Shown here piece by piece: positions 1-58,358 of a stretch of 58,358 nucleotides of DNA (positions are counted from its first letter, which is position 1; every line of letters starts with the position of its first letter). The position numbers were made by a program, and so were the translations under genes. The notes under the pieces are model-generated. The model ran no database searches, was not told where the DNA came from, and was given only the letters and a program-made list of their open reading frames with translations. The stretch lies in assembly GCA_007376535.1 (NCBI GenBank), contig VMGK01000002.1, positions 1-58,358 on the forward strand, in the 5' to 3' direction. Source of the DNA: Candidatus Berkelbacteria bacterium Licking1014_7 (lineage in GTDB: Bacteria; Patescibacteriota; UBA1384; GWA2-35-9; CG2-30-39-44).

Positions 1-3
1 GCA

Positions 4-119
4 AAATGACCCCGAACATCCCGCCTTGGCGGGAATACGGGGCAGGCATATCAAAAATTAAAAATATTTTTGCATTTTGATATTTGTTTTTGCTTTTTGC
101 TGTTTGATTTTTGATTTAA
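4..119. repeat. composite intergenic repeat (AT-rich arm plus GC hairpin CCCCGAACATCCCGCCTTGGCGGGAATACGGGG); inverted partner at 13394..13509
   Basis: The reverse complement aligns by eye to 13394..13509 with about 8 mismatches over about 112 nt. Confidence 0.85.
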
Positions 120-153
120 GTTTTTCATTCTTCTTTTTTAATTGTAATTTGAT

Positions 154-1122
154 TTATTCTACCCCAAAAATATAACTGGCAATAATTATTTTATCCATTG
201 GTTTTTGAATTGATTGGATAGCGCCGCTTAGAGTAGCGTCAGTAGAGTTTGTTTTGTCAATATAATAAATTTCATCATTATTGATAAAAATATTTGATAA
301 ATTTGTCTTCTTTAAGGAAATTTTTTTGATATTTTTATTTTTATCTAGTGAAAACATTTCAGGCGAATTTTCGTTTGAATTTGGCTTTGTCTTTTGCAAA
401 AATATAATCTCGGAATTCTTCCAAGCAATTTCAACCAAGTTATTTTCTGTCTCGTAAAAATTTTCTATTTTGTCCTGAGAGAAATCATAAATTTTTATCA
501 TTGATCCGCCTGACGGCGAATTTTCAGAAATTACCAAAGTGTTGTCCGCAGAAAGACCCATTGACATGATATTGTTTTGCGTGCGATAAATTTGTCTTTT
601 ATTTTCGCCGTTTAACTCTGCGGAAAAAATGGTAAAACCATAATCCTTTTCTACGTTTGAAAAACTTGTATAAATAATTTTTTTATTATTTTTTGAAATA
701 ACCGGCAGATTATAAGTATAAAAATTTTCATTGATAATTTTTTTGTTGGCTTTTTGATCGGTTGTGATTTGGACTAATCTTTTTTTGGTTTCGTCTGTTG
801 TTCCTTCAAATACAATGATATTTCCGTTATCCATTGATAGCGCTTTGATGATTTTAAATTCTTCGTCTTTGTCAAAGTAAAATCTTTTGGTTTCTTTGAC
901 GGATTCTGTATATCGGTATAAATTGGTTTGGTTTGGCTCAATCAGCGCGTAAAAAATTTTGCGATCGCTTTTAAAATCGAAAATATCATTGCTAATTGTA
1001 TTATTCTTTTTCTGTGAATTATCTGTTCGTTTTCCCAGACCTTGAGAAAAAAACCAAATAGAGACAACAAAAAATAATATTGTCAAAAAAAATATCGGTC
1101 TTTTACGATTAGTAGGCATCAT
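154..1122 (-). CDS. membrane-anchored PD40/TolB-like beta-propeller repeat protein (family tentative)
   Basis: 322-aa ORF with N-terminal TM helix IFFLTILFFVVSIWFF. Recurrent strand repeats end in IY/IF (KKIIYTSFS, ENKRQIYRT, SMIKIYDF). Its start overlaps the 3' end of secY by 14 nt. Confidence 0.5.
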   Translation of the reverse strand: MMPTNRKRPIFFLTILFFVVSIWFFSQGLGKRTDNSQKKNNTISNDIFDFKSDRKIFYALIEPNQTNLYRYTESVKETKRFYFDKDEEFKIIKALSMDNGNIIVFEGTTDETKKRLVQITTDQKANKKIINENFYTYNLPVISKNNKKIIYTSFSNVEKDYGFTIFSAELNGENKRQIYRTQNNIMSMGLSADNTLVISENSPSGGSMIKIYDFSQDKIENFYETENNLVEIAWKNSEIIFLQKTKPNSNENSPEMFSLDKNKNIKKISLKKTNLSNIFINNDEIYYIDKTNSTDATLSGAIQSIQKPMDKIIIASYIFGVE

Positions 1123-2398
1123 ATTGTCTTGTTATGAGATGCGCTTTAAGTTGATTTGATGTTTCAAAAACCACTGAGACCAAAATTAGTAAACTTGTTC
1201 CGCCCAATACCAAGGTGGTTATACCGGTAAATGACTGAATAATAAATGGTAAAATCGCAATCACGCCCAAAAATAGCGATCCGGGAAAGGTAATTCTTTT
1301 GATAATTTTATCAATATAATTTTCCGTTTCTTTGCCCGGTCTTATGCCGGGAATAAACCCGCCTTGTTTTTGCAAATTTTCCGCCACTTGTTTGGGCTGG
1401 AATACAATTGAGGTGTAAAAAAATGTGAAAGCCACGACTAAAATAAAATAAGTTGCTCCGTAAGAAAATGAATTTGGATCAAAAAATTTAACAATCATTT
1501 TTGCAAAATTAGCGATAATTGGCGACTGGGCTTTGGTAAAAAAATTAGCCAAAAGTCCGGGAAAGACAATTACTGATAAAGCGAAAATTATCGGTATTAC
1601 GCCAGCAGTATTGATTTTCATTGGCAAATATGTGTCTATCAAGCCGCGCGACGATCTGCTTTGAATTTTTCTGGCATAAGAGATAGGGATTTTTCTGATC
1701 GCTTCGTTCATAAGCACAATAAATATTATTGTTGCGATCGCAATAAAACCAAAGACGATTAGTCCGTACAATTTTGTCGTGTCCACTTCACCAGATCCAA
1801 AGACAATGGCTGTGGTGTTGCCTATTTGTTCCGGAATTCCGCCCAAAATTCCAACGGTGATGATTAGAGAAATTCCATTGCCAATCCCTTCTTCTGAAAT
1901 AATTTCGCCCATCCACATCATAATTATAGTCACAGCCGTAGAAATGAGCAAAACATTAATTAATTGAAAGGAACTAAATTGACCGATAATATCTTGGCTT
2001 TTAAGCAGCGCGATCATACTAAATGACTGAATAAGCGACAGCGGCACAGTAAGCATTCTGGTATATTGATTGATTTTGTGTTTTCCCTGCTCACCTTCTT
2101 TGTTTAATTCGTCAAGCGAAGGAATGATAAAAGTTAGTAGTTGTAAAATTATTGAAGCGGTAATGTACGGACCGACGCCCATTAGACCAATGCTAAAATT
2201 TGATAAAGTTCCGCCAGAAAAAATATCAAGCAAACCCAAGATTTGATTTTGCGAGAAAAATTCTTGTAATGTCTCTCTGGTAATGCCCGGAATCGGAATC
2301 TGGGTAATGAAACGAACAATAATTAGCAGTATTATGGTGAGGAGAATTCTTCGGCGCAAGTCCCTTAAAACAAAAATTTTTTTAATACTTGATAACAT
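1109..2398 (-). CDS. secY: preprotein translocase subunit SecY
   Basis: 429-aa polytopic membrane protein with a SecY-like N-terminus ([26 protein letters not shown]), sitting directly after rplO. Confidence 0.95.
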
Positions 2399-2786
2399 TT
2401 TTCAGGGTTTTAGAGGTTGGAACTAAATATTTGAAATGTTTAGTTGGTTTTTTGTCCGCCAAAATTTTTACATTATTTGTTTTGGCAATTTTATGTTTTA
2501 TAAGCGCTTCAATGGTTATTTCGTCGTTTATCTTAAAATGTTTTTCAATCAGAGAATATTTGATTATTTGCGGTTTGGCTTTTTTTGAGCGAAAGCCCTT
2601 GAATTTTGGAATGCGCGCCGCTAATTTGGATTGACCACCCTCAAAAGCGCGTGGCAGATTATAACCACTGCGGGATTTTTGACCCTTGTGTCCCCGGCCC
2701 GAGGTCTTGCCTTTACCACTGCCAGGGCCCCGGCCAACTCTCTTATTTTTTTTGAATGGTTTTGACAAAAGGTTGTTTAATATCAT
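2382..2786 (-). CDS. rplO: 50S ribosomal protein L15
   Basis: [26 protein letters not shown] motif and spc operon position. Confidence 0.93.
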
Positions 2787-2919
2787 TTTTTTGTTTTTGT
2801 TTAAGAACCCATTTCAAAAATCAATTGGCAGTTGCAACAGGAGATATTATGGCTACAAAACAAGAAATACTCGTCATCGTAGCTTTGGCTGCGCTTCCTC
2901 ACATGTTCTTGTTTTTCGC

Positions 2920-3426
2920 CTATAATCTCTCCTGTTTCTCTCCTAATTGAGTTTTGAAACGGGTTCTTAATAAATTTTCTGTTGCTTTTAATTTTCTTAA
3001 AGCCAAAAAAGTGGCTTTGACATTGTTAATTTTGTTATTTGAGCCAAAAATTTTTGCCACAATATTTTTAATTCCCGCCACTTCAATCACGGCGCGCACC
3101 GCGCCGCCAGCAATAACTGAAGTTCCGGCTGGCGCTGGTTTCAAAATTAAATTGGCTGAATTATATTTAGCGCGGATTGGATAAGCAATCGAATCGTTTT
3201 TAATAGTAATTTTAATCATTTTCTTTTTGGCTTTTGATTTGGCTTTATTGATGGCTTCGGCAACTTCTTTGCCTTTGCCAACCCCAAAGCCCACTTTCCC
3301 TTTTCTGTCTCCAAGAACCAAAAGTGCCCGAAACGAAATTCTCCGTCCTCCTTTGACTGTTCTTGATACGCGGTCAATATGAATTACTCTTTCCTCAAAC
3401 TCAGATTGTTTTTTGTGTTCTGGCAT
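2920..3426 (-). CDS. rpsE: 30S ribosomal protein S5
   Basis: VIHIDRVSRTVKGGRRISFRALLVLGD...GFGVGKGKEV motif. Confidence 0.95.
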   Translation of the reverse strand: MPEHKKQSEFEERVIHIDRVSRTVKGGRRISFRALLVLGDRKGKVGFGVGKGKEVAEAINKAKSKAKKKMIKITIKNDSIAYPIRAKYNSANLILKPAPAGTSVIAGGAVRAVIEVAGIKNIVAKIFGSNNKINNVKATFLALRKLKATENLLRTRFKTQLGEKQERL

Positions 3427-3430
3427 AAAA

Positions 3431-3715
3431 TTATATCTTAATTTTTGTATCTCTTAATGCCTGGATAAAATTTTTAATTCTACCGTGGTATTTTTGTTTT
3501 TTTCTGTCAAAAAAAATATTAGTAATTTTTTTATCCTGAATTTTTTGCGCTAAGTCCTTGCCGATTTCGTAGGCGATTGATAATTTTGCGCCATTTTTTT
3601 GTTTGCCTTTTGAAGTGGCGCTTGCCACTACAAAACCGGATAAATCAGCCACTTGTCCTGAAATATGTTTTAAGCTTTTTGAAATTGTCAGTTTGTATTG
3701 TTTTTTATTTGACAT
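3431..3715 (-). CDS. rplR: 50S ribosomal protein L18 (short N-terminus)
   Basis: C-terminal FDRKKQKYHGRIKNFIQALRD resembles the L18 FDR..y.YHGRV motif. Sits between rplF and rpsE. Confidence 0.85.
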   Translation of the reverse strand: MSNKKQYKLTISKSLKHISGQVADLSGFVVASATSKGKQKNGAKLSIAYEIGKDLAQKIQDKKITNIFFDRKKQKYHGRIKNFIQALRDTKIKI

Positions 3716-3849
3716 AATTATTAAATTAAAATTAAGAAAGCAGAAATAAGAATTTAAATTAGAAATAAAAGGCGAATTATTTTGAATTTTTTATTTAATT
3801 TCTTCTCCGCCAGCTGACGGACTACATTCTTAAGGGTAAATTCGTTATT

Positions 3850-4395
3850 TTAAGCGCCGGCGGTTTTGGCGGCTTTACCCGGTTTAAGTTTGATTAATTC
3901 ATTTTGATAACGAATTCCTTTTCCTTTATATGGATCAGGTTTTTTGAGCGATTTAATTTTCGCGGCAAACTCGCCTACTTTTTGCTTATCAATGCCTGAA
4001 ATAGTAATTAAATTTTTCTCCGTTTGTACTTTTATATCTTTGGGAATCTCGATTTCGATTGAATGGGAAAAACCTAAATTCAAAATAATTTTATTATTGT
4101 CCATACTCACGTCATATCCGACACCTCTTACTTCTAAGATCTTTTCAAAACCTTTGCTTACGCCAATAATCGCATTGCTCAAAAGCGACCGGTATAAACC
4201 GTATTTTGGTTTAGTGTAAGAATTTTTTTGGGAGCAAGAAAGTTTTATCAAATTATTTTCAATTTTAATTTCAATGAATTTGGGAAATGTTAATGTCAAA
4301 ATTCCAAGCGGACCTTTGATTTCTACAATGGTTTCATCAACATTTATTAAGACCCCCGGTTCTAATGTAATTGATTTTTTTCCGATTCTGCTCAT
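3850..4395 (-). CDS. rplF: 50S ribosomal protein L6
   Basis: MSRIGKKSI start with two-domain L6 length and operon position. Confidence 0.95.
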   Translation of the reverse strand: MSRIGKKSITLEPGVLINVDETIVEIKGPLGILTLTFPKFIEIKIENNLIKLSCSQKNSYTKPKYGLYRSLLSNAIIGVSKGFEKILEVRGVGYDVSMDNNKIILNLGFSHSIEIEIPKDIKVQTEKNLITISGIDKQKVGEFAAKIKSLKKPDPYKGKGIRYQNELIKLKPGKAAKTAGA

Positions 4396-4778
4396 GCTAC
4401 CTCACAAATAATTTCTCCGCCTAACCGTTTCTTTTTAGCGGTTTGGTGGGTCATTACGCCTTCTGGCGTGGACATAACAATGATTCCATAGCCCAGTCGC
4501 GGTCGGGGAATATTTTTTGCCTGGCTATAGGCCCGGCGGCTGGGTTTTGAAATTCTTTTGATTAAATTTATCGCCGGGAAATCATCAAAATATTTTAAAT
4601 CAATCTGGATGGATCTTTTTATCTCATTGTATTTAAAATCTTTGATATAGTTTGTTTTTTTAAGCACTCTTAAAATCTCTATTTTGATTTTAGAAAATGG
4701 CGTGCTTACATTCGCTTTGTTTTGCGAGTAACCATTTTTTATGCTTACCAACATATTTGAAATTGGATCTTGTGTCAT
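4392..4778 (-). CDS. rpsH: 30S ribosomal protein S8
   Basis: DPISNMLVSIKNG start and GGEIICEV C-terminus. Confidence 0.95.
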   Translation of the reverse strand: MTQDPISNMLVSIKNGYSQNKANVSTPFSKIKIEILRVLKKTNYIKDFKYNEIKRSIQIDLKYFDDFPAINLIKRISKPSRRAYSQAKNIPRPRLGYGIIVMSTPEGVMTHQTAKKKRLGGEIICEVA

Positions 4779-4843
4779 TATTTTTTGTTAATTTTTTACC
4801 ATGATGACCTATCACTTTTAACAATTTTTAAAATATTTTCGCA

Positions 4844-4966
4844 GGATAATTGACTTCGACGCCATCCGCAGCCGAGCGGGCACGGTGGTCGCCGCGGCGA
4901 CCGAGCGAGGCGAGGACGAGCGAGGAGCCACGCTGGGGCGACGAGCGTGCTGAGAAGCAATTATCC
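4844..4966 (+). repeat. GC-rich 123-nt element (module C, full copy) with 9-nt terminal inverted repeats GGATAATTG/CAATTATCC and a central 16-nt palindrome GGTCGCCGCGGCGACC
   Basis: Truncated copies lie at 44891..44986 (reverse orientation) and 52578..52670. Sits between rpsH and rpsN. Confidence 0.85.
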
Positions 4967-5006
4967 AAGAAAATATAACATAAAGCCGAATTTTGTGTAA
5001 GTCGTG

Positions 5007-5192
5007 TTACCATGATGATTTTTGGATGCCGGGAATTTCACCGTTGCTGGCTTTTTCTCGAAAACATATTCGGCACATTCCGAATTTTCTAATATAACCT
5101 TTTGGTCTGCCACAAAGCCGGCAGCGATTTTTTTTTCGGGTAGAAAATTTTACCTTTTTTTCTGATTTTGCGACTTGTGATTTTTTAGCCAT
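5007..5192 (-). CDS. rpsN: 30S ribosomal protein S14, zinc-binding type Z
   Basis: 61 aa with CRLCGR...CRICFRE (CxxC-x12-CxxC). Confidence 0.93.
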
Positions 5193-5197
5193 AATTG

Positions 5198-5254
5198 TTA
5201 AATAAGAATTAAGAATTAAGAATGAAGAAATTAAATTATAATTAAGAAATTTTT
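5198..5254. repeat. 57-nt AT-rich module D (AATAAGAATTAAGAATTAAGAATGAAGAAATTAAATTATAATTAAGAAATTTTT)
   Basis: Identical to 18298..18354. Both copies abut the start codon of an r-protein gene (rpsN, rpsL). Degenerate copies lie at 18456..18494, about 37110..37170 and about 46690..46750. Confidence 0.9.
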
Positions 5255-5362
5255 GATTTACCTGCCCGCCAAAATGAAATCTATTTGCAGATTTCTATAA
5301 TTAGAATACTGCAAGAGATTGAATGACGGCGGGAAAGAATGCCAGCCGGATTCTTCATTTGT

Positions 5363-5905
5363 CTATTGTTTTGCAACCGGCAAACCGATAACTTCTAATA
5401 ATTTTTTGGCATATTCGACTTTTTTTGCTTTGACGCAAATGTTAATCCCGATGCTTTGGATGTGTGTAACATTTTCATACATAATTTCAGGAAAAACCGC
5501 ATATTCTCTAATTCCCAGATTAAAATTTCCGTGGCTATCAAATTTTGCATTTAAACCCTTAAAGTCCCTGACGGCCGGCAAGGCAAAATTGATTAATTTA
5601 TACAAAAACTCATACATTTTTTCATTGCGCAATGTTGTCATCATCGCGACTGTTTCGCCGGTTCTTAATTTAAATTCCGCAATTGAACGTTTGGATTTGA
5701 TGAATTTTGGTTTTTGTCCGGTAATTTTTTCAATATCTGCGGCAATTTTTTGCACAGTTTCTTTTACATCGCGAATTTTTGCCATTCCAACATTAACAAT
5801 AATTTTTTCAATTCTGGGCAATTCATAAAATTTTTTTATCCCTAATTTTTTGGCTAACTCGGGGTAAATTTTTTTTACCAATTTTTGTTTGAATTGACTT
5901 TTCAT
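5363..5905 (-). CDS. rplE: 50S ribosomal protein L5
   Basis: LPRIEKIIVNVGMAK motif and operon position. Confidence 0.95.
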   Translation of the reverse strand: MKSQFKQKLVKKIYPELAKKLGIKKFYELPRIEKIIVNVGMAKIRDVKETVQKIAADIEKITGQKPKFIKSKRSIAEFKLRTGETVAMMTTLRNEKMYEFLYKLINFALPAVRDFKGLNAKFDSHGNFNLGIREYAVFPEIMYENVTHIQSIGINICVKAKKVEYAKKLLEVIGLPVAKQ

Positions 5906-5909
5906 AAAG

Positions 5910-6245
5910 TTATTTCGCAGTGGGTCTATCTAAGTTTTTCAAGCATTTGGCGCAATATCTTATTTTTTTACCACTGTCAATTTTAATTTTAATTTTCGTG
6001 ATTTTTTGGCAATTTGGGCAAATTATTCTTACATTGCTAATATCAATTGGGTGTTGAATATCAACAATTCCGCCTTTGGGGTATTTGGACGAGGGTTTGG
6101 CGTTTTTCTTCAAAATATTTGCGCCATCAAGCCAGACCTTTCTGTTTTTGGCAAAGACCTTATTCGCAACAACCATTTTTCCCCTATCTTTTCCCGCGCA
6201 TATTCTTACAGTATCGCCTTTTTTTATTTTGGTCTTATAATTCAT
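5910..6245 (-). CDS. rplX: 50S ribosomal protein L24 with Cys4 C-terminal tail
   Basis: KOW motif KKGDTVRICAGKDRGK. C-terminal CPNC...CAKC. Confidence 0.9.
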   Translation of the reverse strand: MNYKTKIKKGDTVRICAGKDRGKMVVANKVFAKNRKVWLDGANILKKNAKPSSKYPKGGIVDIQHPIDISNVRIICPNCQKITKIKIKIDSGKKIRYCAKCLKNLDRPTAK

Positions 6246-6249
6246 AAAT

Positions 6250-6615
6250 TTAAATTACTTCTTTGGCAAGCGAAATGATTTTTTTATATTTGGTATTCCT
6301 GATTTCGCGCGGAATTGGTCCGATAATTCGGGTGCCTTTAATTCCCTCATCCGCGACTATAACCACGGCGTTTTGGCTGAATTTAATTGATGATCCGTCG
6401 CTTCGTCTAATGGGTGAGGTGGTGCGCACGACGATGGCTTTAACCACGGTTTTTTTCTTGATTTGTGAAAGCGGGGTGACTAAAATCGCGCTTGCCACTA
6501 CAATATCGCCCACCCGCGCTGGTTTTTTGGGACCTCTTCTTGAGGGTTGAATAACTCTAATTTGTTTTACGCCGCTATTATCAGCCACGGCGCAGATTGA
6601 TCTTGACTGCAACAT
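6250..6615 (-). CDS. rplN: 50S ribosomal protein L14
   Basis: MLQSRSICAVADNSGVK start. Confidence 0.95.
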   Translation of the reverse strand: MLQSRSICAVADNSGVKQIRVIQPSRRGPKKPARVGDIVVASAILVTPLSQIKKKTVVKAIVVRTTSPIRRSDGSSIKFSQNAVVIVADEGIKGTRIIGPIPREIRNTKYKKIISLAKEVI

Positions 6616-6636
6616 AATATTTTAAACTTTACATTG

Positions 6637-6909
6637 TCATTTTGAGATTTGAATTTTGAGATTTGGATTTGAGATAGATTTATTTTTACTGATTATTTTC
6701 CATTTTTTATTTTTTGAAATTGGTCTGGTGGATTCGATTTCAACCATGGCGTGTTTTTCAACATTTTTTCCGTTAGTGTCAACTAAGTAATTTTTATGGG
6801 ATTTGTATCTTTTTTTATAAAGCGGGTGAATTTTAATTGTTTCAACTTTTACCTTAACTGTTTGAACGTCAATGATGGTGGTGATTTCGCCGATAAGTTT
6901 TTGCTTCAT
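6637..6909 (-). CDS. rpsQ: 30S ribosomal protein S17
   Basis: HPLYKKRYKSHKNYLV motif and operon position. Confidence 0.9.
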   Translation of the reverse strand: MKQKLIGEITTIIDVQTVKVKVETIKIHPLYKKRYKSHKNYLVDTNGKNVEKHAMVEIESTRPISKNKKWKIISKNKSISNPNLKIQISK

Positions 6910-7118
6910 TTGATTTCCTCTAAAATTCTTTGATTAATTAATGTTTTAATTTGCGCGATTTGTTTTTTAAGTATTTTTACTTTTCCAGTATTTGAATTTT
7001 TTTGGGTCGCAATGGCAATTTTAATATTACGCAATTCGGATTGCAATTTTTCCAATGTTTCAAATAATTTTTTAGTCGCTAATTTATTGAATGTTATCAA
7101 ATCCTGCTTTTTTTTCAT
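6906..7118 (-). CDS. rpmC: 50S ribosomal protein L29
   Basis: 70-aa helical protein between rplP and rpsQ. Confidence 0.85.
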   Translation of the reverse strand: MKKKQDLITFNKLATKKLFETLEKLQSELRNIKIAIATQKNSNTGKVKILKKQIAQIKTLINQRILEEIK

Positions 7119-7146
7119 AAATATTATTAACCTTGAATTTCGTAAC

Positions 7147-7554
7147 TCAAGGTTTTGAAATAATTTTGGTTTTGATTGGCAATTTATATTGCGCTAATTT
7201 TAAGGCCTGTTTGGCGATTGATTGTTCGACGCCGTCCATTTCAAAGATAATTCGTCCGGGTGTGACTGTGCAAACATAATGATCTACTGAGCCCTTTCCG
7301 CCGCCCATGCCTGTCTCATTGGGTTGGCTGGTGACTGGTCGGTCGGGAAAAACTCTAATCCAAACTTGACCTTCTCTTTTAATAAATCTGGTAAGCGCTC
7401 TCCGGGCGGCTTCAATTTGGCGCGAAGTGAGCCAGCCCCTTGATTGAGCTTTTAATCCAAAAGAGCCGAATTCAAGATTTTGACCTCGGTTGGAAATGCC
7501 ACGCATTTTTCCCCTAAAATGCTTTCTGTGTTTTACTTTTCTTGGAATAAGCAT
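7147..7554 (-). CDS. rplP: 50S ribosomal protein L16
   Basis: MLIPRKVKHRKHFRGKM start. The track start at 7572 is a TTG 6 codons upstream, and the ATG at 7554 matches the canonical L16 N-terminus. Confidence 0.93.
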   Translation of the reverse strand: MLIPRKVKHRKHFRGKMRGISNRGQNLEFGSFGLKAQSRGWLTSRQIEAARRALTRFIKREGQVWIRVFPDRPVTSQPNETGMGGGKGSVDHYVCTVTPGRIIFEMDGVEQSIAKQALKLAQYKLPIKTKIISKP

Positions 7555-7628
7555 AATGTAATTTAGTCGCAAAATTCAAACCTCCCCGAAAGCTATCGCA
7601 ACAGGGCAGGATCTAAACTATAACTATT

Positions 7629-7714
7629 GATAAAAATTCCAATTCTCAAGCATCAATGTTCAATGATCCCTTGAGATTTTGATTCATTGGAATTTGTAAA
7701 CGATTAGAGTAATT
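7629..7714 (+). repeat. module E copy 1
   Basis: GATAAAAATTCCAATTCTCAAGCATCAATGTTCAATGA...GGAATTTGTAAACGATT. Near-identical to 26078..26147. Reverse copies lie within 11892..12115 and 40195..40366. Confidence 0.9.
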
Positions 7715-8344
7715 TTATTTATAAATCCAAACTTTTATACCGATTGTTCCGTAAGTGGTTTGAGCATGATAGACAGAAAAGTCAATATTGGCGCGAAAAG
7801 TTGAAGTAGGAATTTGACCTTGTTGATATTTTTCGCTTCGGGCGATTTCTTTGCCAGCCAAACGACCTGACACTTGCACTTTAATTCCTTTAGCGCCCGC
7901 ATCTTTGGTTTTAGCGATGGCTTGTTTAATTGCTCTTTTGTAATGCATTCTTTTTGAAATTTGATAACCAATATTTTCCGCCACAATTGTGGCTGATAAT
8001 TCTGGTTTTTTGTATTCCATAATTTCAAGGTGAAGGTTGGTCTTTTGGTTTTTAAAAACTTTTTTTAAAATAAAACTTTTAACATCGTTGATTCCTTGTC
8101 CTTGTCTGCCGATCAAAAGACCGGGTTTTGAAGTGTGGATTTGAACCTTGATTTCGTCGGCGCTTCGTTTAATGATAATTTTGTCTATGCCGGCTGATGG
8201 TCCGACTTTTTCGGCGATCGCTTTTCTGATTTTTGCGTCTTGAATTAAAAATTCTGTATACACTTTGCCTTTAGCGTACCAAATACTGCGCCAATTTTTA
8301 TTTAACGGCAACCTAATTGAAATCGGATTAACTTTTTGTCCCAT
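7715..8344 (-). CDS. rpsC: 30S ribosomal protein S3
   Basis: MGQKVNPISIRL start and KH/S3-C domains. Confidence 0.95.
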   Translation of the reverse strand: MGQKVNPISIRLPLNKNWRSIWYAKGKVYTEFLIQDAKIRKAIAEKVGPSAGIDKIIIKRSADEIKVQIHTSKPGLLIGRQGQGINDVKSFILKKVFKNQKTNLHLEIMEYKKPELSATIVAENIGYQISKRMHYKRAIKQAIAKTKDAGAKGIKVQVSGRLAGKEIARSEKYQQGQIPTSTFRANIDFSVYHAQTTYGTIGIKVWIYK

Positions 8345-8451
8345 TTTTGTATTTAATTTAATTATAAATTGAATTCAAGGTTTTGAATTTTGGATTACAT
8401 TTTGAGATTTGAGATTTGAGATAGATTTATTTTTAGGTAAGTCGGGTAATT

Positions 8452-8784
8452 TCATTTTTTTGATAATTCTATTGTAATATGCGATTGAAATTTTTTAAGC
8501 GGGGAAGTTCTGCCACGGCTTCTGGGAATGTGTCTTTTAAGCGCTGGACCTTGATCTGCCCTGATGGCGCTAATCACAAAATCATTTTTTTCTAAATTTT
8601 TTTCATTTAGGATATTGATGCCATTTGATAGCATTTTTTCTAAAATTCTCGCCCCGTATTTTTTAATCAGAAAAAGTTTTCGTTGGGCTTTTTCAATGGT
8701 TAAATACTTAATTTCATATCCCACAATTCTTATTTTTCTCGGAGCAATTTTGGCGTATCGTTTGGTAATGTTGATTGTTTTCAT
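8452..8784 (-). CDS. rplV: 50S ribosomal protein L22
   Basis: ISPRKIRIV-like start and operon position. Confidence 0.9.
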
Positions 8785-9098
8785 TTTTTACTCTTTTTTG
8801 TAGCTTCCGTTTTTTTGATTCTATCAGTTTGTTCTTGTTCTTTTGCCATTTTCCCACCATGCCTTTTGAATGTTCTGGTGGGCGCGAATTCGCCTAATTT
8901 ATGTCCGACCATTTCTTCTTTGGCTTTGACTGATATAAAATGTTTTCCATTATGCACTTCAAATTCAACCCCGATCATTTCTGGTGTTATAGTTGATGAA
9001 CGGCTCCAGGTTTTAATGGCTTTTTTGCCGTCATAGTTTTTAACTTTTTTTAATAGTTTTGCGTCTGTGAACGGTCCTTTTTTTAGTGATCGACTCAT
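8781..9098 (-). CDS. rpsS: 30S ribosomal protein S19
   Basis: [12 protein letters not shown] start and [13 protein letters not shown] motif. Confidence 0.95.
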
Positions 9099-9925
9099 TT
9101 GGTTTTTCTCCGTTTGATAATAAATTTACTTGATGGTTTTTTCTTTTTGCGGGTCTTGCCGCCAATGGCAATTTTGCCCCAGGGGGTTTTGGGATATTTC
9201 AGACCAATCGGGTTTCCACCTTCTCCTCCTCCGTGCGGATGCGCGGCTGGATGCATGGCTTTCCCTCGCACTGTTGGTCTAAATCCCATATGTCGCTTTC
9301 TTCCAGCTTTTCCTATCACTATATTTGAATGTTCGTCATTTGACAATGTTCCAATGGAAGCAAAACACTCAATATGGAATTTTCTAATTTCGCTTGACGG
9401 CAATTTGACAATGGCGTATTTACCTTCTTTTGAATTAATAATTCCGGTTTGTCCAGCGCTGCGGATGATTTTCCCGCCTGATCTTGGTTGCATTTCAAGG
9501 TTATAAATCATTGTTCCAGCCGGAATATTTTTCAGCATCATTCTGTTGCCGGTTTGAATCGGCGCTTTTTGGTCTGATACGACTAGATCGCCAACTTTCA
9601 GATTTTGCGGAGCCAGTATATATGATTTGCTTTGATTTTCATATTCGATTAAAGCGATAAATGCGGTGCGGTAGGGGTCGTATTCAATTGATAAGACCTT
9701 GGCTTTTTTTCCAAAATTAAATTGCTTGAAATCAATCATTCGGTATTTTTTCTTGGCGCCTCGTTGTTTGTGGCGCACGCTAATTTTTCCAGTATTGTCT
9801 CTGCCAGCCCGGGATTTCAGGATTTTGAGTAATTTTTTATGAGGTTTTTTTTGGGTAATTTGCGAAAAATCCGACACAGTCATGGCTCGACGCGAAGGGG
9901 TGTACGGTTTGTAAGATTTAATCAT
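9095..9925 (-). CDS. rplB: 50S ribosomal protein L2
   Basis: HPHGGGEGG motif, 276 aa. Confidence 0.96.
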
Positions 9926-10281
9926 ATTTTTTTGTCGTTAGATTTTAATGTTTTTGTTTCTAATTTTTGGGGAGTATTTTTCTCGGTTTCAATTTCAAAA
10001 TCCTTAATTTTTTGACCTTTTTTTATGGTGATAATCGCTTTCTTAAAATCGCTTCTTTTGCCAAAACGGGAAATGGCAGATCGGTTAATTCTCACTCGCT
10101 TTTTCTTGCCCATTTGATTGATAATGTTAATTTTCAAAACATTTACTTGATACATTTTTTCAATCAGTTTTCTGATTTCTGTTTTATTACCGTCAGAAGG
10201 CACCTTAAAAGTATAGCGGTTTTTATTAGTTTGGTTTAGTGATTTTTCGCTGATTTGTGGATAAACTTGTTGCGTTTTCAT
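9922..10281 (-). CDS. rplW: 50S ribosomal protein L23
   Basis: Position between rplD and rplB, with a FKV...K.EI..L.E..Y.V.V..I pattern. Confidence 0.85.
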   Translation of the reverse strand: MKTQQVYPQISEKSLNQTNKNRYTFKVPSDGNKTEIRKLIEKMYQVNVLKINIINQMGKKKRVRINRSAISRFGKRSDFKKAIITIKKGQKIKDFEIETEKNTPQKLETKTLKSNDKKI

Positions 10282-10886
10282 AAGTTTATTTTTACGATTT
10301 TTTGTAATGCCTTTTTTGTAATCAGCATATATTTACTTTTTGCCACATCCAAAGCGCTAAAACTATTGCCTGAAAAGTAATTGGCGAATGGTATATTTCT
10401 AACGGATTTTTTCAGATTTTTTATTTCTTTGAAACTGGCAACAAGTATTTTTTTGTTGACATTTATTTTTTTAAATAAATTGGCAACCAGTGATGTCTGG
10501 GGTGTTTTAAGGTGAAATTTGTTTATGACGAAAAGATTTTTTTCTTTGGCGAGCAGATAAATTAAATTTTTAACTGCTTGTTGTTTGACTTTTTTGTTAA
10601 GTTTGATTTTTCTAGCAATTGGTTGGGGCGCGAATGTTACGCCTCCGCCTCTCCACAACGGACTTTTTACGCTACCGGCGCGAGCGCGACCAGTACCTTT
10701 TTGGCGCCAGGGTTTTTTATTCGACCCTTTGACCTGCCCTCGTGATTTGGCTGCTTTGGTGTTTTGTCTTTGCGCTGTTGCCAAATTTACCAAAACCGAC
10801 TTAATATCTAATTTTGGTTTGGATATATCTTTGATTTTAATGGAGGCGATTTTTTCGCCTTGTTGATTGATGACATCTATTTTCAT
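10278..10886 (-). CDS. rplD: 50S ribosomal protein L4
   Basis: KPWRQKGTGRARAGS motif. The ATG at 10886 forms an ATGA overlap with the rplC stop. The track start at 10907 is 7 codons further upstream. Confidence 0.9.
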   Translation of the reverse strand: MKIDVINQQGEKIASIKIKDISKPKLDIKSVLVNLATAQRQNTKAAKSRGQVKGSNKKPWRQKGTGRARAGSVKSPLWRGGGVTFAPQPIARKIKLNKKVKQQAVKNLIYLLAKEKNLFVINKFHLKTPQTSLVANLFKKINVNKKILVASFKEIKNLKKSVRNIPFANYFSGNSFSALDVAKSKYMLITKKALQKIVKINL

Positions 10887-11494
10887 TGTAAAATATAAAC
10901 GAGACATTTGTTGGGACCGGCGACTGAACCAGAAACAACCAATAAATTATTTTTTTCATCTTTGTCAATAATGGTTAAATTTTTTATGGTGGTTTTTGTC
11001 GCGCCCATTCGCCCGGGCATTTTTTTCCCTGCCACCACTCTTTGCGGAAACATTGAACCGATTGATCCGGGCGAACGATGATGTTGCGATCCATGTGTTT
11101 CAGGACCGCGCGAAAAACTATGTCTTTTGATTACGCCGCTAAATCCTTTACCTTTGCTCGTTGAGACAGCATAGACTTTTTCGCCCGGACTAAATTGATC
11201 GATCTTTAATTCGTCGCCATTTTTAAAATTAAATTTGTCCGTCTTGCGAAAACTGATGAATTTTGAGAATTTGTCCTCAATTTTATTTTTTTTAAGCGCG
11301 CCTTGCGTGGCTTGGTTGATTTTGTTTTTGGTGTAGAATGCGACAATAAAATTTGGGTTGGTTTCGTCTGGGTTAATTACGGCTGATTTTTCTAATTTAA
11401 GCACAGTTATTGGAATGGCTTTTCCTTTATCATTAAAAATTCTGCTCATACCGAGTTTTCTAAAAATGCCTAATTTTGATACAGAATTTTTCAT
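10883..11494 (-). CDS. rplC: 50S ribosomal protein L3
   Basis: LGIFRKLGMSRIFNDKGKAIPITVL aligns to the canonical L3 N-terminus. The ATG at 11494 is preferred over the TTG at 11542. Confidence 0.9.
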   Translation of the reverse strand: MKNSVSKLGIFRKLGMSRIFNDKGKAIPITVLKLEKSAVINPDETNPNFIVAFYTKNKINQATQGALKKNKIEDKFSKFISFRKTDKFNFKNGDELKIDQFSPGEKVYAVSTSKGKGFSGVIKRHSFSRGPETHGSQHHRSPGSIGSMFPQRVVAGKKMPGRMGATKTTIKNLTIIDKDEKNNLLVVSGSVAGPNKCLVYILQ

Positions 11495-11557
11495 AATTAA
11501 AACTAACTTGCGGACTTTCTGATTTTCCAGAAGTTTCCCCAAGTTTTCTTAATTCTA

Positions 11558-11872
11558 CTATTGTTTGATTTCGATGTCAACACCGGCTGGCAAGTCCAAG
11601 TTCGTTAAATCATCAATCGTCTTGCTGTTAATATCAGATAAATCAATCAGTCGTTTGTGAACCCGCATTTCAAATTGTTCAAACGAGTCCTTGTGCACAA
11701 AAGACGATTTGTTGACAGAAATTTTTTTTATTTCTGTGGGAAGCGGGATGGGGCCGTGCGCTATGGCGCCGCTTCTTTCGGCGATTTCAATAATTCGTTG
11801 GGCTGATTTATCAAGAATTCTGGGATCGTACGCTCTAAGTTTTATCCTAATTTTTTGCGCTACTTTTGGCAT
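11558..11872 (-). CDS. rpsJ: 30S ribosomal protein S10
   Basis: [10 protein letters not shown] start and operon position. Confidence 0.95.
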
Positions 11873-11891
11873 AAAATGTTGCTTAAATCAT

Positions 11892-12115
11892 AATTACTCT
11901 AATCGTTTACAAATTCCAATGGATCAAAATATAATTTAGAGGAGAGATGCGCGAAGTTCGGCGAAACGATGATTGGCTTTGCAAAATCATTGAACATTGA
12001 GATTTGGAATTTGATTGAACATTGATGCTTGAGAATTGGAATTTTTATCATTGAGCATTGAGAATAATTTTTAACGAAAATCTTAAGTCAAAAAACTTAT
12101 TGCTTTTTGATTTAA
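11892..12115 (-). repeat. module E copy 2 (reverse orientation, with about 50-nt internal insert)
   Basis: Shares AATCGTTTACAAATTCCAATG...ATTGAACATTGATGCTTGAGAATTGGAATTTTTATCATTGAGCATTGAGAATAATTTTTA with 40195..40366. Confidence 0.9.
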
Positions 12116-12144
12116 TACAATACCTCTTGCTCTAGCGAAGCATT

Positions 12145-13329
12145 TTACTTATTAATTTTGGTAACCATTCCCGCGCCGACTGTTTTTCCGCCTTCTCGGA
12201 TGGCAAAACGCATGCCATCTTCCATTGCCACTGCCTGAAGCAACTTGATTTTTAGATTGATAGTATCGCCTGGAATTACCATTTCAGTGCCGGCTGGAAG
12301 TTCCTCGACTGTGCCAGTTACATCAGTGGTTCTGATGTAAAATTGCGGTTTGTAGTTTTTGAAAAATGGGCTGTGTCGTCCGCCTTCTTCTTTGGTTAAA
12401 ATATAAATCTCCGCTTCAAATTCAGTATGGGGTGTAATTGACTTGGGTTTGGCTAAAACCTGTCCTCGCTCAACGTCAGTTCTTTCAACGCCGCGAAGTA
12501 GTACGCCCACATTGTCGCCGGCTTGACCTTGGTCTAATTCTTTTCTAAACATTTCTACGCCAGTAACAATGGTTTTTTTGGTTGGTTTAAGACCAACAAT
12601 TTCAACTTCTTCATTTACCTTTATCTTGCCGCGTTCAATTCTGCCGGTTGCGACTGTGCCTCTGCCTTTGATTGAAAACACATCTTCAATTGGCATTAAA
12701 AAATCTTTATCAATTTCTCTTTTGGGCTCGGTAATTTTTTCGTCCAACGCTTTTACTAATTCCTCAATTGATTTTTCTGCCTCGGCATCACCTTCCAACG
12801 CTTTTAACGCCGAACCGCGCACAATCGCCGCATTGTCGCCATCGTATTCATATTTACTTAAAAGTTCGCGGATTTCCATTTCTACCAAATCAAGCATTTC
12901 TTTATCGCTAACTTGGTCAATTTTATTCATATAAACAACCACGGCTGGCACGCCAACTTGACGGCTAAGAAGTATATGCTCTCTGGTTTGGGGCATGGGA
13001 CCGTCTGTCGCCGCCACCACCAGAATTGCGCCGTCCATTTGAGCCGCGCCAGTAATCATATTTTTAACATAATCAGCATGACCCGGGCAGTCAACATGCG
13101 CATAGTGTCTTTTTTCTGACTCAAACTCGGTATGGCAGGTAGCGATAGTGATACCGCGCGCCTTTTCTTCCGGCGCTTTGTCAATTTGATCAACTGCTAT
13201 GGCTTTTGCCAGACCTTTTTTTTCCTGCACTTTTAAGATGGCGGCAGTGAGAGTTGTTTTGCCGTGGTCAACATGACCAATTGTTCCCACATTAATATGT
13301 GGTTTATTTCTCAGAAATTTTTCAGCCAT
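12145..13329 (-). CDS. tuf: elongation factor Tu
   Basis: [18 protein letters not shown] and NKID GTPase motifs. SD GGAGG lies upstream. Confidence 0.98.
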
Positions 13330-13393
13330 TTTATTTCCTCCGCTCCGCCGGGCAACTTGCCGGCGGGCACTATTTTTTTTGAATACAATTAAA

Positions 13394-13509
13394 TTAAATC
13401 AAAAATTAAACAGCAAAAAGCAAAAACAAATATCAAAATGTAAAAATATTTTTAATTTTTGATATGCCTGCCCCATAATCCCGCCACTGCGGGATGTTAG
13501 GGGTAATTT
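13394..13509. repeat. composite intergenic repeat, inverted partner of 4..119
   Basis: See 4..119. Followed by further modules to about 13680. Confidence 0.85.
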
Positions 13510-13687
13510 AATTTCTTCATTCTACCCCGCCCGCCTTTGACTGAGCCAAAGGCGATGGCGGGCGGGCGAAGCAATGGCGGGCAGGTCTTTTGTAAATAGA
13601 TTTCATTCTGGCAGGGCAGGCATTCTTAATTCTTATTTAACAAAGAATGCCGAGGGCAAAGCCCGAGGATTCTTTGTATTATTATAC

Positions 13688-13716
13688 ATTATATATAAGA
13701 TTGCGCAAGGGGTCAA
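13688..13716 (-). promoter_or_regulatory. sigma70-like promoter facing tuf: TTGACC-N17-TATAAT
   Basis: The reverse complement of 13688..13716 reads TTGACC ccttgcgcaatcttata TATAAT. Confidence 0.45.
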
Positions 13717-13737
13717 GAGTCAGATAGTCAGATAAAT

Positions 13738-13778
13738 TCCAAACCTGCAAACAGGTCAGACCTGTTTGCAGGTTTGGA
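13738..13778. promoter_or_regulatory. perfect 19-bp inverted repeat with 3-nt loop (TCCAAACCTGCAAACAGGT cag ACCTGTTTGCAGGTTTGGA)
   Basis: Read directly. No U-tract on either strand. Lies between two divergent promoter-like sequences. Confidence 0.8.
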
Positions 13779-13855
13779 TATGTCAAATTATTGCAAATTA
13801 TAAGTTTAATGGTATAGATGTTGGTATGGGTTTGGTTTGCGGGATTTTTAAGCCC

Positions 13856-13883
13856 TTGCATAAATTTTTTTCTCTGCTATAGT
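13856..13883 (+). promoter_or_regulatory. promoter-like TTGCAT-N16-TATAGT for the 317-aa orphan gene
   Basis: Spacing counted by hand. SD GAGGAG lies 7 nt before the ATG at 13937. Confidence 0.4.
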
Positions 13884-13936
13884 GATATTATATATTAAAA
13901 GTATTTTGACAAACAGACAAGCAGAGGAGCAGAGAA

Positions 13937-14890
13937 ATGCCAAACGAAACCGTTGATAAGACAGTTGTTGCGCCAGAATCAGATTGGCAGATTGATTACT
14001 TTATGAGTGTCGATACAGGGGAGGATGTTAGGTCTTTTACAGCCATTGATTTTTGTACAAGTTGTCCGAAAGGTTCCGAAGAGAGAATCTTGAACTCTTT
14101 ACTTATGAGGCATCGACCAGCGCATATTGTTGTTCCAGAAGATAGATACTCAGAGAAAAGGCAAGAGAACGCTTTGCCTGCATTACGTCTCTTTTTGCAT
14201 TGGACATTACAAGGACAAGAATCGTTAGTTTTGGTTGCTTGGACAACTTTATCTGATTTGAAGAACCATGTTAGACAATTTCCTGATGACATTAAGACCA
14301 TCTGGACAGAAAAACTGCGTCAGGTAGGTGAGAAATTGGCGTCGTGTCTCAATGGAGAACAAATAGGTGTTGATTTTTCTGAACGATTATCTGTAAGTGA
14401 TATTCCTGAAGAATTGCGAGCAGAAGTTGATGAACGGATTAAGTGGATAGAAATGTACAATCAATATTATACAAGTTATTCTTTCGGTACTCGTCAATTT
14501 ATTCCAGTCGTTGCTATTGACCCTAGTGGTAAAAGATATCTGGGGTTTAGGCAAAGGATAGATATGGTTAAGTATGTTTTAGATTTGATTAAGACCCGTC
14601 GCATTGCTTTTATTAATGGTTTAGATGACACAGGCAGTGATGCTCACATTGGATTTTATCATCCAGATTCTATGGAAATTGTCGAAGTATCTCTAATTAG
14701 TGAGTTAAATGAAGAGACGGCGCGTCATTTCAATTGCTTAAAACAATGGCAGGTAATTCAACAAAGAAAAAGAGAAAGTCGGGAAAAAAGCATGCAATAT
14801 CAAGATGAAGTAGAAGCAGAGTGTATTCAACGAGAACAACAAGAACAAGCGAAGAAAAGCAAAGCCATAAGAGCTGCCTTTACCCTCTAA
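13937..14890 (+). CDS. orphan 317-aa soluble protein with Glu/Gln/Lys-rich C-terminal tail; no family recognised
   Basis: Long ORF with an SD site and its own promoter-like sequence and terminator. Opposite strand to the flanking tuf and fusA. Confidence 0.75.
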   Translation: MPNETVDKTVVAPESDWQIDYFMSVDTGEDVRSFTAIDFCTSCPKGSEERILNSLLMRHRPAHIVVPEDRYSEKRQENALPALRLFLHWTLQGQESLVLVAWTTLSDLKNHVRQFPDDIKTIWTEKLRQVGEKLASCLNGEQIGVDFSERLSVSDIPEELRAEVDERIKWIEMYNQYYTSYSFGTRQFIPVVAIDPSGKRYLGFRQRIDMVKYVLDLIKTRRIAFINGLDDTGSDAHIGFYHPDSMEIVEVSLISELNEETARHFNCLKQWQVIQQRKRESREKSMQYQDEVEAECIQREQQEQAKKSKAIRAAFTL

Positions 14891-14908
14891 CTTCTTCACC
14901 CATTTTCT

Positions 14909-14932
14909 ACCCGCCTCCAAGCGGGTTTTTTG
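14909..14932 (+). terminator. rho-independent terminator ACCCGC-ctccaa-GCGGGT-TTTTT
   Basis: Hairpin plus T-run 19 nt after the stop at 14890. It has no U-tract when read on the minus strand. Confidence 0.7.
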
Positions 14933-14983
14933 GTTAAATTAAAATTTAGAACTTTATTAACGGGGCGCACAGATCCAAACGGT

Positions 14984-17089
14984 CTACTTAACCTTACCCT
15001 CTATTATGTTTTGGGTAATTTGCCTCGGCACTGTTTCATAATGGTCAAATTCCATTGAATAATTCGCGCGACCTTGTGTCATTGAGCGCAAAGTCGTGGC
15101 ATAGCCGAACATTTCCGCCAGCGGAACTTTTGCGTTAATCACTTTGACATTTCCCCGTTCGCTGGTCTCTTCGATTTGTCCTCGTTTAGATGAAAGGTCG
15201 CCGATTACATCGCCAAAGTGATTCTCTGGCGTGGTCACTTCAACTTTCATTATTGGTTCTAGGATTATTGGTTTGGCTCTTTTGACTGCTTCTTGTAAAG
15301 CGATTGATCCAGCAATGTGAAACGCCAGTTCGGACGAATCAACATCGTGAAAACTTCCGTCAAAAAGCGTGACTCTTAAGTCAACGATGGGGTAGCCGGC
15401 AATTACGCCTTTTGAGACCGCCAGTTTTACCCCTTTTTCAATGGCTGGAATAAATTCTTGCGGGATAATGCCGCCTTTAATTGCATTTTCAAATTCAAAT
15501 CCCTCTCCCCTTTCTTTGGGTTCTATTTTAATCACCACGTGTCCGTATTGACCGCGACCACCGGTTTGCCGTATATATTTTCCTTCGGCTTGCGCTGAGG
15601 CGGAAATTGTTTCTTTGTAGGCGACTTGGGGTTGCGACACATTCGCTCCCACTTTAAATTCTCGTTTCATCCGCTCAACTAAAATTTCCAAATGCAACTC
15701 GCCCATGCCAGAAATAATGGTTTGATTGGTCTCTTCGTTTGTTTTGATTTCAAAGGTCGGGTCTTCTCGGGCGAGTTTTTGCAAAGCAAGGCCCATTTTT
15801 TCTTGATCTATTTTGGTTTTTGGCTCAATTGCGACTGAAATAACCGGGTCGGGAAAGTGAATCGTTTCAAGGACAATGGGTTTTTCCGGGTCGCATAACG
15901 TATCGCCGGTCGTGGTTTCTTTCAGTCCGACTGCCGCGCCGATTTCGCCGGCAGAAATTTCTTGAATTTCTTCGCGGTGGTTGGAGTGCATTAGGACAAT
16001 TCTGCCAATTCGTTCTTTTTTGTTTTTTGAAGCATTTAAAACATAAGTGCCGACTTTTAAGGCACCTGAGTAGACCCTAAAAAAAGTTAAAGTGCCAACG
16101 AAAGGATCAGTGGCGACCTTAAACGCCAGAGCGCTAAACGGCTCACTAACACTGGCTTGTCTGATAATTTGTTCTTCTTCGTTTTGGGGATTCATACCCA
16201 TGATTTGCGGCACATCCAGCGGCGACGGCAAAAGTTCAACAATATAATCAAGCAATTTGGTAATAAAAACCGATCGGCCGTCCGCCACCATCACTGGAAA
16301 ATACTTTCCGCTTTGAGTGGCTTTTCTGAGAGCGGATATGATTTCTGTTTGGCTAAGTTCTTGCCCTTGTAAATATTTTTCCATTAATTTGTCGTTTGTC
16401 TCAACGATTTTCTCAATCATTTCTTCTCTTGCCTTTTGCGCTTTTTCTTTTAAGTCATGAGGAATTTCGGTTTCGATTAAAGCATTGTCCAGCGAAACTG
16501 GATCAGGATTTTTATAAACGAAGGCCTTGTTTTCAATCAGATCAATAATGCCTTTATGCTGGTTGGACTCTCCAATCGGCAAAAAAATTGCCAACACGTT
16601 TCGGCTCAGCCGTTCTTTAATAGAGTTCAAACTCATACTAAAATCGCCGCCGAGCGCGTTGATTTTATTGATAAAGCAAATTCTCGGCACTTGGTATTTA
16701 TCCGCCTGACGCCAGACGGTTTCTGATTGCGGCTCAACCCCCATTTTGCCGTCAAAAATTACCACGGCTCCGTCAAGCACGCGCAGCGATCTTTCCACTT
16801 CTGCGGTAAAATCAACGTGTCCGGGGGTGTCAATGATGTTGATGCGATGATTTTTATCTGTGAGTTTGGATTTCCAAAAGCAGGTGGTGGCAGCCGAGGT
16901 GATGGTGATGCCCCGTTCCCGTTCCTGCTCCATCCAATCCATTACTGCTTCGCCTTTATGCACTTCGCCGATTTTGTAGGTTTTTCCCGTATAAAAAAGT
17001 ATTCGCTCAGTGATGGTTGTTTTACCAGCGTCAATGTGAGCGATAATGCCGATGTTTCTAATTTTGTCTAATGGAATTTGTTCTGGCAT
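14984..17089 (-). CDS. fusA: elongation factor G
   Basis: [17 protein letters not shown] and NKIN motifs, 701 aa. Confidence 0.98.
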
Positions 17090-17149
17090 AATCTAATCTC
17101 AAAATGCAAATCTCAAATCTCAAAATTACATCTTAAAACTAAAAACTTT

Positions 17150-17300
17150 GAATTCAATTTACAATTTACAATTCTCAATTTACATTGAATTTACAATGTT
17201 TCAATTTACAATGTTACAAACAAGTCAAGTGTTGGAAAATTGAGTCATTGAGTCATTGAAAATTTATTGAAAATTAGAAATTGACAATTGAAAATTAGAG
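17150..17300. repeat. AT-rich module I (CAATTTACAATTCTCAATTTACATTGAATTTACAATGTTTCAAT...)
   Basis: Reverse complement of about 42375..42510. The 44-nt core at 17162..17205 equals the reverse complement of 42455..42498. Confidence 0.8.
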
Positions 17301-17328
17301 TTAGTTTTAACATTTGAGTTGTCATTTT

Positions 17329-17370
17329 GCCTGCCCGCTAATCGCCTGAGCGATAGCGATGGCGGGCGGG
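17329..17370 (+). repeat. GC hairpin module B (GCCTGCCCGCTAATCGCCTGAGCGATAGCGATGGCGGGCGGG)
   Basis: Copies or variants lie at 25957..26032, 46855..46895, 51825..51866 (reverse), 52671..52700, 30246..30273 and 13527..13600. Confidence 0.85.
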
Positions 17371-17397
17371 AGATTTTAATTTTGAGATTTTAATTTC

Positions 17398-17868
17398 TTA
17401 GAATCTGGCGAAGTGCGCAAAGGCCTTGTTTGCCTCTGCCATTTTGTGCATATTTTCTTTTTTTTGAATCGCAGAACCAGTTTTTTGCGAAGCATTCAAT
17501 ATCTCATCTGATAAAAATATATCAAATGTTTTGCCTTGTTTGGCTCTGGCGGCTTGTAAAATCCACCGTAAAGATAAAGTGGTTTGTCGACTATGGCGGA
17601 CTTCGTACGGTACTTGATAAGTAGCGCCACCGACTCGTTTGCTTTTGACTTCAAGCAGAGGCGAGGTATTTTTTATCGCCAATTGTAAAATTTCCAGCGC
17701 GCTTTTTTTGGTCTTTTTTTCAATTATTTCCAGCGCCTTATAAACAATATTTTTAGCAGTATTTTTTTTGCCATCTTTCATAACATAATTAATCAGTTGG
17801 CTAATTAGAATAGAATTGTATCTCGGATCTGGCGCCAGTTGTCTTTTTTTAAATTTTGCTTTTCTCAT
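17398..17868 (-). CDS. rpsG: 30S ribosomal protein S7
   Basis: 156 aa with GGATYQVP motif and str operon position. Confidence 0.95.
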
Positions 17869-18293
17869 TTGCTGGTTTTTTTAGGTTTTTTCGTCCCGTA
17901 TTTTGAACGACCGCGATGGCGATTTTCCACTCCGAGTGTGTCAAATTTTCCCCGCACAATATGGTATCTTACGCCCGGCAAATCTTTAACTCTTCCACCT
18001 CTAATCATTACCACTGAATGTTCTTGCAAATTATGCCCGATGCCCGGAATATACGCGGTTACTTCTTGCCCGGAAGTCAATCGCACTCGGGCGATTTTTC
18101 GGAGCGCTGAGTTTGGTTTTTTCGGGGTGGTAGTGGTTACTTTCAAACAAACCCCGCGCATAAAAGGACGACCAAAAGCATAATTCACCGGCTTGTTTTT
18201 AATATAATTAAAACCCTTGCGAAGCGCAGTGGTCTTCACCCGTTTGATTTTATTTTTTCTGGCTCCTTTTACTAATTGATTGATTGTGGGCAT
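17865..18293 (-). CDS. rpsL: 30S ribosomal protein S12
   Basis: MPTINQL start and KKPNSALRK motif. Confidence 0.97.
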
Positions 18294-18297
18294 TTCT

Positions 18298-18354
18298 TTA
18301 AATAAGAATTAAGAATTAAGAATGAAGAAATTAAATTATAATTAAGAAATTTTT
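18298..18354. repeat. module D, identical to 5198..5254
   Basis: 57/57 nt identical by eye. Confidence 0.9.
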
Positions 18355-18494
18355 AATTTGTTATTTCAATTGTAAATTCTTCATTTTTATTTCTTATTTA
18401 TTTGATAATGGGCTTCGCCCTCTTGTAATAAAGAATCCGGCTGGCATTCTTGGTTAAATAAGAATTAAGAATTAAGAATGAAGAAATTAAATTA

Positions 18495-18530
18495 CCCCGA
18501 ACATCCCGCCTTGGCGGGATTACGGGGCAG
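18495..18530 (+). repeat. GC hairpin module A (CCCCGAACATCCCGCCTTGGCGGGATTACGGGGCAG)
   Basis: Copies at 10..47, 13466..13503 (reverse), 46753..46790 (reverse) and variant 37177..37214. Confidence 0.9.
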
Positions 18531-18628
18531 TCCCCGATTAGACAGTAAAACGTCTAACGGGGCAGGCAATTAAGAAATTTTTAATTTGCTATTTAAGTTT
18601 TTCATTCTTCGTTTTCATTTCTTATTTA

Positions 18629-21600
18629 TTATGGCTTTCTGTATCCGGTTCCGGCCGGTATCAACCGTCCTATGATAACATTTTCTTTCAATCCTTTCAA
18701 GTTGTCAGTCGCGCCTTTGATGGCCGCGGTAATTAAAGCATTAGTTGTTTCTTGAAATGACGCAGACGATAAAAAGCTTTCTGTTTTCATTGCGCAACGA
18801 GTAATACCCATAATGACTGGCTCGGTTTTTACTTTTAATTTCTTATTTTCAATATTTTCTAAGTCCTTTTTGTTAATTATCTGGTCTTCAATATATTCGT
18901 ACGACTCTGATTCAACTACCCGTCGTCTTCCCACCATCTGCCTGATAATGATTTCAATGTGTTTGTCAGAAATTGCCTGACCTTGTGCCGCATATACTTT
19001 TTGAATCTCGTTAAGAATATATCTAATCACTTTTGGCAAGCCCTGATATTTTACCGCAAATTCAAAATTAAGATGATCGTCGGTGATTAAATCGCCTTTT
19101 TCCACTCTTTGTTTGTCGTTTACCAGCAATTTTGCGTTAAGCGGAGCGTAAAATTGAATGGTCTCTTTTTCTTCCGCTTCAACAATAATTTTACCTTTCA
19201 TCACTTTCGCTTGGCCGGAAAATTTTGCTCTCAGCGGCGATTTATTGTCAGTAATCGCCAAATTTTGCCGGGGAGTTACTTTTTGTCCGGTTTTAATTAA
19301 AACATCATAACCCTGAGTATCAATTTCCTGAATCAACGGATTATCGGCAATCACAAATATATCATATTCCTCCTCTTTTTCAGTAATTTTAATGGTGCCG
19401 TCAATCGGCGAGATGAGGGCGGGTCGTTTAGGTTTTCTGGCTTCAAAAATTTCTTCTACTCTTGGCAAACCAGTGGTAATATCTTCGCCTTGCACGCCTC
19501 CCAAATGGAAGGTCTTCATTGTGAGCTGAGTGCCTGGTTCGCCAATGGCTTGCGCCGCAATAATTCCCACCGCGTCGCCGGGTTGAGCAAGTTTTTTGAA
19601 AGCCATATTCAAGCCATAGCATTTTTGGCAAATTCCCCAGTCCTGCTGACAAAAAATCGGCGTCCTTACTGGTATTTCGGAAATTTCTGATTCATTAATT
19701 TGCTTGGCTTGGGTTTGTGAAACAACCGTATTTTTTCTGACAATCACTTTATTGGTCTTAGGATCGGAAATTTGGGCGGCGGCCACGCGACCGTAAATTC
19801 TTTCTTCAAAGTTAGCAGTGGTATTTTCTGAGTCATCGCGATAGACCAAAATATATTTGTCTGATCCGCAATCCTCGCCATTGATAACAACATCTTGCGA
19901 AACATCGACCAATCGTCTGGTCAAATAACCAGCATCTGAGGTTCGAAGCGAAGTGTCTGATTTTCCTTTTCTGGCGCCGTGCGTGGAGATAAAATATTCA
20001 TAGACCGACAAGCCCTCCTTAAAGTTGGTTTTTATCGGCAATTTAATAATTTCTCCGGTGGGCGACACCACCAAGCCCTTGATACCGCTCATCTGGATAA
20101 TTTGAGCAAACGAGCCCCTTGATCCCGATGCCACCATTTCATAGACCGGGCTCGTTTTATCGTATTGCTTAATCATGGCTTTTTCAATTCTTGATTTTAC
20201 TTGCGACCAAGTATCAATGATTTTGAAGTCCCTTTCTTCTTCAGTTATCAATCCCTGTTCAAATTGACTCTCAGCCAAGGCTACTTGCACGTCTCCTTTT
20301 TTGACTAAACCGTCTTTTTCTCGGGGAATCTGAAGATCGTCGATTGAAATGGTAAGCCCGGATTTGCCTGCCCAGTGAAAACCCAATGACTTGATTTCAT
20401 CTACCATTTTAACCACAGTTTTTTCATCGCAATTTTCATATCCGTCCGATAAAAGTTTTTTTAACTTTTTGTTATCCATGGTCTTGTTGATAAAACGCAT
20501 GGCTTTGGGAATAATATTGTTAAACAAAATTCTTCCGACTGAGGTTTCAATAATTTTACCGTTTGAGAGTCGCACTTTAATTCTCTCCCTTACTTCTACC
20601 CGGTCTAATTGATAGGCCAAAATTGCTTCGTTTTTATTAGAAAAGATTTTGATTTTGTCCTTTTTTTGCTCGTCAATTTTGGTGAGATAATATATTCCAT
20701 AAACAATATCGTAACGCGCCTGAACCACTGGTTCGCCCGAGGCGGGTTTTAATAAATTTTTCACTGACGCCATAATTTGCTCTGCTTCGGCTTTGGCCGG
20801 GGTGGATAATGGCAAATGCACTGCCATTTGGTCGCCATCAAAGTCAGCGTTGTAAGCATAACAAACCAATGGGTGAATTTGAATGGCTTTTCCTTCCACC
20901 AAAATTGGCTGAAACGCTTGAATGCCCAGACGATGCAAAGTAGGCGCGCGGTTTAAGAGCACCCAGCTTTTGGCGGAAATTCTTTCCAAAATTTCATAGA
21001 CCTCTGGTGTTCCTTTGTCAACCAAACGGGCGGCGTTTTTGATGTTGTGAACATAGCCTTCTTTAATCAGTTTGCTCATCACAAATGGCTTATAAAGCTC
21101 AAGCGCGATTTTTTTAGGCAAACCGCATTGGTTTAATTTGAGTTCAGGTCCCACCACAATCACGCTTCTACCTGAATAATCCACCCTTTTACCAAGTAAG
21201 TTTTGTCTAAAACGACCTTGTTTTCCTTTAAGCATGTCTGAAAGCGATCTAAGTTTTCGTTGTCCGGCGCCAGCGGTTTGAGGCGCTTTGCCCCGACGGG
21301 AATTATTGTCAATCAACGCGTCAACTGCTTCTTGCAACATTCTTTTTTCATTTCTGGTGATGACTTCTGGCGCGCCTTGTTCAATCAATTTTTTCAAACG
21401 GTTGTTGCGGTTAATTACCCTTCGATAAAGATCGTTTAAGTCAGATGCGGCGAAGCGCCCGCCGTCTAATTGCACCATTGGTCTCAGGTCTGGCGGAATA
21501 ACCGGAATTTTGATGAGCATTAAAGATTCTGGTTTAATTTCAGCTTTTTGCATATCGGATAAGACCTTAATCCGTCTGAGCATTTTTTTTTGGCTGGAGG

Positions 21601-22324
21601 CGGGAACTTTAGAAACATTTTCTTTTAGATTTTTAATTTCTATTTCCATATCAAACTCTTGCAAAATTCTATAAATTGCCTCGGAACCAATGCCAACTTG
21701 AATTACATTGCCGTATTTGAGCGATAATTCATGATATTTTTCCTCTGAAACCAATTGTTTTTCCGCCAGATTTGTAAGTTGGGTTTTGGTTTCTTTGTAT
21801 TGTCGATCAAGAATCGCCCGCTCAATATGTTTCTTTTTCTTGGCTTGGTTATATTCTTCTTCAAGTTGTTCTAAAATTTGCTTGACTACATCATCATTGA
21901 CTTTGGTAATGATAAAACTGGCAAAGTAAATCACTTTTTCTAAATCATTGATAGATAAATTTAGCACTGTGCCCAGAATTGACGGCACGGCGCGCACATA
22001 CCAAATATGAGCGATGGGCACGCAAAAATTAATATGTCCCATTCTTTCCCGTCTGACGCTCGAACGGGTTACTTCCACACCGCATTTATCGCAAATTACA
22101 CCTTTATATCTAATTTTTCGGTATTTACCACAATAACATTCGTAGTCCTTAATCGGACCAAAAATTTTTTCATCAAAAAGACCCTCGCGCTCAGGTTTTT
22201 GCGTGCGGTAATTGATGGTTTCTGGTTTTAGCACTTCACCATGCGACCATGATTCAATATCGTTGGCGGACGCGACTTTAATGCGCAGCGAGTCAAACTC
22301 TAATCCAAAGTCCTTTTGTACCAT
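18629..22324 (-). CDS. rpoC: DNA-directed RNA polymerase subunit beta-prime
   Basis: NADFDGDQMAVH catalytic motif and zinc CxCGKY...C..C, 1231 aa. Confidence 0.98.
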   Translation of the reverse strand: MVQKDFGLEFDSLRIKVASANDIESWSHGEVLKPETINYRTQKPEREGLFDEKIFGPIKDYECYCGKYRKIRYKGVICDKCGVEVTRSSVRRERMGHINFCVPIAHIWYVRAVPSILGTVLNLSINDLEKVIYFASFIITKVNDDVVKQILEQLEEEYNQAKKKKHIERAILDRQYKETKTQLTNLAEKQLVSEEKYHELSLKYGNVIQVGIGSEAIYRILQEFDMEIEIKNLKENVSKVPASSQKKMLRRIKVLSDMQKAEIKPESLMLIKIPVIPPDLRPMVQLDGGRFAASDLNDLYRRVINRNNRLKKLIEQGAPEVITRNEKRMLQEAVDALIDNNSRRGKAPQTAGAGQRKLRSLSDMLKGKQGRFRQNLLGKRVDYSGRSVIVVGPELKLNQCGLPKKIALELYKPFVMSKLIKEGYVHNIKNAARLVDKGTPEVYEILERISAKSWVLLNRAPTLHRLGIQAFQPILVEGKAIQIHPLVCYAYNADFDGDQMAVHLPLSTPAKAEAEQIMASVKNLLKPASGEPVVQARYDIVYGIYYLTKIDEQKKDKIKIFSNKNEAILAYQLDRVEVRERIKVRLSNGKIIETSVGRILFNNIIPKAMRFINKTMDNKKLKKLLSDGYENCDEKTVVKMVDEIKSLGFHWAGKSGLTISIDDLQIPREKDGLVKKGDVQVALAESQFEQGLITEEERDFKIIDTWSQVKSRIEKAMIKQYDKTSPVYEMVASGSRGSFAQIIQMSGIKGLVVSPTGEIIKLPIKTNFKEGLSVYEYFISTHGARKGKSDTSLRTSDAGYLTRRLVDVSQDVVINGEDCGSDKYILVYRDDSENTTANFEERIYGRVAAAQISDPKTNKVIVRKNTVVSQTQAKQINESEISEIPVRTPIFCQQDWGICQKCYGLNMAFKKLAQPGDAVGIIAAQAIGEPGTQLTMKTFHLGGVQGEDITTGLPRVEEIFEARKPKRPALISPIDGTIKITEKEEEYDIFVIADNPLIQEIDTQGYDVLIKTGQKVTPRQNLAITDNKSPLRAKFSGQAKVMKGKIIVEAEEKETIQFYAPLNAKLLVNDKQRVEKGDLITDDHLNFEFAVKYQGLPKVIRYILNEIQKVYAAQGQAISDKHIEIIIRQMVGRRRVVESESYEYIEDQIINKKDLENIENKKLKVKTEPVIMGITRCAMKTESFLSSASFQETTNALITAAIKGATDNLKGLKENVIIGRLIPAGTGYRKP

Positions 22325-22328
22325 ATTT

Positions 22329-25300
22329 TTACTCCATCACCTCTTCAGGAGTTGCCTGAGGTGGATTTTCTTCTTGTTGGGCTAATATCTCGGTTATTTC
22401 TCGATCAATATTTTTGTTTTTTGCAGTCGAAGCTTCCTTAAAATGAGATTGTCTGGTGTTTGGTTTGATTTTTTGCACTTTGCCATTTTCTAACGGCTCA
22501 ACATTGAGAGACAATGATTGTAATTCTTTCATTAAAACATTGAATGACGCGGGGATCGACGGCTTTTGAATTTCTTCATTTTTAATAATTGCTTCGTAAG
22601 CGCGCGATCGGCCCTGAATGTCGTCGGACTTGATAGTGAGTATTTCTTGCAGAGTGTGCGCTGCGCCGTAGGCCTCAAGCGCCCAGACCTCCATTTCCCC
22701 AAATCTTTGTCCGCCAAATTGCGCTTTTCCACCCAATGGTTGTTGAGTGACAATTGAGTAAGGACCAATCGATCGGGAGTGAATTTTGTCATCAACCATA
22801 TGGATCAATTTCATCATATAAATAATACCGACTGTCACATCTTGGTTAAATATTTCACCGGTTTTTCCGTCAATCAATTTTGTTTTGCCTGACTCTGGTA
22901 AATCGGCTTTTTTCAAAAGGTCTTGAATCTTGTCTAATTTAATTCCAGTAAATGCGGGCGAGGCAACCTTAAATCCTAATTTGCGCGCCGCCCAACCAAG
23001 ATGTGTCTCTAAAATCTGCCCTAAGTTCATACGGGAAATTACGCCCATGGGGTTGAGAATTATGTCAACCGGTGTTCCGTCTTCAAGGTGAGGCATATCT
23101 TCCGCTGGCAAAATTTTAGAAATTACCCCTTTGTTTCCGTGTCGTCCTGCCAGTTTATCGCCGACTTGAATTTTTCTCAATTGGGCGATGGAAACTTCCA
23201 CTGATTGATAAACGCCGGTGGGAAGTTCGTCGCCTTTGTCTTTTTCAAAAATTTTAATATCAATAACTTTTCCAAATTCTCCATGTGGCAGACGAAGCGA
23301 AGTATCCATTACATCTTTGGCTTTTTCGCCAAAAATCGCGCGCAACAGTTTTTCCTCAGCAGTGAGTTCGCTTTCACCTTTGGGTGAAATTTTACCCACC
23401 AAAATATCGCCTTCTTTAATTTCGGCGCCAATGCGGATAATGCCCAGATCGTCAAGGTTGGCAAGGGTCTCCTCGCCCACATTAGGAATATCTCGGGTAA
23501 TGACTTCAGGACCAAGTTTGGTGTCGCGGACCTCAAGACCGTAGGTCTCAATATGAATGGAAGTAAACTCGTCGTCTCTTACTAAGCGGTCGGAGATGAT
23601 AATCGCGTCTTCGTAATTGCCACCCATATAGGACGCAAAGGCAACCAAAAGATTTTGTCCCAATGCCAATTCGCCATTATCAATGGCAGACGATTCCGCA
23701 ATAATTTGACCGGCGGTTATTTTATCGCCCACATTAACAGAAGGATGTTGATTGATACAAGTGCTTTGGTTTGACCTGACAAATTTTGCCAATGGATAAA
23801 CAATTTTACTTTTATCGTTTTTTATCACAATTTTATCCGCGCTTACTGATTCAACCAGGCCGGCTTCTTGCGCTTTGAGGATTTGTCCCGAGCTTTTGGC
23901 GGCTTCTTCTTCCATACCAGTACCGACGACCGGCGAATCGTAGCGCACCAAAGGCACTGCCTGTTTTACCATATTTGAACCCATTGAAGCGCGCGTCGCG
24001 TCGTTATGCTCAATAAAAGGAATTAAAGCGGTTGAAACCGAAATGATTTGACGAGATGAAACATCAATATAATCCACCTGCTTGGCGCTCACTTCTATGG
24101 GACCGCCTACCGAACGGACAATTACTTTTTTATCTACAATATAATTGTTTTTGATATTGGTTGAGGCGGGCGCGATATGGTATTTTTCTTCTTCAAAAGC
24201 ATCTAAAAATTCAATTTTTCCTGATACATTGGCTTTGCCGTTTTTCTTGTCAACTTTTAAGAATGGCGTCTCAATAAAACCAAATTCATTGATTTTGGCG
24301 TAAGTGGCAAGTTGTCCCACTAATCCGATATTGGGACCTTCTGGCGTGGCAATCGGGCAAATTCTTCCATAATGAGAATTATGAACATCGCGAACTTCAA
24401 AACCAGCCCGTTCACGAGACAAACCGCCTGGACCAGTGGCCGCAATTCTTCGCTTGTGTTCCAACTCTGACAATGGGTTGGTCTGATCCATAAATTGTGA
24501 AAGTTGGCTGGACGCAAAAAATTCTTGAAGCACGGCTAAAATTGGGCGATTATTGATGAGTTGAGCCGGTGTTATGGAGTTCGGATCTAAATAACTCATT
24601 CGATCCCGAGCAATTCTTTCTAACCGAAGCATTCCCACTCTCAGCCGCGACTGAATAAGTTCGCCCACTGCGCGCAGTCGGCGGTTTTTTAAGTGATCAA
24701 TATCGTCGGGTTGCGCGCCCGACGTATTGTTCAAAAGAATAATTTCTTTGGCAATCGCGATAACATCATCAAGTAAAAGCAATTGGTGCTCGACGTCATT
24801 GGGTTTGTTTAAATTGAGTCGACGGTTCATTTTATATCTACCGACTTTTCCCAAAGAATATCTTTTGGGATCAAAGAACATATTATCAAAAAATGATTGA
24901 GCGGTTTCCGCAGTTGCCAAATCGCCCGGTCGCACCTTTTTATAAGTATCAAGGAGCGCTTCGGCTTGATTTTTGGTAGCGTCTTTTTGGAGTGTCTTTT
25001 TTATGTATTGGTGATCAGAGTCGGTATCAACATCTTGGAAAATTTCTATAAGATCCTGGTTAGTATAATCGCCTAACGCTTTCAAAAAAGTTGTTAGAGG
25101 CATTTTTCGTCGGCGGTCAATTTTTACAAAAATAATGTCGCGGTTGGATGTTTCAAATTCCACCCACGCTCCGCGGGAAGGAATGATTTTGGCGCCAAAA
25201 AGTTTGCGAGTACCAAAGTTTAGAGCAGTAAACATTATTCCATAAGAACGGACGATTTGCGTCACCACCACTCTTTCAATGCCATTGATGATAAAAGTTC

Positions 25301-25637
25301 CGCGCGGAGTCATTAAAGGAAAATCGCTTAAATAAACATCTGCTTCTTGAATTTTGCCGGTTTCTTTATGAGTAAGTTTAACTCGGCATTTTAGCGGCGC
25401 TTTGTAAGTAAGGTTTCTTTCTTTAGCTTTTTCCTCGTCGACTTTTGGTTCCTCGTGCTCGTATTCACCCAATTCTAGACGATATTTTTTATCTGTAAAA
25501 TCTTCAATCGGCGAGATTTCTTCAATGAGTTCTTTGATACCTTCGGAAAATAACCATCTGTATGATTTTTTTTGAATATCGATGAGATCAGGGATTTGAA
25601 TATTGTCTGTTTTGGGTGAAAAATATTTTCTTGCCAT
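22329..25637 (-). CDS. rpoB: DNA-directed RNA polymerase subunit beta
   Basis: GDKLAGRHGNKGVISKI and QRFGEMEVWALEAYGA motifs, 1102 aa. Confidence 0.98.
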   Translation of the reverse strand: MARKYFSPKTDNIQIPDLIDIQKKSYRWLFSEGIKELIEEISPIEDFTDKKYRLELGEYEHEEPKVDEEKAKERNLTYKAPLKCRVKLTHKETGKIQEADVYLSDFPLMTPRGTFIINGIERVVVTQIVRSYGIMFTALNFGTRKLFGAKIIPSRGAWVEFETSNRDIIFVKIDRRRKMPLTTFLKALGDYTNQDLIEIFQDVDTDSDHQYIKKTLQKDATKNQAEALLDTYKKVRPGDLATAETAQSFFDNMFFDPKRYSLGKVGRYKMNRRLNLNKPNDVEHQLLLLDDVIAIAKEIILLNNTSGAQPDDIDHLKNRRLRAVGELIQSRLRVGMLRLERIARDRMSYLDPNSITPAQLINNRPILAVLQEFFASSQLSQFMDQTNPLSELEHKRRIAATGPGGLSRERAGFEVRDVHNSHYGRICPIATPEGPNIGLVGQLATYAKINEFGFIETPFLKVDKKNGKANVSGKIEFLDAFEEEKYHIAPASTNIKNNYIVDKKVIVRSVGGPIEVSAKQVDYIDVSSRQIISVSTALIPFIEHNDATRASMGSNMVKQAVPLVRYDSPVVGTGMEEEAAKSSGQILKAQEAGLVESVSADKIVIKNDKSKIVYPLAKFVRSNQSTCINQHPSVNVGDKITAGQIIAESSAIDNGELALGQNLLVAFASYMGGNYEDAIIISDRLVRDDEFTSIHIETYGLEVRDTKLGPEVITRDIPNVGEETLANLDDLGIIRIGAEIKEGDILVGKISPKGESELTAEEKLLRAIFGEKAKDVMDTSLRLPHGEFGKVIDIKIFEKDKGDELPTGVYQSVEVSIAQLRKIQVGDKLAGRHGNKGVISKILPAEDMPHLEDGTPVDIILNPMGVISRMNLGQILETHLGWAARKLGFKVASPAFTGIKLDKIQDLLKKADLPESGKTKLIDGKTGEIFNQDVTVGIIYMMKLIHMVDDKIHSRSIGPYSIVTQQPLGGKAQFGGQRFGEMEVWALEAYGAAHTLQEILTIKSDDIQGRSRAYEAIIKNEEIQKPSIPASFNVLMKELQSLSLNVEPLENGKVQKIKPNTRQSHFKEASTAKNKNIDREITEILAQQEENPPQATPEEVME

Positions 25638-25800
25638 AAAAAAACCTATAATCTATTTTAATATATACAAAAAATACAGTTTAAAACAAACTGTCTCTAT
25701 TCTCACTGATTAGTGAAAAAGACAAAGCAATTTATTGACCTTTAATTATTAGACTTCTCGAGATCCAGCACCAACAAAATCGTATCAATTACTAATAACC

Positions 25801-25829
25801 ATAATAGCAAACTTTCAAAAACTTGTCAA
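25801..25829 (-). promoter_or_regulatory. consensus-like promoter TTGACA-N17-TATTAT upstream of rpoB
   Basis: The reverse complement reads TTGACA agtttttgaaagtttgc TATTAT. It would give a leader of about 155 nt. Confidence 0.5.
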
Positions 25830-25921
25830 GAGCCGATGTTTCATCGGCTCGCAGACCCCGTGGCAAGGCACTGCCATTAGGGTGCGGGATTCGTTTGGCA
25901 GTAAGGTGTCTATACGGGGTC
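25830..25921. other. GC-rich structured element: 9-bp hairpin (25830..25850) plus a domain closed by GACCCCGT/ACGGGGTC (25854..25921)
   Basis: Stems read directly. Unique in the window. Does not fold as a tRNA. Confidence 0.4.
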
Positions 25922-25956
25922 AAGCCCCGCCAAAGTAATCTCAAATCTCAAATCTT

Positions 25957-26032
25957 CCGCCCGCCATCGCTACCTGCCCGCTAATGCAAGCATAGCGTTG
26001 CAGGCGGGTGCTCAGGCGATTAGCGGGCAGGC
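25957..26032 (-). repeat. module B compound copy
   Basis: CCGCCCGCCATCGCTACCTGCCCGCTAATGC...GCTCAGGCGATTAGCGGGCAGGC. Confidence 0.8.
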
Positions 26033-26077
26033 AAAATCACAATGTAAAATGCAGAAGTTTTTTGACTTTTGACTTTT

Positions 26078-26147
26078 GATAAAAATTCCAATTCTCAAGC
26101 ATCAATGTTCAATGATTCCTTGAGATTTTGATTTATTGGAATTTGTA
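26078..26147 (+). repeat. module E copy 3
   Basis: Near-identical to 7629..7700. Confidence 0.9.
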
Positions 26148-26159
26148 CTGGTCGTGTGA

Positions 26160-27368
26160 TCACTTAACCACAACTCTAAACTTTATATTTTCGGTTTTGA
26201 TACTCACGATTTCAAAATTTTCTGGCAAGATAAAATTTTCTTTTTTTATCTGCCTGTTGTACTCGCCCGCTGAACCAATGTCTGCCGCGTCAATTTGCAA
26301 TTTGATTTGCGAGCCGTCAAAACCACTGATTTTACTGGCTGGCGCGCTCACCACAATTTGAACATTTTCTGGCGATATTCCTGACACCGACAAATTATTT
26401 TTCAAATTCAAAAATTCTATATTGCTAACCGCGATGTCTTTTTCTGCTTTTGCCTCCACTACTTTAATCACAATTTTAACTTGCCTTAAATTGTCTAAAC
26501 TTGATAGACCAGTCGGAAATTCTAAAGCAACATTTTTTTCTATGGTTCGACTCTCGCCAGCAATTGAAATTTGTTGGGTGGGGATAAAATTTGTCTCAAA
26601 GACCAATGACGGGTCGCCGGTTATGTTTGCCACTGACGGCGAGACCGAAATATTTTCCACTTGAAAGCCGGGTTTTAGATCGCCGATAACTTCTGCTTTA
26701 ATGCCAACGGTCTTAACATTGGCGGTTTTGCCGATTTGCGCGGAAATGGTCACTTCTTCGGGCGAAAAAACGATATTATCAATTTTATTATTTTGGCTAT
26801 CCAACGGTTCTAAGCGATAGACACGGGAAAAGTCGTTTTTTTCATTATCAATATTTACCTTTGCCACCACGCGAGAAATTTTTTTAAAAATAGTGGGCGA
26901 TGATTTGGCAACCACGGTTGGCGGCGAAATTTGGTAACCATTAACTGCAAAGCCCTGCGCGGGCGCACCGTCAAACATTATCTCAACTTTTTGTTGTTTT
27001 TCTTGAATTTCCTCAATATTTACTTGCACTTTATCTGGCGAAATTTTGATAATTTGCACTTCTGGATTATCTGAAACGACTTTAACATCTAACTGATACA
27101 AACCGGTTGATTTGCCTAATAGATCCACTCTGGCGTGAAAATTTGACGCCGAGATTTTTTGCCAAACCTGCGGTTGCGCAGATATTTTAACTTTTACTGA
27201 CCGTTCGGATAAAACCGCCAAATAATTTGTTTTGACATTAATTGTGTCAATGGCAATATCCGCGGGAAAAGTGCCAATTCTACCCAATTGAAAAGAAATA
27301 AAAAGCCAAAAGCCAAAAGCCAGAACTAAGCAAATTATTTTAATATAAATGTTTTCTAATGGTTTCAT
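26160..27368 (-). CDS. cdaR: YbbR-domain protein (CdaR-like regulator of CdaA)
   Basis: N-terminal TM helix, then repeated about 90-aa beta-rich units (..V.V.G....L..L....I.A.VDL.. pattern). Overlaps the cdaA stop. Confidence 0.75.
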   Translation of the reverse strand: MKPLENIYIKIICLVLAFGFWLFISFQLGRIGTFPADIAIDTINVKTNYLAVLSERSVKVKISAQPQVWQKISASNFHARVDLLGKSTGLYQLDVKVVSDNPEVQIIKISPDKVQVNIEEIQEKQQKVEIMFDGAPAQGFAVNGYQISPPTVVAKSSPTIFKKISRVVAKVNIDNEKNDFSRVYRLEPLDSQNNKIDNIVFSPEEVTISAQIGKTANVKTVGIKAEVIGDLKPGFQVENISVSPSVANITGDPSLVFETNFIPTQQISIAGESRTIEKNVALEFPTGLSSLDNLRQVKIVIKVVEAKAEKDIAVSNIEFLNLKNNLSVSGISPENVQIVVSAPASKISGFDGSQIKLQIDAADIGSAGEYNRQIKKENFILPENFEIVSIKTENIKFRVVVK

Positions 27369-28200
27369 TTTTGTAATAAATTCGGGTTTGGGTTAAGTGT
27401 TTTGTCAAATATTTTTTCATTTCCTCCAGATTTAAATTTCTTTGAATTCTGCCATTGACTGACAAAGAAATCGCGCCGGTCTCTTCGCTCACAATAATCG
27501 CGACTGCGTCTGTGATGCCAGTTAAACTCATTCCGGCTTTGTGCCGCGTGCCCAGCGATAAATCAATTACATCGTCAGAAATCGGCAAAGTGCAACCCGC
27601 GGCAATAATTTTTGAACCAGAAATTACCACTGCTCCATCGTGAAGAGGCGCCCGCGGAGTAAAAATATTAGTCAATAATTTAGAAGAAAAATTAGCGTAA
27701 AGTTTTTCGCCGGTGGCGATCACATCGCCCAGATTTGACTGTCTGACAAAAACAATTAGCGCCCCGATTTGATTTTTTGACAAAACCTTAATCGCTTGGA
27801 TGGTCTCGTCAACAATATTGTCAATTTCAATTTTTGATAAACCTTTCCAGTCAGTAACATATTTTGTGGAAGCGCCCAATTTTTCCAGCGCGTGTCTTAA
27901 CTCTGGCTGAAAAACGACTGGAATTGCCACCAAAATCGAAGTAAGCGCCCAGCGGAGTAATGTTTTGAGCGCGTTGAGTTCAAAGTATTGACTAATAAGC
28001 CATAAAATCGCCAGCACCATAATACCATACAAAATTCCCAAGGCGCGGGTCTGGCGTAAAAACAGATAAAACCAGTAAAACAAAATCGCCACAATTAAAA
28101 TATCAACTACCGCTGAAACATTGGCAATATTCCTGATGGTTTGGGCGATATTTAGCGCTGTATCGCCGGCGCCCAAAACCATTTTACTTGAAAAATCCAT
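27340..28200 (-). CDS. cdaA: diadenylate cyclase CdaA (c-di-AMP synthase)
   Basis: Three N-terminal TM helices plus a DAC domain with HDGAVVI and GTRHKAG..L....DAVAIIVSEETG motifs. Confidence 0.88.
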   Translation of the reverse strand: MDFSSKMVLGAGDTALNIAQTIRNIANVSAVVDILIVAILFYWFYLFLRQTRALGILYGIMVLAILWLISQYFELNALKTLLRWALTSILVAIPVVFQPELRHALEKLGASTKYVTDWKGLSKIEIDNIVDETIQAIKVLSKNQIGALIVFVRQSNLGDVIATGEKLYANFSSKLLTNIFTPRAPLHDGAVVISGSKIIAAGCTLPISDDVIDLSLGTRHKAGMSLTGITDAVAIIVSEETGAISLSVNGRIQRNLNLEEMKKYLTKHLTQTRIYYKNETIRKHLY

Positions 28201-28272
28201 TCATTTCCCTCTTTTGAGGTCGTTTAAGAATACCATTTTTACTGTAATTATTAAATTTTGGCTCCGTATTTT

Positions 28273-30141
28273 TCAACGACCCCTTCTGAGTTTTTGTTCT
28301 TTTTTAATGATTTGATATGTTTCTATAATATCATTTTTTTTGACTTTTGCAAACGGCGATTTTTTGACAAGTTTTGCGCCGCCAGTGGCGCCGGTCTTCA
28401 GAACTTTAACCGTTTGTTTTTCTAATTCAAGCGATTTTAATTTTACTTTCCCCATTTTTCTATGGTCGCGCCATTGATTTGCGTCTGTGTCAGGTAAAAT
28501 TTCTCCTTCGATTACTTCTAATCCCGCCACCACTTGGGTTTTAAACTGATGAAAGGTTTTAAGCACTTTGGCTCTGCCAATAATTTTTTCTTCAATTTCT
28601 GGCGGGAGTATTTTCTCAATTTCACCGTAAACATAGTCCAATAATTCATAAATTATATCAAAATTTCTGATACTTACTTTTTTTTCCTGGGCAAGTTTTC
28701 TAACTTCTGGAGTAAGAGTGGACTTAAAACCGATAATCCACGCCTGGCTTACCTCAGCCAAATTTACATCTGTCTCAGTGATCGCGCCCACCGCTTTGAC
28801 AATAATTTCTACTTTAATTTTGCTTTGGTCAATTTCTTTAATTTTATCTTCAATCGCTTTTAACGAACCAGCCATATCTGCTTTTATAATAATATGGGTT
28901 GAGATGTTTGAGTCCGATCCTTGATTGTGAATGCTTTTAACTGGCTGATATTTGGTATTTTGGCTAATTTTTTGACGAGCGATTTTTTCGTCTTTTTGCT
29001 CCTGGAAAATTTCTCCTGTCTCAGGCATTGAACGAAAACCAGCCACGAGAGCCGGCATTGACGGCGAGACATTTAACAGTTTGTTGCCACGCCAGTCGTA
29101 CATAGCTTTTACTTTTGCCCAGGTCTTGCCTACGGTGATAATGTCGCCAATATTGAGTTCTCCTTTTTGGACTAAGACCGTTGCCACCGGTCCAAAACCC
29201 TTTAATGTTTTTGATTCAATGACTGCGCCTTGCGCCAAACCCTTTTTCGTTGTTTTCAATTCAAGCATATCTGCCACCAAAATGATCAATTCTAAAAGTT
29301 TGTCCAAATTTTGATTTTTTGCGGCGCTAATTTCAACTGTCGGAATTTTACCTCCCCATTCCTCTGGCAATAAATTAATTTCCGCCAATTGCCTTTTCAC
29401 TTTTTCCGGATCTGCTTCTGGCAAATCAATTTTGTTAATCGCCACAATGATGGGCGCAGCCGCGCTTTTGGCGTGAGAAATTGCTTCAACGGTTTGCGGC
29501 TTGATGCCATCGTTGGCAGCCACGACTAATACCACAATATCAGTAAGATTGGCGCCGTGGGCGCGCAAACTTGAAAATGCCTCGTGTCCGGGTGTATCCA
29601 AAAAAGTGATGGCGCGTTTTTGGTCTTTGAGCGCGACTTCCACTTGATAGGCGCCGATGTGCTGGGTAATCGCGCCTGACTCCCCGCTCACAACATCGGT
29701 TTTTCGAATAACGTCCAACAATTTGGTTTTCCCATGATCAACATGCCCCATCACTATTACAATCGGCGGTCGCTCGTAGCCGTCTTTGAGAACTTCTTCA
29801 TCCTTTTCTTTTTTATTTGTGTCTTCATTTTCGGTCTCAAAACCTAATTCTAAAGCAATGATTTGTCCGGTCTCAAAATCAATCGATTCGTTAATATTTG
29901 CCATTACGCCATTTTTCATCAACTCCATAATCACGGTTTGAACCGGTAAATCTAATTTTTGCGCAAAATCGCGCACCGTGATAATTTTGGACAAAGCAAT
30001 TTTTTGTTTTGGTTGATCTGGCAAAAAAATCGCGGTATGATTTTCGTTTTGTGTTTTGTGTTGCAAAATATGCGCAGTATTAGAATTTTCGCGCGCCTGG
30101 GCTTTTAATTCCTTTTTGCTAAATTTTCTTTTTGGTTTCAT
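28273..30141 (-). CDS. infB: translation initiation factor IF-2
   Basis: [24 protein letters not shown] and NKID motifs, 622 aa. Confidence 0.96.
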
Positions 30142-30276
30142 AGTAAAATAATAGATTTCTTCCGCAACAATTTTTCGTAGCGAAAGTTAAATTAAAATTA
30201 AGAATGAATAAAAGATTCAATCTCAAATCTCAAAATTCAAATCTCCTGCCCGCCATCGCTTCGCTTTGGCGACTTG

Positions 30277-32997
30277 TTAAAATGTCTTATGAATGAATTC
30301 TGATTTAGAAATTTTTTTATTAGATTGCGATCGCTTTATTACAAGAGGGCGCAGCCCATTACCTTGTGCGTAATTCTTTATTTTCGTATTATTATCTTTT
30401 TTTTGCTTACTAATGGGACGAGTGGTAAACTCTTTTTTTGGTTTGGCAACATTATTTTTTTTCTCACTTTCTTGGTCGTTTTTTTCACCCAATCCGCGCT
30501 CTAAAATAGTTTTTTCTTTATCAATTATTCCCACAGATGAGACCTTATCCTGCCCCTTAAAGCGCATCAAAGTAACCCCCATTGTGTTTCTCCCTAATCG
30601 TTTGACTGATTTTATCGGAACTCTGATGATAATGCCTTTTTGAGACGCCAGCATCAAATCGCTGTCATTGGCAATGCTTACAATCGCGCTTACTAATTTG
30701 CCGGTCTTAATTGAAACTTTGCTCGCCCGAACTCCAATACCACCTCGTTTTTGGTGTCTAAAATTATTTTTGATAATTGTCCGTTTGCCATAACCATTTT
30801 CCAAAATTGTCAAAAGATCTGGATTTTCATCTTGGGAAACCACCTCTGTCGCAATAACTTCGTCGCCTTCCCTTAATTTAATTCCCTTTACACCGGCGGC
30901 AGATCTGCCCATTGGTCGCGCGTTTTTTTCGCTGTAAAAAATTGCCTGTCCATTTTGAGACACTTGAATAATGCTGTCGCTGCCGCGCGTAGTTTTTACA
31001 AATCTTAATTCGTCACTGGCGCTTAATTTAATCGCGATGATACCGCTTTTTCGCACATTTTGATAAACGTCAATTAAGGTCTTTTTTATTTTTCCTTGCT
31101 TGGTTGCCATCACCAAATATTTCCCTTCTGATTTTTTATTGGGCACTGTGAGTACGGTGGTAATTATTTCGTCTGGTCCAAGTTGGATAACATTTGCCAG
31201 CGAGTGCCCTTTGGAAATTCGCGAGCCAGTCGGTATTTCAAAAACCTTGGCTTTGAAAATTTTCCCCAGATTGGAAAAAAACATTATTTCATCGTGTGTT
31301 GAAGCGGTTAAAATATGTTTCATTTCATCTTCCAATCTTGTGCCCATACCCATAATTCCTTTTCCTCCTCTCCGTTGCGCCTTGTATGATCCAACTGGAA
31401 TTCTTTTAATATAGTTGCCAGAAGTTATCGTGACAATCACTTTTTCGTCAGGAATTAAGTCCTCAACATTAAATTTACCTAATGGATTTTTGAAAATTTT
31501 TGTCTTGCGTTCGTCGCCAAATTTTTCTTTTATTTCTTGCAATTCTTCAGAAATAATTCTTAGGACTAATTTCGGATCCTCTAAGATTTTACTTAGCCGT
31601 TCGATTTCTGTTTTGATGTATGCGAGTTCATCTAAGACCTTTTGTCGTTCCAGTCCAGCCAACGCCGATAGTTTCATTTCTAAAATTGCGATCGCTTGAA
31701 TTTCAGTAAATTTGAATTTTTGAATTAAATTTCCTTTCGCCTCTTCGCGGTCTTGACTATTTCTAATGGTAGAAACAATTTCATCAATGTGATCAAGCGC
31801 GATTTTCAATCCGGCTAAAATGTGCTCTCTATTTTTAGCCATCTTTAACTCATATTGCGTTCGCCGCGCCACGACATCTTTTCTATGTTTAATAAATTCA
31901 AAAATTATTTCCTTAAGTGAAAGCAATCTCGGCTGAATACCGTCAACCAAAGCCACTAAATTCATATGAAAAACGGTTTGTAGCGGAGTCAATTTGTAAA
32001 TTTGGTTTAGTATTTTTTTTGCGAACGCATTAGAACGTAAGTCAATGACAATGCGGACGCCTGACTTTCGATCGCTTTCATCGCGAATATCAGAAATGCC
32101 TTCAATTTTTTTTGTCTTAACGAGATTGGCAATTTTTGCCACTAAGTCCGCTTTATTGACTTGATAAGGAATTGATGAAATTAAAATTTGATTTGCGCCT
32201 TTGTCATCTTCATCTATCATTGCTTCACCGCGGCAAACAACCGGACCTTTGCCGCTCAGATAAATATATTTTATATTTGTTCCGTCAAAAATCAATCCGC
32301 CAGTCGGAAAATCAGGACCTCTTACAATTTCAGCCAGTTCTTCTGGCATAATTTCGGGCTTATTGATTTGAGCAAGAATAGCGTCAATTACTTCTGATAA
32401 ATTATGAGGTAAAATATTGGTTGCCATACCAACCGCAATTCCTAATGTTCCATTGATTAAAAGATTAGGCACTCTGGAGGGCAGGACAATCGGTTCCTTT
32501 CTTGTAGCGTCAAAGTTTTCCGCGAAATTAACTGTCTCTTTTTCAATGTCAAAAAGCATATAGTCAGTAAGGCGCGCCATTTTCGCTTCTGTATAGCGCA
32601 TCGCGGCTGGAGAATCCCCGTCGACACTGCCCATATTCCCTTGACCGTCAATTAATTTATAACGCATTGAAAATTCCTGCGCCATTCTTACCATTGAATC
32701 GTAGACCGCCTTATCTCCATGCGGATGATATTTTCCCAAAACCGATCCTACCACTGTGGCGGACTTTCGGTGCTTAGCATTATATCTTAATTTCATTTCA
32801 TGCATGGCAAAAAGGATTCTGCGATGCACCGGCTTTAATCCATCTCTCACATCAGGTAAAGCGCGCGAGACAATTACGCTCATCGCATAATCAAGATACG
32901 AATCCTGCATTTCTTTCTCTAAAATTGTCGGTAGAATATTTTTGTCGTAATTTTGCAATTCGTTTTTTAATTCTTTTTTGGGGTTTTTATTTGGCAT
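30277..32997 (-). CDS. gyrA: DNA gyrase subunit A (long basic C-terminal tail)
   Basis: AAMRYTE active-site Tyr motif and GKYHPHGD motif, 906 aa. The last about 30 codons run into a repeat module. Confidence 0.96.
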
Positions 32998-33040
32998 ATT
33001 TTAAATTAAATCAAAAAATTATTTGAGATTTGAATTTATT

Positions 33041-34981
<1,941 letters not shown>

Positions 34982-34987
34982 TTAAAT

Positions 34988-35050
34988 ATTAGACTTCTTC
35001 CAAAATAACCTTTTCTACCCGTCGTCATTCAATCTCTTGCAGTATTCTAA
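34988..35050 (+). repeat. module G (ATTAGACTTCTTCCAAAATAACCTTTTCTACCCGTCGTCATTCAATCTCTTGCAG)
   Basis: Copies at 44818..44870 and 53744..53800. Partial copies at 5301..5333 (reverse), 46811..46845, 46906..46935, 58220..58250 and 30151..30187. Confidence 0.85.
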
Positions 35051-35115
35051 ATTACAAGGAATCCCGCTATGATGGCGTGGGGACGTGACAATCTCTTTGG
35101 GGTTAATTAATAATC

Positions 35116-36486
35116 TTACTCCATTAAAATTAATTCGTCTTTACCAAGCATTCCTTCAAAAATTGATTTTCCTTTATTTTTAATGATATAAATTTCGTTC
35201 TCTGCGCCAGATTGTTTTTGCAAAATCAATTCTTGCGTATCAATGTTTTGCGGCAATTTGATAACTAATTGCGCCACTTTACTCATTCCTACATCTGCAT
35301 CAAACCAAAACCCAAAAACATTTTTTTCATATTCTAAATTTGTTTCATTTATTTTTTCCACCTTACCATTGATTAAAAAATTTTCAAGTTGCGCACCTTT
35401 TGGCAGATAAACCCGCAGATAATTTTTGTTGGTCTGGGTGGGATATTTATCGCTCCGTTCCAAATTAGTCCGGGTGATTGATAATTTAACCGTATGTTCA
35501 TCTAACTCATAAACGGTCTGCTGAATAACCGACAAACTTGATTTGCCTCCGCCTAAATTGGCATTGTTAATATGTAAATAATTATTATGAATTTTATCGC
35601 TGCTAATTTTACCGCCCCAATTGCGCGCTTTCACAATTGACTGGCGGTTATCGTTAAAATAAAATAAAATGTTTTTTCTTTCAATTAAGTCAAGCGCCAC
35701 AGACCACAATTTAACACTGCTGGTTTGTCTGATTTTTTCTATTATTTTGGGCAGTAATTCCTTAATAATTGTTTTGGGCTCGTCAACGGCTAAATTTTGC
35801 GGATTGGTAAAATAATCATATTCAACTTCTTGCTGAATTTCGGCTAAAACATTAGTTGAATCAATCATCGTTCCGTCATCAAGTTTTACCGCGCCGGTGA
35901 TTTCCAAAATGTTTTTAAGCGCCGAGGCATTGATCGCCAAAATGCCGTTTATTTTGTCTTGGTATTCGGTTTCATAAAACCATTCAATGTCACTGCTTGC
36001 CCTTTCAAAATCCGCCTCCCAGTTGCTGTCATGCAAACTCCAAGAATTTCCCTCGCCTAACCATTGTTGCAAAACCTTGGGCTGAGCGACAAAATTTGCG
36101 GATTTAAATTCGTTGTCTTGGTGATAGATATTGGTTTCAACTAAAAAGTTTTTAATTTTTTTATGATTAATTTCAAAAGTGGCAAATGAACCGATAAATC
36201 CGCCGGTGGGGCGAAGCTCGGTGTTATTTTGAAAAAGCATAAGATATTTTCCATCATCATAAAGTTTCACCAAATCAATGGTGCTGGCGATGGCTTTGTG
36301 ATAAAAAGTTGTGGTGATTGAGCCAAAAAAAATCACCAGAATAATTAATAATTTAAACCAAAAAAAACTGCCGCGCGCCGGTTTTTTTTTGGCTTCCTGA
36401 TGCGGATGTTGAATTCTAACGGTAATCGGCAAACCAAAATTTGGACTTACGGAAGTCCGATAAATATTATCGATTTGTTTTCGCAT
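35116..36486 (-). CDS. membrane-anchored DUF4012-like protein (family from memory, tentative)
   Basis: 456 aa with a single TM helix (FWFKLLIILVIFFGS) and an NNTELRPTGGFIGSFA motif. Adjacent to a Wzz-like gene. Confidence 0.5.
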   Translation of the reverse strand: MRKQIDNIYRTSVSPNFGLPITVRIQHPHQEAKKKPARGSFFWFKLLIILVIFFGSITTTFYHKAIASTIDLVKLYDDGKYLMLFQNNTELRPTGGFIGSFATFEINHKKIKNFLVETNIYHQDNEFKSANFVAQPKVLQQWLGEGNSWSLHDSNWEADFERASSDIEWFYETEYQDKINGILAINASALKNILEITGAVKLDDGTMIDSTNVLAEIQQEVEYDYFTNPQNLAVDEPKTIIKELLPKIIEKIRQTSSVKLWSVALDLIERKNILFYFNDNRQSIVKARNWGGKISSDKIHNNYLHINNANLGGGKSSLSVIQQTVYELDEHTVKLSITRTNLERSDKYPTQTNKNYLRVYLPKGAQLENFLINGKVEKINETNLEYEKNVFGFWFDADVGMSKVAQLVIKLPQNIDTQELILQKQSGAENEIYIIKNKGKSIFEGMLGKDELILME

Positions 36487-37101
36487 TTAAGGTTTTAAAT
36501 ACTCTTTGATAAAAGCCAGGATCGCGCCCAGAACCAATCCGCTAAATAAGCCAATGATGACATTTTGCAAATTATTTTTTCCCGGCGCGAGGACAAAAGG
36601 ATCAGCCAGTTTAATCAGTGAAAAATTATTGGATAATTGTCCATCTGCTTGAAGCGATTTCATTTTTTCATCAATCGCCCTAAAAGCGTTAGTTAATAGA
36701 TTTTGCGTTTCTTCACCAGAACGAGCAGATGTCTTAATCACCAAAGTTGAGCTATCTGGCGCAAACCTCTGGGTGGTAAAGACCTTTTGCAATTCCTTTA
36801 AGTCGGTTGATGGCAAAGCCACATTCGCATTTTTGTAAATAGTTGCCACAAAACTCGGGCTCGAAAGCCAATATTCTACATTACTGGCTAAATTTCCAGA
36901 AGCCAAAATATTGTAATAATTGTCAAATTTATAATCCGCGGTTTGCTCTTGTTTATTGCTAAAAATCAAGGTAAGCGAACCCTGAAATTCAATCGGCTTG
37001 CTTGCCTGCCAAAAATATAATGTTAAGGCGAAAATAATGGCTATTGCAAAAACCAGCCATTTGTGTTTGCCTAAAATTTTGATGTAGTCCTTTAATTCCA
37101 T
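36487..37101 (-). CDS. Wzz/YveK-like polysaccharide chain-length determinant protein
   Basis: 204 aa with N- and C-terminal TM helices flanking a helical domain, and an MELKDYIKIL..W start typical of the family. Confidence 0.6.
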   Translation of the reverse strand: MELKDYIKILGKHKWLVFAIAIIFALTLYFWQASKPIEFQGSLTLIFSNKQEQTADYKFDNYYNILASGNLASNVEYWLSSPSFVATIYKNANVALPSTDLKELQKVFTTQRFAPDSSTLVIKTSARSGEETQNLLTNAFRAIDEKMKSLQADGQLSNNFSLIKLADPFVLAPGKNNLQNVIIGLFSGLVLGAILAFIKEYLKP

Positions 37102-37225
37102 AAGACGTCTTTTGTTAAATAAGAAATAAAAATGAAGAATTAAGAATTGAAATAGTAAATCGAAAATTTCTTAATTGCCTGCCCCGTAAAATTGCGAAGT
37201 AATTTATTCGGGGTAATTTAATTTC

Positions 37226-38362
37226 TTAATTATTCATTCTTAATTTTAATTTAATAAAGTCCTTTATTTTCATTCTAAATTGTTCGGGCGTAAATTGCAA
37301 GGCGCGCTCCCGGCATTCTTGAGATGAAAACTTTTTCTTTTCAAAAATCTTTATGGCAGAGATTACATTTTGATAATTTTGCCGGTCAAAAAAAATTCCG
37401 GTTTTTCCTTCAATCACAGTTTCTAACGCCCCGCCTTTTTTATAGGCAATGACTGGCGTGCCCGCGCTCATTGCTTCAAGCGGAGTAATGCCAAAATCCT
37501 CAAGCGCTGGAAAAATATAGGCGCGGGCATTTTGATAAAGTGAAACCAAACGATTGTCTGGCACTCTGTCCAAAAATGAAATATTTTCCGATATGGCTAA
37601 TTTTTCTAAGCGATTTCTGTCTGATCCAGCGCCCGCGATGATCAATTTTTTTTCTGGCATTTGGTTGAATGCCTTGATTGCAATATCATATTTTTTATAT
37701 GGCACTAACCGTCCGCCCATTAAATAGTAGTCCTGTTTTTTGGTCTTAGGCAAAAATAATTCTGTTTCAACTGACGGATAAATTACTATTGACTCCCGTC
37801 CGTAAATACTTTTAATTCGTTTTTGCACTTCGCGCGAATTGGCAATATAAAAATCCGGTCTTTGGCTGGCGCGAAAATCCCATTTCTTGAGATATGGCAA
37901 ATATAAATCTAGCAATGGACGCAAAATTTTCGGCACAGAGGTCTCCAGATAAAAATTTTTATCAATCCAAAGATATCTGGTGGGCGTGTTGCAATAGCAA
38001 ATATGGATTTGGTGGGGATTGCGTTTTTTAACTCCTTTGACTAAAGCGGAAGTGAGCGAAATCACCAAATCATAATTTTTCAAATTCCAATTCTCAATCA
38101 CATTAGGATAAAACGGCAATAATTTTTTATAAATTTTTTTGGAAAATGGCAGTTTTTGCAGCCAGGAAGTTATGATTTTATATTTGCCAAATGTCTGTCC
38201 GCAAACATCGGAATTATAAATTAAAGTATAGATTGTGGCTTGGGGAAAAATTTCTAAAAATTCTTTGAGCACTCGTTCAGCGCCGCCCATTTGCGTCAAA
38301 ATTTCGTGGACAATCGCCACGCGCAAATGATCAAACGAGTTGTTTGCTTTTTTGTTTAACAT
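37226..38362 (-). CDS. glycosyltransferase, GT4/group 1 family
   Basis: C-terminal EDFGITPLEAMSAGTPVIA (E-x7-E region), 378 aa. Confidence 0.85.
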   Translation of the reverse strand: MLNKKANNSFDHLRVAIVHEILTQMGGAERVLKEFLEIFPQATIYTLIYNSDVCGQTFGKYKIITSWLQKLPFSKKIYKKLLPFYPNVIENWNLKNYDLVISLTSALVKGVKKRNPHQIHICYCNTPTRYLWIDKNFYLETSVPKILRPLLDLYLPYLKKWDFRASQRPDFYIANSREVQKRIKSIYGRESIVIYPSVETELFLPKTKKQDYYLMGGRLVPYKKYDIAIKAFNQMPEKKLIIAGAGSDRNRLEKLAISENISFLDRVPDNRLVSLYQNARAYIFPALEDFGITPLEAMSAGTPVIAYKKGGALETVIEGKTGIFFDRQNYQNVISAIKIFEKKKFSSQECRERALQFTPEQFRMKIKDFIKLKLRMNN

Positions 38363-38368
38363 ATTAAG

Positions 38369-38397
38369 ATTATAGCAAATTTCCCATCAAATATCAA
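38369..38397 (-). promoter_or_regulatory. TTGATA-N17-TATAAT promoter with the -10 box 6 nt from the ATG (leaderless architecture)
   Basis: The reverse complement reads TTGATA tttgatgggaaatttgc TATAAT cttaat ATG. Confidence 0.5.
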
Positions 38398-38445
38398 CCC
38401 AAAGCTCCGCCGATATGGATCGGCGGATAAAATTTTTCTTAGCTC

Positions 38446-38467
38446 AAAAAAAGCCCCGAAGGGCTTT
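38446..38467 (-). terminator. rho-independent terminator AAAGCCC-ttcg-GGGCTTT-TTTT
   Basis: UUCG-loop hairpin plus T-run about 40 nt after the stop at 38509. A second perfect 9-bp hairpin lies at 38406..38427. Confidence 0.75.
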
Positions 38468-38508
38468 ACAAAGTTGAATGTGTTAAACGCAAATTGGGCT
38501 TAATTGGA

Positions 38509-38736
38509 TTATCTCGATGTTTCGATTACCATTAACCATCTTTTTGTAGGAGGATAATAATATACAGATATCTGGTTTTGGCAATTGGGACAGACAATTT
38601 CTTTTCCGGCGCATACATCACTTGAAATGCCTACCGTGCATGCTTTTTCATCAACCATAGTAGATAATTCGTATCCACATTCAGGTCTCGGGCAAAAAGG
38701 ATGCTCCCCGCTACTTCTTTGGTATTTGCCACTCAT
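38509..38736 (-). CDS. orphan 75-aa Cys-rich zinc-ribbon protein (paralogous to the N-terminal half of the 159-aa protein)
   Basis: ATG at 38736 is preceded by GGAGGTG. Contains FCPRPEC...C...C...CPNC. The track start at 38742 is a TTG. Confidence 0.65.
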   Translation of the reverse strand: MSGKYQRSSGEHPFCPRPECGYELSTMVDEKACTVGISSDVCAGKEIVCPNCQNQISVYYYPPTKRWLMVIETSR

Positions 38737-38738
38737 AG

Positions 38739-38846
38739 TCAAGCCACCTCCTGCCTTTCAGCGAGTTCTGCCTTTGCCTGATCATACATTTCTTTAATTT
38801 CTAAGTAAGAGTATTGTCCAATTCTGTCAATCCATTTGTTTTCCAT
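38739..38846 (-). CDS. 35-aa helical micro-ORF MENKWIDRIGQYSYLEIKEMYDQAKAELAERQEVA
   Basis: Below the track size cut-off. Preceded by the same 20-nt AAAAGGGAGGTACCTTGACA leader as the 159-aa gene. Its stop TGA is 2 nt from the next ATG. Confidence 0.45.
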   Translation of the reverse strand: MENKWIDRIGQYSYLEIKEMYDQAKAELAERQEVA

Positions 38847-38984
38847 TGTCAAGGTACCTCCCTTTTGGTTTTCATTTTCATCCATGCATCATTTCGCGAT
38901 TTTTCTGCTTTGTTCGTAAGCAGATTAGCGAGTTTGTTATTGTCATTCGTGATTGCTCGTGATTTCAATGCGATTGTTCGCGGT

Positions 38985-39563
38985 TCATTGGGCGGGCACA
39001 AACTCAAACGGAATTACAATTCTTGCCTTCCACGGCAATTTCAAGTATCCATACTCATGGACTAAATCCGAATTCTCTTCCGTTAATCGGTCAAAAATCT
39101 TGAGAATTGAAACCTTGGGCTTCACCTTTCCCTGAATTTCCTCCGCAATTCTCCATAAAGACCACCCCTCGGACAGTTCCATGAAATTAACCTTCTCTTT
39201 TTCATCCCAACCAATCAAGACACTGCCCACCTGAATGGGCATCTCTTCTTCCTCTTTTATCTTGGCTACTTTCTTTTCTGTCTTCTCTACTGCTGAAACT
39301 ATTTTCTCTATTAGTAAAACATTCTTTTCTTGATTCCTGGTCAATTGCTCAATTATAGAAGTATTTTCCCGAACTCTCTGGCTGATAGCCGAATTAAATC
39401 CGAGCAAATAAGAGAATGCTGCAAACACTAGAAGTACCCATATCCGCCAAAACCGCCAAAACCAAGAAGTGACAATCGTATCATTTTTTTCTCTCAAACC
39501 ACTCACCTCCTCGGGATTCGCTTCATTAAAATGGTATTTTGGCGCAAAGAGGTTTGAAATCAT
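38985..39563 (-). CDS. orphan membrane protein with a Trp/Arg-rich juxtamembrane segment, one TM helix, a coiled-coil and a LysM-like C-terminus (tentative)
   Basis: WFWRFWRIWVLLVFAAFSYLLGF TM helix. The C-terminal FMELSEGWSLWRIAEEI...KARIVIP resembles the LysM beta-alpha-alpha-beta pattern. An alternative TTG start at 39497 has GGAGG 8 nt upstream. Confidence 0.65.
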   Translation of the reverse strand: MISNLFAPKYHFNEANPEEVSGLREKNDTIVTSWFWRFWRIWVLLVFAAFSYLLGFNSAISQRVRENTSIIEQLTRNQEKNVLLIEKIVSAVEKTEKKVAKIKEEEEMPIQVGSVLIGWDEKEKVNFMELSEGWSLWRIAEEIQGKVKPKVSILKIFDRLTEENSDLVHEYGYLKLPWKARIVIPFEFVPAQ

Positions 39564-40005
39564 TGGGCAGCAGTTCTGGATTAACGCCTTTTTTCAGAAA
39601 ATGCGGTTGGTCGCAGTGGTCGCATTGCTTGACAACCCCTTTTGGATACGCGGCTTTTGAAACTTGTTTGCTGTTGGTATATTTGCCGCAATGGCAGCAC
39701 TTCCAGGAAAAACCGATTTTCTGTCCATTAAAATCTTCCGAATCAAAAGAGACGGTAACAGATAATTGCCATGGGTGGATAGCACCAGGAGCATAAACCA
39801 TATCTATCATTCTTTTGCATCGGGGACATCTTTTTCGCCCCTGTCTTAGAGTTTTGCTAACAAAATGGTGTGTAACACCACTTTGTTCAAGATAAGTTGA
39901 TAAATCAGCCGCGCAAATCATCTTTCCGTCTACAGCCGGACAAAGAGGTATTCTGCCGCAAAATCTTGTAGTAAGAGTAATTCTTCTTTCTGCTTTTTTT
40001 CTCAT
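39526..40005 (-). CDS. orphan 159-aa double zinc-ribbon protein
   Basis: ATG at 40005 follows GGGAGG. Contains FCGRIPLC, CPRC, CCHC and CDHC. The track start at 40011 is a TTG. Confidence 0.7.
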   Translation of the reverse strand: MRKKAERRITLTTRFCGRIPLCPAVDGKMICAADLSTYLEQSGVTHHFVSKTLRQGRKRCPRCKRMIDMVYAPGAIHPWQLSVTVSFDSEDFNGQKIGFSWKCCHCGKYTNSKQVSKAAYPKGVVKQCDHCDQPHFLKKGVNPELLPNDFKPLCAKIPF

Positions 40006-40033
40006 TGTCAAGGTACCTCCCTTTTAGATAACT

Positions 40034-40064
40034 ATTATATATCAAATTTATAACTGCAAGTCAA
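40034..40064 (-). promoter_or_regulatory. promoter TTGACT-N17/19-TATATAAT for the orphan operon
   Basis: The reverse complement reads TTGACT tgcagttataaatttga TATATAAT. Confidence 0.45.
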
Positions 40065-40083
40065 GTCCAACCAACAAACCCCC

Positions 40084-40117
40084 TACGAAATTACGAAATT
40101 TTTACGAAAATACGAAA
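40084..40117. promoter_or_regulatory. four direct TACGAAA repeats (spacing 8, 11, 8 nt) just upstream of the operon -35
   Basis: TACGAAA at 40084, 40092, 40103 and 40111. Confidence 0.6.
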
Positions 40118-40194
40118 ACACATATTCATTAATATTATCTCAAGTCGCAAAACATTAAAAATATTACAGAATATAGAATAATCCTAATTAGCCA

Positions 40195-40366
40195 AATCGT
40201 TTACAAATTCCAATGAATCAAAATCTCAAGGAATCATTGAACATTGAAATTTGGAATTTGATTGAACATTGATGTTTGAGAATTGGAATTTTTATCATTG
40301 AGCATTGAGAATAATTTTTATCATAAATCTTAAGTCAAAAAACTTTTTACTTTTTGATTTTTGATT
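40195..40366 (-). repeat. module E copy 4 (reverse orientation, with 25-nt internal duplication)
   Basis: Aligns to the reverse complement of 7629..7714 and to 11892..12115. Confidence 0.9.
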
Positions 40367-40370
40367 TAAT

Positions 40371-41720
40371 TTAATATGCTCCTCTTCCTTTCAAAACCAC
40401 CCCAATCGTCTTGATTAAAATAATCAGATCAAGCCACAGCGACCAGTTTTCAATATAATAAACATCCAAGCGCACCCATTCGTCAAAGTCCAAATCCGAT
40501 CTGCCAGAAACCTGCCAGAGTCCGGTGATGCCCGGCTTTATACCCAATCGTCTTTTATGCCAAGCGCTATAATGCTTAACTTCTTCGGACATGGGCGGGC
40601 GCGGACCAATCAGCGACATCTCGCCCCGCAAAACATTAAAAAATTGAGGCAGTTCGTCAAGCGAGTATTTGCGCAAAAATTTACCAAATCCAAAAACCCG
40701 CGGATCGTCTTTCAACTTAAACATATTACCGTATTTTTTAATATATTCTGTATGCAATTTATGAGCGTCGGGAACCATCGTGCGAAATTTCAAAAACCAA
40801 AATTCTTCACCCAATCCAACTCTTTTTTGTCGGAAAAAAATCGGACCGTTAGGCGAAGAAATTTTTATTCCCAAAGCGCAAAAAATAAAAACTGGCGACA
40901 ATATCAAAATTAAAATTAAACCAGCCACAATATCAAAAATTCTTTTATAAATCGCGCCCCAGCCGAACAGCGGCGTGCGTTGATATTCAATAATCGGTAT
41001 GCCAGCCAAAAGCGTAAGATCTATTTTTGACGACTGGACTTTGAAAAGATTGGGAATTACCTTAAATCCAATCCCCTTTTCCTGACAATATTCCAAAAGA
41101 TTTGAAATTTGTTTTTCGCTTGCCAAAGTATCTGCCACAATCACTTCATCAATCCCTTCGCCCAAAACCGATAAATTTTTAGTAAAAATATTATGATCCA
41201 GAATTTTTACGATTTTATACCCCCAACTTTTATCATTTTTCAAACTGTTAATTACGGTTTTAGCCAAACCGTGATTGCCGATTATTGCCACCCGAATAAT
41301 TCCAACATCAAATTTATACAAATAGTGCTGTAAAAAATTTAAAATAACCCGATAAATCGAGACAAATAAAATCGAAAATCCCAGCGCGTAAAAAATCACC
41401 AAGCGGGAAAAGAAGTCGGTTCTTGATAAAAATATATATGAAATAGCCAGAAGTGTTGAAGCAAAAGAACCAATCACTACTCGCGAGAGTTCCTCAAATC
41501 CCCGTCCTTTTTCTTGGGGAATATAAAGTTTTAGAAAAACAAAAATAATTACCCACAAAAAAGCGATACCAAGAGTAAATCTCAAATATTCGTTAAAACC
41601 CCAAACATAATCATATTCAAAATAGGTTCGGATAAAATAAGCCAGCAAAAATGCCGCTGAGACAAAAATATAATCCAGTGGAACTTTTACCGCGCTAAAA
41701 ATTATCTTTGATCTTTTCAT
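40371..41720 (-). CDS. polyprenyl-phosphate sugar phosphotransferase (WbaP/bacterial sugar transferase family)
   Basis: N-terminal TM helices and a C-terminal catalytic domain (PRPPMSEEV..., GITGLWQVSGRSDL, YIENWSLWLDL). Confidence 0.9.
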   Translation of the reverse strand: MKRSKIIFSAVKVPLDYIFVSAAFLLAYFIRTYFEYDYVWGFNEYLRFTLGIAFLWVIIFVFLKLYIPQEKGRGFEELSRVVIGSFASTLLAISYIFLSRTDFFSRLVIFYALGFSILFVSIYRVILNFLQHYLYKFDVGIIRVAIIGNHGLAKTVINSLKNDKSWGYKIVKILDHNIFTKNLSVLGEGIDEVIVADTLASEKQISNLLEYCQEKGIGFKVIPNLFKVQSSKIDLTLLAGIPIIEYQRTPLFGWGAIYKRIFDIVAGLILILILSPVFIFCALGIKISSPNGPIFFRQKRVGLGEEFWFLKFRTMVPDAHKLHTEYIKKYGNMFKLKDDPRVFGFGKFLRKYSLDELPQFFNVLRGEMSLIGPRPPMSEEVKHYSAWHKRRLGIKPGITGLWQVSGRSDLDFDEWVRLDVYYIENWSLWLDLIILIKTIGVVLKGRGAY

Positions 41721-41726
41721 TTAATC

Positions 41727-41755
41727 ATTCTAACAAAAAATGCCAGGAATTTCAA
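41727..41755 (-). promoter_or_regulatory. TTGAAA-N17-TAGAAT promoter with the -10 box 6 nt from the ATG (leaderless architecture)
   Basis: The reverse complement reads TTGAAA ttcctggcattttttgt TAGAAT gattaa ATG. Confidence 0.5.
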
Positions 41756-41782
41756 GCCGAATCGTAAATTTGCCCTAGAAAG

Positions 41783-41806
41783 AAAAAATCTCGCTTGACT
41801 GCGAGA
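41783..41806 (-). terminator. rho-independent terminator TCTCGC-agtcaa-GCGAGA-TTTTTTCTTT
   Basis: Inner hairpin of a longer stem at 41775..41820, downstream of the 74-aa gene. Confidence 0.65.
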
Positions 41807-41901
41807 CCTTTTCTTTCTAGACCTGCTGCGGAATAACCTTTCATAACGAAACGCAGTAGAAAAGGTTGTTTCGCAGCAGGTCTCCTGAAAAATTGAAAAA
41901 A

Positions 41902-42126
41902 CTATCTTTCTTTTTCTTTTTCTTTTATTTTTCTTGCCATAGGTAGGCCAGTTCTTTCATTTTCCATTAATTCATAGCCCGCCGGAAGTTCATCAAGCGC
42001 GTCAGCCGGTCTTACATCGCGCGCAAAAAAATAAATTCTTTGTAGGCGACCTCCACGCAGGGTTACCTCTTTGCTATGAAGATAATATGTATCGCCTGTC
42101 TTTTTGGACTTGACTGAATATGCCAT
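41902..42126 (-). CDS. orphan 74-aa basic protein (TYYLHSKEVTLRGGRLQRIYFFA...LPAGYELMENERTGLP)
   Basis: ATG with GGAGGTGAT SD, plus its own promoter-like sequence and terminator. No family name recalled. Confidence 0.65.
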   Translation of the reverse strand: MAYSVKSKKTGDTYYLHSKEVTLRGGRLQRIYFFARDVRPADALDELPAGYELMENERTGLPMARKIKEKEKER

Positions 42127-42183
42127 CAGATATCACCTCCTTCTTTTGTGTTATATTTAACCTGTAATTTTACTATTTATACT

Positions 42184-42211
42184 ATCATAACCCGTCAATT
42201 AGGTTTGTCAA
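42184..42211 (-). promoter_or_regulatory. promoter-like TTGACA-N16-TATGAT for the 74-aa gene
   Basis: Reverse complement of 42184..42211. Confidence 0.4.
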
Positions 42212-42374
42212 GCCCCTACCATAAATTTATATACTGAGCAGGTTGAGATACATCGGTAACAAATCTGGTATAATTAAGTCCTTAAAATCTATCTCAGCCC
42301 GCCCAACATCATTCAGCCTTTCTTTGAAAACAATATCTCTCCCCAGACATTTTACCAAACGTCCCCTATCCCCC

Positions 42375-42510
42375 TACCATCAATTTTCAATTTTCAATTT
42401 CTAATTTTCAATCAATTTTCAATGACACAATTTTCAAACATTCCTGTTTGTTACATTGAAACATTGTAAATTCAATGTAAATTGAGAATTGTAAATTGAA
42501 AATTCAATGC
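42375..42510. repeat. module I, inverted copy of 17150..17300
   Basis: See 17150..17300. Overlaps the last about 25 codons of fmt. Confidence 0.8.
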
Positions 42511-43210
42511 GCAAAAATTCTTGCCACTTGATCGCTTTTTTGCCTTCAAGTTGAACGATTAATGGACAAAATTTATTTTGTCGCATTTCTGCTTTATGAA
42601 TAATTAGCCGTTTATCTCCAAGCATCAAATATGCTTTTGGTTTGGGAAAAAGCGCGCGCGTTCTAGCATACGCCTGACTGGGATTTTTTAAAAGTTCGTT
42701 GGGTAAAATAATTCTGTCTTTATCTGTAATTTTTTTTGTCCAGGTCTCTAAGTGATGATTTTGCTGGATCGCTTTGATTTTTCCTGATAGATACAAAGGA
42801 ATAATGATAGACAAATTTTCTGTGGCACCGCGCGCAATTTTTTTGGTTAATGTTTTGCAGGTATCATTTTTTGCGATCGCAATTTTTTCCTGCGCTAACA
42901 TTTTACCGTGATCAATTTTTTCATCCATCACAATTATGGTAAAACCAGTAAATTTCATATTTTTCATAATAGCAGTTTGTATCGGCGTCGCGCCTTTGAG
43001 TTTGGGCAGTAATGACGGGTGCGCATTTAAGAAACGATTGGGATATTGATTCAAGACATTTTGGGATACTTTTTTTCCGTAATTTGCCACAATCCAAAGA
43101 TTAGGTTCTTCATCATCAATAATAAATTTTTCGCTTAAGCCATTTTTAATAATTTCAAAAAATTCCCCCTGCCCCAAAAGACCAATTTTAATTTTTGTCT
43201 TCATAATCAA
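42434..43210 (-). CDS. fmt: methionyl-tRNA formyltransferase
   Basis: NAHPSLLPKLKGATPIQTAI motif, downstream of def. Confidence 0.88.
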   Translation of the reverse strand: MIMKTKIKIGLLGQGEFFEIIKNGLSEKFIIDDEEPNLWIVANYGKKVSQNVLNQYPNRFLNAHPSLLPKLKGATPIQTAIMKNMKFTGFTIIVMDEKIDHGKMLAQEKIAIAKNDTCKTLTKKIARGATENLSIIIPLYLSGKIKAIQQNHHLETWTKKITDKDRIILPNELLKNPSQAYARTRALFPKPKAYLMLGDKRLIIHKAEMRQNKFCPLIVQLEGKKAIKWQEFLRIEFSIYNSQFTLNLQCFNVTNRNV

Positions 43211-43661
43211 TAATCAATTTTCCATTCAAATGATCTATCTCGTGCTGGAGAACGCGCGCCAGCAAGTCCTTGGCTTTAATTTTAATTCTTTCACCTTTTT
43301 CATTTTGTCCCAAAACCACCACTTTTATACATCTTGCGATCGCAATTTTTTTACCCAGCACTGACAAACAGCCCTCTTTATCAATTAAGGTTTCTTTTGA
43401 TCGCGAAATAATTTTCGGGTTGATGATAATCCGAATTTTTGATTTGATATTTTCTGGATCAGTATTTACCAAAATCATTTGTTTTGAAATTCCAATTTGA
43501 TTTGCCGCCAGTCCAATTCCTTTATTTTCAAATTTGAATTTTTCCATCACCTGAATTTCAGACAAAAGCGCTTTATCAAAAATACTCACCCTTTGAGTTT
43601 TTTTTCTTAAAAAAGGATCAGGATAGATTCTGATTTGATACTGATTATTTTGCTCTGGCAT
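43188..43661 (-). CDS. def: peptide deformylase
   Basis: GIGLAANQIG, EGCLS and HEIDHLNG motifs. The ATG at 43661 is preferred over 43685. Confidence 0.94.
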   Translation of the reverse strand: MPEQNNQYQIRIYPDPFLRKKTQRVSIFDKALLSEIQVMEKFKFENKGIGLAANQIGISKQMILVNTDPENIKSKIRIIINPKIISRSKETLIDKEGCLSVLGKKIAIARCIKVVVLGQNEKGERIKIKAKDLLARVLQHEIDHLNGKLIIDYEDKN

Positions 43662-44811
43662 TTTGAATTTTTTGATATAGATCAATCAGTTTATCAGTTT
43701 GCTTGACTGATGTAAAGTGTCTGGCTTTGGCCAAACCGTTTTTTCTGAATTTTTGCAAAAGTTTTGGATTTTGCAATAGTTTTATAATCGCCTCAGTGAA
43801 TTTTTGCTGGTTGTTTGCCACCAAAAATCCGTTATAACCAGAATTTATAATATCGGTTGGTCCAAGTTTATTGACTGCCACTGGCACCGCGCCGCCTGCC
43901 ATTGCTTCTAAAATCACAATTCCTTGCGTATCAGTAATAGACGGAAAACAAAACAAATCGCATGTACCAAAATATTTTTTGGTTTCATCGGGATCCACAA
44001 AACCCGGCATAATCACATTTTTTGCTAAATTTAATTTTTTAACCAAGTTCTGATAGGTATTTTCCTGCGGACCGCTGCCTAAAATTATCAAATAAGTATG
44101 GGAAATTTGTTGATTGATTCGCCTGAAACTTTCAATCAGCATTGAGACATTTTTTTCATACGCCAACCGTCCGACAAAAAGCAGGAGGCGCGCGCCGGGC
44201 GCGCTAATTTTATGCTTTTTCAAAATATAATTTTTATTATGAAACTTAAAATCGGACAATTTTATACCAGTGGAAATAACTTCAATTGGTTGAGTAATGC
44301 CATAGCGCCGCATAATTTTTTTCATTGCCAGCGAGGGACTGATCACCGCGTCAAGTTGATTGCAAAATTTTCGGCTTTTGTGACGGATGAATGATTTTAT
44401 CGCATTTTTGGTTGGCGAAAATTTTGACAATACTGGCACTTTATGACTATACTCCTCCATCAAAGTATGATAGGTTGCCACCAGCGGGATATTTAACTCC
44501 CGGGCGCATCTCAAGGCAAACTCAGCCAATGTCCAAATATGATGAGTATGGATTATATCCGGCGCAATCATTTTCACTGTTTCAAAAGTAATTTGATTGG
44601 GCAAGGCCAGAAAATAATCAAGGTCTTTATTCAGCGGTAGAGACGGCGTCCGAAACACATTTTTTTCATCTTGGTTAGACCGAGGATTTTCTGGCGCTAA
44701 AATATAAACTTGATGCCCGCGCTTCTCTAATTCTTTCTTAAAAGTATCAATTGAAATCACCACGCCATTGATGGTTGGGTGATAGACCTCTGTCACGAAA
44801 AGTATTTTCAT
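43645..44811 (-). CDS. glycosyltransferase, GT4/group 1 family
   Basis: N-terminal MKILFVTEVYHPTINGV and C-terminal TQGIVILEAMAGGAVPVA. Confidence 0.85.
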   Translation of the reverse strand: MKILFVTEVYHPTINGVVISIDTFKKELEKRGHQVYILAPENPRSNQDEKNVFRTPSLPLNKDLDYFLALPNQITFETVKMIAPDIIHTHHIWTLAEFALRCARELNIPLVATYHTLMEEYSHKVPVLSKFSPTKNAIKSFIRHKSRKFCNQLDAVISPSLAMKKIMRRYGITQPIEVISTGIKLSDFKFHNKNYILKKHKISAPGARLLLFVGRLAYEKNVSMLIESFRRINQQISHTYLIILGSGPQENTYQNLVKKLNLAKNVIMPGFVDPDETKKYFGTCDLFCFPSITDTQGIVILEAMAGGAVPVAVNKLGPTDIINSGYNGFLVANNQQKFTEAIIKLLQNPKLLQKFRKNGLAKARHFTSVKQTDKLIDLYQKIQNARAK

Positions 44812-46682
44812 AAAATTATTAGACTTATTACGAAATAACCTTTTCTACCGTCATTCAATCTCTTGCAGTAAAATAATTTAACTCTTTTGAGGTATAATTG
44901 ATTTTCAGCACGCTCGTCGCCCCAGCACGGCTCCTCGCTCGTCCTCGCCTCGCTCGGTCGCCGCGGCGACCACCGTGCCCGCTCGGTTTTTTTGATTTTG
45001 AAAATTTGTTGCCAGCCGTTTTCAATTTTCGTATCTGAAAAAATTTCCCCTCCCTGTTTAATTAGATTATAACTGATTTTTTTAATTTTGTCAGGAGTTA
45101 TTTTTTTAGGGCAAGAAATTTTTACGAGTTCGTCTTGCGGCATAATTCCAATTTCTTTTCTTAAATCAAACAATTTTTGCGCAAAATCAGCGCTTAAAAA
45201 ATTTTGAATTTTTGCGAGCGCCTCGTTGTCTTTAACATAAAAAATAATTTTTTCGCCCAAGTTAAAAATTTTTCTTAACAGATAATATAGAGATTCATTA
45301 AAAAATGGATCGGGATTATTGAGTAAATATTCCGGAAAAATTATATGGCAAATGTTAAATCGTTTTAACGGATAAGAAAAAGCCCGATAAGTTGATATTA
45401 GATTTCTGGGGTTTTTGGTCAAAAAAATATTATCTCGATCTAAAATAATCAAGTCCCTTAAAATTTTTTGAGCGCTTTGATAAAAAGATCTGATTGAAGG
45501 CGAACTATTTTTGAATTTAGCGCCTGAGCATTTTGGACAGATAAGCGGAATATCTTTTTCAAGTTTGCATCTAACGCAGATTAATTTTTTCCTCTCGGAA
45601 TTAACTGACAAACTCGTTTGGCATCTTTCACATTTTGCCACTGTTTGACAATTAGCGCAAACGAGCGCCTTAAAGTCATAGTTAAAAGGAAAAAATATAA
45701 AATTGCTTTTTTGCGGCTCTAAGTTTTTCAAAAGACCATATTCAATATTCGGGGTTATGGCAAAAGACAGTTTGCTTTTATCAAAATTTTCATTTTTGAA
45801 AGTAAAAATCGGATAGCCATCATCTGAAAAAATTGGTCTTGCCCCGGTAATCTGAGCGCGCAGTTTTGCCATTTCCCAAATATCAAATTTGGGGTTTTGA
45901 TCTTTTATATACAATCCAGCCAAATAATCGTCAATGATAATATTCTGGCAATTTTTAAGCGGGACAAAAAGCGCGGACCAAGCGCCAATAATAATTGAAA
46001 TTTTTCCGCTTAAAGCATCAAGATATATTTGAGAAGTCCTAGCAAGAGAAAGTTGAGAATGATATAAAACCGAGCCCTTAATAAATTTACTCAAAATTTT
46101 CGCTTGAATAATTTCTGGCAAAATGACAATGCTGGCTGCGGCGCTGGCGATTTCTTTAATTTTTTTCCAACGGATCAATTTGCTTTGTGCGATAAATTGC
46201 TTCTGCCATGAACCTAAGTCCGCGGTGCGGGGGCTTACTTCGCCCACGCTTACAAAACTCTGATTTTCACTCTCAATTAATTTTTTGGAGAAATCGGGCA
46301 AAATACTAAATAGCGCTTTTCCAAAAGAAACCGAGTATAATTTAGCCGTATATTTTGCCAATTCAATCTGCCATTTTTGAACCACTGGCGCGCCATAGAC
46401 CTTTTTAATGCTTTTTGTTTTGTAAACCCCCACACCTTTATAGCCGTGCCCACACACCAATGTATTGGTGGTGGGGGCGTGGCTTTCTCTAAGGGTGTGG
46501 GGGTAAAATGTTTTTTGGGTTTTATTTAACTGAATTATAATCCCGGTTTTATTTTTACCGGAAAAATCAACCAAACAAATCTGCCCGACCTTTGCATAGA
46601 GCAATTGTTCGGGTTTTATTTTGTAATCAAAAAGTTGAAATTGTTTTTGGGTTTTCAGATTGACGCAAACTTTAGCGATCAT
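44808..46682 (-). CDS. priA: PriA-like primosomal protein N' with degenerate ATPase motifs
   Basis: The N-terminal VCVNLK...FDYKIKP...GQICLVDFSGKNKTGIII resembles the PriA 3'-DNA-binding domain. Cys cluster CANC..CERC...CVRC...CPKC. No GxGKT, and DDYL in place of DEEH. The ATG at 46682 is preferred. Confidence 0.65.
   Translation of the reverse strand: MIAKVCVNLKTQKQFQLFDYKIKPEQLLYAKVGQICLVDFSGKNKTGIIIQLNKTQKTFYPHTLRESHAPTTNTLVCGHGYKGVGVYKTKSIKKVYGAPVVQKWQIELAKYTAKLYSVSFGKALFSILPDFSKKLIESENQSFVSVGEVSPRTADLGSWQKQFIAQSKLIRWKKIKEIASAAASIVILPEIIQAKILSKFIKGSVLYHSQLSLARTSQIYLDALSGKISIIIGAWSALFVPLKNCQNIIIDDYLAGLYIKDQNPKFDIWEMAKLRAQITGARPIFSDDGYPIFTFKNENFDKSKLSFAITPNIEYGLLKNLEPQKSNFIFFPFNYDFKALVCANCQTVAKCERCQTSLSVNSERKKLICVRCKLEKDIPLICPKCSGAKFKNSSPSIRSFYQSAQKILRDLIILDRDNIFLTKNPRNLISTYRAFSYPLKRFNICHIIFPEYLLNNPDPFFNESLYYLLRKIFNLGEKIIFYVKDNEALAKIQNFLSADFAQKLFDLRKEIGIMPQDELVKISCPKKITPDKIKKISYNLIKQGGEIFSDTKIENGWQQIFKIKKTERARWSPRRPSEARTSEEPCWGDERAENQLYLKRVKLFYCKRLNDGRKGYFVISLIIL
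44818..44870 (+). repeat. module G copy
   Basis: See 34988..35050. Confidence 0.85.
44891..44986 (-). repeat. module C truncated copy, read through by the priA-like ORF
   Basis: Matches the reverse complement of 4871..4966. Confidence 0.85.
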
Positions 46683-46752
46683 ATTACTAAACAAATAAGA
46701 ATTAAAAATGAAGAATTTACAATTGAAATAGTAAATCAAAAATTTCTTAATT

Positions 46753-46790
46753 GCCTGCCCCGTAATCCCGCCAAGGCGGGATGTTCGGGG
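46753..46790 (-). repeat. module A copy
   Basis: GCCTGCCCCGTAATCCCGCCAAGGCGGGATGTTCGGGG. Confidence 0.9.
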
Positions 46791-46854
46791 TAATTTAATT
46801 TCTTCATTCTACCCCGCCTGCATTCAATCTCTTGCAAAAATAGGTGATTATTCC

Positions 46855-46895
46855 CCCGCCTGCTAATCGCCTGAGCGATAGCGATGGCGGGCAGG
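46855..46895 (+). repeat. module B copy
   Basis: CCCGCCTGCTAATCGCCTGAGCGATAGCGATGGCGGGCAGG. Confidence 0.9.
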
Positions 46896-47093
46896 TCTTT
46901 TGCAAACCCGCCGTCGTTCAATCTCTTTGAGAAGTAGATGATTATTTCTTTTCTCAAATTAGATTTCACTTTGGCGGGCGCGGTAGATTTCATTTTGGCG
47001 GGCAGGCATTTTGAGATTTGAATTTTGAGATTTGAGATTGAATCTTTTATTCATTCTTAATTTTAATTTAATAAAGAATGCCAGTCGGATTCT

Positions 47094-47678
47094 TTATATT
47101 AATCTTAAATGATTAAACGGATAAAAAATTACAAAAACTCTGCCTTCAAATTGCGAAAAATTAACCGCTCCGATTACGCGCGAGTCCTTTGAATTTTGCC
47201 GATTATCTCCAATTACAAAATACTCATTATCCTGCAAAACATATATTTTTGACTCCAACGATTGACTGCTTGTATTTGTATTGATTGCGTCAGGCAGATA
47301 TGGCTCGTCTAATTTATAGCCATCAACATAAATTTTGTTGTTGACAATTTTGACGGTTTCGCCGGGTAAACCAATAATTCTTTTGATATAACTGTCAGGA
47401 GAATCAGTTGGGTTAAACACAATCACATCGCCCCGTTTGGGCGCGGAAAAACGATAAGAAATTTTATCCACTAACAAATATTCATTATCGTGAAAATTCG
47501 GCTCCATAGACACGCCTTCAATCACAAAGGTCTGAATTAAAAAATTCTTGATCGCAAAAGCGATAATCAACATTATGGCAGCGGTCTTGACTATTTCAAT
47601 CGCAAAATTAATGATTTGACTGATAGTCAAGTTTATTCTCATCCATTTTGATTTTGAACGATCGTTGGACTTTGTCAT
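47094..47678 (-). CDS. lepB: signal peptidase I
   Basis: GVSMEPNF, GDVIVF, YIKRIIGLPGE and GDNRQNSKDSR motifs. Confidence 0.93.
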   Translation of the reverse strand: MTKSNDRSKSKWMRINLTISQIINFAIEIVKTAAIMLIIAFAIKNFLIQTFVIEGVSMEPNFHDNEYLLVDKISYRFSAPKRGDVIVFNPTDSPDSYIKRIIGLPGETVKIVNNKIYVDGYKLDEPYLPDAINTNTSSQSLESKIYVLQDNEYFVIGDNRQNSKDSRVIGAVNFSQFEGRVFVIFYPFNHLRLI

Positions 47679-49369
47679 TTGAAAAATTTTTGATGAAGTT
47701 GTTTCAAGGTCTTAATTTCCTTTTGGATATTAAATCTTTTGCGCTTTTTGAAATTAATAATAATTTCTTTGTACAAATCGCTTACCAAAGTTGACGGCAA
47801 AATCACTCTTTCCGCGCCAGCGCGGTAAAGTTCAATCGCTTCTTCGGGCGTATTTGCCATTACGAAAATAATACTGTTTTTATTGACTTGGCTGATTTTT
47901 TTGACTAATTGCAGATTATCGTGAAAATCGTGCGTCGTGGAAATTATCATTGAAGCCCTTTCCAACCCCAAAGCATTGATAAACTCCGGGTCCCCCATAT
48001 CTCCGTAAATTGAAGGAATGCCCGCCTCAGACAAGATCTTAATCACATCAGGATTAAAATCAACCACCAGCATATTATGCTTGATTTTTTGTAATGACTC
48101 AAGCACTTGTTTGCCAATATGATCCGCGCCAAAAACAATCACATGGTCGGTTAATTCCGCTGGAATTTTTATTTTATCTTCAGCCATTATACCAGAACTT
48201 TTTTCAAAAATTTTCAAAAATTTAGCCAGACGATAATAAATATTATCAATATGCTCGATTAAAATGGTAGAAATTATTATGGAAATAATACCGATAATAG
48301 TAAGTTCAGAGCCAAGTGTTTTGGTAATAATTTCACGCGACACGGCAATCGCAATGATTAAAAAAGAAAATTCTGATACTTGCGCCAGGGTAATCGCGGT
48401 TTGGAAAGAAGTCCGCCGTCGATACCCAAGCGCGCCCATCAAAATCATCACAATCAATGTTTGACCCACGATAATAAATAAAATCCAAATGACAATCTGC
48501 GCTAAATTCCACTGAGAAAAATCAAAAACCACATTCAAACCCAATGTGACAAAAAATAAAGTGATAAAAAAATCTCGCAACGATTTGGTTTGGGCAGAAA
48601 TTTCCAAACGATAGGGCAAAGACGCCAGCGCCACGCCGGCTAAAAATGCGCCTATTTCCAAACCAAATCCTAAAATATAAGAAGAAATTGCCATAATAAA
48701 CGCCCAGCCAATACTGGCGATTAAAAGCAATTCTGTTGAATGCGCCATTCTCTTAAAAATAATCGGCAAAAGTTTTTGCTTAAAAACATAAATCAAAATT
48801 ACTAACATAAAGACCTTGACAATATTTAGAGCCAACGTTTGAGTGGCGCTAATATTGTTCAAATCCTGCGATCCGTATAAAAAAATCAAAGCAACAATCG
48901 CCACCAAGTCCTGTATCATAAGAACGCCAATAGAAATTTTTCCATAAAGCGAGTTAATGTCTCTTCGATCGGATAAAAGTTTAACCACGATTACCGTGCT
49001 GGAAAAAGCAAAAATCAACGCAATATAGAATCCAATGATGGTTTGATAACCAAAAGATAAAGCCAAAAAATATCCCACTAGCCCAGTAGCGATAATCTGC
49101 CCGATTCCAATAATTATCGCTTGCTTTGAAAATTGCTTGATTTTTGACCAACTGAGTTCTAAACCAACCATAAAAAGCATTAGCGCCACGCCCAGCGACG
49201 AAAGATTTTCAATAATTTCTTTGTCAGTAATAATTCCCAAAAAATTTGCGCCCAAAAAAATTCCCGCTAAAATATAAGCAACGATTAAAGGCAAATTAAA
49301 AAGACGCAGAATTACTCCTGAAATTGCCGCCGCGATAAAAATAACGCCAAGATCAACAATCAGTTCCAT
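47675..49369 (-). CDS. Kef-type (CPA2) cation:proton antiporter with C-terminal TrkA-N/RCK domain
   Basis: About 12 TM helices followed by VIVFGADHIGKQV, a Rossmann-type GxGxxG-like motif. Confidence 0.85.
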   Translation of the reverse strand: MELIVDLGVIFIAAAISGVILRLFNLPLIVAYILAGIFLGANFLGIITDKEIIENLSSLGVALMLFMVGLELSWSKIKQFSKQAIIIGIGQIIATGLVGYFLALSFGYQTIIGFYIALIFAFSSTVIVVKLLSDRRDINSLYGKISIGVLMIQDLVAIVALIFLYGSQDLNNISATQTLALNIVKVFMLVILIYVFKQKLLPIIFKRMAHSTELLLIASIGWAFIMAISSYILGFGLEIGAFLAGVALASLPYRLEISAQTKSLRDFFITLFFVTLGLNVVFDFSQWNLAQIVIWILFIIVGQTLIVMILMGALGYRRRTSFQTAITLAQVSEFSFLIIAIAVSREIITKTLGSELTIIGIISIIISTILIEHIDNIYYRLAKFLKIFEKSSGIMAEDKIKIPAELTDHVIVFGADHIGKQVLESLQKIKHNMLVVDFNPDVIKILSEAGIPSIYGDMGDPEFINALGLERASMIISTTHDFHDNLQLVKKISQVNKNSIIFVMANTPEEAIELYRAGAERVILPSTLVSDLYKEIIINFKKRKRFNIQKEIKTLKQLHQKFFK

Positions 49370-49375
49370 AAATTG

Positions 49376-49384
49376 ATTATAGCA
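49376..49384 (-). promoter_or_regulatory. extended -10 (TGcTATAAT) 6 nt upstream of the antiporter ATG
   Basis: The reverse complement reads TGC TATAAT caattt ATG. Confidence 0.45.
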
Positions 49385-49395
49385 TCATTTGACGC

Positions 49396-49424
49396 TTGAC
49401 AAAATCGGCTCGTTGATTTAGGAT
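49396..49424 (+). promoter_or_regulatory. TTGACA-N17-TAGGAT promoter with the -10 box 6 nt from the ATG of the DksA/TraR-like gene
   Basis: TTGACA aaatcggctcgttgatt TAGGAT aaaaat ATG. Confidence 0.5.
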
Positions 49425-49430
49425 AAAAAT

Positions 49431-49793
49431 ATGGAAAAAACAAATCTCATTAAATTAGAAAAAAAATTACTCGGGGCGCAAAAAGCATACGAGAAAATTT
49501 TAATCAAGATAAAAAAATATCCTGATTATGGAATTGGCGAAGAAGATAATGTGCAGGAAATAGAAGAATTTGAAGAATCCCTGGGACTGAGAAAAAATAT
49601 TGAAAAAGCGCTTAAAGAAGTAGGGAGGGCGATTAGACAAATTAAAAAAGGCAAATACGGCATTTGCTTGTCCTGCAAAAAAGAAATTAACCCTAAACGG
49701 TTAGAGATCTATCCATCAGCCACACTTTGCGTTGCCTGCAAAAGCGAGCGCGCCAGACGAAAACCGTGGCTGAGGTTTCCGTGGCGTGGCTGA
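49431..49793 (+). CDS. DksA/TraR-family C4 zinc-finger protein
   Basis: Coiled-coil N-terminus plus CLSCKKEI...LCVACK. Confidence 0.8.
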   Translation: MEKTNLIKLEKKLLGAQKAYEKILIKIKKYPDYGIGEEDNVQEIEEFEESLGLRKNIEKALKEVGRAIRQIKKGKYGICLSCKKEINPKRLEIYPSATLCVACKSERARRKPWLRFPWRG

Positions 49794-49798
49794 AAGTA

Positions 49799-50143
49799 CT
49801 ATCTGAGAACTTTTTTGACCACTTGCGCAAATTCCTTAGGATAAAATTCAGCCAGTTGCGAGAGAATTTTACGATCTAAGTCAATTTTTTGATCTTTCAA
49901 AAGTTTGATAAAACGGGAATATTTTAATTCAAAAGGTATAAGACCGGCATTGATTTTTAAAATCCATAATTGGCGCATAGTTCTTTTTTTAGTTCGTCGA
50001 TCCCGATACGCATATTGCCCGGCGCGAATCACCGCCTGTTTTGCCATACGAAAAACCCGGCTGCGCGACGCGCGATAACCTTTGGCTTTATCCAATATCT
50101 TTTTATGTTTTTTGTAAGCAGTAGTTGACTTTTTTGCTCTCAT
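49799..50143 (-). CDS. rplT: 50S ribosomal protein L20
   Basis: KGYRASRSRVFRMAKQAV and RRTKKRTMRQLWI motifs. The ATG at 50143 is preferred over the TTG at 50152. Confidence 0.93.
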   Translation of the reverse strand: MRAKKSTTAYKKHKKILDKAKGYRASRSRVFRMAKQAVIRAGQYAYRDRRTKKRTMRQLWILKINAGLIPFELKYSRFIKLLKDQKIDLDRKILSQLAEFYPKEFAQVVKKVLR

Positions 50144-50187
50144 ATATTTCAAATTTAAAATTTAGATCTCAAGTTCCAAAGTGTAAT

Positions 50188-50282
50188 GAACCCATTGCAA
50201 AACTCTTAATCGTAGCGAAATATGATCACATTTGAGCGAAAAATACGAAACGTGAGGAAGCATCCGCCAAGGCGGACGATGA
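50188..50282 (+). repeat. 95-nt module H, 100 percent identical to 58262..58356
   Basis: GAACCCATTGCAAAACTCTTAATCGTAGCGAAATATGATCACATTTGAGCGAAAAATACGAAACGTGAGGAAGCATCCGCCAAGGCGGACGATGA. Confidence 0.95.
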
Positions 50283-50328
50283 ATCGTTGAAATAATTTTG
50301 AATTTTAGATTACACTTTGTCTCGTGGA

Positions 50329-50529
50329 TTAAATCAATTTTTTTAACTTTTTCTGGTCAGAAGTATTTACGCCGACTTTTCGCTTGGCATTGTTTTGACT
50401 TCTTTTGCTTTTGCCTTTTACCCGATGTTGGTCTGATTGATAGAGGCGAATGATTTTCGCTTTTTTCTTATTTTTCGGATTGGTTCTTTTAATTCTTTTG
50501 GCGGCTGATTTGTATGTCTTTTGTTTCAT
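50329..50529 (-). CDS. rpmI: 50S ribosomal protein L35
   Basis: 66-aa basic protein (KSAAKRIKRT) between infC and rplT. Confidence 0.9.
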   Translation of the reverse strand: MKQKTYKSAAKRIKRTNPKNKKKAKIIRLYQSDQHRVKGKSKRSQNNAKRKVGVNTSDQKKLKKLI

Positions 50530-51013
50530 CTGATTTTTTAATTATGGTTTGAAATCGATTGCCCATTCTTTTGACTGGCTGATCATATTGTCCAGAAATT
50601 AAATTTTTAAATTTATCAATTATTTCGTACGCTTTTTCAGGATAAATATTTTCCCTGCCGCGAAGCATCAAAGACACTCTGATTTTGCCAAATTTATCAA
50701 TAAATTTTTGCGCTTTTTTGACTTTGGTAAGTAGATCGTGCGCTTCAATATTTACCTTAATCTGAATTTCTTTTATCTCAAACCGAATCGATTTCCTTTG
50801 CTTTTTATTTTTATTTTGCAGATATTGATGTTTACCCCAGTCAATAATTTTAGCCAACGGAGGTCGCGACTTAAAATTTATCACCACTAAATCCAACCCC
50901 TCGCCTTGGGCAAGTTTTAAGGCACTTGGTGTATCCATCTGTCCGAGTTTATTGCCGTCGCTACCGATTACATCTAAGCGCGGAAACCTGATTCTGTGAT
51001 TTGTAATGTTTAT
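50489..51013 (-). CDS. infC: translation initiation factor IF-3 (non-AUG start inferred)
   Basis: The in-frame extension upstream of the track ATG encodes INITNHRIRFPRLDVIGSDGNKLG, which matches the IF-3 N-domain. Candidate starts are ATA at 51013 and ATT at 51007. Confidence 0.85.
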   Translation of the reverse strand: MNITNHRIRFPRLDVIGSDGNKLGQMDTPSALKLAQGEGLDLVVINFKSRPPLAKIIDWGKHQYLQNKNKKQRKSIRFEIKEIQIKVNIEAHDLLTKVKKAQKFIDKFGKIRVSLMLRGRENIYPEKAYEIIDKFKNLISGQYDQPVKRMGNRFQTIIKKSDETKDIQISRQKN

Positions 51014-51034
51014 TGCCAGTAAATTATTATTTTC

Positions 51035-51790
51035 TTAATTTATTCTAACACGAGGCATAATTAAATGCAAGAGTTTGGGAATGGTATGCAGCCGCACTGG
51101 CGTTTTTGCCAAAACCTCTTCGCCGATTTTAACCGGAATTAATTCATTTGATTCTATGGAAAATGTTTTAGACGAAAACCTTGTAGAATAATGATTTTGC
51201 GGTCTCTCAATTTTGAAAAAACTAACTACTTTACTTAAAAATCCATTGCCAATCCCAATATCTTTTAACATTAATTTTAAGGACGGGGTAATTTTTACCT
51301 TGTCAACCAATGACTTGGCGCAGTAATTCTTAGTGGTAATCATCGTAAAAAATGGCTTGTTTTTGGAAATTTCAATCGGCAAAATGAAAAATTTATTTGG
51401 TTCAATAAACGCCACATCAATTTTTCTGAGATGGCGGTTTTTTAAGTTTTCAATCGCTTCGTCAACGGTTGAAACATTGAGCAGTTGCGCCATCAGCGAA
51501 TCCTGATAATTCAGCGGAATTGCGCCAAACACAATTTTATCTCTATTTTGCGCCAAAGATAAATTTATCAAAAAATGGGCGACTTTATTGATAAACTCGT
51601 CAGTGCCAACCGCCACGATTGTATGATAGCCCTTGGTTATGCCAAGTTCGGTCATTTCTTCAATCGTGCGAAGCGGAGTAGTTTGCACAATCTCGCCGCT
51701 GATTCCACTCAAACTAATTCGGAGTTTTATCTTCTCGTATAATTTTTTCACATTCTTTGCGCCAACGGATTGAAAAATATAATAGTACAT
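51035..51790 (-). CDS. DAGK/YegS-like lipid kinase fold protein with degenerate GGDGT motif (VGTDEF)
   Basis: HTIVAVGTDEFINKVAHFL resembles the DAGK_cat signature region. Assignment is tentative. Confidence 0.4.
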   Translation of the reverse strand: MYYYIFQSVGAKNVKKLYEKIKLRISLSGISGEIVQTTPLRTIEEMTELGITKGYHTIVAVGTDEFINKVAHFLINLSLAQNRDKIVFGAIPLNYQDSLMAQLLNVSTVDEAIENLKNRHLRKIDVAFIEPNKFFILPIEISKNKPFFTMITTKNYCAKSLVDKVKITPSLKLMLKDIGIGNGFLSKVVSFFKIERPQNHYSTRFSSKTFSIESNELIPVKIGEEVLAKTPVRLHTIPKLLHLIMPRVRIN

Positions 51791-51824
51791 ATAAATAATA
51801 AATCAAATCTCAAAATTTAAATCT

Positions 51825-51866
51825 CCCGCCCGCCATCGCTATCGCTCAGGCGATTAGCGGGCAGGC
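51825..51866 (-). repeat. module B copy
   Basis: CCCGCCCGCCATCGCTATCGCTCAGGCGATTAGCGGGCAGGC. Confidence 0.9.
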
Positions 51867-51903
51867 CCCGTTAGAAATTACGCGACAATTATTTCTAACG
51901 GGG
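51866..51903. repeat. module J hairpin CCCCGTTAGAAAT-12 nt-ATTTCTAACGGGG
   Basis: Perfect 13-bp stem. The same arms occur inside the pilin 5' coding regions. A variant lies at 18541..18569. Confidence 0.85.
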
Positions 51904-51925
51904 CAGGCAAAATGACAGCGGATTT

Positions 51926-52420
51926 TTATTCAAGTTCAAAATCATCAATTTCCGGCTCAGAGTCATTTAACTCTTCTTTTGGCTCAAAATCTTCTGGCTT
52001 TTCTTCTGACTTTTTTTCTTTGGCAGAGGCCTTTTCTGATTTTTCTTCTTTTTCTTTTTTTTGATCTATATCTTTCTTGACTTCACGAGCCTCTTCGTTC
52101 ATTTGACACTTGCCATTAAAAACCGCGCCTGATTGGATAATCAATTCTTTGGTAGTGATTGATCCGTTAATTTTAGCCGTAGGCAGGACCTCTGTTTTAT
52201 CATATCCAGTAATATCTCCCTCCACTTCGCCAGCCACTGTGATAATACTGCCTTTGACTGGACCAGAAACTTTGGCTGACGGAGAAATATTTATATTCTT
52301 TTCAGAAACAACTTCTCCTTCGACTGTGCCGTGGATTATAATATCATTGTTGTCTGAGATTGTGCCGGAAAGTTTAACATTGGCTCCCACGACTGTCCCC
52401 TCTTGTACTTCTTGGTTCAT
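51926..52420 (-). CDS. bactofilin with acidic/Lys-rich C-terminal tail
   Basis: Beta-helix repeats GTVVGANVKLSGTI..IIIHGTVEGEV...VSGPVKG..ITVAGEVEGDI. The ATG at 52420 with GGAAGGA upstream is preferred over 52507. Confidence 0.8.
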   Translation of the reverse strand: MNQEVQEGTVVGANVKLSGTISDNNDIIIHGTVEGEVVSEKNINISPSAKVSGPVKGSIITVAGEVEGDITGYDKTEVLPTAKINGSITTKELIIQSGAVFNGKCQMNEEAREVKKDIDQKKEKEEKSEKASAKEKKSEEKPEDFEPKEELNDSEPEIDDFELE

Positions 52421-52577
52421 ATTCCTTCCTTTCTGTCCTTTTGGACAATTTATTTTAATTTTATTTTTATTTTCAAGCGAACGAGAGAAATGAAAACTTG
52501 TTTTCACTTCCGAGTGAGCGCTGAAAAAAAGTTAATGCTTTACACGACTTACGGATTATATCCTTAATATATTTTCG

Positions 52578-52670
52578 GGATAATTGACTTCGAAGCCATC
52601 CACAGCCGAGCGGGCACGGTGGTCGCCGCGGCGACCGAGCGAGGCGAGGACGAGCGAGGAGCCGTGCTGA
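52578..52670 (+). repeat. module C truncated copy fused to module B (52671..52700)
   Basis: Matches 4844..4936 with a few substitutions. Confidence 0.85.
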
Positions 52671-52797
52671 TCGCCTGAGCGATAGCGATGGCGGGCCGGT
52701 CTTCTCAAAATAGACTTCATTTCCGTCGGGCAGGCAGACCCTGACAGACCATACTCCTGAAAAAAGTGTTACTGATGTGCCCTGCCTGGACATTGGA

Positions 52798-52826
52798 TTG
52801 ACACACTAAATATTTTATGATATTAT
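52798..52826 (+). promoter_or_regulatory. TTGACA-N17-TATTAT promoter for rpsP
   Basis: TTGACA cactaaatattttatga TATTAT, 35 nt before the ATG. Confidence 0.5.
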
Positions 52827-52861
52827 TATATTTAATGTAACGATAATGAGATTACAAAAAT

Positions 52862-53299
52862 ATGACGATAATTAGATTACAAAGAGTCGGAAAAAAATCG
52901 CAACCATATTTTCGTCTAGTGGTGGCAGATAAAAAAAGGCATGTGAGCGCCAAGACACTAGAAATTTTGGGTTCTTTTAATCCCAGAAGTAAAGAAATAA
53001 ATTTTGAGAAAGAAAAAATTATTTCTTGGATAGAAAAGGGCGCGCAAATTTCAAACACTGTCGCGCGACTATTGCAAAACAAAATTAAGCATAATAAAAT
53101 AAAGGCAATACCAAGACCGCCCAGAAAGCCCAAGACAAAACAAGAAAATCAAGACAAGTCAGCAGAAACAAAATCAGCGCAATTAGAACCAGAATCCCAG
53201 CCAGCGCCAGAAAAACCTAAAGAAAAACTTGAGGAAAAACCATCTAAGGGAAAACCGCAAGAACAAAAACAAAAAGCAGTTTTGGTCGAATCTGCTTGA
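52862..53299 (+). CDS. rpsP: 30S ribosomal protein S16 with Lys/Glu/Pro-rich C-terminal extension
   Basis: MTIIRLQRVGKKSQPYFRLVVAD start, 145 aa. Confidence 0.93.
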   Translation: MTIIRLQRVGKKSQPYFRLVVADKKRHVSAKTLEILGSFNPRSKEINFEKEKIISWIEKGAQISNTVARLLQNKIKHNKIKAIPRPPRKPKTKQENQDKSAETKSAQLEPESQPAPEKPKEKLEEKPSKGKPQEQKQKAVLVESA

Positions 53300-53337
53300 A
53301 TAACAAATATGTTCCGCAAGGAACGCAGGATAATACA

Positions 53338-53694
53338 ATGGCTGACGAAACCGCAAAACAAGATATCGAGTATGTTGAAGCGATTGTAAAGGGCATTGTT
53401 GATAGCCCAGAAGATGTAAAAGTTGACAGAAAAGTTGATGAAATGGGCGTTTTACTTTCTCTGTCAGTAGACGCAGCTGATATGGGCAAGGTTATCGGAA
53501 AAGAAGGCCAAACCGCCAAAGCTATCCGCACCTTACTTCGCGTCTATGGCGCCAAAAGCAATGCTCGCATTAACTTCAAAATTCTCGAACCGGAAGGTTC
53601 AGAAAGAGCAGAATCTTCAGAAAGAACAGAATCTTCAATCTCTGATAGATCAGATACTACTCCGATTGAAGAAAAAACTACCGAAGTTGTCTAA
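53338..53694 (+). CDS. KH-domain RNA-binding protein (YlqC/UPF0109-like)
   Basis: DMGKVIGKEGQTAKAIRTLL GxxG motif. Conserved position after rpsP. ATG at 53338. Confidence 0.8.
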   Translation: MADETAKQDIEYVEAIVKGIVDSPEDVKVDRKVDEMGVLLSLSVDAADMGKVIGKEGQTAKAIRTLLRVYGAKSNARINFKILEPEGSERAESSERTESSISDRSDTTPIEEKTTEVV

Positions 53695-53704
53695 GTTTGT
53701 TTGT

Positions 53705-53736
53705 AAAGAGCGTCCGTTGCAACGGGCGCTCTTTTA
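53705..53736 (+). terminator. rho-independent terminator AAAGAGCGTCCG-ttgcaa-CGGGCGCTCTTT
   Basis: Hairpin with a T-rich 3' arm right after the KH gene stop. Confidence 0.6.
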
Positions 53737-53743
53737 GTATATA

Positions 53744-53800
53744 ATAGACTCACTGCAAAATAACCTTTTCTGCCCACCGTCATTCAATCTCTTGCAAAAA
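53744..53800 (+). repeat. module G copy
   Basis: See 34988..35050. Confidence 0.85.
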
Positions 53801-53815
53801 ATGTATAATTTATCT

Positions 53816-54457
53816 ATGAAACAATTTATTATTCTTACATTATTTCCAGAAATTTTTGCCAGTTTTCTGAAAACGAGTTTGATACAAAGAGCGCAAAAAA
53901 AAGATATTATTAATATTGAGTTGGTAAATTTGCGCGATTTTGGAATTGGCAAACATAAACAGGTTGACGACAAACCGTACGGCGGCGGTCCGGGAATGAT
54001 AATTAAAATTAATGTTTTGGAAAAAGCCATTGAAGACATTAAATTCAATAACCCAAATACCTATATAATTTTACTTGATCCTAAAGGAAAAACATTTAAT
54101 CAAAATCAAGCCAAAATTTTATCGCAAAAAAATAAAACAATCGTCTTAGTATGCGGTCGCTACGAAGGGTTTGACAGCCGAATTGATAATTTTATTGATG
54201 AAAAAATTTCAATCGGAGATTTTATTTTAAGTGGAGGCGAAGTCGCTGCAATGGCGATTATTGAAGCGACCAGCCGATTGTTGCCAAATTTTTTGGGTTC
54301 TGAGAAATCGCTTGAAAATGAAACATTTAGCAATCTAAAAAAAGAATATCCGCAATTTACCAAACCAGAAAATTATAAAGGGCTGAAAGTTCCTTCTGTT
54401 TTATTGTCAGGCGATCACAAAAAAATTAAAAAGTGGCAAGAAAATCACAGCAGATAA
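53816..54457 (+). CDS. trmD: tRNA (guanine37-N1)-methyltransferase
   Basis: ILTLFPEIF start, YGGGPGMIIK and GRYEGFDSRI motifs. An alternative ATG lies at 53801. Confidence 0.93.
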   Translation: MKQFIILTLFPEIFASFLKTSLIQRAQKKDIINIELVNLRDFGIGKHKQVDDKPYGGGPGMIIKINVLEKAIEDIKFNNPNTYIILLDPKGKTFNQNQAKILSQKNKTIVLVCGRYEGFDSRIDNFIDEKISIGDFILSGGEVAAMAIIEATSRLLPNFLGSEKSLENETFSNLKKEYPQFTKPENYKGLKVPSVLLSGDHKKIKKWQENHSR

Positions 54458-54469
54458 TTTGAAGATAAT

Positions 54470-54498
54470 TTGACCCAAACATCAAAATTTCATATAAT
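54470..54498 (+). promoter_or_regulatory. TTGACC-N17-TATAAT promoter 12 nt before the rplY ATG
   Basis: TTGACC caaacatcaaaatttca TATAAT. Implies a leader of about 5 nt without an SD. Confidence 0.5.
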
Positions 54499-54510
54499 AA
54501 TAAATTAGCG

Positions 54511-55215
54511 ATGAAAAAAACGAATCTCAATGCAACAATTCGGCAAGAAAAAAGAAAACGAGTTAAAGAACTGATTAAAAATCATTACCTTCCAGCGATT
54601 TTATACGGCAAGGGAATTAAAAATCAAAATTTAACGATTAAAAAATCTGCCTTAATGCATATTCTGAAAGAATTCGGGCAAAACGCGTTAGTTAATTTAA
54701 AAATCAACGATCAGGAAAAAATTTTGGTTTTTATTAAATATGTTCAAAAAAATCCGGTAAACGATAATATTGTCCATTGCGATTTTTGGAAAATTGATCC
54801 CAATAAAAAACTTGAAACAGAAATTCCGATTGTGGCGATTGACAGCGCGCCAGCGGTTGAAGATTTACAAGGAATTTTAATCCAAAGTAAAAACGCGCTT
54901 GAGGTTTTGGCTTTGCCAGAAAAATTAGTGCCAGAAATTCAAGTAAGTATTGCAAATCTTAAAACATTTGAAGATAAAATACAGATTAAAGATATTGTTT
55001 TGCCTGAGGGAATTGAAACGCAAAATGACCCCAAAGAAACAATTTTTAGCATTCAAGAGCCGAGAAGTGAAAAAGAATTGGAAGAATTAGAAGAGAAACC
55101 AGAAGAAAATGTCCAACAAGTTGCAGTAGAAAAAGGCAAAGAAGATGAAACAGGAACAGAAGAACCAGCCGTCGATAAAAAAGAAATCGAGCAAAAGCCA
55201 GATGAAACCAAGTAA
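54511..55215 (+). CDS. rplY: 50S ribosomal protein L25/Ctc form with acidic tail
   Basis: LPAILYGKG motif and two-domain length of 234 aa. Confidence 0.88.
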   Translation: MKKTNLNATIRQEKRKRVKELIKNHYLPAILYGKGIKNQNLTIKKSALMHILKEFGQNALVNLKINDQEKILVFIKYVQKNPVNDNIVHCDFWKIDPNKKLETEIPIVAIDSAPAVEDLQGILIQSKNALEVLALPEKLVPEIQVSIANLKTFEDKIQIKDIVLPEGIETQNDPKETIFSIQEPRSEKELEELEEKPEENVQQVAVEKGKEDETGTEEPAVDKKEIEQKPDETK

Positions 55216-56401
55216 AAGTAGTTTTGGAATATTTTGTCTTGGATGTCCTCAAAACGAGTATGATGCCAAAAAAATTAGCCGTGAACTAATTAAATTAGGT
55301 CTTAAAAATACTTTAATTCAAGACGCTAAAAATATTATCGTGCTTTCTTGTAGCGTGCGCCAATCGGCTGTTGACAGAATTTGGGGAAAATTAAATCTGT
55401 GGACTAAGGATAGTAAAAGAATTTTTATTTTGGGCTGTGTTTTGCCTATCGATCAAAAGCGATTTCGCCAAAAATATCCTGAGTTAAGAATTTATCAAAC
55501 CGAAGTTTTTATCCGTCAAATTCCTAAGTTATTTAAAACAAGCCCGAAAATCCCCCCATTTACGAAATGTACGTCTCTTGGTAAAGATTTTGAAAATAAA
55601 CGGCGCTATGTAAAATATCCGGAAAATCACGGGTATGTGCCGATTCAAACTGGTTGCGATAATTTCTGCGCTTATTGCGCTGTGCCCTATACGCGCGGCA
55701 GAGAAAAATCGCGTCCCAGTTGCCAAATAATTCAGGAAATTAAATCGTTAATTAAGCAGAAAAAAAATTATATTACTCTACTTGGTCAAAATGTGAATAG
55801 TTATGGATTGTCAAAAAAAGAAAAAATGCAAAATATTAAAGCCGTGCAAAATCTAATTAAAGATAAAAATTTACTTTTTGAAGAACAAAAAAAAATTATA
55901 GAAAATACTACACCAAAATTTGCTGAATTACTCTGGGAAATAGAAAAAATCAAAGATCTCAAAAAACTGGATTTTCTTTCACCCAATCCCCAAGATATGA
56001 CTCAAGATGTGATTAATTGGATGGCGCAGACGAAAATTTTTTCTAAAAAAATAAATCTGCCCTTGCAATCTGGCTCAGATAAAATTTTAAAAAAAATGAA
56101 TCGACGCTACAGCGCGGCGCAATATTTGAAATTGGCGCGAAAAATAAAAAAAGCAGTCCCTGATATTGATCTTACAACTGATATTATCGTTGGCTTTCCC
56201 GGAGAAACCCAAGCGGATTTTGAAAAGACATTTAAATTATGCCAAAAAATCGGCTTTCGCCAAATTTATATCGGCAAATATTCTGCGCGCCCTGCCACAG
56301 TCGCGCAAAAATTTTTTAAGGACAATGTGAGTTGGGAAGAAAAAAAGAGGCGATGGGAGAGATTAAATGAGTTGGTTAAAAATCAGTTTCCGACGCGGTA
56401 G
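55202..56401 (+). CDS. MiaB/RimO-family radical SAM methylthiotransferase
   Basis: N-terminal LGCPQNEYDA (UPF0004) and CDNFCAYCAVPYTRG CxxxCxxC cluster. The ATG at 55202 is preferred over 55145. Confidence 0.85.
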   Translation: MKPSKSSFGIFCLGCPQNEYDAKKISRELIKLGLKNTLIQDAKNIIVLSCSVRQSAVDRIWGKLNLWTKDSKRIFILGCVLPIDQKRFRQKYPELRIYQTEVFIRQIPKLFKTSPKIPPFTKCTSLGKDFENKRRYVKYPENHGYVPIQTGCDNFCAYCAVPYTRGREKSRPSCQIIQEIKSLIKQKKNYITLLGQNVNSYGLSKKEKMQNIKAVQNLIKDKNLLFEEQKKIIENTTPKFAELLWEIEKIKDLKKLDFLSPNPQDMTQDVINWMAQTKIFSKKINLPLQSGSDKILKKMNRRYSAAQYLKLARKIKKAVPDIDLTTDIIVGFPGETQADFEKTFKLCQKIGFRQIYIGKYSARPATVAQKFFKDNVSWEEKKRRWERLNELVKNQFPTR

Positions 56402-57123
56402 TTATAGCCAAACGCCTTGGCGTAATAATTGCCTCCGTTGTTGCCCTTATAACAAGGGGACCCGGTTGGCGCTGTAAGACATGTTGAATCTGCGTTGGAT
56501 AAATCCATTGTTACCGTGTTTGCGTCTGGGTTTGTCCAAGTTGATGTTTCTAATTTTGCCCAAAGCGAATATCGCTGTTCCTCGGAACATTGTAGTCCTC
56601 CATTGGCGCTCAAGGGATAATACATATATGCATTCCTAGTCAATGAAACCGAAACCCCCCCTGAGAATGAGCCGTTGTATTTGGGGTCAAGCGGAATATT
56701 GCCGATATATTTAGGCACTAATGCTCTGTAAATTGAGTTCCAGGCTAGGTTACTATCATTAGGCGGGTTAGGCGATACCCCCTCATAAAGCCACGCCTCA
56801 ATTACATTATCGCATGTCGGATATTTTCCATTTACTTCATAATACCCTTCCAATGCTTGCTGGAGCGTTGCCAAATCTGCCTTCCTCTTGGCATCGCGGG
56901 CTTTGGCGGTTTGTCCTTTGAAACTGATAACCGCAATAGAAGAAAGAATGCCAATAATCGCCACAACAACAACTAATTCTATTAGGGTAAACCCCGTTAG
57001 AAATTTTTGGTTCCGCGATGTTTTACGCAAAAAACAAACTTTTTCCACAAATTTATCGCAGATATTTTTGATATTTCTAAACGGGGTAAACCCCGTTTGA
57101 ATATTTTTCATTTTACCTACCAT
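56383..57123 (-). CDS. type IV pilin-like protein (prepilin-type N-terminal cleavage/methylation domain)
   Basis: FLTG/FTLIELVVVVAIIGILSSIAV. A possible TTG start at 57030 would give MRKTSRNQKFLTG, parallel to the next pilin. Confidence 0.78.
   Translation of the reverse strand: MVGKMKNIQTGFTPFRNIKNICDKFVEKVCFLRKTSRNQKFLTGFTLIELVVVVAIIGILSSIAVISFKGQTAKARDAKRKADLATLQQALEGYYEVNGKYPTCDNVIEAWLYEGVSPNPPNDSNLAWNSIYRALVPKYIGNIPLDPKYNGSFSGGVSVSLTRNAYMYYPLSANGGLQCSEEQRYSLWAKLETSTWTNPDANTVTMDLSNADSTCLTAPTGSPCYKGNNGGNYYAKAFGYNYRVGN
56992..57086. repeat. inverted repeat CCCCGTTAGAAAT ... ATTTCTAAACGGGG flanking 68 nt in the pilin 5' region
   Basis: Arms at 56992..57004 and 57073..57086. An extra hairpin AAACGGGG-taaa-CCCCGTTT lies at 57079..57098. 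Confidence 0.8.
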
Positions 57124-57623
57124 GCTTGCGCTCCCGAAGAAAATACTTCGAAATAGTCAGTCGATACTCCGCCGTCATTGCTCTCTGACCCTGTATCAAG
57201 TAATAAATTGGTTTTTAATTTGTAATCATTTACTGTCCCAGCATAATTATATTGATTGCTTCCGCTGGCATGAATGGGGATAGTAGGCATATACGGTCGG
57301 AGGACTGTTTGCAAATAAGCCCAAGTCAACCTACCGGCGACGCAATTATTTGTCGCAGTTACAGTCATAACGGTAGCGCTATTAATAAAGCATTTAACTG
57401 CTAACGCCCCATTGGTGACAGGATAAGAACTATTCACTTCATAATATAGATTTAAAGCTTTTTGCATTTCTTTAAGATCAGAGACGCTTTTTGTGTCTTT
57501 GGCTTTTTTTGTCTGTCCAGAAACCATCACCACAGCAATACTTGACAATACTCCGATTATGGCTATCACTATCACCAATTCTATTAGGGTAAAACCGGTT
57601 AGAAATTTATTTGATTTTCGCAT
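57117..57623 (-). CDS. type IV pilin-like protein
   Basis: MRKSNKFLTG/FTLIELVIVIAIIGVLSSIAV with AAGGAG SD. Confidence 0.82.
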   Translation of the reverse strand: MRKSNKFLTGFTLIELVIVIAIIGVLSSIAVVMVSGQTKKAKDTKSVSDLKEMQKALNLYYEVNSSYPVTNGALAVKCFINSATVMTVTATNNCVAGRLTWAYLQTVLRPYMPTIPIHASGSNQYNYAGTVNDYKLKTNLLLDTGSESNDGGVSTDYFEVFSSGAQAW

Positions 57624-57635
57624 TTTACTCCTTAT

Positions 57636-58190
57636 TTACAAATTTATATTTATCGCTTTTTTGCAAAGTTTATATCTCATTTGATAGGAATCATAAAGTC
57701 CTTGATCTATGGTTGTATCGTTCTCTTTTTCCATAAAACTGTAAAGGCAGACGCCGGAGGTATCTGGAACACCAGTGCCTCCGTTACCATCATATATCAT
57801 ATATTCGTTGTTAGCAGTGGTATTCTGAAAATATGTAAGTTTTTGCGCGGGAAAAAGACCCACATCGTATAGTTTGCCTATGACTGATCTGGTGTAATCG
57901 GCATTATCTTCTAAATCTAACCAGCCCGCTCCGGCTCCCTTGAATCCTCCTCCCGAAACCGCGTAGGTCCCGTTCTTTTCATAGTATAGATCCAACGCTT
58001 TCATTACTTCTGTCAATGTGGCTTTGCGCGCCGTGTCCCGGGCTTTGGCGGCTTGTCCCTGAAAAGTTACCACCATTATTCCTGCCAAAATGCCAATAAT
58101 CGAAATCGTCACCAATAATTCAATCAATGTAAACCCCGTTAGAAATATTCTTGAATTTCTAAACGGGGTAAACCCCTTTTTAGAAAACAT
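57636..58190 (-). CDS. type IV pilin-like protein with extended leader
   Basis: MFSKKGFTPFRNSRIFLTG/FTLIELLVTISIIGILAGIMV with GGAGGTG SD. Confidence 0.82.
   Translation of the reverse strand: MFSKKGFTPFRNSRIFLTGFTLIELLVTISIIGILAGIMVVTFQGQAAKARDTARKATLTEVMKALDLYYEKNGTYAVSGGGFKGAGAGWLDLEDNADYTRSVIGKLYDVGLFPAQKLTYFQNTTANNEYMIYDGNGGTGVPDTSGVCLYSFMEKENDTTIDQGLYDSYQMRYKLCKKAININL
58134..58168. repeat. hairpin CCCCGTTAGAAAT-attcttga-ATTTCTAAACGGGG inside the pilin leader-coding region
   Basis: 13-bp stem with one bulge, read directly. Confidence 0.85.
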
Positions 58191-58261
58191 TTACACCTCC
58201 TTACTATAAATTATTTTTTTAGACTTTCTTCCGCAATAACTTTTTCTACCTATTACTCTAA

Positions 58262-58356
58262 GAACCCATTGCAAAACTCTTAATCGTAGCGAAATATGAT
58301 CACATTTGAGCGAAAAATACGAAACGTGAGGAAGCATCCGCCAAGGCGGACGATGA
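58262..58356 (+). repeat. module H, identical to 50188..50282
   Basis: 95/95 identical by eye. The window ends at 58358. Confidence 0.95.
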
Positions 58357-58358
58357 CG

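Follow-up and report, generated by a model that had tools for sequence, protein, structure and literature searches.

Spacers between essential genes of a Berkelbacteria-related bacterium consist largely of nested palindromic, REP/MITE-like repeats

The window, which is the whole 58,358-nt stretch of DNA analyzed here from the uncultured, tiny-genome Candidatus Berkelbacteria bacterium Licking1014_7, carries ribosomal protein genes, tuf, fusA, and rpoC in addition to fmt, priA, lepB, trmD, and three type IV pilin genes, one of them with a ComP_DUS match below the Pfam cut-off. Its noncoding fraction of 12.7% is ordinary for CPR bacteria. Repeated exact 16-mers covered 33.8% of the noncoding bases (7.4 kb) but 1.43% of the coding bases (51 kb), and a self-BLAST of the window yielded 73 repeat pairs, nearly all within spacers. 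In 20-kb pieces of the window, repeated 16-mers covered 9 to 23% of the noncoding DNA. For 45 str-operon loci from other CPR bacteria, the median was 2% and the maximum 11.5%. The spacers between the essential genes are largely nested palindromic repeats of the REP/MITE kind. An initial annotation had described them as a mosaic of about ten reusable modules. The mosaic is real, and nearly all modules were found where they had been placed, but most of them are pieces of a few nested palindromic units and not independent bricks.

With rpsN located at positions 5007 to 5192 on the minus strand, the five spacer lengths reported before, 228 nt for rpsH-rpsN, 142 nt for rplP-rpsC, 272 nt for rpsJ-tuf, 308 nt for fusA-rpsG, and 335 nt for rpoC-rpsL, were all exact. 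These spacers are larger than usual, as had been claimed, but they are not tiny in CPR bacteria either: medians in other CPR loci were 101 nt for rpoC-rpsL (n = 9), 80 nt for rpsG-fusA, and 55 nt for tuf-rpsJ. The spacers in the window are 3 to 5 times the CPR medians and therefore not unprecedented. The lepB-priA spacer (46683 to 47093, 411 nt) is filled with modules throughout.

The features are listed in the table. The copy numbers of the initial annotation were reproduced for modules A (four copies, four to five claimed), C (three, one complete), H (two, identical at 95 of 95 positions), and I (two, inverted, 92% identity), and for the six listed sites of module F, to which the arrays at 17370-17396 and 25937-25955 were added. 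Other claims were reproduced in part: six instead of at least seven copies of module G, three copies plus one variant instead of four of module K, three perfect 37-mers plus three partial copies for the at least five of module D, and two full copies, two long partial copies, one copy split by a nested hairpin, and fragments for the at least six of module B. One hairpin of module J was retained (51866-51908), and two further exact 13-mer matches were rejected as modules, being located in pilin coding sequence.

Table. Repeat modules of the window and junctions with the second assembly, ENA ERZ27284379 (“.”, no strand assigned)
Position	Strand	Feature	Remark
4..122	+	Module I (hairpin A, AT-rich palindrome, AAAGCAA-type 7-mer run)	Inverted, 92% to 13391-13509
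10..47	+	Tagged hairpin A, CCCCGAACATCCCGCCTTGGCGGGAATACGGGGCAGGC	Foot CCCCG/CGGGG, 3' tag CAGGC
4828..4978	+	Module C, complete; GC-rich long hairpin, inverted ends GGATAATTG...CAATTATCC	rpsH-rpsN spacer; z -4.1
5195..5260	+	DE unit, empty form	Long tagged hairpin truncates right arm
5261..5333	-	73-nt tagged hairpin CCCGCC...GGCGGGCAGG	5' arm = module G; z -6.5
5334..5356	+	Hairpin K	Arms AAAGAAT...ATTCTTT
6638..6688	+	Heptamer array F, (TTTGAGA)n	Codes for 17-residue C-terminal extension of S17
7623..7714	+	Module E2 (…CAATGTTCAATGAT.CCTTGAGATTTTGATT.ATTGGAATTTGTA…)	rpsC-rplP spacer; 83% to 26072-26184
8385..8435	+	Heptamer array F	
11873..12113	+	Composite, inverted E2 + E3	tuf-rpsJ spacer; 11985-12113 94.6% identical to 40232-40360
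13391..13509	-	Module I, second copy	
13466..13503	-	Tagged hairpin A, diverged	4 changes
13526..13621	+	Tagged hairpin + tail	Tail ends GGGCAGGC
13640..13678		Hairpin K variant	Larger GC core
17095..17127	-	Heptamer array F	Pairs with 17370-17396, closing whole fusA-rpsG spacer
17152..17296	.	Long palindrome of opposed 7-mer arrays	(CAATTTA)n versus (ATTGAAA)n
17329..17371	-	Tagged hairpin B	Foot CCCGC/GCGGG, tag CAGGC; heptamer array at flank
17370..17396	+	Heptamer array F	Abuts hairpin B
18296..18400	+	DE unit, AT-rich palindrome of ~105 nt, empty form	= module D + part of E
18429..18451	-	Hairpin K	
18452..18628	+	DE unit	Holds hairpins A + J1
18495..18531	+	Tagged hairpin A	Leading member of direct tandem, within DE palindrome
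18532..18567	+	Tagged hairpin J1	Foot + tag as A, other interior
25937..25955	-	Heptamer array F	Abuts split hairpin B
25957..26032	+	Hairpin B split by tagged hairpin 25973-26009 (minus orientation)	Nested insertion without duplication
26072..26159	+	Module E2	
30215..30245	-	Heptamer array F	Abuts B-like fragment
30245..30272	-	B-like fragment	Beside heptamer array
35003..35054	+	Module G, AAATAACCTTTTCTACC..GTCATTCAATCTCTTGCAGTA	
37110..37259	-	DE unit	Holds hairpin J3
37177..37213	-	Tagged hairpin J3	Foot + tag as A, AT-rich interior; at DE site used by A
40186..40360	+	Composite, inverted E2 + E3, second copy	
42380..42508	.	7-mer palindrome of the 17152..17296 type	Enters 3' end of fmt ORF
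42509..42510	.	Junction, 179 extra nt in second assembly	fmt 3' end, another tagged hairpin, 7-mers
44833..44883	+	Module G	
44885..44986	-	Module C, truncated at 44986	priA ORF reads through in window
44986..44987	.	Junction, 124 extra nt in second assembly	Remainder of module C, priA 3' end
46690..46812	-	DE unit	Holds hairpin A; lepB-priA spacer
46753..46790	-	Tagged hairpin A	Inserted in DE palindrome
46849..46896	+	Hairpin B variant	Tag CAGGT
46905..47007	+	Long G-type tagged hairpin, variant	
47008..47045	+	Heptamer array F	Immediately 3' of GGGCAGGC tag
47073..47095		Hairpin K	
50188..50282	+	Module H, 95 nt	100% to 58262-58356
50282..50283	.	Alternative junction directly after module H	Second assembly takes sequence following other H copy
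51800..51825	-	Heptamer array F	Abuts hairpin B
51824..51866	+	Tagged hairpin B	Identical to 17329..17371
51866..51908	+	Tagged hairpin J2	13-bp stem; abuts hairpin B
52564..52669	+	Module C, truncated at 52669	Fused to B
52665..52735	+	B fragment fused to truncated module C, then tail	Tail ends GGGCAGGC
52669..52670	.	Junction, 252 extra nt in second assembly	Remainder of module C, hairpin, two G modules, B start
53755..53800	+	Module G	Upstream of trmD
58262..58356	+	Module H, second copy	Window end 2 nt beyond

The core unit is a GC-rich hairpin of 29 to 73 nt with a conserved 5-bp foot, either CCCCG/CGGGG or CCCGC/GCGGG. Its 3' tag, CAGGC, is unpaired and appears as a 5' GCCTG on the opposite strand. 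Five different interiors were found with identical foot and unpaired tag, and all of them fold as predicted; the interiors are interchangeable and can be almost any sequence that pairs. Fifteen tagged hairpins are present in the 58 kb, and no convincing one was found in 1.4 Mb of other CPR loci. The sequence GGGCAGGC occurred 13 times in the window against 0.75 expected occurrences, and GCCTGCCC had 12 occurrences in spacers and one in coding DNA. Eleven copies of the tag are on the plus and seven on the minus strand of a window transcribed almost wholly from the minus strand. Hairpin A is joined to two different sequences on its left and two on its right side.

The hairpins lie within or next to AT-rich arms of 7-nt tandem repeats, which are themselves MITE-like palindromes of about 100 to 145 nt. 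One of these, the “DE” unit, is present in two copies in an empty form, with ...AAATTAT followed directly by AATTAAG..., that aligns to the filled form, ...AAATTA-hairpin-AATTAAG.... The same DE site contains three different fillings, A, A plus J1, or J3, in each case without target duplication. Hairpins are nested in AT-rich arms and in one another, so that certain spacers form a single large stem-loop over their full length, with z values of -7.0, -9.6, -8.4, -7.2, and -8.3 for whole-spacer folds.

The second assembly of the same strain contained no SNPs compared to the window over about 56 kb, and it departed from the window at four places, each of them at modules: three indels of 124, 179, and 252 nt and one alternative junction. 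Microhomology was lacking at two of the indels, which removed gene 3' ends, and the junctions of the 252-nt indel shared the microhomology TGCT. Each of the six contig ends in the two assemblies falls in a module, an indirect sign of further module copies. A population of a related species exhibits the opposite pattern, with 13 to 19 SNPs in 22 kb and hardly any indels. The repeats seem to be places where the genome rearranges.

None of the modules was found in the nearest relatives (79% EF-G identity), including their orthologous spacers, or in GTDB representative genomes, JGI metagenomes, and IMG/VR. Judged by this and by the 92 to 100% identity among module copies inside the window, the modules are probably lineage specific and recent. 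The rpoC-rpsL spacer of one relative contains a hairpin built of GCCTGCC repeats.

The best explanation, with a probability of roughly 0.6, is that the spacers of this Berkelbacteria-related CPR bacterium were colonized by lineage-specific, noncoding, nested palindromic repeats of the REP, BIME, or MITE kind. A hairpin would insert into a spacer without target duplication, and the likeliest agent would be a trans-acting enzyme recognizing the folded single-stranded foot plus tag, for instance, a Y1 HUH transposase of the RAYT or IS200 type as a candidate encoded elsewhere in the genome. As had been stated before, the window itself contains no RAYT- or IS-type transposase, with no transposase domain in a Pfam scan of 20 nonribosomal ORFs. 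Later, recombination, template switching, and deletions provoked by palindromes may reshuffle the copies, and no other part of the genome would then change as fast as the spacers and the 3' ends of the genes next to them. The repeats are probably mobile and without a host function, and the verdict is that of selfish and recombining, REP/BIME/MITE-like elements. Between the two possibilities named in the initial annotation, REP/MITE-like mobile or recombining elements gained support because of the conserved ends with swappable interiors, empty and filled sites, nesting, both orientations, absence from relatives, and the assembly differences, and RNA processing or stability signals gained none. 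The described REP superfamilies carry a GTAG or CGTC tag, and the hairpins here carry neither; the REP unit regarded as mobile is the REPIN, an inverted doublet, whereas these hairpins are single or direct tandems. New are thus the tag and the phylum, while the kind of element is already known.

A mosaic generated without any transposition, by recombination, gene conversion, 7-mer slippage, and template switching among existing AT-rich spacers and hairpins, is conceivable but doubtful. Many modules are present as partial copies with varying breakpoints at the joins, a pattern that recombination or template switching would explain no less well than clean transposition, the 252-nt indel has its TGCT microhomology, 7-mer arrays are typical slippage products, and long palindromes are known to provoke deletions. 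However, whole hairpins with exact ends are located in unrelated contexts, and three different hairpins are at one site. The conservation of foot and tag around wholly different interiors points to end recognition, which recombination alone does not explain.

An unlikely alternative is that the host has selected the modules as cis-acting RNA or DNA signals, for example, processing sites within operons (RNase III stems, for instance), mRNA stabilizers, attenuators, or protein-binding sites, repeated since many operons need the same signal. Many modules are indeed inside operons that need cotranscription, their RNA folds are very strong, and a hairpin at 7584 to 7611, read from the sequence, overlaps the Shine-Dalgarno region of rplP. 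REPs of E. coli are known to stabilize upstream mRNA. RNA roles have been discussed (PMC3733652). On the other hand, a given module is found both with and against the direction of transcription, none has a T-tail or was called as a terminator, and no Rfam family was matched even at an E value of ≤1, which argues against an RNA processing or stability signal. Moreover, the orthologous spacers of the nearest relatives do without modules, copies break off at no fixed point, two assemblies of one strain disagree in their sites, and good promoters lie where the spacer sequence is unique.

That the assembler created the repeats, or the differences between the assemblies, by chimeric joining at short repeats is on the whole very improbable, albeit indels in the absence of any SNP may be an assembly or library artifact. 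With no SNPs between them, the two assemblies may come from one population or even share data, every contig end is in repeats, and the window always has the shorter form. Nevertheless, the second assembly matches every module-rich spacer base for base except at four sites, two junctions have no common sequence able to mislead a de Bruijn graph with k = 139, and the repeats are far shorter than this k. Least probable of all is a role of the GCCTGCCC tag in protein recognition, for instance, as a DNA-uptake-type sequence, in a competence-dependent CPR cell with the hairpins as carriers, for although the 8-mer is about 17-fold overrepresented, the pilin genes with their weak ComP_DUS match are present, and a relative has the GCCTGCC hairpin, 12 of 13 copies are in intergenic DNA, in every case at the foot of a hairpin, each hairpin has a single tag and not the inverted pairs that are the carriers of DUS in Neisseria, the motif is not enriched in L083, the closest well-sampled relative, and the pilin domain match is below the Pfam threshold.

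Of the listed ORFs, several are affected by the repeats: the ORFs at 46736 to 46993 and 52473 to 52793 and the first 19 codons of priA are spurious or overextended, because they run through modules.

The spacers of the window are a mosaic of recurring sequence, as the initial annotation had proposed. A self-BLAST returned 73 repeat pairs, nearly all of them located in spacers, and exact repeated 16-mers covered 33.8% of the non-coding versus 1.43% of the coding bases; 16-mers were used because 12-mer coverage is uninformative in AT-rich DNA. Repeats covered 9 to 23% of the non-coding DNA in 20-kb slices of the window, compared with a median of 2% and a maximum of 11.5% in other CPR str-operon loci (n = 45). 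About ten reusable modules, labeled A to K, had been described. A, B, C, D, F, G, H, I, and K were all recovered at or near the claimed copy numbers, while two of the four 13-mers assigned to J (56992 and 58134) are pilin coding sequence and not modules. The lengths reported for five spacers were exact once rpsN had been placed at 5007-5192 on the minus strand. That such spacers are normally tiny does not hold for CPR bacteria, with medians of 101 nt (rpoC-rpsL), 80 nt (rpsG-fusA), and 55 nt (tuf-rpsJ); the window is 3 to 5 times larger at the same points, and its overall non-coding fraction of 12.7% is ordinary. The modules are also not ten independent bricks but layers of nested palindromes. 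Of the interpretations offered, the first, REP/MITE-like mobile or recombining elements, was largely right. With a probability of about 60%, the modules would be selfish, non-coding palindromic repeats, the hairpins of which were copied by a trans-acting enzyme and then shuffled.

The window comprises 58,358 bp with 33 to 43% GC, is tightly packed, and is transcribed nearly completely from the minus strand. It begins with secY and the S10-spc genes, tuf, one hypothetical gene on the plus strand, fusA, rpsG, and rpsL, continues with rpoC (1231 aa), rpoB (1102 aa), ybbR, cdaA, infB, gyrA, and gyrB, and ends with cell-envelope genes, def, fmt, priA, lepB, infC-rpmI-rplT, rpsP, trmD, and three pilin-like genes. 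No gene for L30 is present in the window, and a search of the window for tRNA and tmRNA genes yielded none. S7 shows at most 59% identity to any GTDB species representative, the best matches all being Patescibacteria. EF-G is 79% identical to that of Candidatus Berkelbacteria CG_4_9_14_3_um_filter_39_23 and of a few MAG contigs, followed by matches with at most 70% identity. The window is accordingly assigned to a CPR lineage related to Berkelbacteria.

The first layer of the mosaic is a family of GC-rich hairpins that have only their ends in common. The terminal 5-bp stem, or foot, is CCCCG/CGGGG or CCCGC/GCGGG and is followed by an unpaired 3' tag, CAGGC, which is occasionally CAGGT, or CAGT where another hairpin directly adjoins. 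This single architecture encloses wholly different interiors, those of A, B, J, a 73-nt hairpin with module G as an arm, and several more; except for the 73-nt type, the hairpins are 29 to 43 nt in size. All were predicted to fold with the tag unpaired. The sequence GGGCAGGC occurred 13 times (0.75 expected), 12 of these occurrences being intergenic, and GCCTGCCC was the commonest GC-rich 8-mer of the spacers, with 12 copies there and 1 in coding DNA. Searching for foot plus tag gave 15 elements in the window and no convincing one in 1.4 Mb from other CPR loci, and the number of tagged hairpins in the 58 kb is about 15 to 18. Eleven tags were oriented on the plus and 7 on the minus strand, with nearly the entire window being transcribed from a single strand. 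The hairpins stand alone or in direct tandem, and the only adjacent pair in opposite orientation is a nested insertion.

How the hairpins may have arrived is suggested by DE, an AT-rich palindromic unit composed of module D and part of E. Five DE copies align across one central site. Two of them are empty, with GAAATTAAATTAT directly joined to AATTAAGAAATTT, and three are filled, with hairpin A, with A plus the tagged hairpin J1, or with the tagged hairpin J3. In the filled copies the hairpin replaces a single T, and hairpin B is split by another tagged hairpin; neither of these two empty/filled comparisons revealed a target duplication. Hairpin A adjoins two different neighbors on its left and two on its right. 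We infer that conserved ends, free interiors, missing duplications, and nesting are the signature of REP-like elements recognized as folded single strands. Concerning an insertion site of the IS200/IS605 type, the left flanks often end with TTA or TGA, and the empty site contains no TTAC-type target. The DE copies themselves have TA at both ends, and in AT-rich DNA this tells nothing about target duplication.

Recombination is also indicated, since many module copies are partial and joined at differing breakpoints. Of module C, only the copy at 4828-4978 is complete. Another copy is truncated on its left at 44986, and a third on its right at 52669, where it runs straight into the second half of B. 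An 11-nt direct repeat, TACCATGATGA (4798-4808 and 5008-5018), flanks this complete copy, C1, in the rpsH-rpsN spacer, the other copies of C being truncated. The right copy of the repeat is the end of rpsN, and the repeat may represent either a target duplication or a second copy of the gene end that arose at insertion. A separate observation concerns the tagged hairpin J2 (51866-51908), the 13-nt arm of which, CCCCGTTAGAAAT, is the reverse complement of a pilin signal-peptide coding segment (..FLTG..) present in two of the three pilin paralogues (56992-57004 and 58134-58146); this identity may be due to chance or to an origin of the hairpin from a pilin 5' fragment.

The second layer is AT-rich DNA made of 7-nt tandem repeats, with TTTGAGA, TAAGAAT, CAATTTA, ATTGAAA, and AAAGCAA among the units. 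Where such arrays are opposed, they form long imperfect palindromes. The third layer consists of the longer composites C, H, I, and E2/E3, of which the GC-rich module C is closed by GGATAATTG/CAATTATCC. The AT-rich palindromes house the hairpins, and some spacers consequently fold over their full length into a single structure.

Positions, sizes, and folding scores of features in the window, and differences from the second assembly
Feature	Position	Size	z	Remark
secY and S10-spc ribosomal protein genes	154-11872
Module C, complete copy	4828-4978	~150 nt	-4.1
DE unit	18296-18400	105 nt	-2.9	long 7-mer palindrome
Long 7-mer palindromes	17152-17296; 42380-42508	129-145 nt
Tagged hairpins in direct tandem	18495-18567; 51824-51908
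Hairpin B split by tagged hairpin	25957-26032			opposite orientation, nested
Whole-spacer fold	fusA-rpsG		-7.0
Whole-spacer fold	rpoC-rpsL		-9.6
Whole-spacer fold	tuf upstream		-8.4
Whole-spacer fold	rpoB upstream		-7.2
Whole-spacer fold	lepB-priA		-8.3
Extra in second assembly	42509-42510 junction	179 nt		fmt 3' end, one more tagged hairpin (CCCCGAACTCGCTTTGCGAAACGGGGCAGGC), 7-mers
Extra in second assembly	44986-44987 junction	124 nt		rest of module C and priA 3' end
Extra in second assembly	52669-52670 junction	252 nt		rest of C, hairpin, two G modules, start of B
Different continuation in second assembly	directly after module H at 50282

A second assembly of the same strain, ENA ERZ27284379, contains almost the whole window on contigs k139_681969 (50.7 kb) and k139_799288 (6.1 kb), with 50283 to ~52330 uncovered. 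Every module-rich spacer was reproduced, with 0 substitutions between the assemblies over ~56 kb, which indicates that the repeats are not assembly noise. The assemblies differ at four places, all within modules, and the shorter form is always that of the window. The junctions of the 252-nt indel have a TGCT microhomology in common. A related Berkelbacteria species displayed the reverse, its six samples differing by 13 to 19 SNPs per 22 kb with hardly any indels. The one sizeable indel of these 22 kb measured 36 nt and was located in or beside the LysM/M23 peptidase gene (loci L082-L087, near 1-1510). Either deletions or insertions are concentrated at the module regions within a single population, or one of the two assemblies is wrong there; no public sequencing runs containing the window were found listed. 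All six contig ends of both assemblies fall in modules, which indirectly suggests further copies elsewhere in the genome.

The modules reach into genes. The heptamer array of module F at 6638-6688 codes for a 17-residue tail of S17, and the homology to S17 of a relative stops at the start of the array. For fmt and priA, the 3' ends lie within modules and are unlike between the assemblies: the ORFs comprise 258 and 643 aa, respectively, in the window versus 246 and 585 aa in the second assembly, because both window ORFs run on into modules. As read from the sequence, a hairpin at 7584-7611 overlaps the Shine-Dalgarno sequence of rplP. The ORFs 46736-46993 and 52473-52793 are artefacts of modules. 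The start of priA is at 46682, so that the lepB-priA spacer is 411 nt long and purely modules. Within the priA ORF (44808-46682), a Pfam match at E<=0.01 was obtained only to the N-terminal 3'-DNA-binding domain and no helicase domains were reported; the PriA encoded here is either highly divergent or of an unusual kind. An rpmI (L35)-like ORF at ~50325-50490 on the minus strand, between infC and rplT, was missing from the list of ORFs (at least 70 aa), which means that the real rpmI-rplT spacer is ~170 nt, mostly module H.

In the proposed mechanism, a trans-acting enzyme would recognize foot and tag of the tagged hairpins on single-stranded DNA and copy these elements to AT-rich or palindromic sites. 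The best, albeit doubtful, guess for this enzyme is a RAYT- or IS200-type Y1 HUH transposase. No transposase domain, including RAYT, was found in the window, in agreement with the initial annotation. The 7-mer arrays may grow by slippage, and the long palindromes may provoke deletions and template switches, by which pieces would be shuffled and gene ends eroded. Any role of the modules at the RNA level, in processing or stability, would be putative and secondary.

The closest known systems are the REP/BIME elements of Proteobacteria with their RAYT transposases. A REP is a GC-rich imperfect extragenic palindrome of 20 to 40 bp with more than 100 copies per genome (Di Nocera 2013, PMC3733652; Nunvar 2010, PMC2817692), and the super-families of REPs described so far have either GTAG or CGTC as their defining tag (PMC3733652). 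The window hairpins agree with these elements in being 20-40-nt GC-rich imperfect extragenic palindromes with an unpaired conserved motif at one end, in forming mosaics with other short motifs, in their sites between co-transcribed genes, and in the appearance of newer copies in or beside older ones without target duplication. Their tag CAGGC, however, reads 5' GCCTG on the other strand and is neither GTAG nor CGTC. The mobile REP unit is thought to be an inverted doublet (REPIN) that forms a larger hairpin and is served by a flanking single-copy RAYT (Bertels & Rainey 2011, PMC3116915), whereas the units in the window are single or in direct tandem. In BIMEs, REPs alternate regularly in opposite orientation with a small set of linker motifs, but the window mosaic of recurrent motifs contains no regular alternating arrays. 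The CPR host, the absence of a RAYT from the window, and the embedding of the hairpins in 7-mer AT-rich arms are further differences. With a GCCTG tag, single or direct-tandem units, and no RAYT seen, the elements should therefore not be filed as REP or REPIN.

Bacterial MITEs (Correia/NEMIS, Nezha, RUP, ERIC) are similar to DE (~105 nt) and module C (~150 nt), which are likewise non-coding, possess terminal inverted repeats, form long hairpins, occur in both orientations, and are co-transcribed with their neighbors. DE at 18296-18400 and C at 4828-4978 agree with the structural definition of a MITE (terminal inverted repeats, 50-500 bp, non-coding). Unlike MITEs, the copies in the window are heavily truncated and recombined, without clear target-site duplication or a known parent IS. 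Elements of the IS200/IS605-derived PATE type carry subterminal hairpins at both ends and insert, with no duplication, 3' of a fixed tetra- or pentanucleotide, while the window element is one hairpin.

Three further systems may be functional analogues. Cyanobacteria reportedly contain small dispersed repeats (SDR) together with heptameric STRR arrays, which resemble the window in very small repeats inserted into one another and 7-nt tandem repeats in spacers but differ in sequence and phylum. Rickettsia palindromic elements (RPE) of 100 to 150 nt are in-frame insertions within genes. They are also palindromic repeats of a small AT-rich genome that can land in ORFs, here those of S17, fmt, and priA, but the window modules affect only gene 3' ends and most copies are intergenic. 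Yeast mitochondrial GC clusters, which are short mobile GC-rich palindromes in AT-rich repetitive spacers and hot spots of deletion and recombination, share this setting, albeit in a eukaryotic organelle and with other sequences and target motifs.

The window elements are thus of a well-known kind, with a new tag, a new host phylum, and nesting in 7-mer palindromes. It is improbable that the GCCTG-tagged hairpins instead constitute an undescribed class of minimal mobile DNA, moved by a CPR enzyme that is not a classical RAYT, reads only the 5-bp foot and the 5-nt tag, and pastes near palindrome centers, with structural turnover faster than point mutation and remodeling of the 3' ends of essential genes. 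Functions as intrinsic terminators or as promoters were rejected: hairpins A, B, and J were not called and have no T-tails, strong sigma-70-like sites (rpoB, rpsP, dksA, and others) are located in unique spacer DNA, and the modules occur in both orientations, which also argues against promoters.

Outside of the window, the modules were not encountered. The window spacers gave only chance-level AT-rich matches when compared by BLAST with 88 related loci, and the orthologous spacers of the nearest relatives contained none of the modules. Exact-pattern scans found no match to module A in GTDB representative genomes, JGI metagenomes, and IMG/VR and none to the core of module B in JGI metagenomes and IMG/VR. 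A Rfam covariance-model search of the window remained empty, both at the gathering score and at E<=1, and the spurious ORF translation over modules C and B had no match in the protein database. The nearest relatives possess GC hairpins and TTTGAGA-like runs of their own, one of them with a hairpin of GCCTGCC repeats. Conservation of a GGCAGGC motif across the relatives was rejected, with locus L088 enriched only via a single hairpin and L083 and L084 not enriched. Palindromes of short tandem units and repeated GC hairpins were also seen in locus L034 (Patescibacteria MAG JBAZZT010000001.1; 17037-17226 and 19318-19471) and in L071 (1280-4230), in both of which repeats cover ~10% of the non-coding DNA. 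Milder versions of the nested palindromes may be widespread in CPR bacteria.

The small, streamlined genomes of CPR/Patescibacteria are generally held to contain few repeats and little mobile DNA, and literature searches revealed no account of repeats of this kind from CPR or Berkelbacteria. Within the most conserved operons (S10-spc, str, rpoBC), the spacers here would consist for the most part of selfish, nested palindromes. Provided that the two assemblies truly differ, the palindromes change more quickly than single bases do and rewrite the ends of genes (rpsQ, fmt, priA). With the tagged hairpins, the REP concept would come to cover a new tag and a further phylum, and the search for the mobilizing enzyme would have a very small substrate to work with. 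In practical terms, the repeats break assemblies and give spurious or over-long ORFs in the annotation of CPR MAGs.

Several other segments of the window were conspicuous. The plus-strand gene between tuf and fusA (13937-14890) encodes a 317-aa hypothetical protein with no Pfam match. Relatives carry at this position a domain-less gene of 292 to 300 aa on the opposite strand, followed by that of a FecR-domain protein, which is absent from the window. Between the tuf promoter region and the plus-strand gene, a near-perfect 41-nt palindrome with a 19-bp stem (13738-13778), present as a single copy in the window, was the strongest terminator-like call. The non-repeated spacer 3' of the sugar transferase gene (41721-41901) folds unusually well (z -8.0) into two long hairpins and is probably a terminator pair or a palindromic element without a second copy in the window. 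Adjoining modules and immediately 5' of the rpoB promoter, a unique GC-rich, apparently structured segment (25838-25935) with no Rfam match may be a small RNA or a degenerate module. Finally, an odd GC-richer stretch at 38363-40370, which does not belong to the repeat families, contains small ORFs with many CxxC motifs (38509-38742 and 39526-40011), the second of which has a weak zf-DNL match below the cut-off, a 192-aa ORF without a domain, and a duplicated segment with GGTACCTCCC (38804-38866 versus 39970-40025, 79% identity).

Follow-up and report, generated by a model that had tools for sequence, protein, structure and literature searches.

An antisense gene in the fusA-tuf spacer of a Berkelbacteria-like bacterium and its fast-evolving family in sister lineages

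The antisense gene between tuf and fusA

The stretch of DNA analysed here (58,358 bp, hereafter the window) belongs to a genome of the Patescibacteria (CPR) that lies near Berkelbacteria, with an EF-G identity of 79%, and retains the gene order of the canonical str operon (rpsL-rpsG-fusA-tufA, within the rpoBC-str-S10-spc supercluster), with rpoB-rpoC-rpsL-rpsG-fusA...tuf-rpsJ-rplC-rplD on one strand. In the canonical operon, fusA and tuf are adjacent with a short spacer, whereas the spacer in the window is 1654 bp long and holds an antisense gene of 954 bp, ORF317, which is the one long ORF inside it. The locus thereby departs from a contiguous str arrangement, in which co-directional fusA and tuf flank a gene-free spacer of tens to <200 bp. 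The features are the following, with coordinates in the window:

12145-13329, minus strand: tuf (EF-Tu, 394 aa), from the ORF list and gene assignment
13330-13680, minus strand: tuf leader, built from dispersed intergenic repeat modules
13688-13716, minus strand: candidate tuf promoter TTGACC-N17-TATAAT, matching the consensus at 11 of 12 positions
13738-13778, between the ORF317 and tuf promoters: unique, perfect 20+1+20 palindrome (dG -35 kcal/mol, z -6.4)
13856-13883, plus strand: promoter-like TTGCAT-N16-TATAGT, read from the sequence, with a TGn extended -10 (TGCTATAGT)
13906-13912, strand unassigned: TTGACAA motif in the ORF317 5' UTR, invariant in the alignment of three lineages
13924-13929, plus strand: Shine-Dalgarno site GAGGAG, 7 nt before the ATG; homologs have AGGAGG there
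13937-14890, plus strand: ORF317 (317 aa, ATG start), coding only in its own frame
14909-14931, plus strand: predicted intrinsic terminator of ORF317, ACCCGC-loop-GCGGGT (hairpin 14909-14926) followed by a T-run
14984-17089, minus strand: fusA (EF-G, 701 aa), convergent with ORF317

A preliminary description of this DNA had taken the segment 13681-14983 to be free of repeat modules. Comparison of repeats across the window agrees with this, showing that the segment shares no dispersed repeat with the rest of the window; the neighbouring tuf leader is full of them.

From base composition, approximately 2e-4 open frames of 317 codons are expected in the entire window. Codon usage gives +0.13 bits per codon for the frame of ORF317 and -0.48 or lower for the other five frames, which is a coding score at the low end of the range among the window genes (0.10-0.62). 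The GC3 value is 0.29 as compared to 0.37, and the overall GC content of 0.385 equals that of the window genes. The start codon and the N-terminus align with those of the homologs described below. The ORF length and the frame-specific codon usage thus confirm the proposed 317-aa plus-strand gene, antisense between tuf and fusA. Also in agreement with the preliminary description, the protein has no transmembrane segment (top Kyte-Doolittle mean over 19 residues, 0.78), and Q, E and K are abundant in its tail. Two minus-strand ORFs beneath ORF317 (101 aa and 60 aa) were rejected as non-coding, their frames scoring -0.6 to -0.7 bits per codon. ORF317 is a real, autonomous antisense protein-coding gene without an assignable family.

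The gene would be a self-contained transcription unit, equipped with a weak -35 / extended -10 promoter, a Shine-Dalgarno site and a one-way terminator, and from these signals we infer its transcription. All three had been named before and were recovered, the promoter-like site with the reservation that its -35 element is weak, matching the consensus at just 3/6 positions, so that a consensus promoter scan did not list it. Promoter-like matches are not enriched over the region, with 6 found as compared to 5.1 expected in shuffles. An A/T-rich -10-like element is seen at the matching relative position in two other loci (L083 and L001). The TTGACAA motif, when read on the minus strand, provides the TTGTCA -35 element of a promoter-like TTGTCA-N16-TAATAT site (13912-13885), which in sister lineages faces a gene for a FecR-domain protein; the version in L083 is TTGTCA-N16-TATCCT. 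At the other end, 93 bp separate the stop codons of ORF317 and fusA, and the hairpin at 14909-14926 is called as a terminator on the plus strand only, the fusA-sense strand being without a T-run.

The palindrome at 13738-13778 scores as terminator-like on the minus strand (tail ATTTATCT). Rfam searches at the gathering and E-value thresholds returned just meaningless miRNA-like matches on it, and a 59-aa ORF placed over it by the gene caller was rejected as non-coding, its translation being featureless. No tRNA was found in the region searched.

Homologs and the history of the junction

A phmmer search among 1.84 billion representative proteins detected one homolog, P0002 (E 4.9e-4), and the pairwise alignment of the two proteins reaches both C-termini. 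The matches of a word-indexed protein search were the query and P0002 only; it missed a Berkelbacteria cluster of 72 members, and possibly other members too. This cluster was reached through fusA synteny. Searches with tblastn aligned residues 15-317 of ORF317 to the sister loci (E 2e-9 to 2e-11). A profile from three other lineages, with ORF317 left out, matched ORF317 at E 1.1e-16 over HMM positions 9-283, the next-best match being at E 1.5. Thus, the Candidatus Berkelbacteria hypothetical proteins PIV25657.1 (300 aa) and the fragments PIZ28876.1 and PIZ28877.1 (COY44_01630 and COY44_01635) are true homologs of ORF317, which belongs to the COY44_01630-like family by its full-length similarity.

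ORF317 is 21-23% identical to the distant homologs in three sister lineages. The Berkelbacteria homologs are 292-300 aa long as compared to 317 aa, and are without the 13-residue insert and the N-terminal and C-terminal-tail extensions of ORF317. The members share the motifs (G/D)WQI at the N-terminus, (A/V)(L/D)ER after approximately 170 residues, and PS..R.LG, and their long C-terminal helix terminates in AFxL. The three full-length lineages have retained the length, the start and the C-terminal tip, and approximately 45 positions are invariant among them. A family profile search of all other fetched loci found no further member. Of two metagenome scans, the first found nothing and the second one more locus, from a sister species already represented; another contig with the ORF317 protein (L002) shows no difference over 20,954 bp (100% identity) and carries no independent information. 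The family is in all known from four lineages only, two of which rest on truncated contigs.

The position of the gene is shared. The order in L083-L086 and L089 is fusA, an antisense 292-aa gene, a FecR-domain gene and tuf, and in L087 and L090 the C-terminal part of a family member lies antisense directly after fusA. In L001, P0002 is divergent from a FecR-like gene, on a contig too short to include fusA. The antisense placement after fusA is therefore found in all three lineages, the window included, whose contigs include fusA. The terminator hairpin occupies the same position in all four lineages with differing stem sequences, and is followed by a T-tract in three of the four, which are those whose contigs run beyond the hairpin; a gene antisense downstream of fusA with its own hairpin and T-tract between the stops is present in the window, L083-L086, L087 and L090. 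The 5' motif is common to the three lineages whose contigs reach the gene start. Based on the common position, orientation, terminator and 5' motif, we conclude that the family gene predates the split of the lineages. With a probability of roughly 70%, ORF317 is an ortholog in an old, uncharacterised family of the Berkelbacteria-like clade, residing antisense in the fusA-tuf spacer since before these lineages separated. The preliminary view of an orphan inserted at this site is contradicted by the homologs in the same place and orientation, and by the common terminator position and 5' motif.

In two of the three sister lineages (L083-L086 and L089; L001), the family gene is divergently paired with the gene for the FecR-domain membrane protein. 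The Pfam FecR match of this partner is 35 bits, with a cut-off of 24, and the L001 copy is 63% identical to that of L083. The partner protein also changes quickly. A tblastn search with it found nothing in the 58 kb window, where ORF317 stands alone; the divergent partner is thus a feature of part of the family that ORF317 does not share. The Berkelbacteria homologs, in contrast to the window, combine this pairing with frequent frameshifts.

The junction itself is commonly open in this part of the tree. The sampled bacteria outside the CPR have fusA-tuf gaps of about 30-190 bp, whereas 18 of 22 loci in Patescibacteria have a gap of at least 0.5 kb that holds other genes, and the CPR spacer is generally 0.5-4.5 kb with lineage-specific genes. 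The earlier statement that rpsL-rpsG-fusA-tuf is normally contiguous holds for the former and not for the latter. In Gammaproteobacteria there is selection against breaks in this supercluster, and an insert must also bring a suitable promoter (PMC6735719). Among relatives at 67-70% EF-G identity, fusA and tuf are contiguous in L091 and L094, and L088 and L093 have unrelated same-strand genes between them. A small Phd/YefM-like ORF of many other Patescibacteria lies in the same junction and shows that it accepts extra genes, but it is on the strand of fusA and tuf, 95-162 aa long and unrelated in sequence, and the family profile gave no match by hmmsearch. Antisense spacer ORFs in two other CPR loci (L004, 180 aa; L008, 126 aa) were compared by hhalign and are not detectable relatives. 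ORF317 does interrupt fusA-tuf, and the sister lineages with fusA on their contigs have the family gene there. As for a universal gene of a housekeeping family at this position, the gene is indeed present there in the lineage, in part, but it belongs to no housekeeping family.

The near-consensus TTGACC-N17-TATAAT aimed at tuf was verified (minus strand, 13716-13688). Its counterpart in L083 (CTTGAC(C/T)-N17-TATAAT at 11076-11104) is located just upstream of tuf, with the entire FecR-domain gene between this promoter and the family gene in that lineage. A σ70-like promoter also adjoins tuf in outgroups without the family gene (L091, L088), both where fusA and tuf are contiguous and where a different gene occupies the spacer. 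The tuf promoter thus appears to be older than the family gene and ancestral to the clade. The occurrence of such a promoter in outgroups that lack the gene argues that no insertion brought it, and the suggestion that an insertion had re-supplied transcription to tuf does not hold, since the promoter is apart from the gene in the sister lineage and present in gene-less outgroups. As tuf would be served by its own older σ70-type promoter, nothing about its expression would need ORF317. In E. coli, tufA likewise has a secondary promoter serving tuf.

These data bear on a recent horizontal insertion of an orphan gene, perhaps mobile, that split the str operon and carried in a tuf promoter, which we consider the least probable of the explanations. 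It would account for the confinement of homologs to a narrow clade, the atypical codon usage and GC3, the segment without the dispersed repeats of the genome and the strong outward-facing promoter at its edge. It is opposed by the same position and orientation in the sister lineages with fusA, even at 41% L4 identity to the window, by the common flanking terminator position and 5' motif, and by the tuf promoter being located away from the gene in the sister lineage and found in outgroups without it. Furthermore, the overall GC content of ORF317 is that of the genome. Pfam and PHROG searches gave no transposase, integrase or recombinase, the repeat searches gave no terminal repeats or target duplication at the edges of ORF317, and phage records, plasmid records and viral contigs gave no match. 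The gene does not appear to be cargo of a mobile element, prophage or plasmid.

The conserved arrangement could also be read as a role in cis, with convergent transcription against fusA read-through acting as an excludon-like interference switch that sets the tuf-ward fusA transcript, or the reverse, and with the protein being secondary. The gene is convergent with fusA in the three lineages that have both on one contig. The intergenic hairpin has its T-tract in the sense of the family gene only in the three readable lineages, and fusA therefore has no canonical terminator there. The strong unique hairpin on the minus strand just upstream of the tuf promoter would also fit. Of an excludon, what is seen is the geometry (convergent genes and a one-way terminator). 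We regard a role in cis as quite improbable: the protein motifs have been conserved in spite of saturation at synonymous sites, which speaks for a product of some importance; each lineage examined has a separate promoter for tuf; and in L083 a hairpin followed by T-rich sequence may exist in the fusA sense.

Rate of change, disruption and origin

Searches of ORF317 against Pfam, PHROG, PADLOC, NCBIfam and PDB sequences gave no match, in accordance with the earlier impression of no recognisable motif. For the homologs and the partner, searches of Pfam, PHROGs, PADLOC and NCBIfam gave a single real match, which was the FecR domain of the partner; in particular, the anti-phage defence HMMs of PADLOC matched neither ORF317, two homologs nor the FecR-domain protein. 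PDB sequence searches with profiles of 2 and 5 sequences gave a best E of 0.27. AlphaFold2 models of the protein, which is soluble, were poor, with a pLDDT of 43 from the single sequence and 53 with a 2-sequence alignment; the predicted structure is mixed α/β with a long charged C-terminal helix. Foldseek found nothing significant in the PDB (best E 0.014, TM 0.15). The top matches were to the vicinal-oxygen-chelate fold (glyoxalase / bleomycin-resistance / dioxygenase) at E of at least 0.014 and TM ~0.15 for the model of pLDDT 53, and these recurring glyoxalase-fold matches were taken as probable noise. No internal duplication was detected when the N-terminal half was compared to the C-terminal half by hhalign. 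The profile and structure searches proposed in the preliminary description thus returned no known family or significant fold match.

The family appears to evolve extremely fast. Between L083 and L090, the family proteins are 31% identical, as compared to 92% for EF-G and RpoC and 96% for S12 and S7; between the window and L083, the values are 21% for the family, 79% for EF-G and 41% for L4. Within one sister species, the family gene has 10.2 SNPs per kb, the maximum of the locus, as compared to 0-4 in neighbouring genes, and 7 of its 9 SNPs are at codon positions 1 or 2. This polymorphism looks neutral, with a dN/dS of roughly 1 estimated from 9 SNPs. Two independent 1-nt deletions were found in alleles of the sister species, and the 90% cluster of 72 members includes fragments of 83 to 148 aa on many contigs of independent sources. 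Disruption of the ORF in close relatives, which had been put forward as evidence against the first interpretation, is therefore seen on many contigs of one sister species. The several frameshifted alleles in circulation there suggest that the gene is dispensable.

Since the polymorphism looks neutral and includes frameshifts, the family is possibly decaying rather than functional. ORF317 would then be a relic, still open but useless here, having lost its ancestral FecR-domain partner and heading to loss. The frequent frameshifted alleles of the sister species with SNPs mainly at codon positions 1 and 2, the absence of the partner from the window, and the low coding score and structure-prediction confidence all fit with this explanation. 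We nevertheless judge it unlikely, as at a stop probability of 6% per codon, neutral evolution would soon close a frame of 317 codons. Moreover, the length, start, C-terminal tip and invariant positions are retained in the three full-length lineages, and the window carries an intact Shine-Dalgarno site, one-way terminator and plausible promoter.

Birth of the family de novo from non-coding fusA-tuf spacer DNA at the base of the clade would explain the lack of homologs outside the clade among the 1.84 billion representative proteins and the low-confidence models without a fold match, and would fit with the length and variability of the spacer among Patescibacteria. A rate as measured here (31% identity as compared to 92% for EF-G) suffices to remove any recognisable homology outside the clade, so that the orphan status needs no de novo origin. 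In addition, the protein is ~290-317 aa long, its predicted α/β pattern is regular, and W, H, P and D residues are conserved at many positions. Such an origin thus seems very improbable, and an old family with a high rate of change remains the preferred reading. The orphan look of ORF317 is due to this rate and not to a recent arrival.

Possible role and meaning for the lineage

The ORF317 family is a clade-restricted, dispensable accessory gene. Its anatomy, homology and synteny have been observed, as have the disruption and the fast change; a function we infer with reserve. ORF317 may form the cytoplasmic part of an accessory envelope cassette that evolves fast and serves in surface, host or phage interaction, and it is likewise only tentatively that we set ORF317 apart from translation and housekeeping factors. 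In two sister lineages, the adjoining membrane-anchored FecR-domain protein recalls the FecI/FecR sigma / anti-sigma paradigm, in which a transmembrane sensor works with a cytoplasmic partner. Unlike in that paradigm, sigma-70 regions 2 and 4 are lacking in the family protein, as is any other Pfam domain, the two genes are divergent and not co-transcribed, and the cytoplasmic N-terminus of the partner is only ~20 residues long, if the start is as in the L001 copy. The identity of an ECF sigma factor (FecI-like) was rejected, as no family member has a match in Pfam or NCBIfam.

A more speculative proposal, which we hold to be improbable, is that the family gene, with its FecR partner where present, forms a hypervariable conflict module for surface, host or phage interaction, placed within the gene cluster that the cell transcribes most strongly. 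Head-on fusA read-through would gate the expression of the module, and frameshifts in short A-runs would switch it off in part of the population. If true, the module would be a new kind of accessory system tied to translational activity in ultra-small symbiotic bacteria.

The finding of ORF317 as such reveals no new mechanism. The apparent new insertion of an orphan gene into a universal operon is probably a long-standing occupant of a junction which, in Patescibacteria, is open as a rule. The locus may be used for asking how CPR organisms tolerate head-on transcription inside the ribosomal-protein supercluster, and a small family whose position is defined, whose control elements are shared and which includes natural knock-out alleles would offer a handle on fast-evolving accessory genes in the CPR.

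An antisense gene in the fusA-tuf spacer

The minus strand of the window carries the usual supercluster in the order rpoB, rpoC, rpsL, rpsG, fusA, then tuf, rpsJ, rplC, rplD and onward. The spacer between fusA and tuf is 1654 bp long and contains a single long ORF, ORF317, on the plus strand.

12145-13329, minus strand: tuf
13716-13688, minus strand: TTGACC-N17-TATAAT, 11/12 consensus positions, facing tuf
13856-13883, plus strand: promoter-like TTGCAT-N16-TATAGT of ORF317
13924-13929, plus strand: Shine-Dalgarno site GAGGAG of ORF317
13937-14890, plus strand: ORF317, 317 aa
14909-14926: terminator hairpin followed by a T-run, called on the plus strand only
14984-17089, minus strand: fusA

An open frame of 317 codons is expected approximately 2e-4 times per whole window, as estimated from base composition. 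A codon model derived from 36 other window genes gave ORF317 +0.13 bits/codon in its own frame and at most -0.48 in each of the remaining five. The in-frame score exceeds all off-frame scores of real genes (maximum -0.07) and lies near the bottom of the real-gene range (0.10-0.62); GC3 was 0.29, as compared to 0.37. Searches of Pfam, PHROGs, PADLOC, NCBIfam and PDB sequences with ORF317 returned no match. The analysis supports the preliminary description of ORF317 as a real, autonomous, antisense gene without a known family: the open frame was confirmed, the Shine-Dalgarno site, the promoter-like site (which also has a TGn extended -10, an addition to the preliminary description) and the one-way terminator were each located, and the protein lacks a hydrophobic segment and has a tail rich in Q, E and K.

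The segment 13681-14983, described as free of repeat modules, indeed has no repeat in common with other parts of the window. At 13330-13680, the tuf leader is pieced together, mosaic-like, from dispersed repeat modules. Such modules, GC-rich, hairpin-forming, approximately 20-115 nt long and 90-100% identical, sit between genes throughout the window (4-119, 5195-5238, 13330-13680, 18298-18630, 37210-37227, 40232-40375, 46752-46902 and 47052-47082).

Homologs in sister lineages and the age of the gene

An exhaustive phmmer search of 1.84 billion cluster representatives gave a single weak match to ORF317, a 293-aa protein designated P0002 (23% identity, E 4.9e-4), with a collinear alignment from an N-terminal (G/D)WQI motif to a common AFxL C-terminus. 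P0002 is encoded on a contig of 1.65 kb (L001) next to a divergent gene for a membrane-anchored FecR-like protein. A word-indexed search of 5.8 billion proteins with ORF317 returned only the self-match; these negatives are to be taken cautiously, and the same type of search with a two-sequence profile missed a 72-member Berkelbacteria cluster despite long exact words common to the cluster and P0002. No relative of ORF317 was found in phage, plasmid or viral sequences.

Judged by EF-G, the window belongs among the Patescibacteria, with only 64-66% identity to the best GTDB species representatives. EF-G relatives at 79% were found in a larger protein collection, one of them Candidatus Berkelbacteria CG_4_9_14_3_um_filter_39_23. 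The gene order in this species (L083-L086, L089) is fusA, an antisense 292-aa gene, a divergent FecR-domain gene and tuf. The 292-aa protein has 45% identity with P0002 and 21-22% with ORF317 across residues 15-317; between its FecR-domain neighbour and the one next to P0002, identity is 63%. In a third sister lineage (L087 and L090), with an EF-G 92% identical to that of L083, the contigs stop inside an antisense ORF directly after fusA; its C-terminal 44 and 109 residues can be aligned to the family, with GEAFTL as the final residues. A profile built exclusively from the three other lineages retrieved ORF317 at E 1.1e-16 among 366 six-frame ORFs of the window, with the runner-up at E 1.5.

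The terminator hairpin is at the same position in 4/4 lineages, with different stem sequences; wherever the contig runs beyond it (three lineages), a T-tract follows. A TTGACAA motif is invariant a few bases upstream of the Shine-Dalgarno site in the three lineages with contigs covering the gene start. Between the window and L083, identity is 41% for L4 and 69% for RpoC. Synteny, the profile match, the shared terminator position and TTGACAA together indicate that the family genes of the clade are orthologs and that the gene already occupied this site before the lineages diverged. The proposal of an orphan gene recently inserted at this site is therefore not supported, since the sister lineages with fusA on the contig have the homolog antisense after fusA.

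The tuf promoter and the variable junction

The insertion had also been proposed to re-supply tuf transcription through the near-consensus promoter aimed at this gene. The promoter is present, but L083 has CTTGACT-N17-TATAAT (11/12) directly after the FecR-domain gene, approximately 145 nt upstream of tuf and distant from the family gene, and outgroups without the family have TTGACT-N17-TATTAT close to tuf within a 150-bp spacer (L091) and a tuf-proximal TTGACA-N17-TATTAT (L088). Because of these counterpart sites, the promoter at 13716-13688 is tuf's own and older than the family gene, and re-supply is not supported. Specific to the window are approximately 350 bp of dispersed repeats separating this promoter from tuf.

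A perfect 20+1+20 palindrome (13738-13778), unique in the window (dG -35 kcal/mol, z -6.4), is placed between the ORF317 and tuf promoters and scores as terminator-like on the minus strand. Its role may be that of a terminator/insulator or of an operator, and it may halt transcripts from fusA or the leftover divergent promoter ahead of the tuf promoter.

The family gene is absent from relatives at 67-70% EF-G identity (L088, L091, L093, L094). In L091 and L094, fusA and tuf are contiguous with a gap of approximately 150 bp; in L088 and L093 the spacer has an unrelated same-strand gene (481 and 388 aa). The statement that these genes are normally contiguous holds for bacteria in general (gaps of approximately 30-190 bp in 22 named non-CPR loci) but not for this phylum, where the gap was 0.5-4.5 kb in 18/22 named Patescibacteria loci with both genes (median approximately 0.67 kb; lengths are approximate, being taken from tblastn alignment ends). 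In Gammaproteobacteria, interruptions of the supercluster are reported as selected against (PMC6735719).

The CPR gaps contain varied ORFs, none of which is related to ORF317. The most frequent of them, small and on the same strand, resembles Phd/YefM at the N-terminus with a sub-threshold score and ends in LEDLPF. It encodes 95-162 aa (L005, L006, L012, L013, L015, L018, L021, L041, L048, L074), with a conserved N-terminal pattern ..GG.V.IVE.GEP..V.L....Y..L (Phd/YefM E ~1e-3) and, in roughly half, a LEDLPF/LEDIPF-like extreme C-terminus; it may represent a conserved, as yet unnamed CPR gene belonging to the str region. Further supercluster junctions are interrupted in related CPR genomes (L091/L092, 222-1181 and 9850-13623; L088, 11402-11980). 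A NIF3-like gene (319 aa) separates rpoB from rpoC, and rpsJ and rplC are separated by either a Big-domain gene (1257 aa) or a gene of 192 aa. In the window, the rpsJ-tuf (11873-12144) and fusA-rpsG (17090-17397) spacers are unusually long (approximately 270 and 300 bp) and contain short tandem and inverted repeats, AT-rich and related between the two spacers.

Rate of change and possible role

Between L083 and L090 the family protein is 31% identical (104 residues available), as compared to 92% for EF-G and RpoC and 96% for S12 and S7. Five sister-species contigs, obtained from different samples, show 10.2 SNPs per kb in the family gene and 0-4 in neighbouring genes; 7/9 SNPs in the family gene are at codon positions 1 or 2. 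Two of these contigs have each lost one base within an A-run, at codons 113 and 130, by independent deletions. The FecR-domain gene displays the same bias (6/7 SNPs), its polymorphism being almost all non-synonymous. The 90%-identity cluster of 72 members, for which 'hypothetical protein' is the sole name given by the sources, includes fragments of 83, 89, 131, 138 and 148 aa among the 15 listed. Some fragments recur on up to 20 contigs from several sources (NCBI, JGI, ENA, Logan), and the fragments are thus genuine alleles and not assembly noise. In two sister lineages the assemblies break within the family gene, which fits strain heterogeneity. The low identity, SNP density, deletions and fragment alleles show that the family is non-essential and very fast-changing, and this rate alone suffices to explain why no homolog is visible beyond the clade.

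The predicted structure of ORF317 had pLDDT values of 43 (single sequence) and 53 (two sequences), with a long C-terminal helix as the sole confident element. Foldseek against PDB gave nothing below E 0.01, and glyoxalase-fold matches to this low-confidence model had TM ~0.15; neither an internal repeat nor a defence-system match was found for the family.

The FecR-domain partner (L083-L086 and L089, at 9385-11073 in L083; L001, 1-558) combines a TM anchor and a FecR domain with a long Ser/Asn-rich linker and an unclassified C-terminal domain. No tblastn match to it was found in the 58-kb window, where approximately 170 bp, including the palindrome, extend from the shared TTGACAA/TTGTCA element (13906-13912) to the tuf promoter. 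The partner may have been either lost in the window or gained in the sisters. In two lineages the family gene is paired divergently with a gene for a fast-evolving membrane protein. Together with the rapid change and the natural knock-outs, this pairing leads to our best, low-confidence guess that the family protein would form the cytoplasmic component of an accessory cassette related to the envelope, with ORF317 surviving alone in the window.

The convergent layout and one-way terminator are present in every lineage with fusA and the family gene on one contig, and fusA transcripts probably run antisense into the family gene. It is conceivable that this layout acts in cis as a regulator, although such a role is superfluous for explaining tuf expression. 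The preliminary observation is confirmed, and its interpretation is supported in part, for the real, autonomous, antisense gene without known family but not for its recent insertion or the promoter re-supply. ORF317 is a taxonomically restricted, fast-evolving accessory gene of an already familiar kind; its interest lies in the variable junction inside the ribosomal supercluster and in the retention of the gene head-on to fusA clade-wide.

Follow-up and report, generated by a model that had tools for sequence, protein, structure and literature searches.

Here, we describe a ~1.8-kb stretch of unique DNA on the minus strand of a Berkelbacteria-like CPR chromosome, carrying four small ORFs together with its own promoter and terminator, which we judge, with a probability of about 55%, to be a moron-like, autonomous transcription unit that is specific to this lineage and was most probably acquired horizontally. 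The cassette is inserted between the gene for a WbaP-type priming sugar transferase and a GT4 gene, which abut in relatives. It would have grown as a unit of initiation region plus Zn-ribbon gene was duplicated within it, with the initiation region copied once more ahead of a micro-ORF. Its predicted products are a two-zinc-ribbon protein, a stalked membrane protein, a 35-aa acidic helical peptide, and a single-ribbon paralogue of the first. The rest of the window (the whole 58,358-nt stretch that was analysed) is core housekeeping DNA, including gyrA/B, fmt/def, priA, lepB, infC, and rplT.

The cassette and its place in the chromosome

The features of the region, in order of transcription, are as follows.

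40195..40360, unstranded: host-type intergenic repeat modules, boundary context (repeat comparison)
40084..40117, minus strand: four TTTCGTA direct repeats, two TTTCGTAnTTTCGTA 15-mers 19 nt apart (repeat search)
40034..40064, minus strand: sigma-70-like promoter (read directly from the sequence)
40003..40025, minus strand: initiation module copy 1, AAAAGGGAGGTACCTTGACAATG, SD and start of the 159-aa gene (repeat search)
39526-40005, minus strand: ZnR159, 159 aa (ORF track and sequence)
38985..39497, minus strand: TM170, single-pass membrane protein, from an SD-led TTG at 39497
38844..38866, minus strand: initiation module copy 2, SD and micro-ORF start, identical over 23 nt to copy 1
38739..38846, minus strand: micro-ORF, 35 aa, from an SD-led ATG at 38846
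38509-38736, minus strand: ZnR75, 75 aa, single zinc ribbon C15, C20, C49, C52 (ORF track)
38446..38467, minus strand: intrinsic terminator AAAGCCC-UUCG-GGGCUUU followed by a U run (sequence and hairpin scan)
38406..38427, unstranded: second hairpin, UCCGCCGAU-CCAU-AUCGGCGGA, 9 bp with 6 GC pairs (hairpin scan)
38369..38397, minus strand: the GT4 gene's own promoter, TTGATA-17-TATAAT with TG, 11 of 12 consensus matches

The four minus-strand ORFs proposed in a sequence-only reading of this DNA are all present, and its description of them as a self-contained orphan operon is supported by the cassette's own promoter and terminators and by the lack of any homologue. The same reading held that the cassette interrupts a conserved envelope gene cluster, and this agrees with a comparison of 58 related loci, in which WbaP is followed by GT4 with a gap of ≤200 nt in 54 of the 58, versus 2,008 nt at the GT4-WbaP junction in the window. 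Among the identities that it gave to the flanking genes, Bac_transf/WbaP-like, GT4, and DUF4012 stood, while Wzz was only sub-threshold, at 18.8 bits against a cutoff of 25.5. The cassette proteins were absent (tblastn) from all 91 fetched loci, and none of the 58 related WbaP-GT4 clusters encodes one. Read against these loci, the cassette is a lineage-specific insertion, and one-off gene islets of its kind are common. It occurs in one population only, represented by two assemblies; the sole other copy (ENA ERZ27284379 k139_681969) is 100% identical across the cassette, which leaves no variation for dN/dS.

Unique cassette DNA stops at 40194, and the genome's generic intergenic repeat modules begin at 40195. 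Within 40195..40360, 129 nt are 94.6% identical to 11985-12113, 53 nt are 98% identical, inverted, to 7653-7705, and 46 nt are 97.8% identical, inverted, to 26102-26147; native intergenic DNA thus ends, and unique cassette DNA starts, at this point, and the unique DNA, as previously claimed, holds no host repeat modules. The two ends of the cassette are not paired by inverted or direct repeats, no target-site duplication was found, and the surroundings lack a transposase or other mobility gene, an att-like repeat, and any phage gene. An insertion sequence or MITE was considered and rejected for want of terminal inverted repeats, a target-site duplication, and a transposase.

The absence of mobility genes and target-site duplications, and of a donor in any collection searched, would also suit an origin in place, with the cassette arising in the WbaP-GT4 spacer, either de novo or from sequence that was duplicated locally and then diverged, without horizontal transfer. 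The internal duplications (two Zn ribbons and three initiation-module copies) and the tandem repeat arrays that are usual upstream of promoters in this genome speak for such an origin, but we consider it very unlikely: a spacer of ≤200 nt in 54/58 relatives offers little raw material, SD usage, GC, and codon usage are unlike those of the host, and the four-Cys ribbons (one near zf-DNL, E=9e-6) and the TM plus coiled-coil argue for an older protein history.

Composition and coding signals

GGAGG SD sequences stand ahead of 4/4 cassette ORFs versus 4/53 host genes (Fisher p=1.8e-4). The GC content of the cassette is 0.39-0.415 against 0.375 in host genes, a modest shift, and its codon log-likelihoods per codon are -0.09 (ZnR75), 0.06 (ZnR159), 0.14, and 0.29 against 0.365 +/- 0.11 in the host; in each of the four ORFs, frame 0 outscores the other five frames by codon usage. 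By SD usage, higher GC, and atypical codon usage, the cassette looks foreign.

The low codon scores of the two Zn-ribbon genes could also belong to what is left of a phage or mobile element, decaying and without function, in which ZnR75 and the micro-ORF may be untranslated. Such a remnant would fit the single occurrence without homologues found, the fact that the gene caller left ZnR75 uncalled in the ENA assembly, and the presence of an IS200-like Y1 transposase and a phage-holin-family gene at the same junction in other lineages. We regard it as unlikely, since the four ORFs are intact and tightly packed (~89% coding), each led by an SD at appropriate spacing, the promoter and terminator are also intact, Cys ligands are kept between the diverged Zn-ribbon paralogues, and the 23-nt initiation module is perfect while its older paralogous copy has diverged, which argues for recent activity or constraint.

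Transcription signals

The promoter had been read as TTGACT (40064-40059), 17 nt, and TATATAAT (40041-34), and is present in that form; a TG sits 1 nt upstream of the TATATA in TATATAAT, and the predicted leader is ~20-25 nt. A consensus scanner did not list it because its -10 hexamer, TATATA, ends in A. The four-copy direct-repeat array, another element of the earlier description, holds at 40084-40117, 20-53 nt upstream of the -35 hexamer, and TTTCGTA has only 16 copies in the entire 58-kb window with both strands counted. The array is a candidate binding site for a regulator or a candidate UP-like element; in this genome, promoters are habitually preceded by short tandem repeat arrays.

Downstream, the UUCG-loop terminator and second hairpin named in the sequence-only reading were both found, the latter followed by a T-rich run on the plus strand, and Rfam gave no match in 37900-40700. 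With its own promoter and strong terminators after it, the cassette is probably transcriptionally insulated from the envelope cluster. The -10 of the GT4 promoter ends 6 nt before the GT4 ATG, so that the GT4 mRNA is probably leaderless. One relative (L001) shows a matching -10/ATG arrangement at GT4.

CPR bacteria presumably need surface contact with their hosts. Together with the location of the cassette inside an envelope cluster, and the predicted C-out topology and stalk of its membrane protein (see below), this host-contact dependence might make the cassette a surface accessory of the envelope-polysaccharide locus, a carbohydrate- or host-binding display acting with WbaP, GT4, the Wzz-like protein, and DUF4012 at a site chosen for function. 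Such a role seems highly doubtful given the insulation described above and the lack of the cassette in 58/58 related clusters. In other lineages, the cargo at this junction is unrelated (an IS200-like Y1 transposase, a SpoU methylase, and a phage-holin-family gene), which points to a permissive site rather than a functional link.

Initiation modules and the micro-ORF

The micro-ORF, which the sequence-only reading had noted as missed by the ORF track, is present with its SD-led ATG; an alternative form of 48 aa starts from an ATG at 38885 and is the form called in the ENA assembly. Its peptide is acidic and, by eye, predicted to be helical. The claimed 2-nt gap was also found, the stop of the micro-ORF lying at 38739-38741 and the next ATG, that of the 75-aa ORF, at 38736; the spacing may, as first suggested, reflect translational coupling. 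The 23-nt repeat that precedes genes one and three is exact, its copies lying at 38844-38866 and 40003-40025; 0 matches are expected by chance, and it can be extended to 32 nt at 91%. The initiation region of ZnR75, AGGAGGTGGCTTGACTATG, also derives from the module, as a third and diverged copy. Between the micro-ORF and the membrane-protein gene, no significant RNA structure was detected (z=-1.2).

The zinc-ribbon proteins

The 159-aa ORF contains the FCGRIPLC, CPRC, CCHC, and CDHC motifs ascribed to it, and the 75-aa Cys-rich ORF was likewise located at 38509-38736. ZnR159 is basic (pI 9.5) and has, by sequence, two zinc ribbons, an N-terminal one (C22, C31, C60, C63) that is paralogous to ZnR75 and a C-terminal CxxC...CxxC one (residues 100-137) that is zf-DNL/Tim15-like, just under threshold; it would be a cytoplasmic two-zinc-ribbon protein. 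A single-sequence AF2 model of ZnR159 was unusable (pLDDT 38.6).

Paralogy between the 75-aa protein and the N-terminal half of the 159-aa protein had been proposed by eye. BLASTP (E=2e-6 for a single comparison, 28% identity over 60 aa) and shuffling upheld the relationship: the Smith-Waterman score of 69 compares with 27 +/- 4.9 in shuffles and was reached by 0 of 5000, also with Cys positions held fixed. The particular pairing of FCGRIPLC with FCPRPEC was not upheld, the best alignment setting PLCP against PFCP. Descent of ZnR75 as a paralogue of the ZnR159 N-terminal half is therefore statistically supported at the level of sequence, with the Cys ligands retained between the two diverged proteins. 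No further paralogues of cassette proteins were found elsewhere in the window.

The membrane protein

The description of a 170-192-aa single-pass membrane protein proved sound, with WFWRFWRIW and one hydrophobic segment present. In addition to TM170, a longer form of 192 aa, TM192 (38985-39563), can be read from an ATG at 39563 that overlaps ZnR159. TM170 consists of a short Trp/Arg-rich N-terminus, one TM helix, a ~45-residue coiled-coil stalk, and a ~80-residue C-terminal domain; its hydrophobic segment has a KD19 of 1.8, with a net charge of +2 on the N-flank and 0 on the C-flank. Its topology is predicted to be N-in/C-out, with the ~80-aa domain displayed outside the cell on the coiled-coil stalk. 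In the AF2 model of TM192, the TM helix and stalk have pLDDT above 90 and the rest is not confident.

A LysM-like C-terminus, as first proposed, was not supported by Pfam. Residues 112-192 alone matched no Pfam family at E<=10, LysM (PF01476) included, and the full protein none at E<=1. Single-sequence AF2 gave the C-domain strands and helices in a LysM-compatible order, but with pLDDT <50 from residue 106 on; Foldseek of the models against PDB returned nothing at E<=0.001, a PDB sequence search matched no LysM chain, and no LysM-like ORF was found in the fetched loci. The sole hint of family similarity is the ELSEGWSLWRIAEEI segment (residues 120-147), which matched NCBIfam YneA (NF010723) at 13 bits, E=0.074, where the curated cutoff is 60 bits. 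A holin identity was also tried and rejected: the match to phrog_1350 (E=0.0066) covers the TM and coiled-coil segment only and is not significant, and neither the cassette nor the window has a lysin gene.

The ELSEGWSLWRIAEEI match raises the alternative of a stress-induced division inhibitor of YneA/ChiZ type, in which a membrane protein with an extracellular, LysM-like domain that binds peptidoglycan would block septal wall synthesis and the Zn-ribbon proteins would regulate it. SOS-type small division inhibitors evolve fast and frequently look like orphans, and the one N-terminal TM helix with a small extracytoplasmic domain would suit this role. YneA likewise joins a single TM domain to a LysM domain (PMC13396833). 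We nevertheless give the alternative only a slim chance, as the 13 bits fall far from the cutoff, the isolated domain lacks a Pfam LysM match at E<=10, no LysM chain emerged from the PDB sequence search, and the C-domain pLDDT is below 50. Moreover, the promoter shows direct repeats and no visible palindromic LexA-type box, and a ~45-residue coiled-coil stalk is not known from YneA-type proteins.

Homologue searches

The earlier statement that no described family or system matches the cassette was supported by Pfam, PHROGs, PADLOC, NCBIfam, and sequence searches. With all four products, Pfam, PHROGs, PADLOC, and NCBIfam yielded nothing above threshold. When 5.8 billion clusters were searched through a word index, neither the 159-aa nor the 192-aa protein matched anything but itself, and a profile of both Zn-ribbon paralogues run against the same 5.8 billion clusters retrieved only the 159-aa protein itself. 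Exhaustive HMMER with the 192-aa protein against 1.84 billion representatives gave no accepted homologue; one candidate (P0003, E=1.9e-8) was rejected as a eukaryote-like protein with eight SET-domain repeats, its score being the sum of six weak matches. Among PDB sequences, the cassette proteins matched only Tim15 (E=0.19), plus noise. By tblastn, neither GenBank phages nor PLSDB plasmids contained a match, and IMG/VR yielded none when scanned with three proteins or with the 23-nt element.

Possible mode of action and significance

The likeliest mode of action, which we hold at well below even odds, is that of an accessory module for conflict or for the envelope. In it, the membrane protein would serve as effector or sensor at the cell surface, and the Zn-ribbon proteins as cytoplasmic regulators that bind nucleic acid or protein, possibly acting on the common initiation region and so balancing translation of the first and third genes. 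A more specific proposal, which we hold to be distinctly unlikely, is a first example of an undescribed CPR conflict/envelope module whose paralogous ribbons control the membrane effector in Com-like fashion via the 23-nt element, one ribbon being a DNL/Hep1 offshoot. Were the ZnR159 ribbon such a bacterial offshoot, it would carry a zinc-finger fold that is otherwise organellar. For a conflict role, PADLOC and PHROGs returned nothing significant; as a defence system, the sole PADLOC-DB 2.0 match (DruE, E=0.061) was set aside as spurious.

If functional, the cassette would add four protein families without relatives among billions of sequences and would show a route of accessory gene uptake in a reduced CPR genome: cargo enters a permissive junction whose genes each keep their own, probably leaderless, promoter, and it brings foreign-style, SD-led expression signals into a host that rarely uses SD. 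With one identical initiation element ahead of two unrelated ORFs, the cassette also offers a small case in which translation may be co-regulated. It occurs singly, no function can be assigned to it, and it has at present no bearing on a larger open question.

Comparison with known systems

Phage Mu Com, a zinc-finger protein, binds the initiation region of mom and activates its translation. The cassette resembles it conceptually only, in placing a small basic Zn-finger protein beside a conserved translation-initiation sequence, and its RCPRCKR knuckle resembles that of Com; however, Cys-ligand spacing differs, and no cassette protein has a significant sequence match (PHROG gpCom, E=0.16).

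With YneA, TM170 would share, by its predicted topology, a single pass and a small extracytoplasmic C-terminal domain, as well as weak local similarity around GWSLWRIAEEI. It differs in its size (170-192 aa), its long coiled-coil stalk, and the lack of a LysM profile match, and the upstream elements of the cassette promoter are direct-repeat, not palindromic.

In the comparison with the zf-DNL family (PF05180; PDB 2e2z), the C-half of ZnR159 has two CxxC knuckles (C103/C104-x-C106 and C128-xx-C131) and aligns as F.C..C...SK.AY.KG.V..C.HC...H between them, scoring 23.1 bits as part of the full protein and 26.0 bits (E=9.1e-6) in isolation, below the Pfam gathering threshold of 27 bits. It differs in reading CDHCDQPHFLKKGV where Tim15 has CPHCKVRHLI and then the DNL region, with K-K-G (HFLKKGV) in place of the D-N-L motif, which follows the second knuckle in Tim15. 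Members of the family are chiefly mitochondrial or plastid Hsp70-escort proteins, and there is no sign of an Hsp70 link around ZnR159.

Phage morons (definition in PMC3594210), of which HK97 gene 15 is one, provide the parallel for the main reading. It is used here as an analogy only, since the DNA nearby lacks mobility genes, att-like repeats, and phage genes. The cassette sits in the core chromosome, the 58-kb window contains no phage genes, and it has four genes instead of the usual one or two. Like a moron, however, the cassette adds DNA between two genes that neighbour each other in relatives (≤200 nt in 54/58 loci), its composition departs from that of its neighbours in GC, codon scores, and SD usage, its cargo consists of small accessory genes whose function is unknown or modifies the host, and, at the sequence level, it has a promoter and terminator of its own.

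Layout and coding content of the cassette

The window holds 2,008 nt between the stop of its WbaP-type gene and the start of its GT4 gene, with the cassette lying inside on the minus strand. Repeat modules with further copies in the window make up the first 166 nt past the WbaP stop region (40195-40360). Between 40194 and about 38400 the DNA is unique, the cassette's own internal 23-nt repeat being the sole exception; both the cassette boundaries and the absence of repeat modules from it thus agree with the sequence-only reading.

Features of the WbaP-GT4 interval, in order of transcription
40371-41720, minus: WbaP-type sugar transferase gene (Bac_transf, 228 bits)
within 40195-40360: 129-nt repeat module, 94.6% identical to 11985-12113
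within 40195-40360: 53-nt repeat module, 98% identical, inverted, to 7653-7705
within 40195-40360: 46-nt repeat module, 97.8% identical, inverted, to 26102-26147
40084-40117: four TTTCGTA repeats, with two 15-mers TTTCGTAnTTTCGTA 19 nt apart
40064-40059 and 40041-40034, minus: promoter, TTGACT, 17 nt, TATATAAT
leader of about 20-25 nt preceding ZnR159, 3' end AAAAGGGAGGTACCTTGACAATG
39526-40005, minus: gene of ZnR159, the 159-aa Cys-rich protein
TTG at 39497, minus: frame of TM170, the 170-aa membrane protein, after a 28-nt spacer with GGAGG
ATG at 39563, minus: alternative start of the membrane protein (192 aa), overlapping ZnR159
138-nt spacer from membrane-protein gene to micro-ORF; its last 20 nt plus the ATG (38846-38844) form the second exact 23-nt element
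38739-38846, minus: micro-ORF, 35 aa
38509-38736, minus: gene of ZnR75, the 75-aa Cys-rich protein, ATG two nucleotides after the micro-ORF
38446-38467: hairpin AAAGCCC-UUCG-GGGCUUU, then a U run, closing the cassette
38406-38427: second closing hairpin, 9 bp, GC-rich, after the UUCG hairpin
38362-38397: GT4 promoter and start of the gene, TTGATA-17-TATAAT with TG (11/12 matches), directly after the hairpins
37226-38362, minus: GT4 glycosyltransferase gene

The TTTCGTA heptamer has only 16 copies in the whole window, both strands counted. Four ORFs on one strand take up about 89% of the 1.5 kb from first start to last stop, each has GGAGG at a workable distance upstream of its start, and in every case the annotated frame scores best of the six on host-trained codon usage; on these grounds, together with the modelled helix and the paralogy given below, we take all four as real genes. 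That the cassette is a functionless remnant is a rival to be weighed against these intact frames, and beside products that match no described family (below).

From their sequences we infer that ZnR159 is a basic (pI 9.5) cytoplasmic protein with two ribbons, ZnR75 a single-ribbon paralogue, the micro-ORF product an acidic helical peptide, and TM170 a protein that crosses the membrane once (N-in/C-out) and has a coiled-coil stalk plus an 80-aa ectodomain. A single hydrophobic segment stands out in the membrane protein, whose residues 17-106 form a continuous helix in an AF2 model made without an alignment (pLDDT >90 at about residues 30-90). The paralogy that had been proposed by eye held under a statistical test: ZnR75 and the N-terminal half of ZnR159 align on four Cys ligands (C15/C20/C49/C52 against C22/C31/C60/C63, with P-x-C-P, L-S-T, C-P-x-C, and Y-x-P also in common), BLASTP gives E=2e-6 as a single comparison, and the Smith-Waterman score of 69 was reached by none of 5000 shuffles (27 +/- 4.9), Cys-fixed shuffles included.

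Initiation signals and foreign character

The 23-nt initiation element is exact in two copies, before ZnR159 and the micro-ORF, where none would be expected by chance, and an alignment of the four initiation regions shows that of ZnR75 to be a diverged copy, AGGAGGTGGCTTGACTATGAG, whose likeness to that of ZnR159 extends into the first codons. Hence, a Zn-ribbon gene and its initiation region were duplicated together, long ago, the two proteins now being 28% identical. Judging from the sequences, the perfect copy before the unrelated micro-ORF must be either a later copy or one held by constraint, and it is attractive to suppose that genes 1 and 3 may be co-regulated through this element.

GGAGG lies within 20 nt of the start in 4/4 cassette genes and 4/53 host genes (window; Fisher p=1.8e-4), and four of the ten GGAGGT sites on the window minus strand stand before cassette ORFs. 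The cassette ORFs have a GC content of 0.39-0.415 (host genes 0.375) and codon scores of 0.06 (ZnR159), 0.14 (TM170), 0.29 (micro-ORF), and -0.09 (ZnR75), against 0.365 +/- 0.11 for host genes (minimum 0.096). Outside the cassette the window consists of core housekeeping genes, with no integrase, transposase, or phage genes.

The WbaP|GT4 junction in related genomes

In the closest GTDB genome, a Candidatus Berkelbacteria MAG (L001; GT4 54% and WbaP 70% identical), the order is orf74, WbaP, GT4, Wzz-like, DUF4012, and the WbaP-GT4 gap is 27 nt. A metagenome scan with WbaP as query returned 80 loci; 58 of all fetched loci carry WbaP then GT4 on the same strand, with a gap of <=200 nt in 54, and none of the 58 encodes a cassette protein, which bears out the suspected insertion. 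An origin in place, and a genuine accessory role for the cassette in the polysaccharide locus around it, are rivals that have to be set against this comparison, the former also against the deviating composition. The remaining four loci hold unrelated cargo at the junction:

L018 2207-2893 and L021 7442-8122: IS200/RAYT-like Y1 transposase
L069 7443-8246: SpoU-type RNA methyltransferase
L083 7473-7817: Phage_holin_4_2 family membrane protein (99 bits)

Insertions have thus struck this junction repeatedly, which marks it as a permissive site. This is likely because GT4 has its own -10 directly before its ATG in both the window and L001, so that a terminator-bearing insert would not silence it. 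The -10 (TGnTATAAT in the window; TGnTAAAAT in L001, 4578-4602) ends 6 nt before the ATG and the start has no Shine-Dalgarno site, which suggests a leaderless GT4 mRNA conserved between the two. A -10-like hexamer lies 4-9 nt ahead of the start in 16/53 host genes, a mild enrichment over the roughly 9/53 that chance would give in DNA this rich in AT.

The GT4 protein not only matches general GT4 families but also scores 28.4 bits with PF20706, 'GT4 in conflict systems', above its cutoff of 26; a conflict role is unlikely given how strictly the position of the gene beside gyrB, within a core envelope locus, is conserved. A 74-aa ORF (41902-42126, minus) that matches no Pfam family, and whose GGAGGT site is strong, lies upstream of WbaP; it recurs there in 19 related loci at 65-78% identity and is a conserved small CPR protein.

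The intergenic regions of the genome are full of shared modules that resemble REP/MITE-like elements (40195-40360, 11985-12113, 7628-7705, 26055-26147), comprising one 129-nt block at two sites and others of 37-53 nt in both orientations, and of tandem heptamers (TAAGAAT, AATCTCA, TTTGAGA, ATTGAAA; among many arrays, 5203-5248, 17095-17124, 18303-18348, 30219-30245, 37120-37148, and 47008-47039). A second assembly from the same population (ENA ERZ27284379, contig k139_681969) has 179 additional nt (L092 318-496) at window position 42509/42510, giving fmt a normal gene end followed by a hairpin-type module, whereas the fmt ORF in the window continues into an ATTGAAA-type array (tail ...FSIYNSQFTLNLQCFNVTNRNV). 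The difference reflects either an indel between strains or a repeat that collapsed during assembly.

Homology searches

The cassette is 100% identical, without variants, in that second assembly. Its products had no match above threshold in Pfam, PHROGs, PADLOC, or NCBIfam, its sequences none in phage, plasmid, and IMG/VR collections, and Rfam nothing at the locus. A word-indexed search of 5.8 billion clusters returned only the queries themselves, and when 1.84 billion representatives were searched exhaustively by HMMER with the membrane protein, one artefact was added; the earlier statement that no described family fits was thus corroborated. ORFan islets with a single occurrence are common in CPR metagenome assemblies.

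The artefact, P0003 (799 aa, E=1.9e-8), was rejected as a homologue: it has eight near-identical SET-domain repeats, and its E-value sums six weak repeat matches around DYGVKNLPWREKK versus EYGYLKLPWKARI, a caution on E-values inflated by repeats.

The LysM-like C-terminus proposed for the membrane protein found no Pfam backing, its basis being a 13-bit YneA match (E=0.074); the same match is what a YneA-like division inhibitor (cf. PMC13396833) would have in its favor as a rival reading.

Comparison with known systems

Together, these data show an intact, autonomous, SD-led unit of four genes with a foreign character; it has entered a conserved envelope locus of a Berkelbacteria-like CPR genome, at a junction that is permissive for insertions. 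The sequence-only observations were confirmed almost throughout, and the view of a self-contained orphan operon was supported. As a guess, we favor an accessory module for conflict or for the envelope, in which the membrane protein may act as effector or sensor and the ribbon proteins as regulators. Worth keeping are the contrast between its expression signals and the host's, the initiation module in triplicate, the DNL-type ribbon near threshold, and the junction as a recurrent landing site.

The strongest family signal is zf-DNL at ZnR159 residues 100-137 (23.1 bits for the full protein; 26.0 bits, E=9.1e-6, for the isolated half; cutoff 27), which share F.C..C...SK.AY.KG.V..C.HC...H with Tim15 (PDB 2e2z), although the ZnR159 ribbon differs in lacking the D-N-L motif. 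In layout the cassette resembles a phage 'moron', which comes with a promoter and a terminator of its own, differs in GC, and is additional DNA relative to related genomes (PMC3594210); all of this holds for the cassette, but it resides in the core chromosome.
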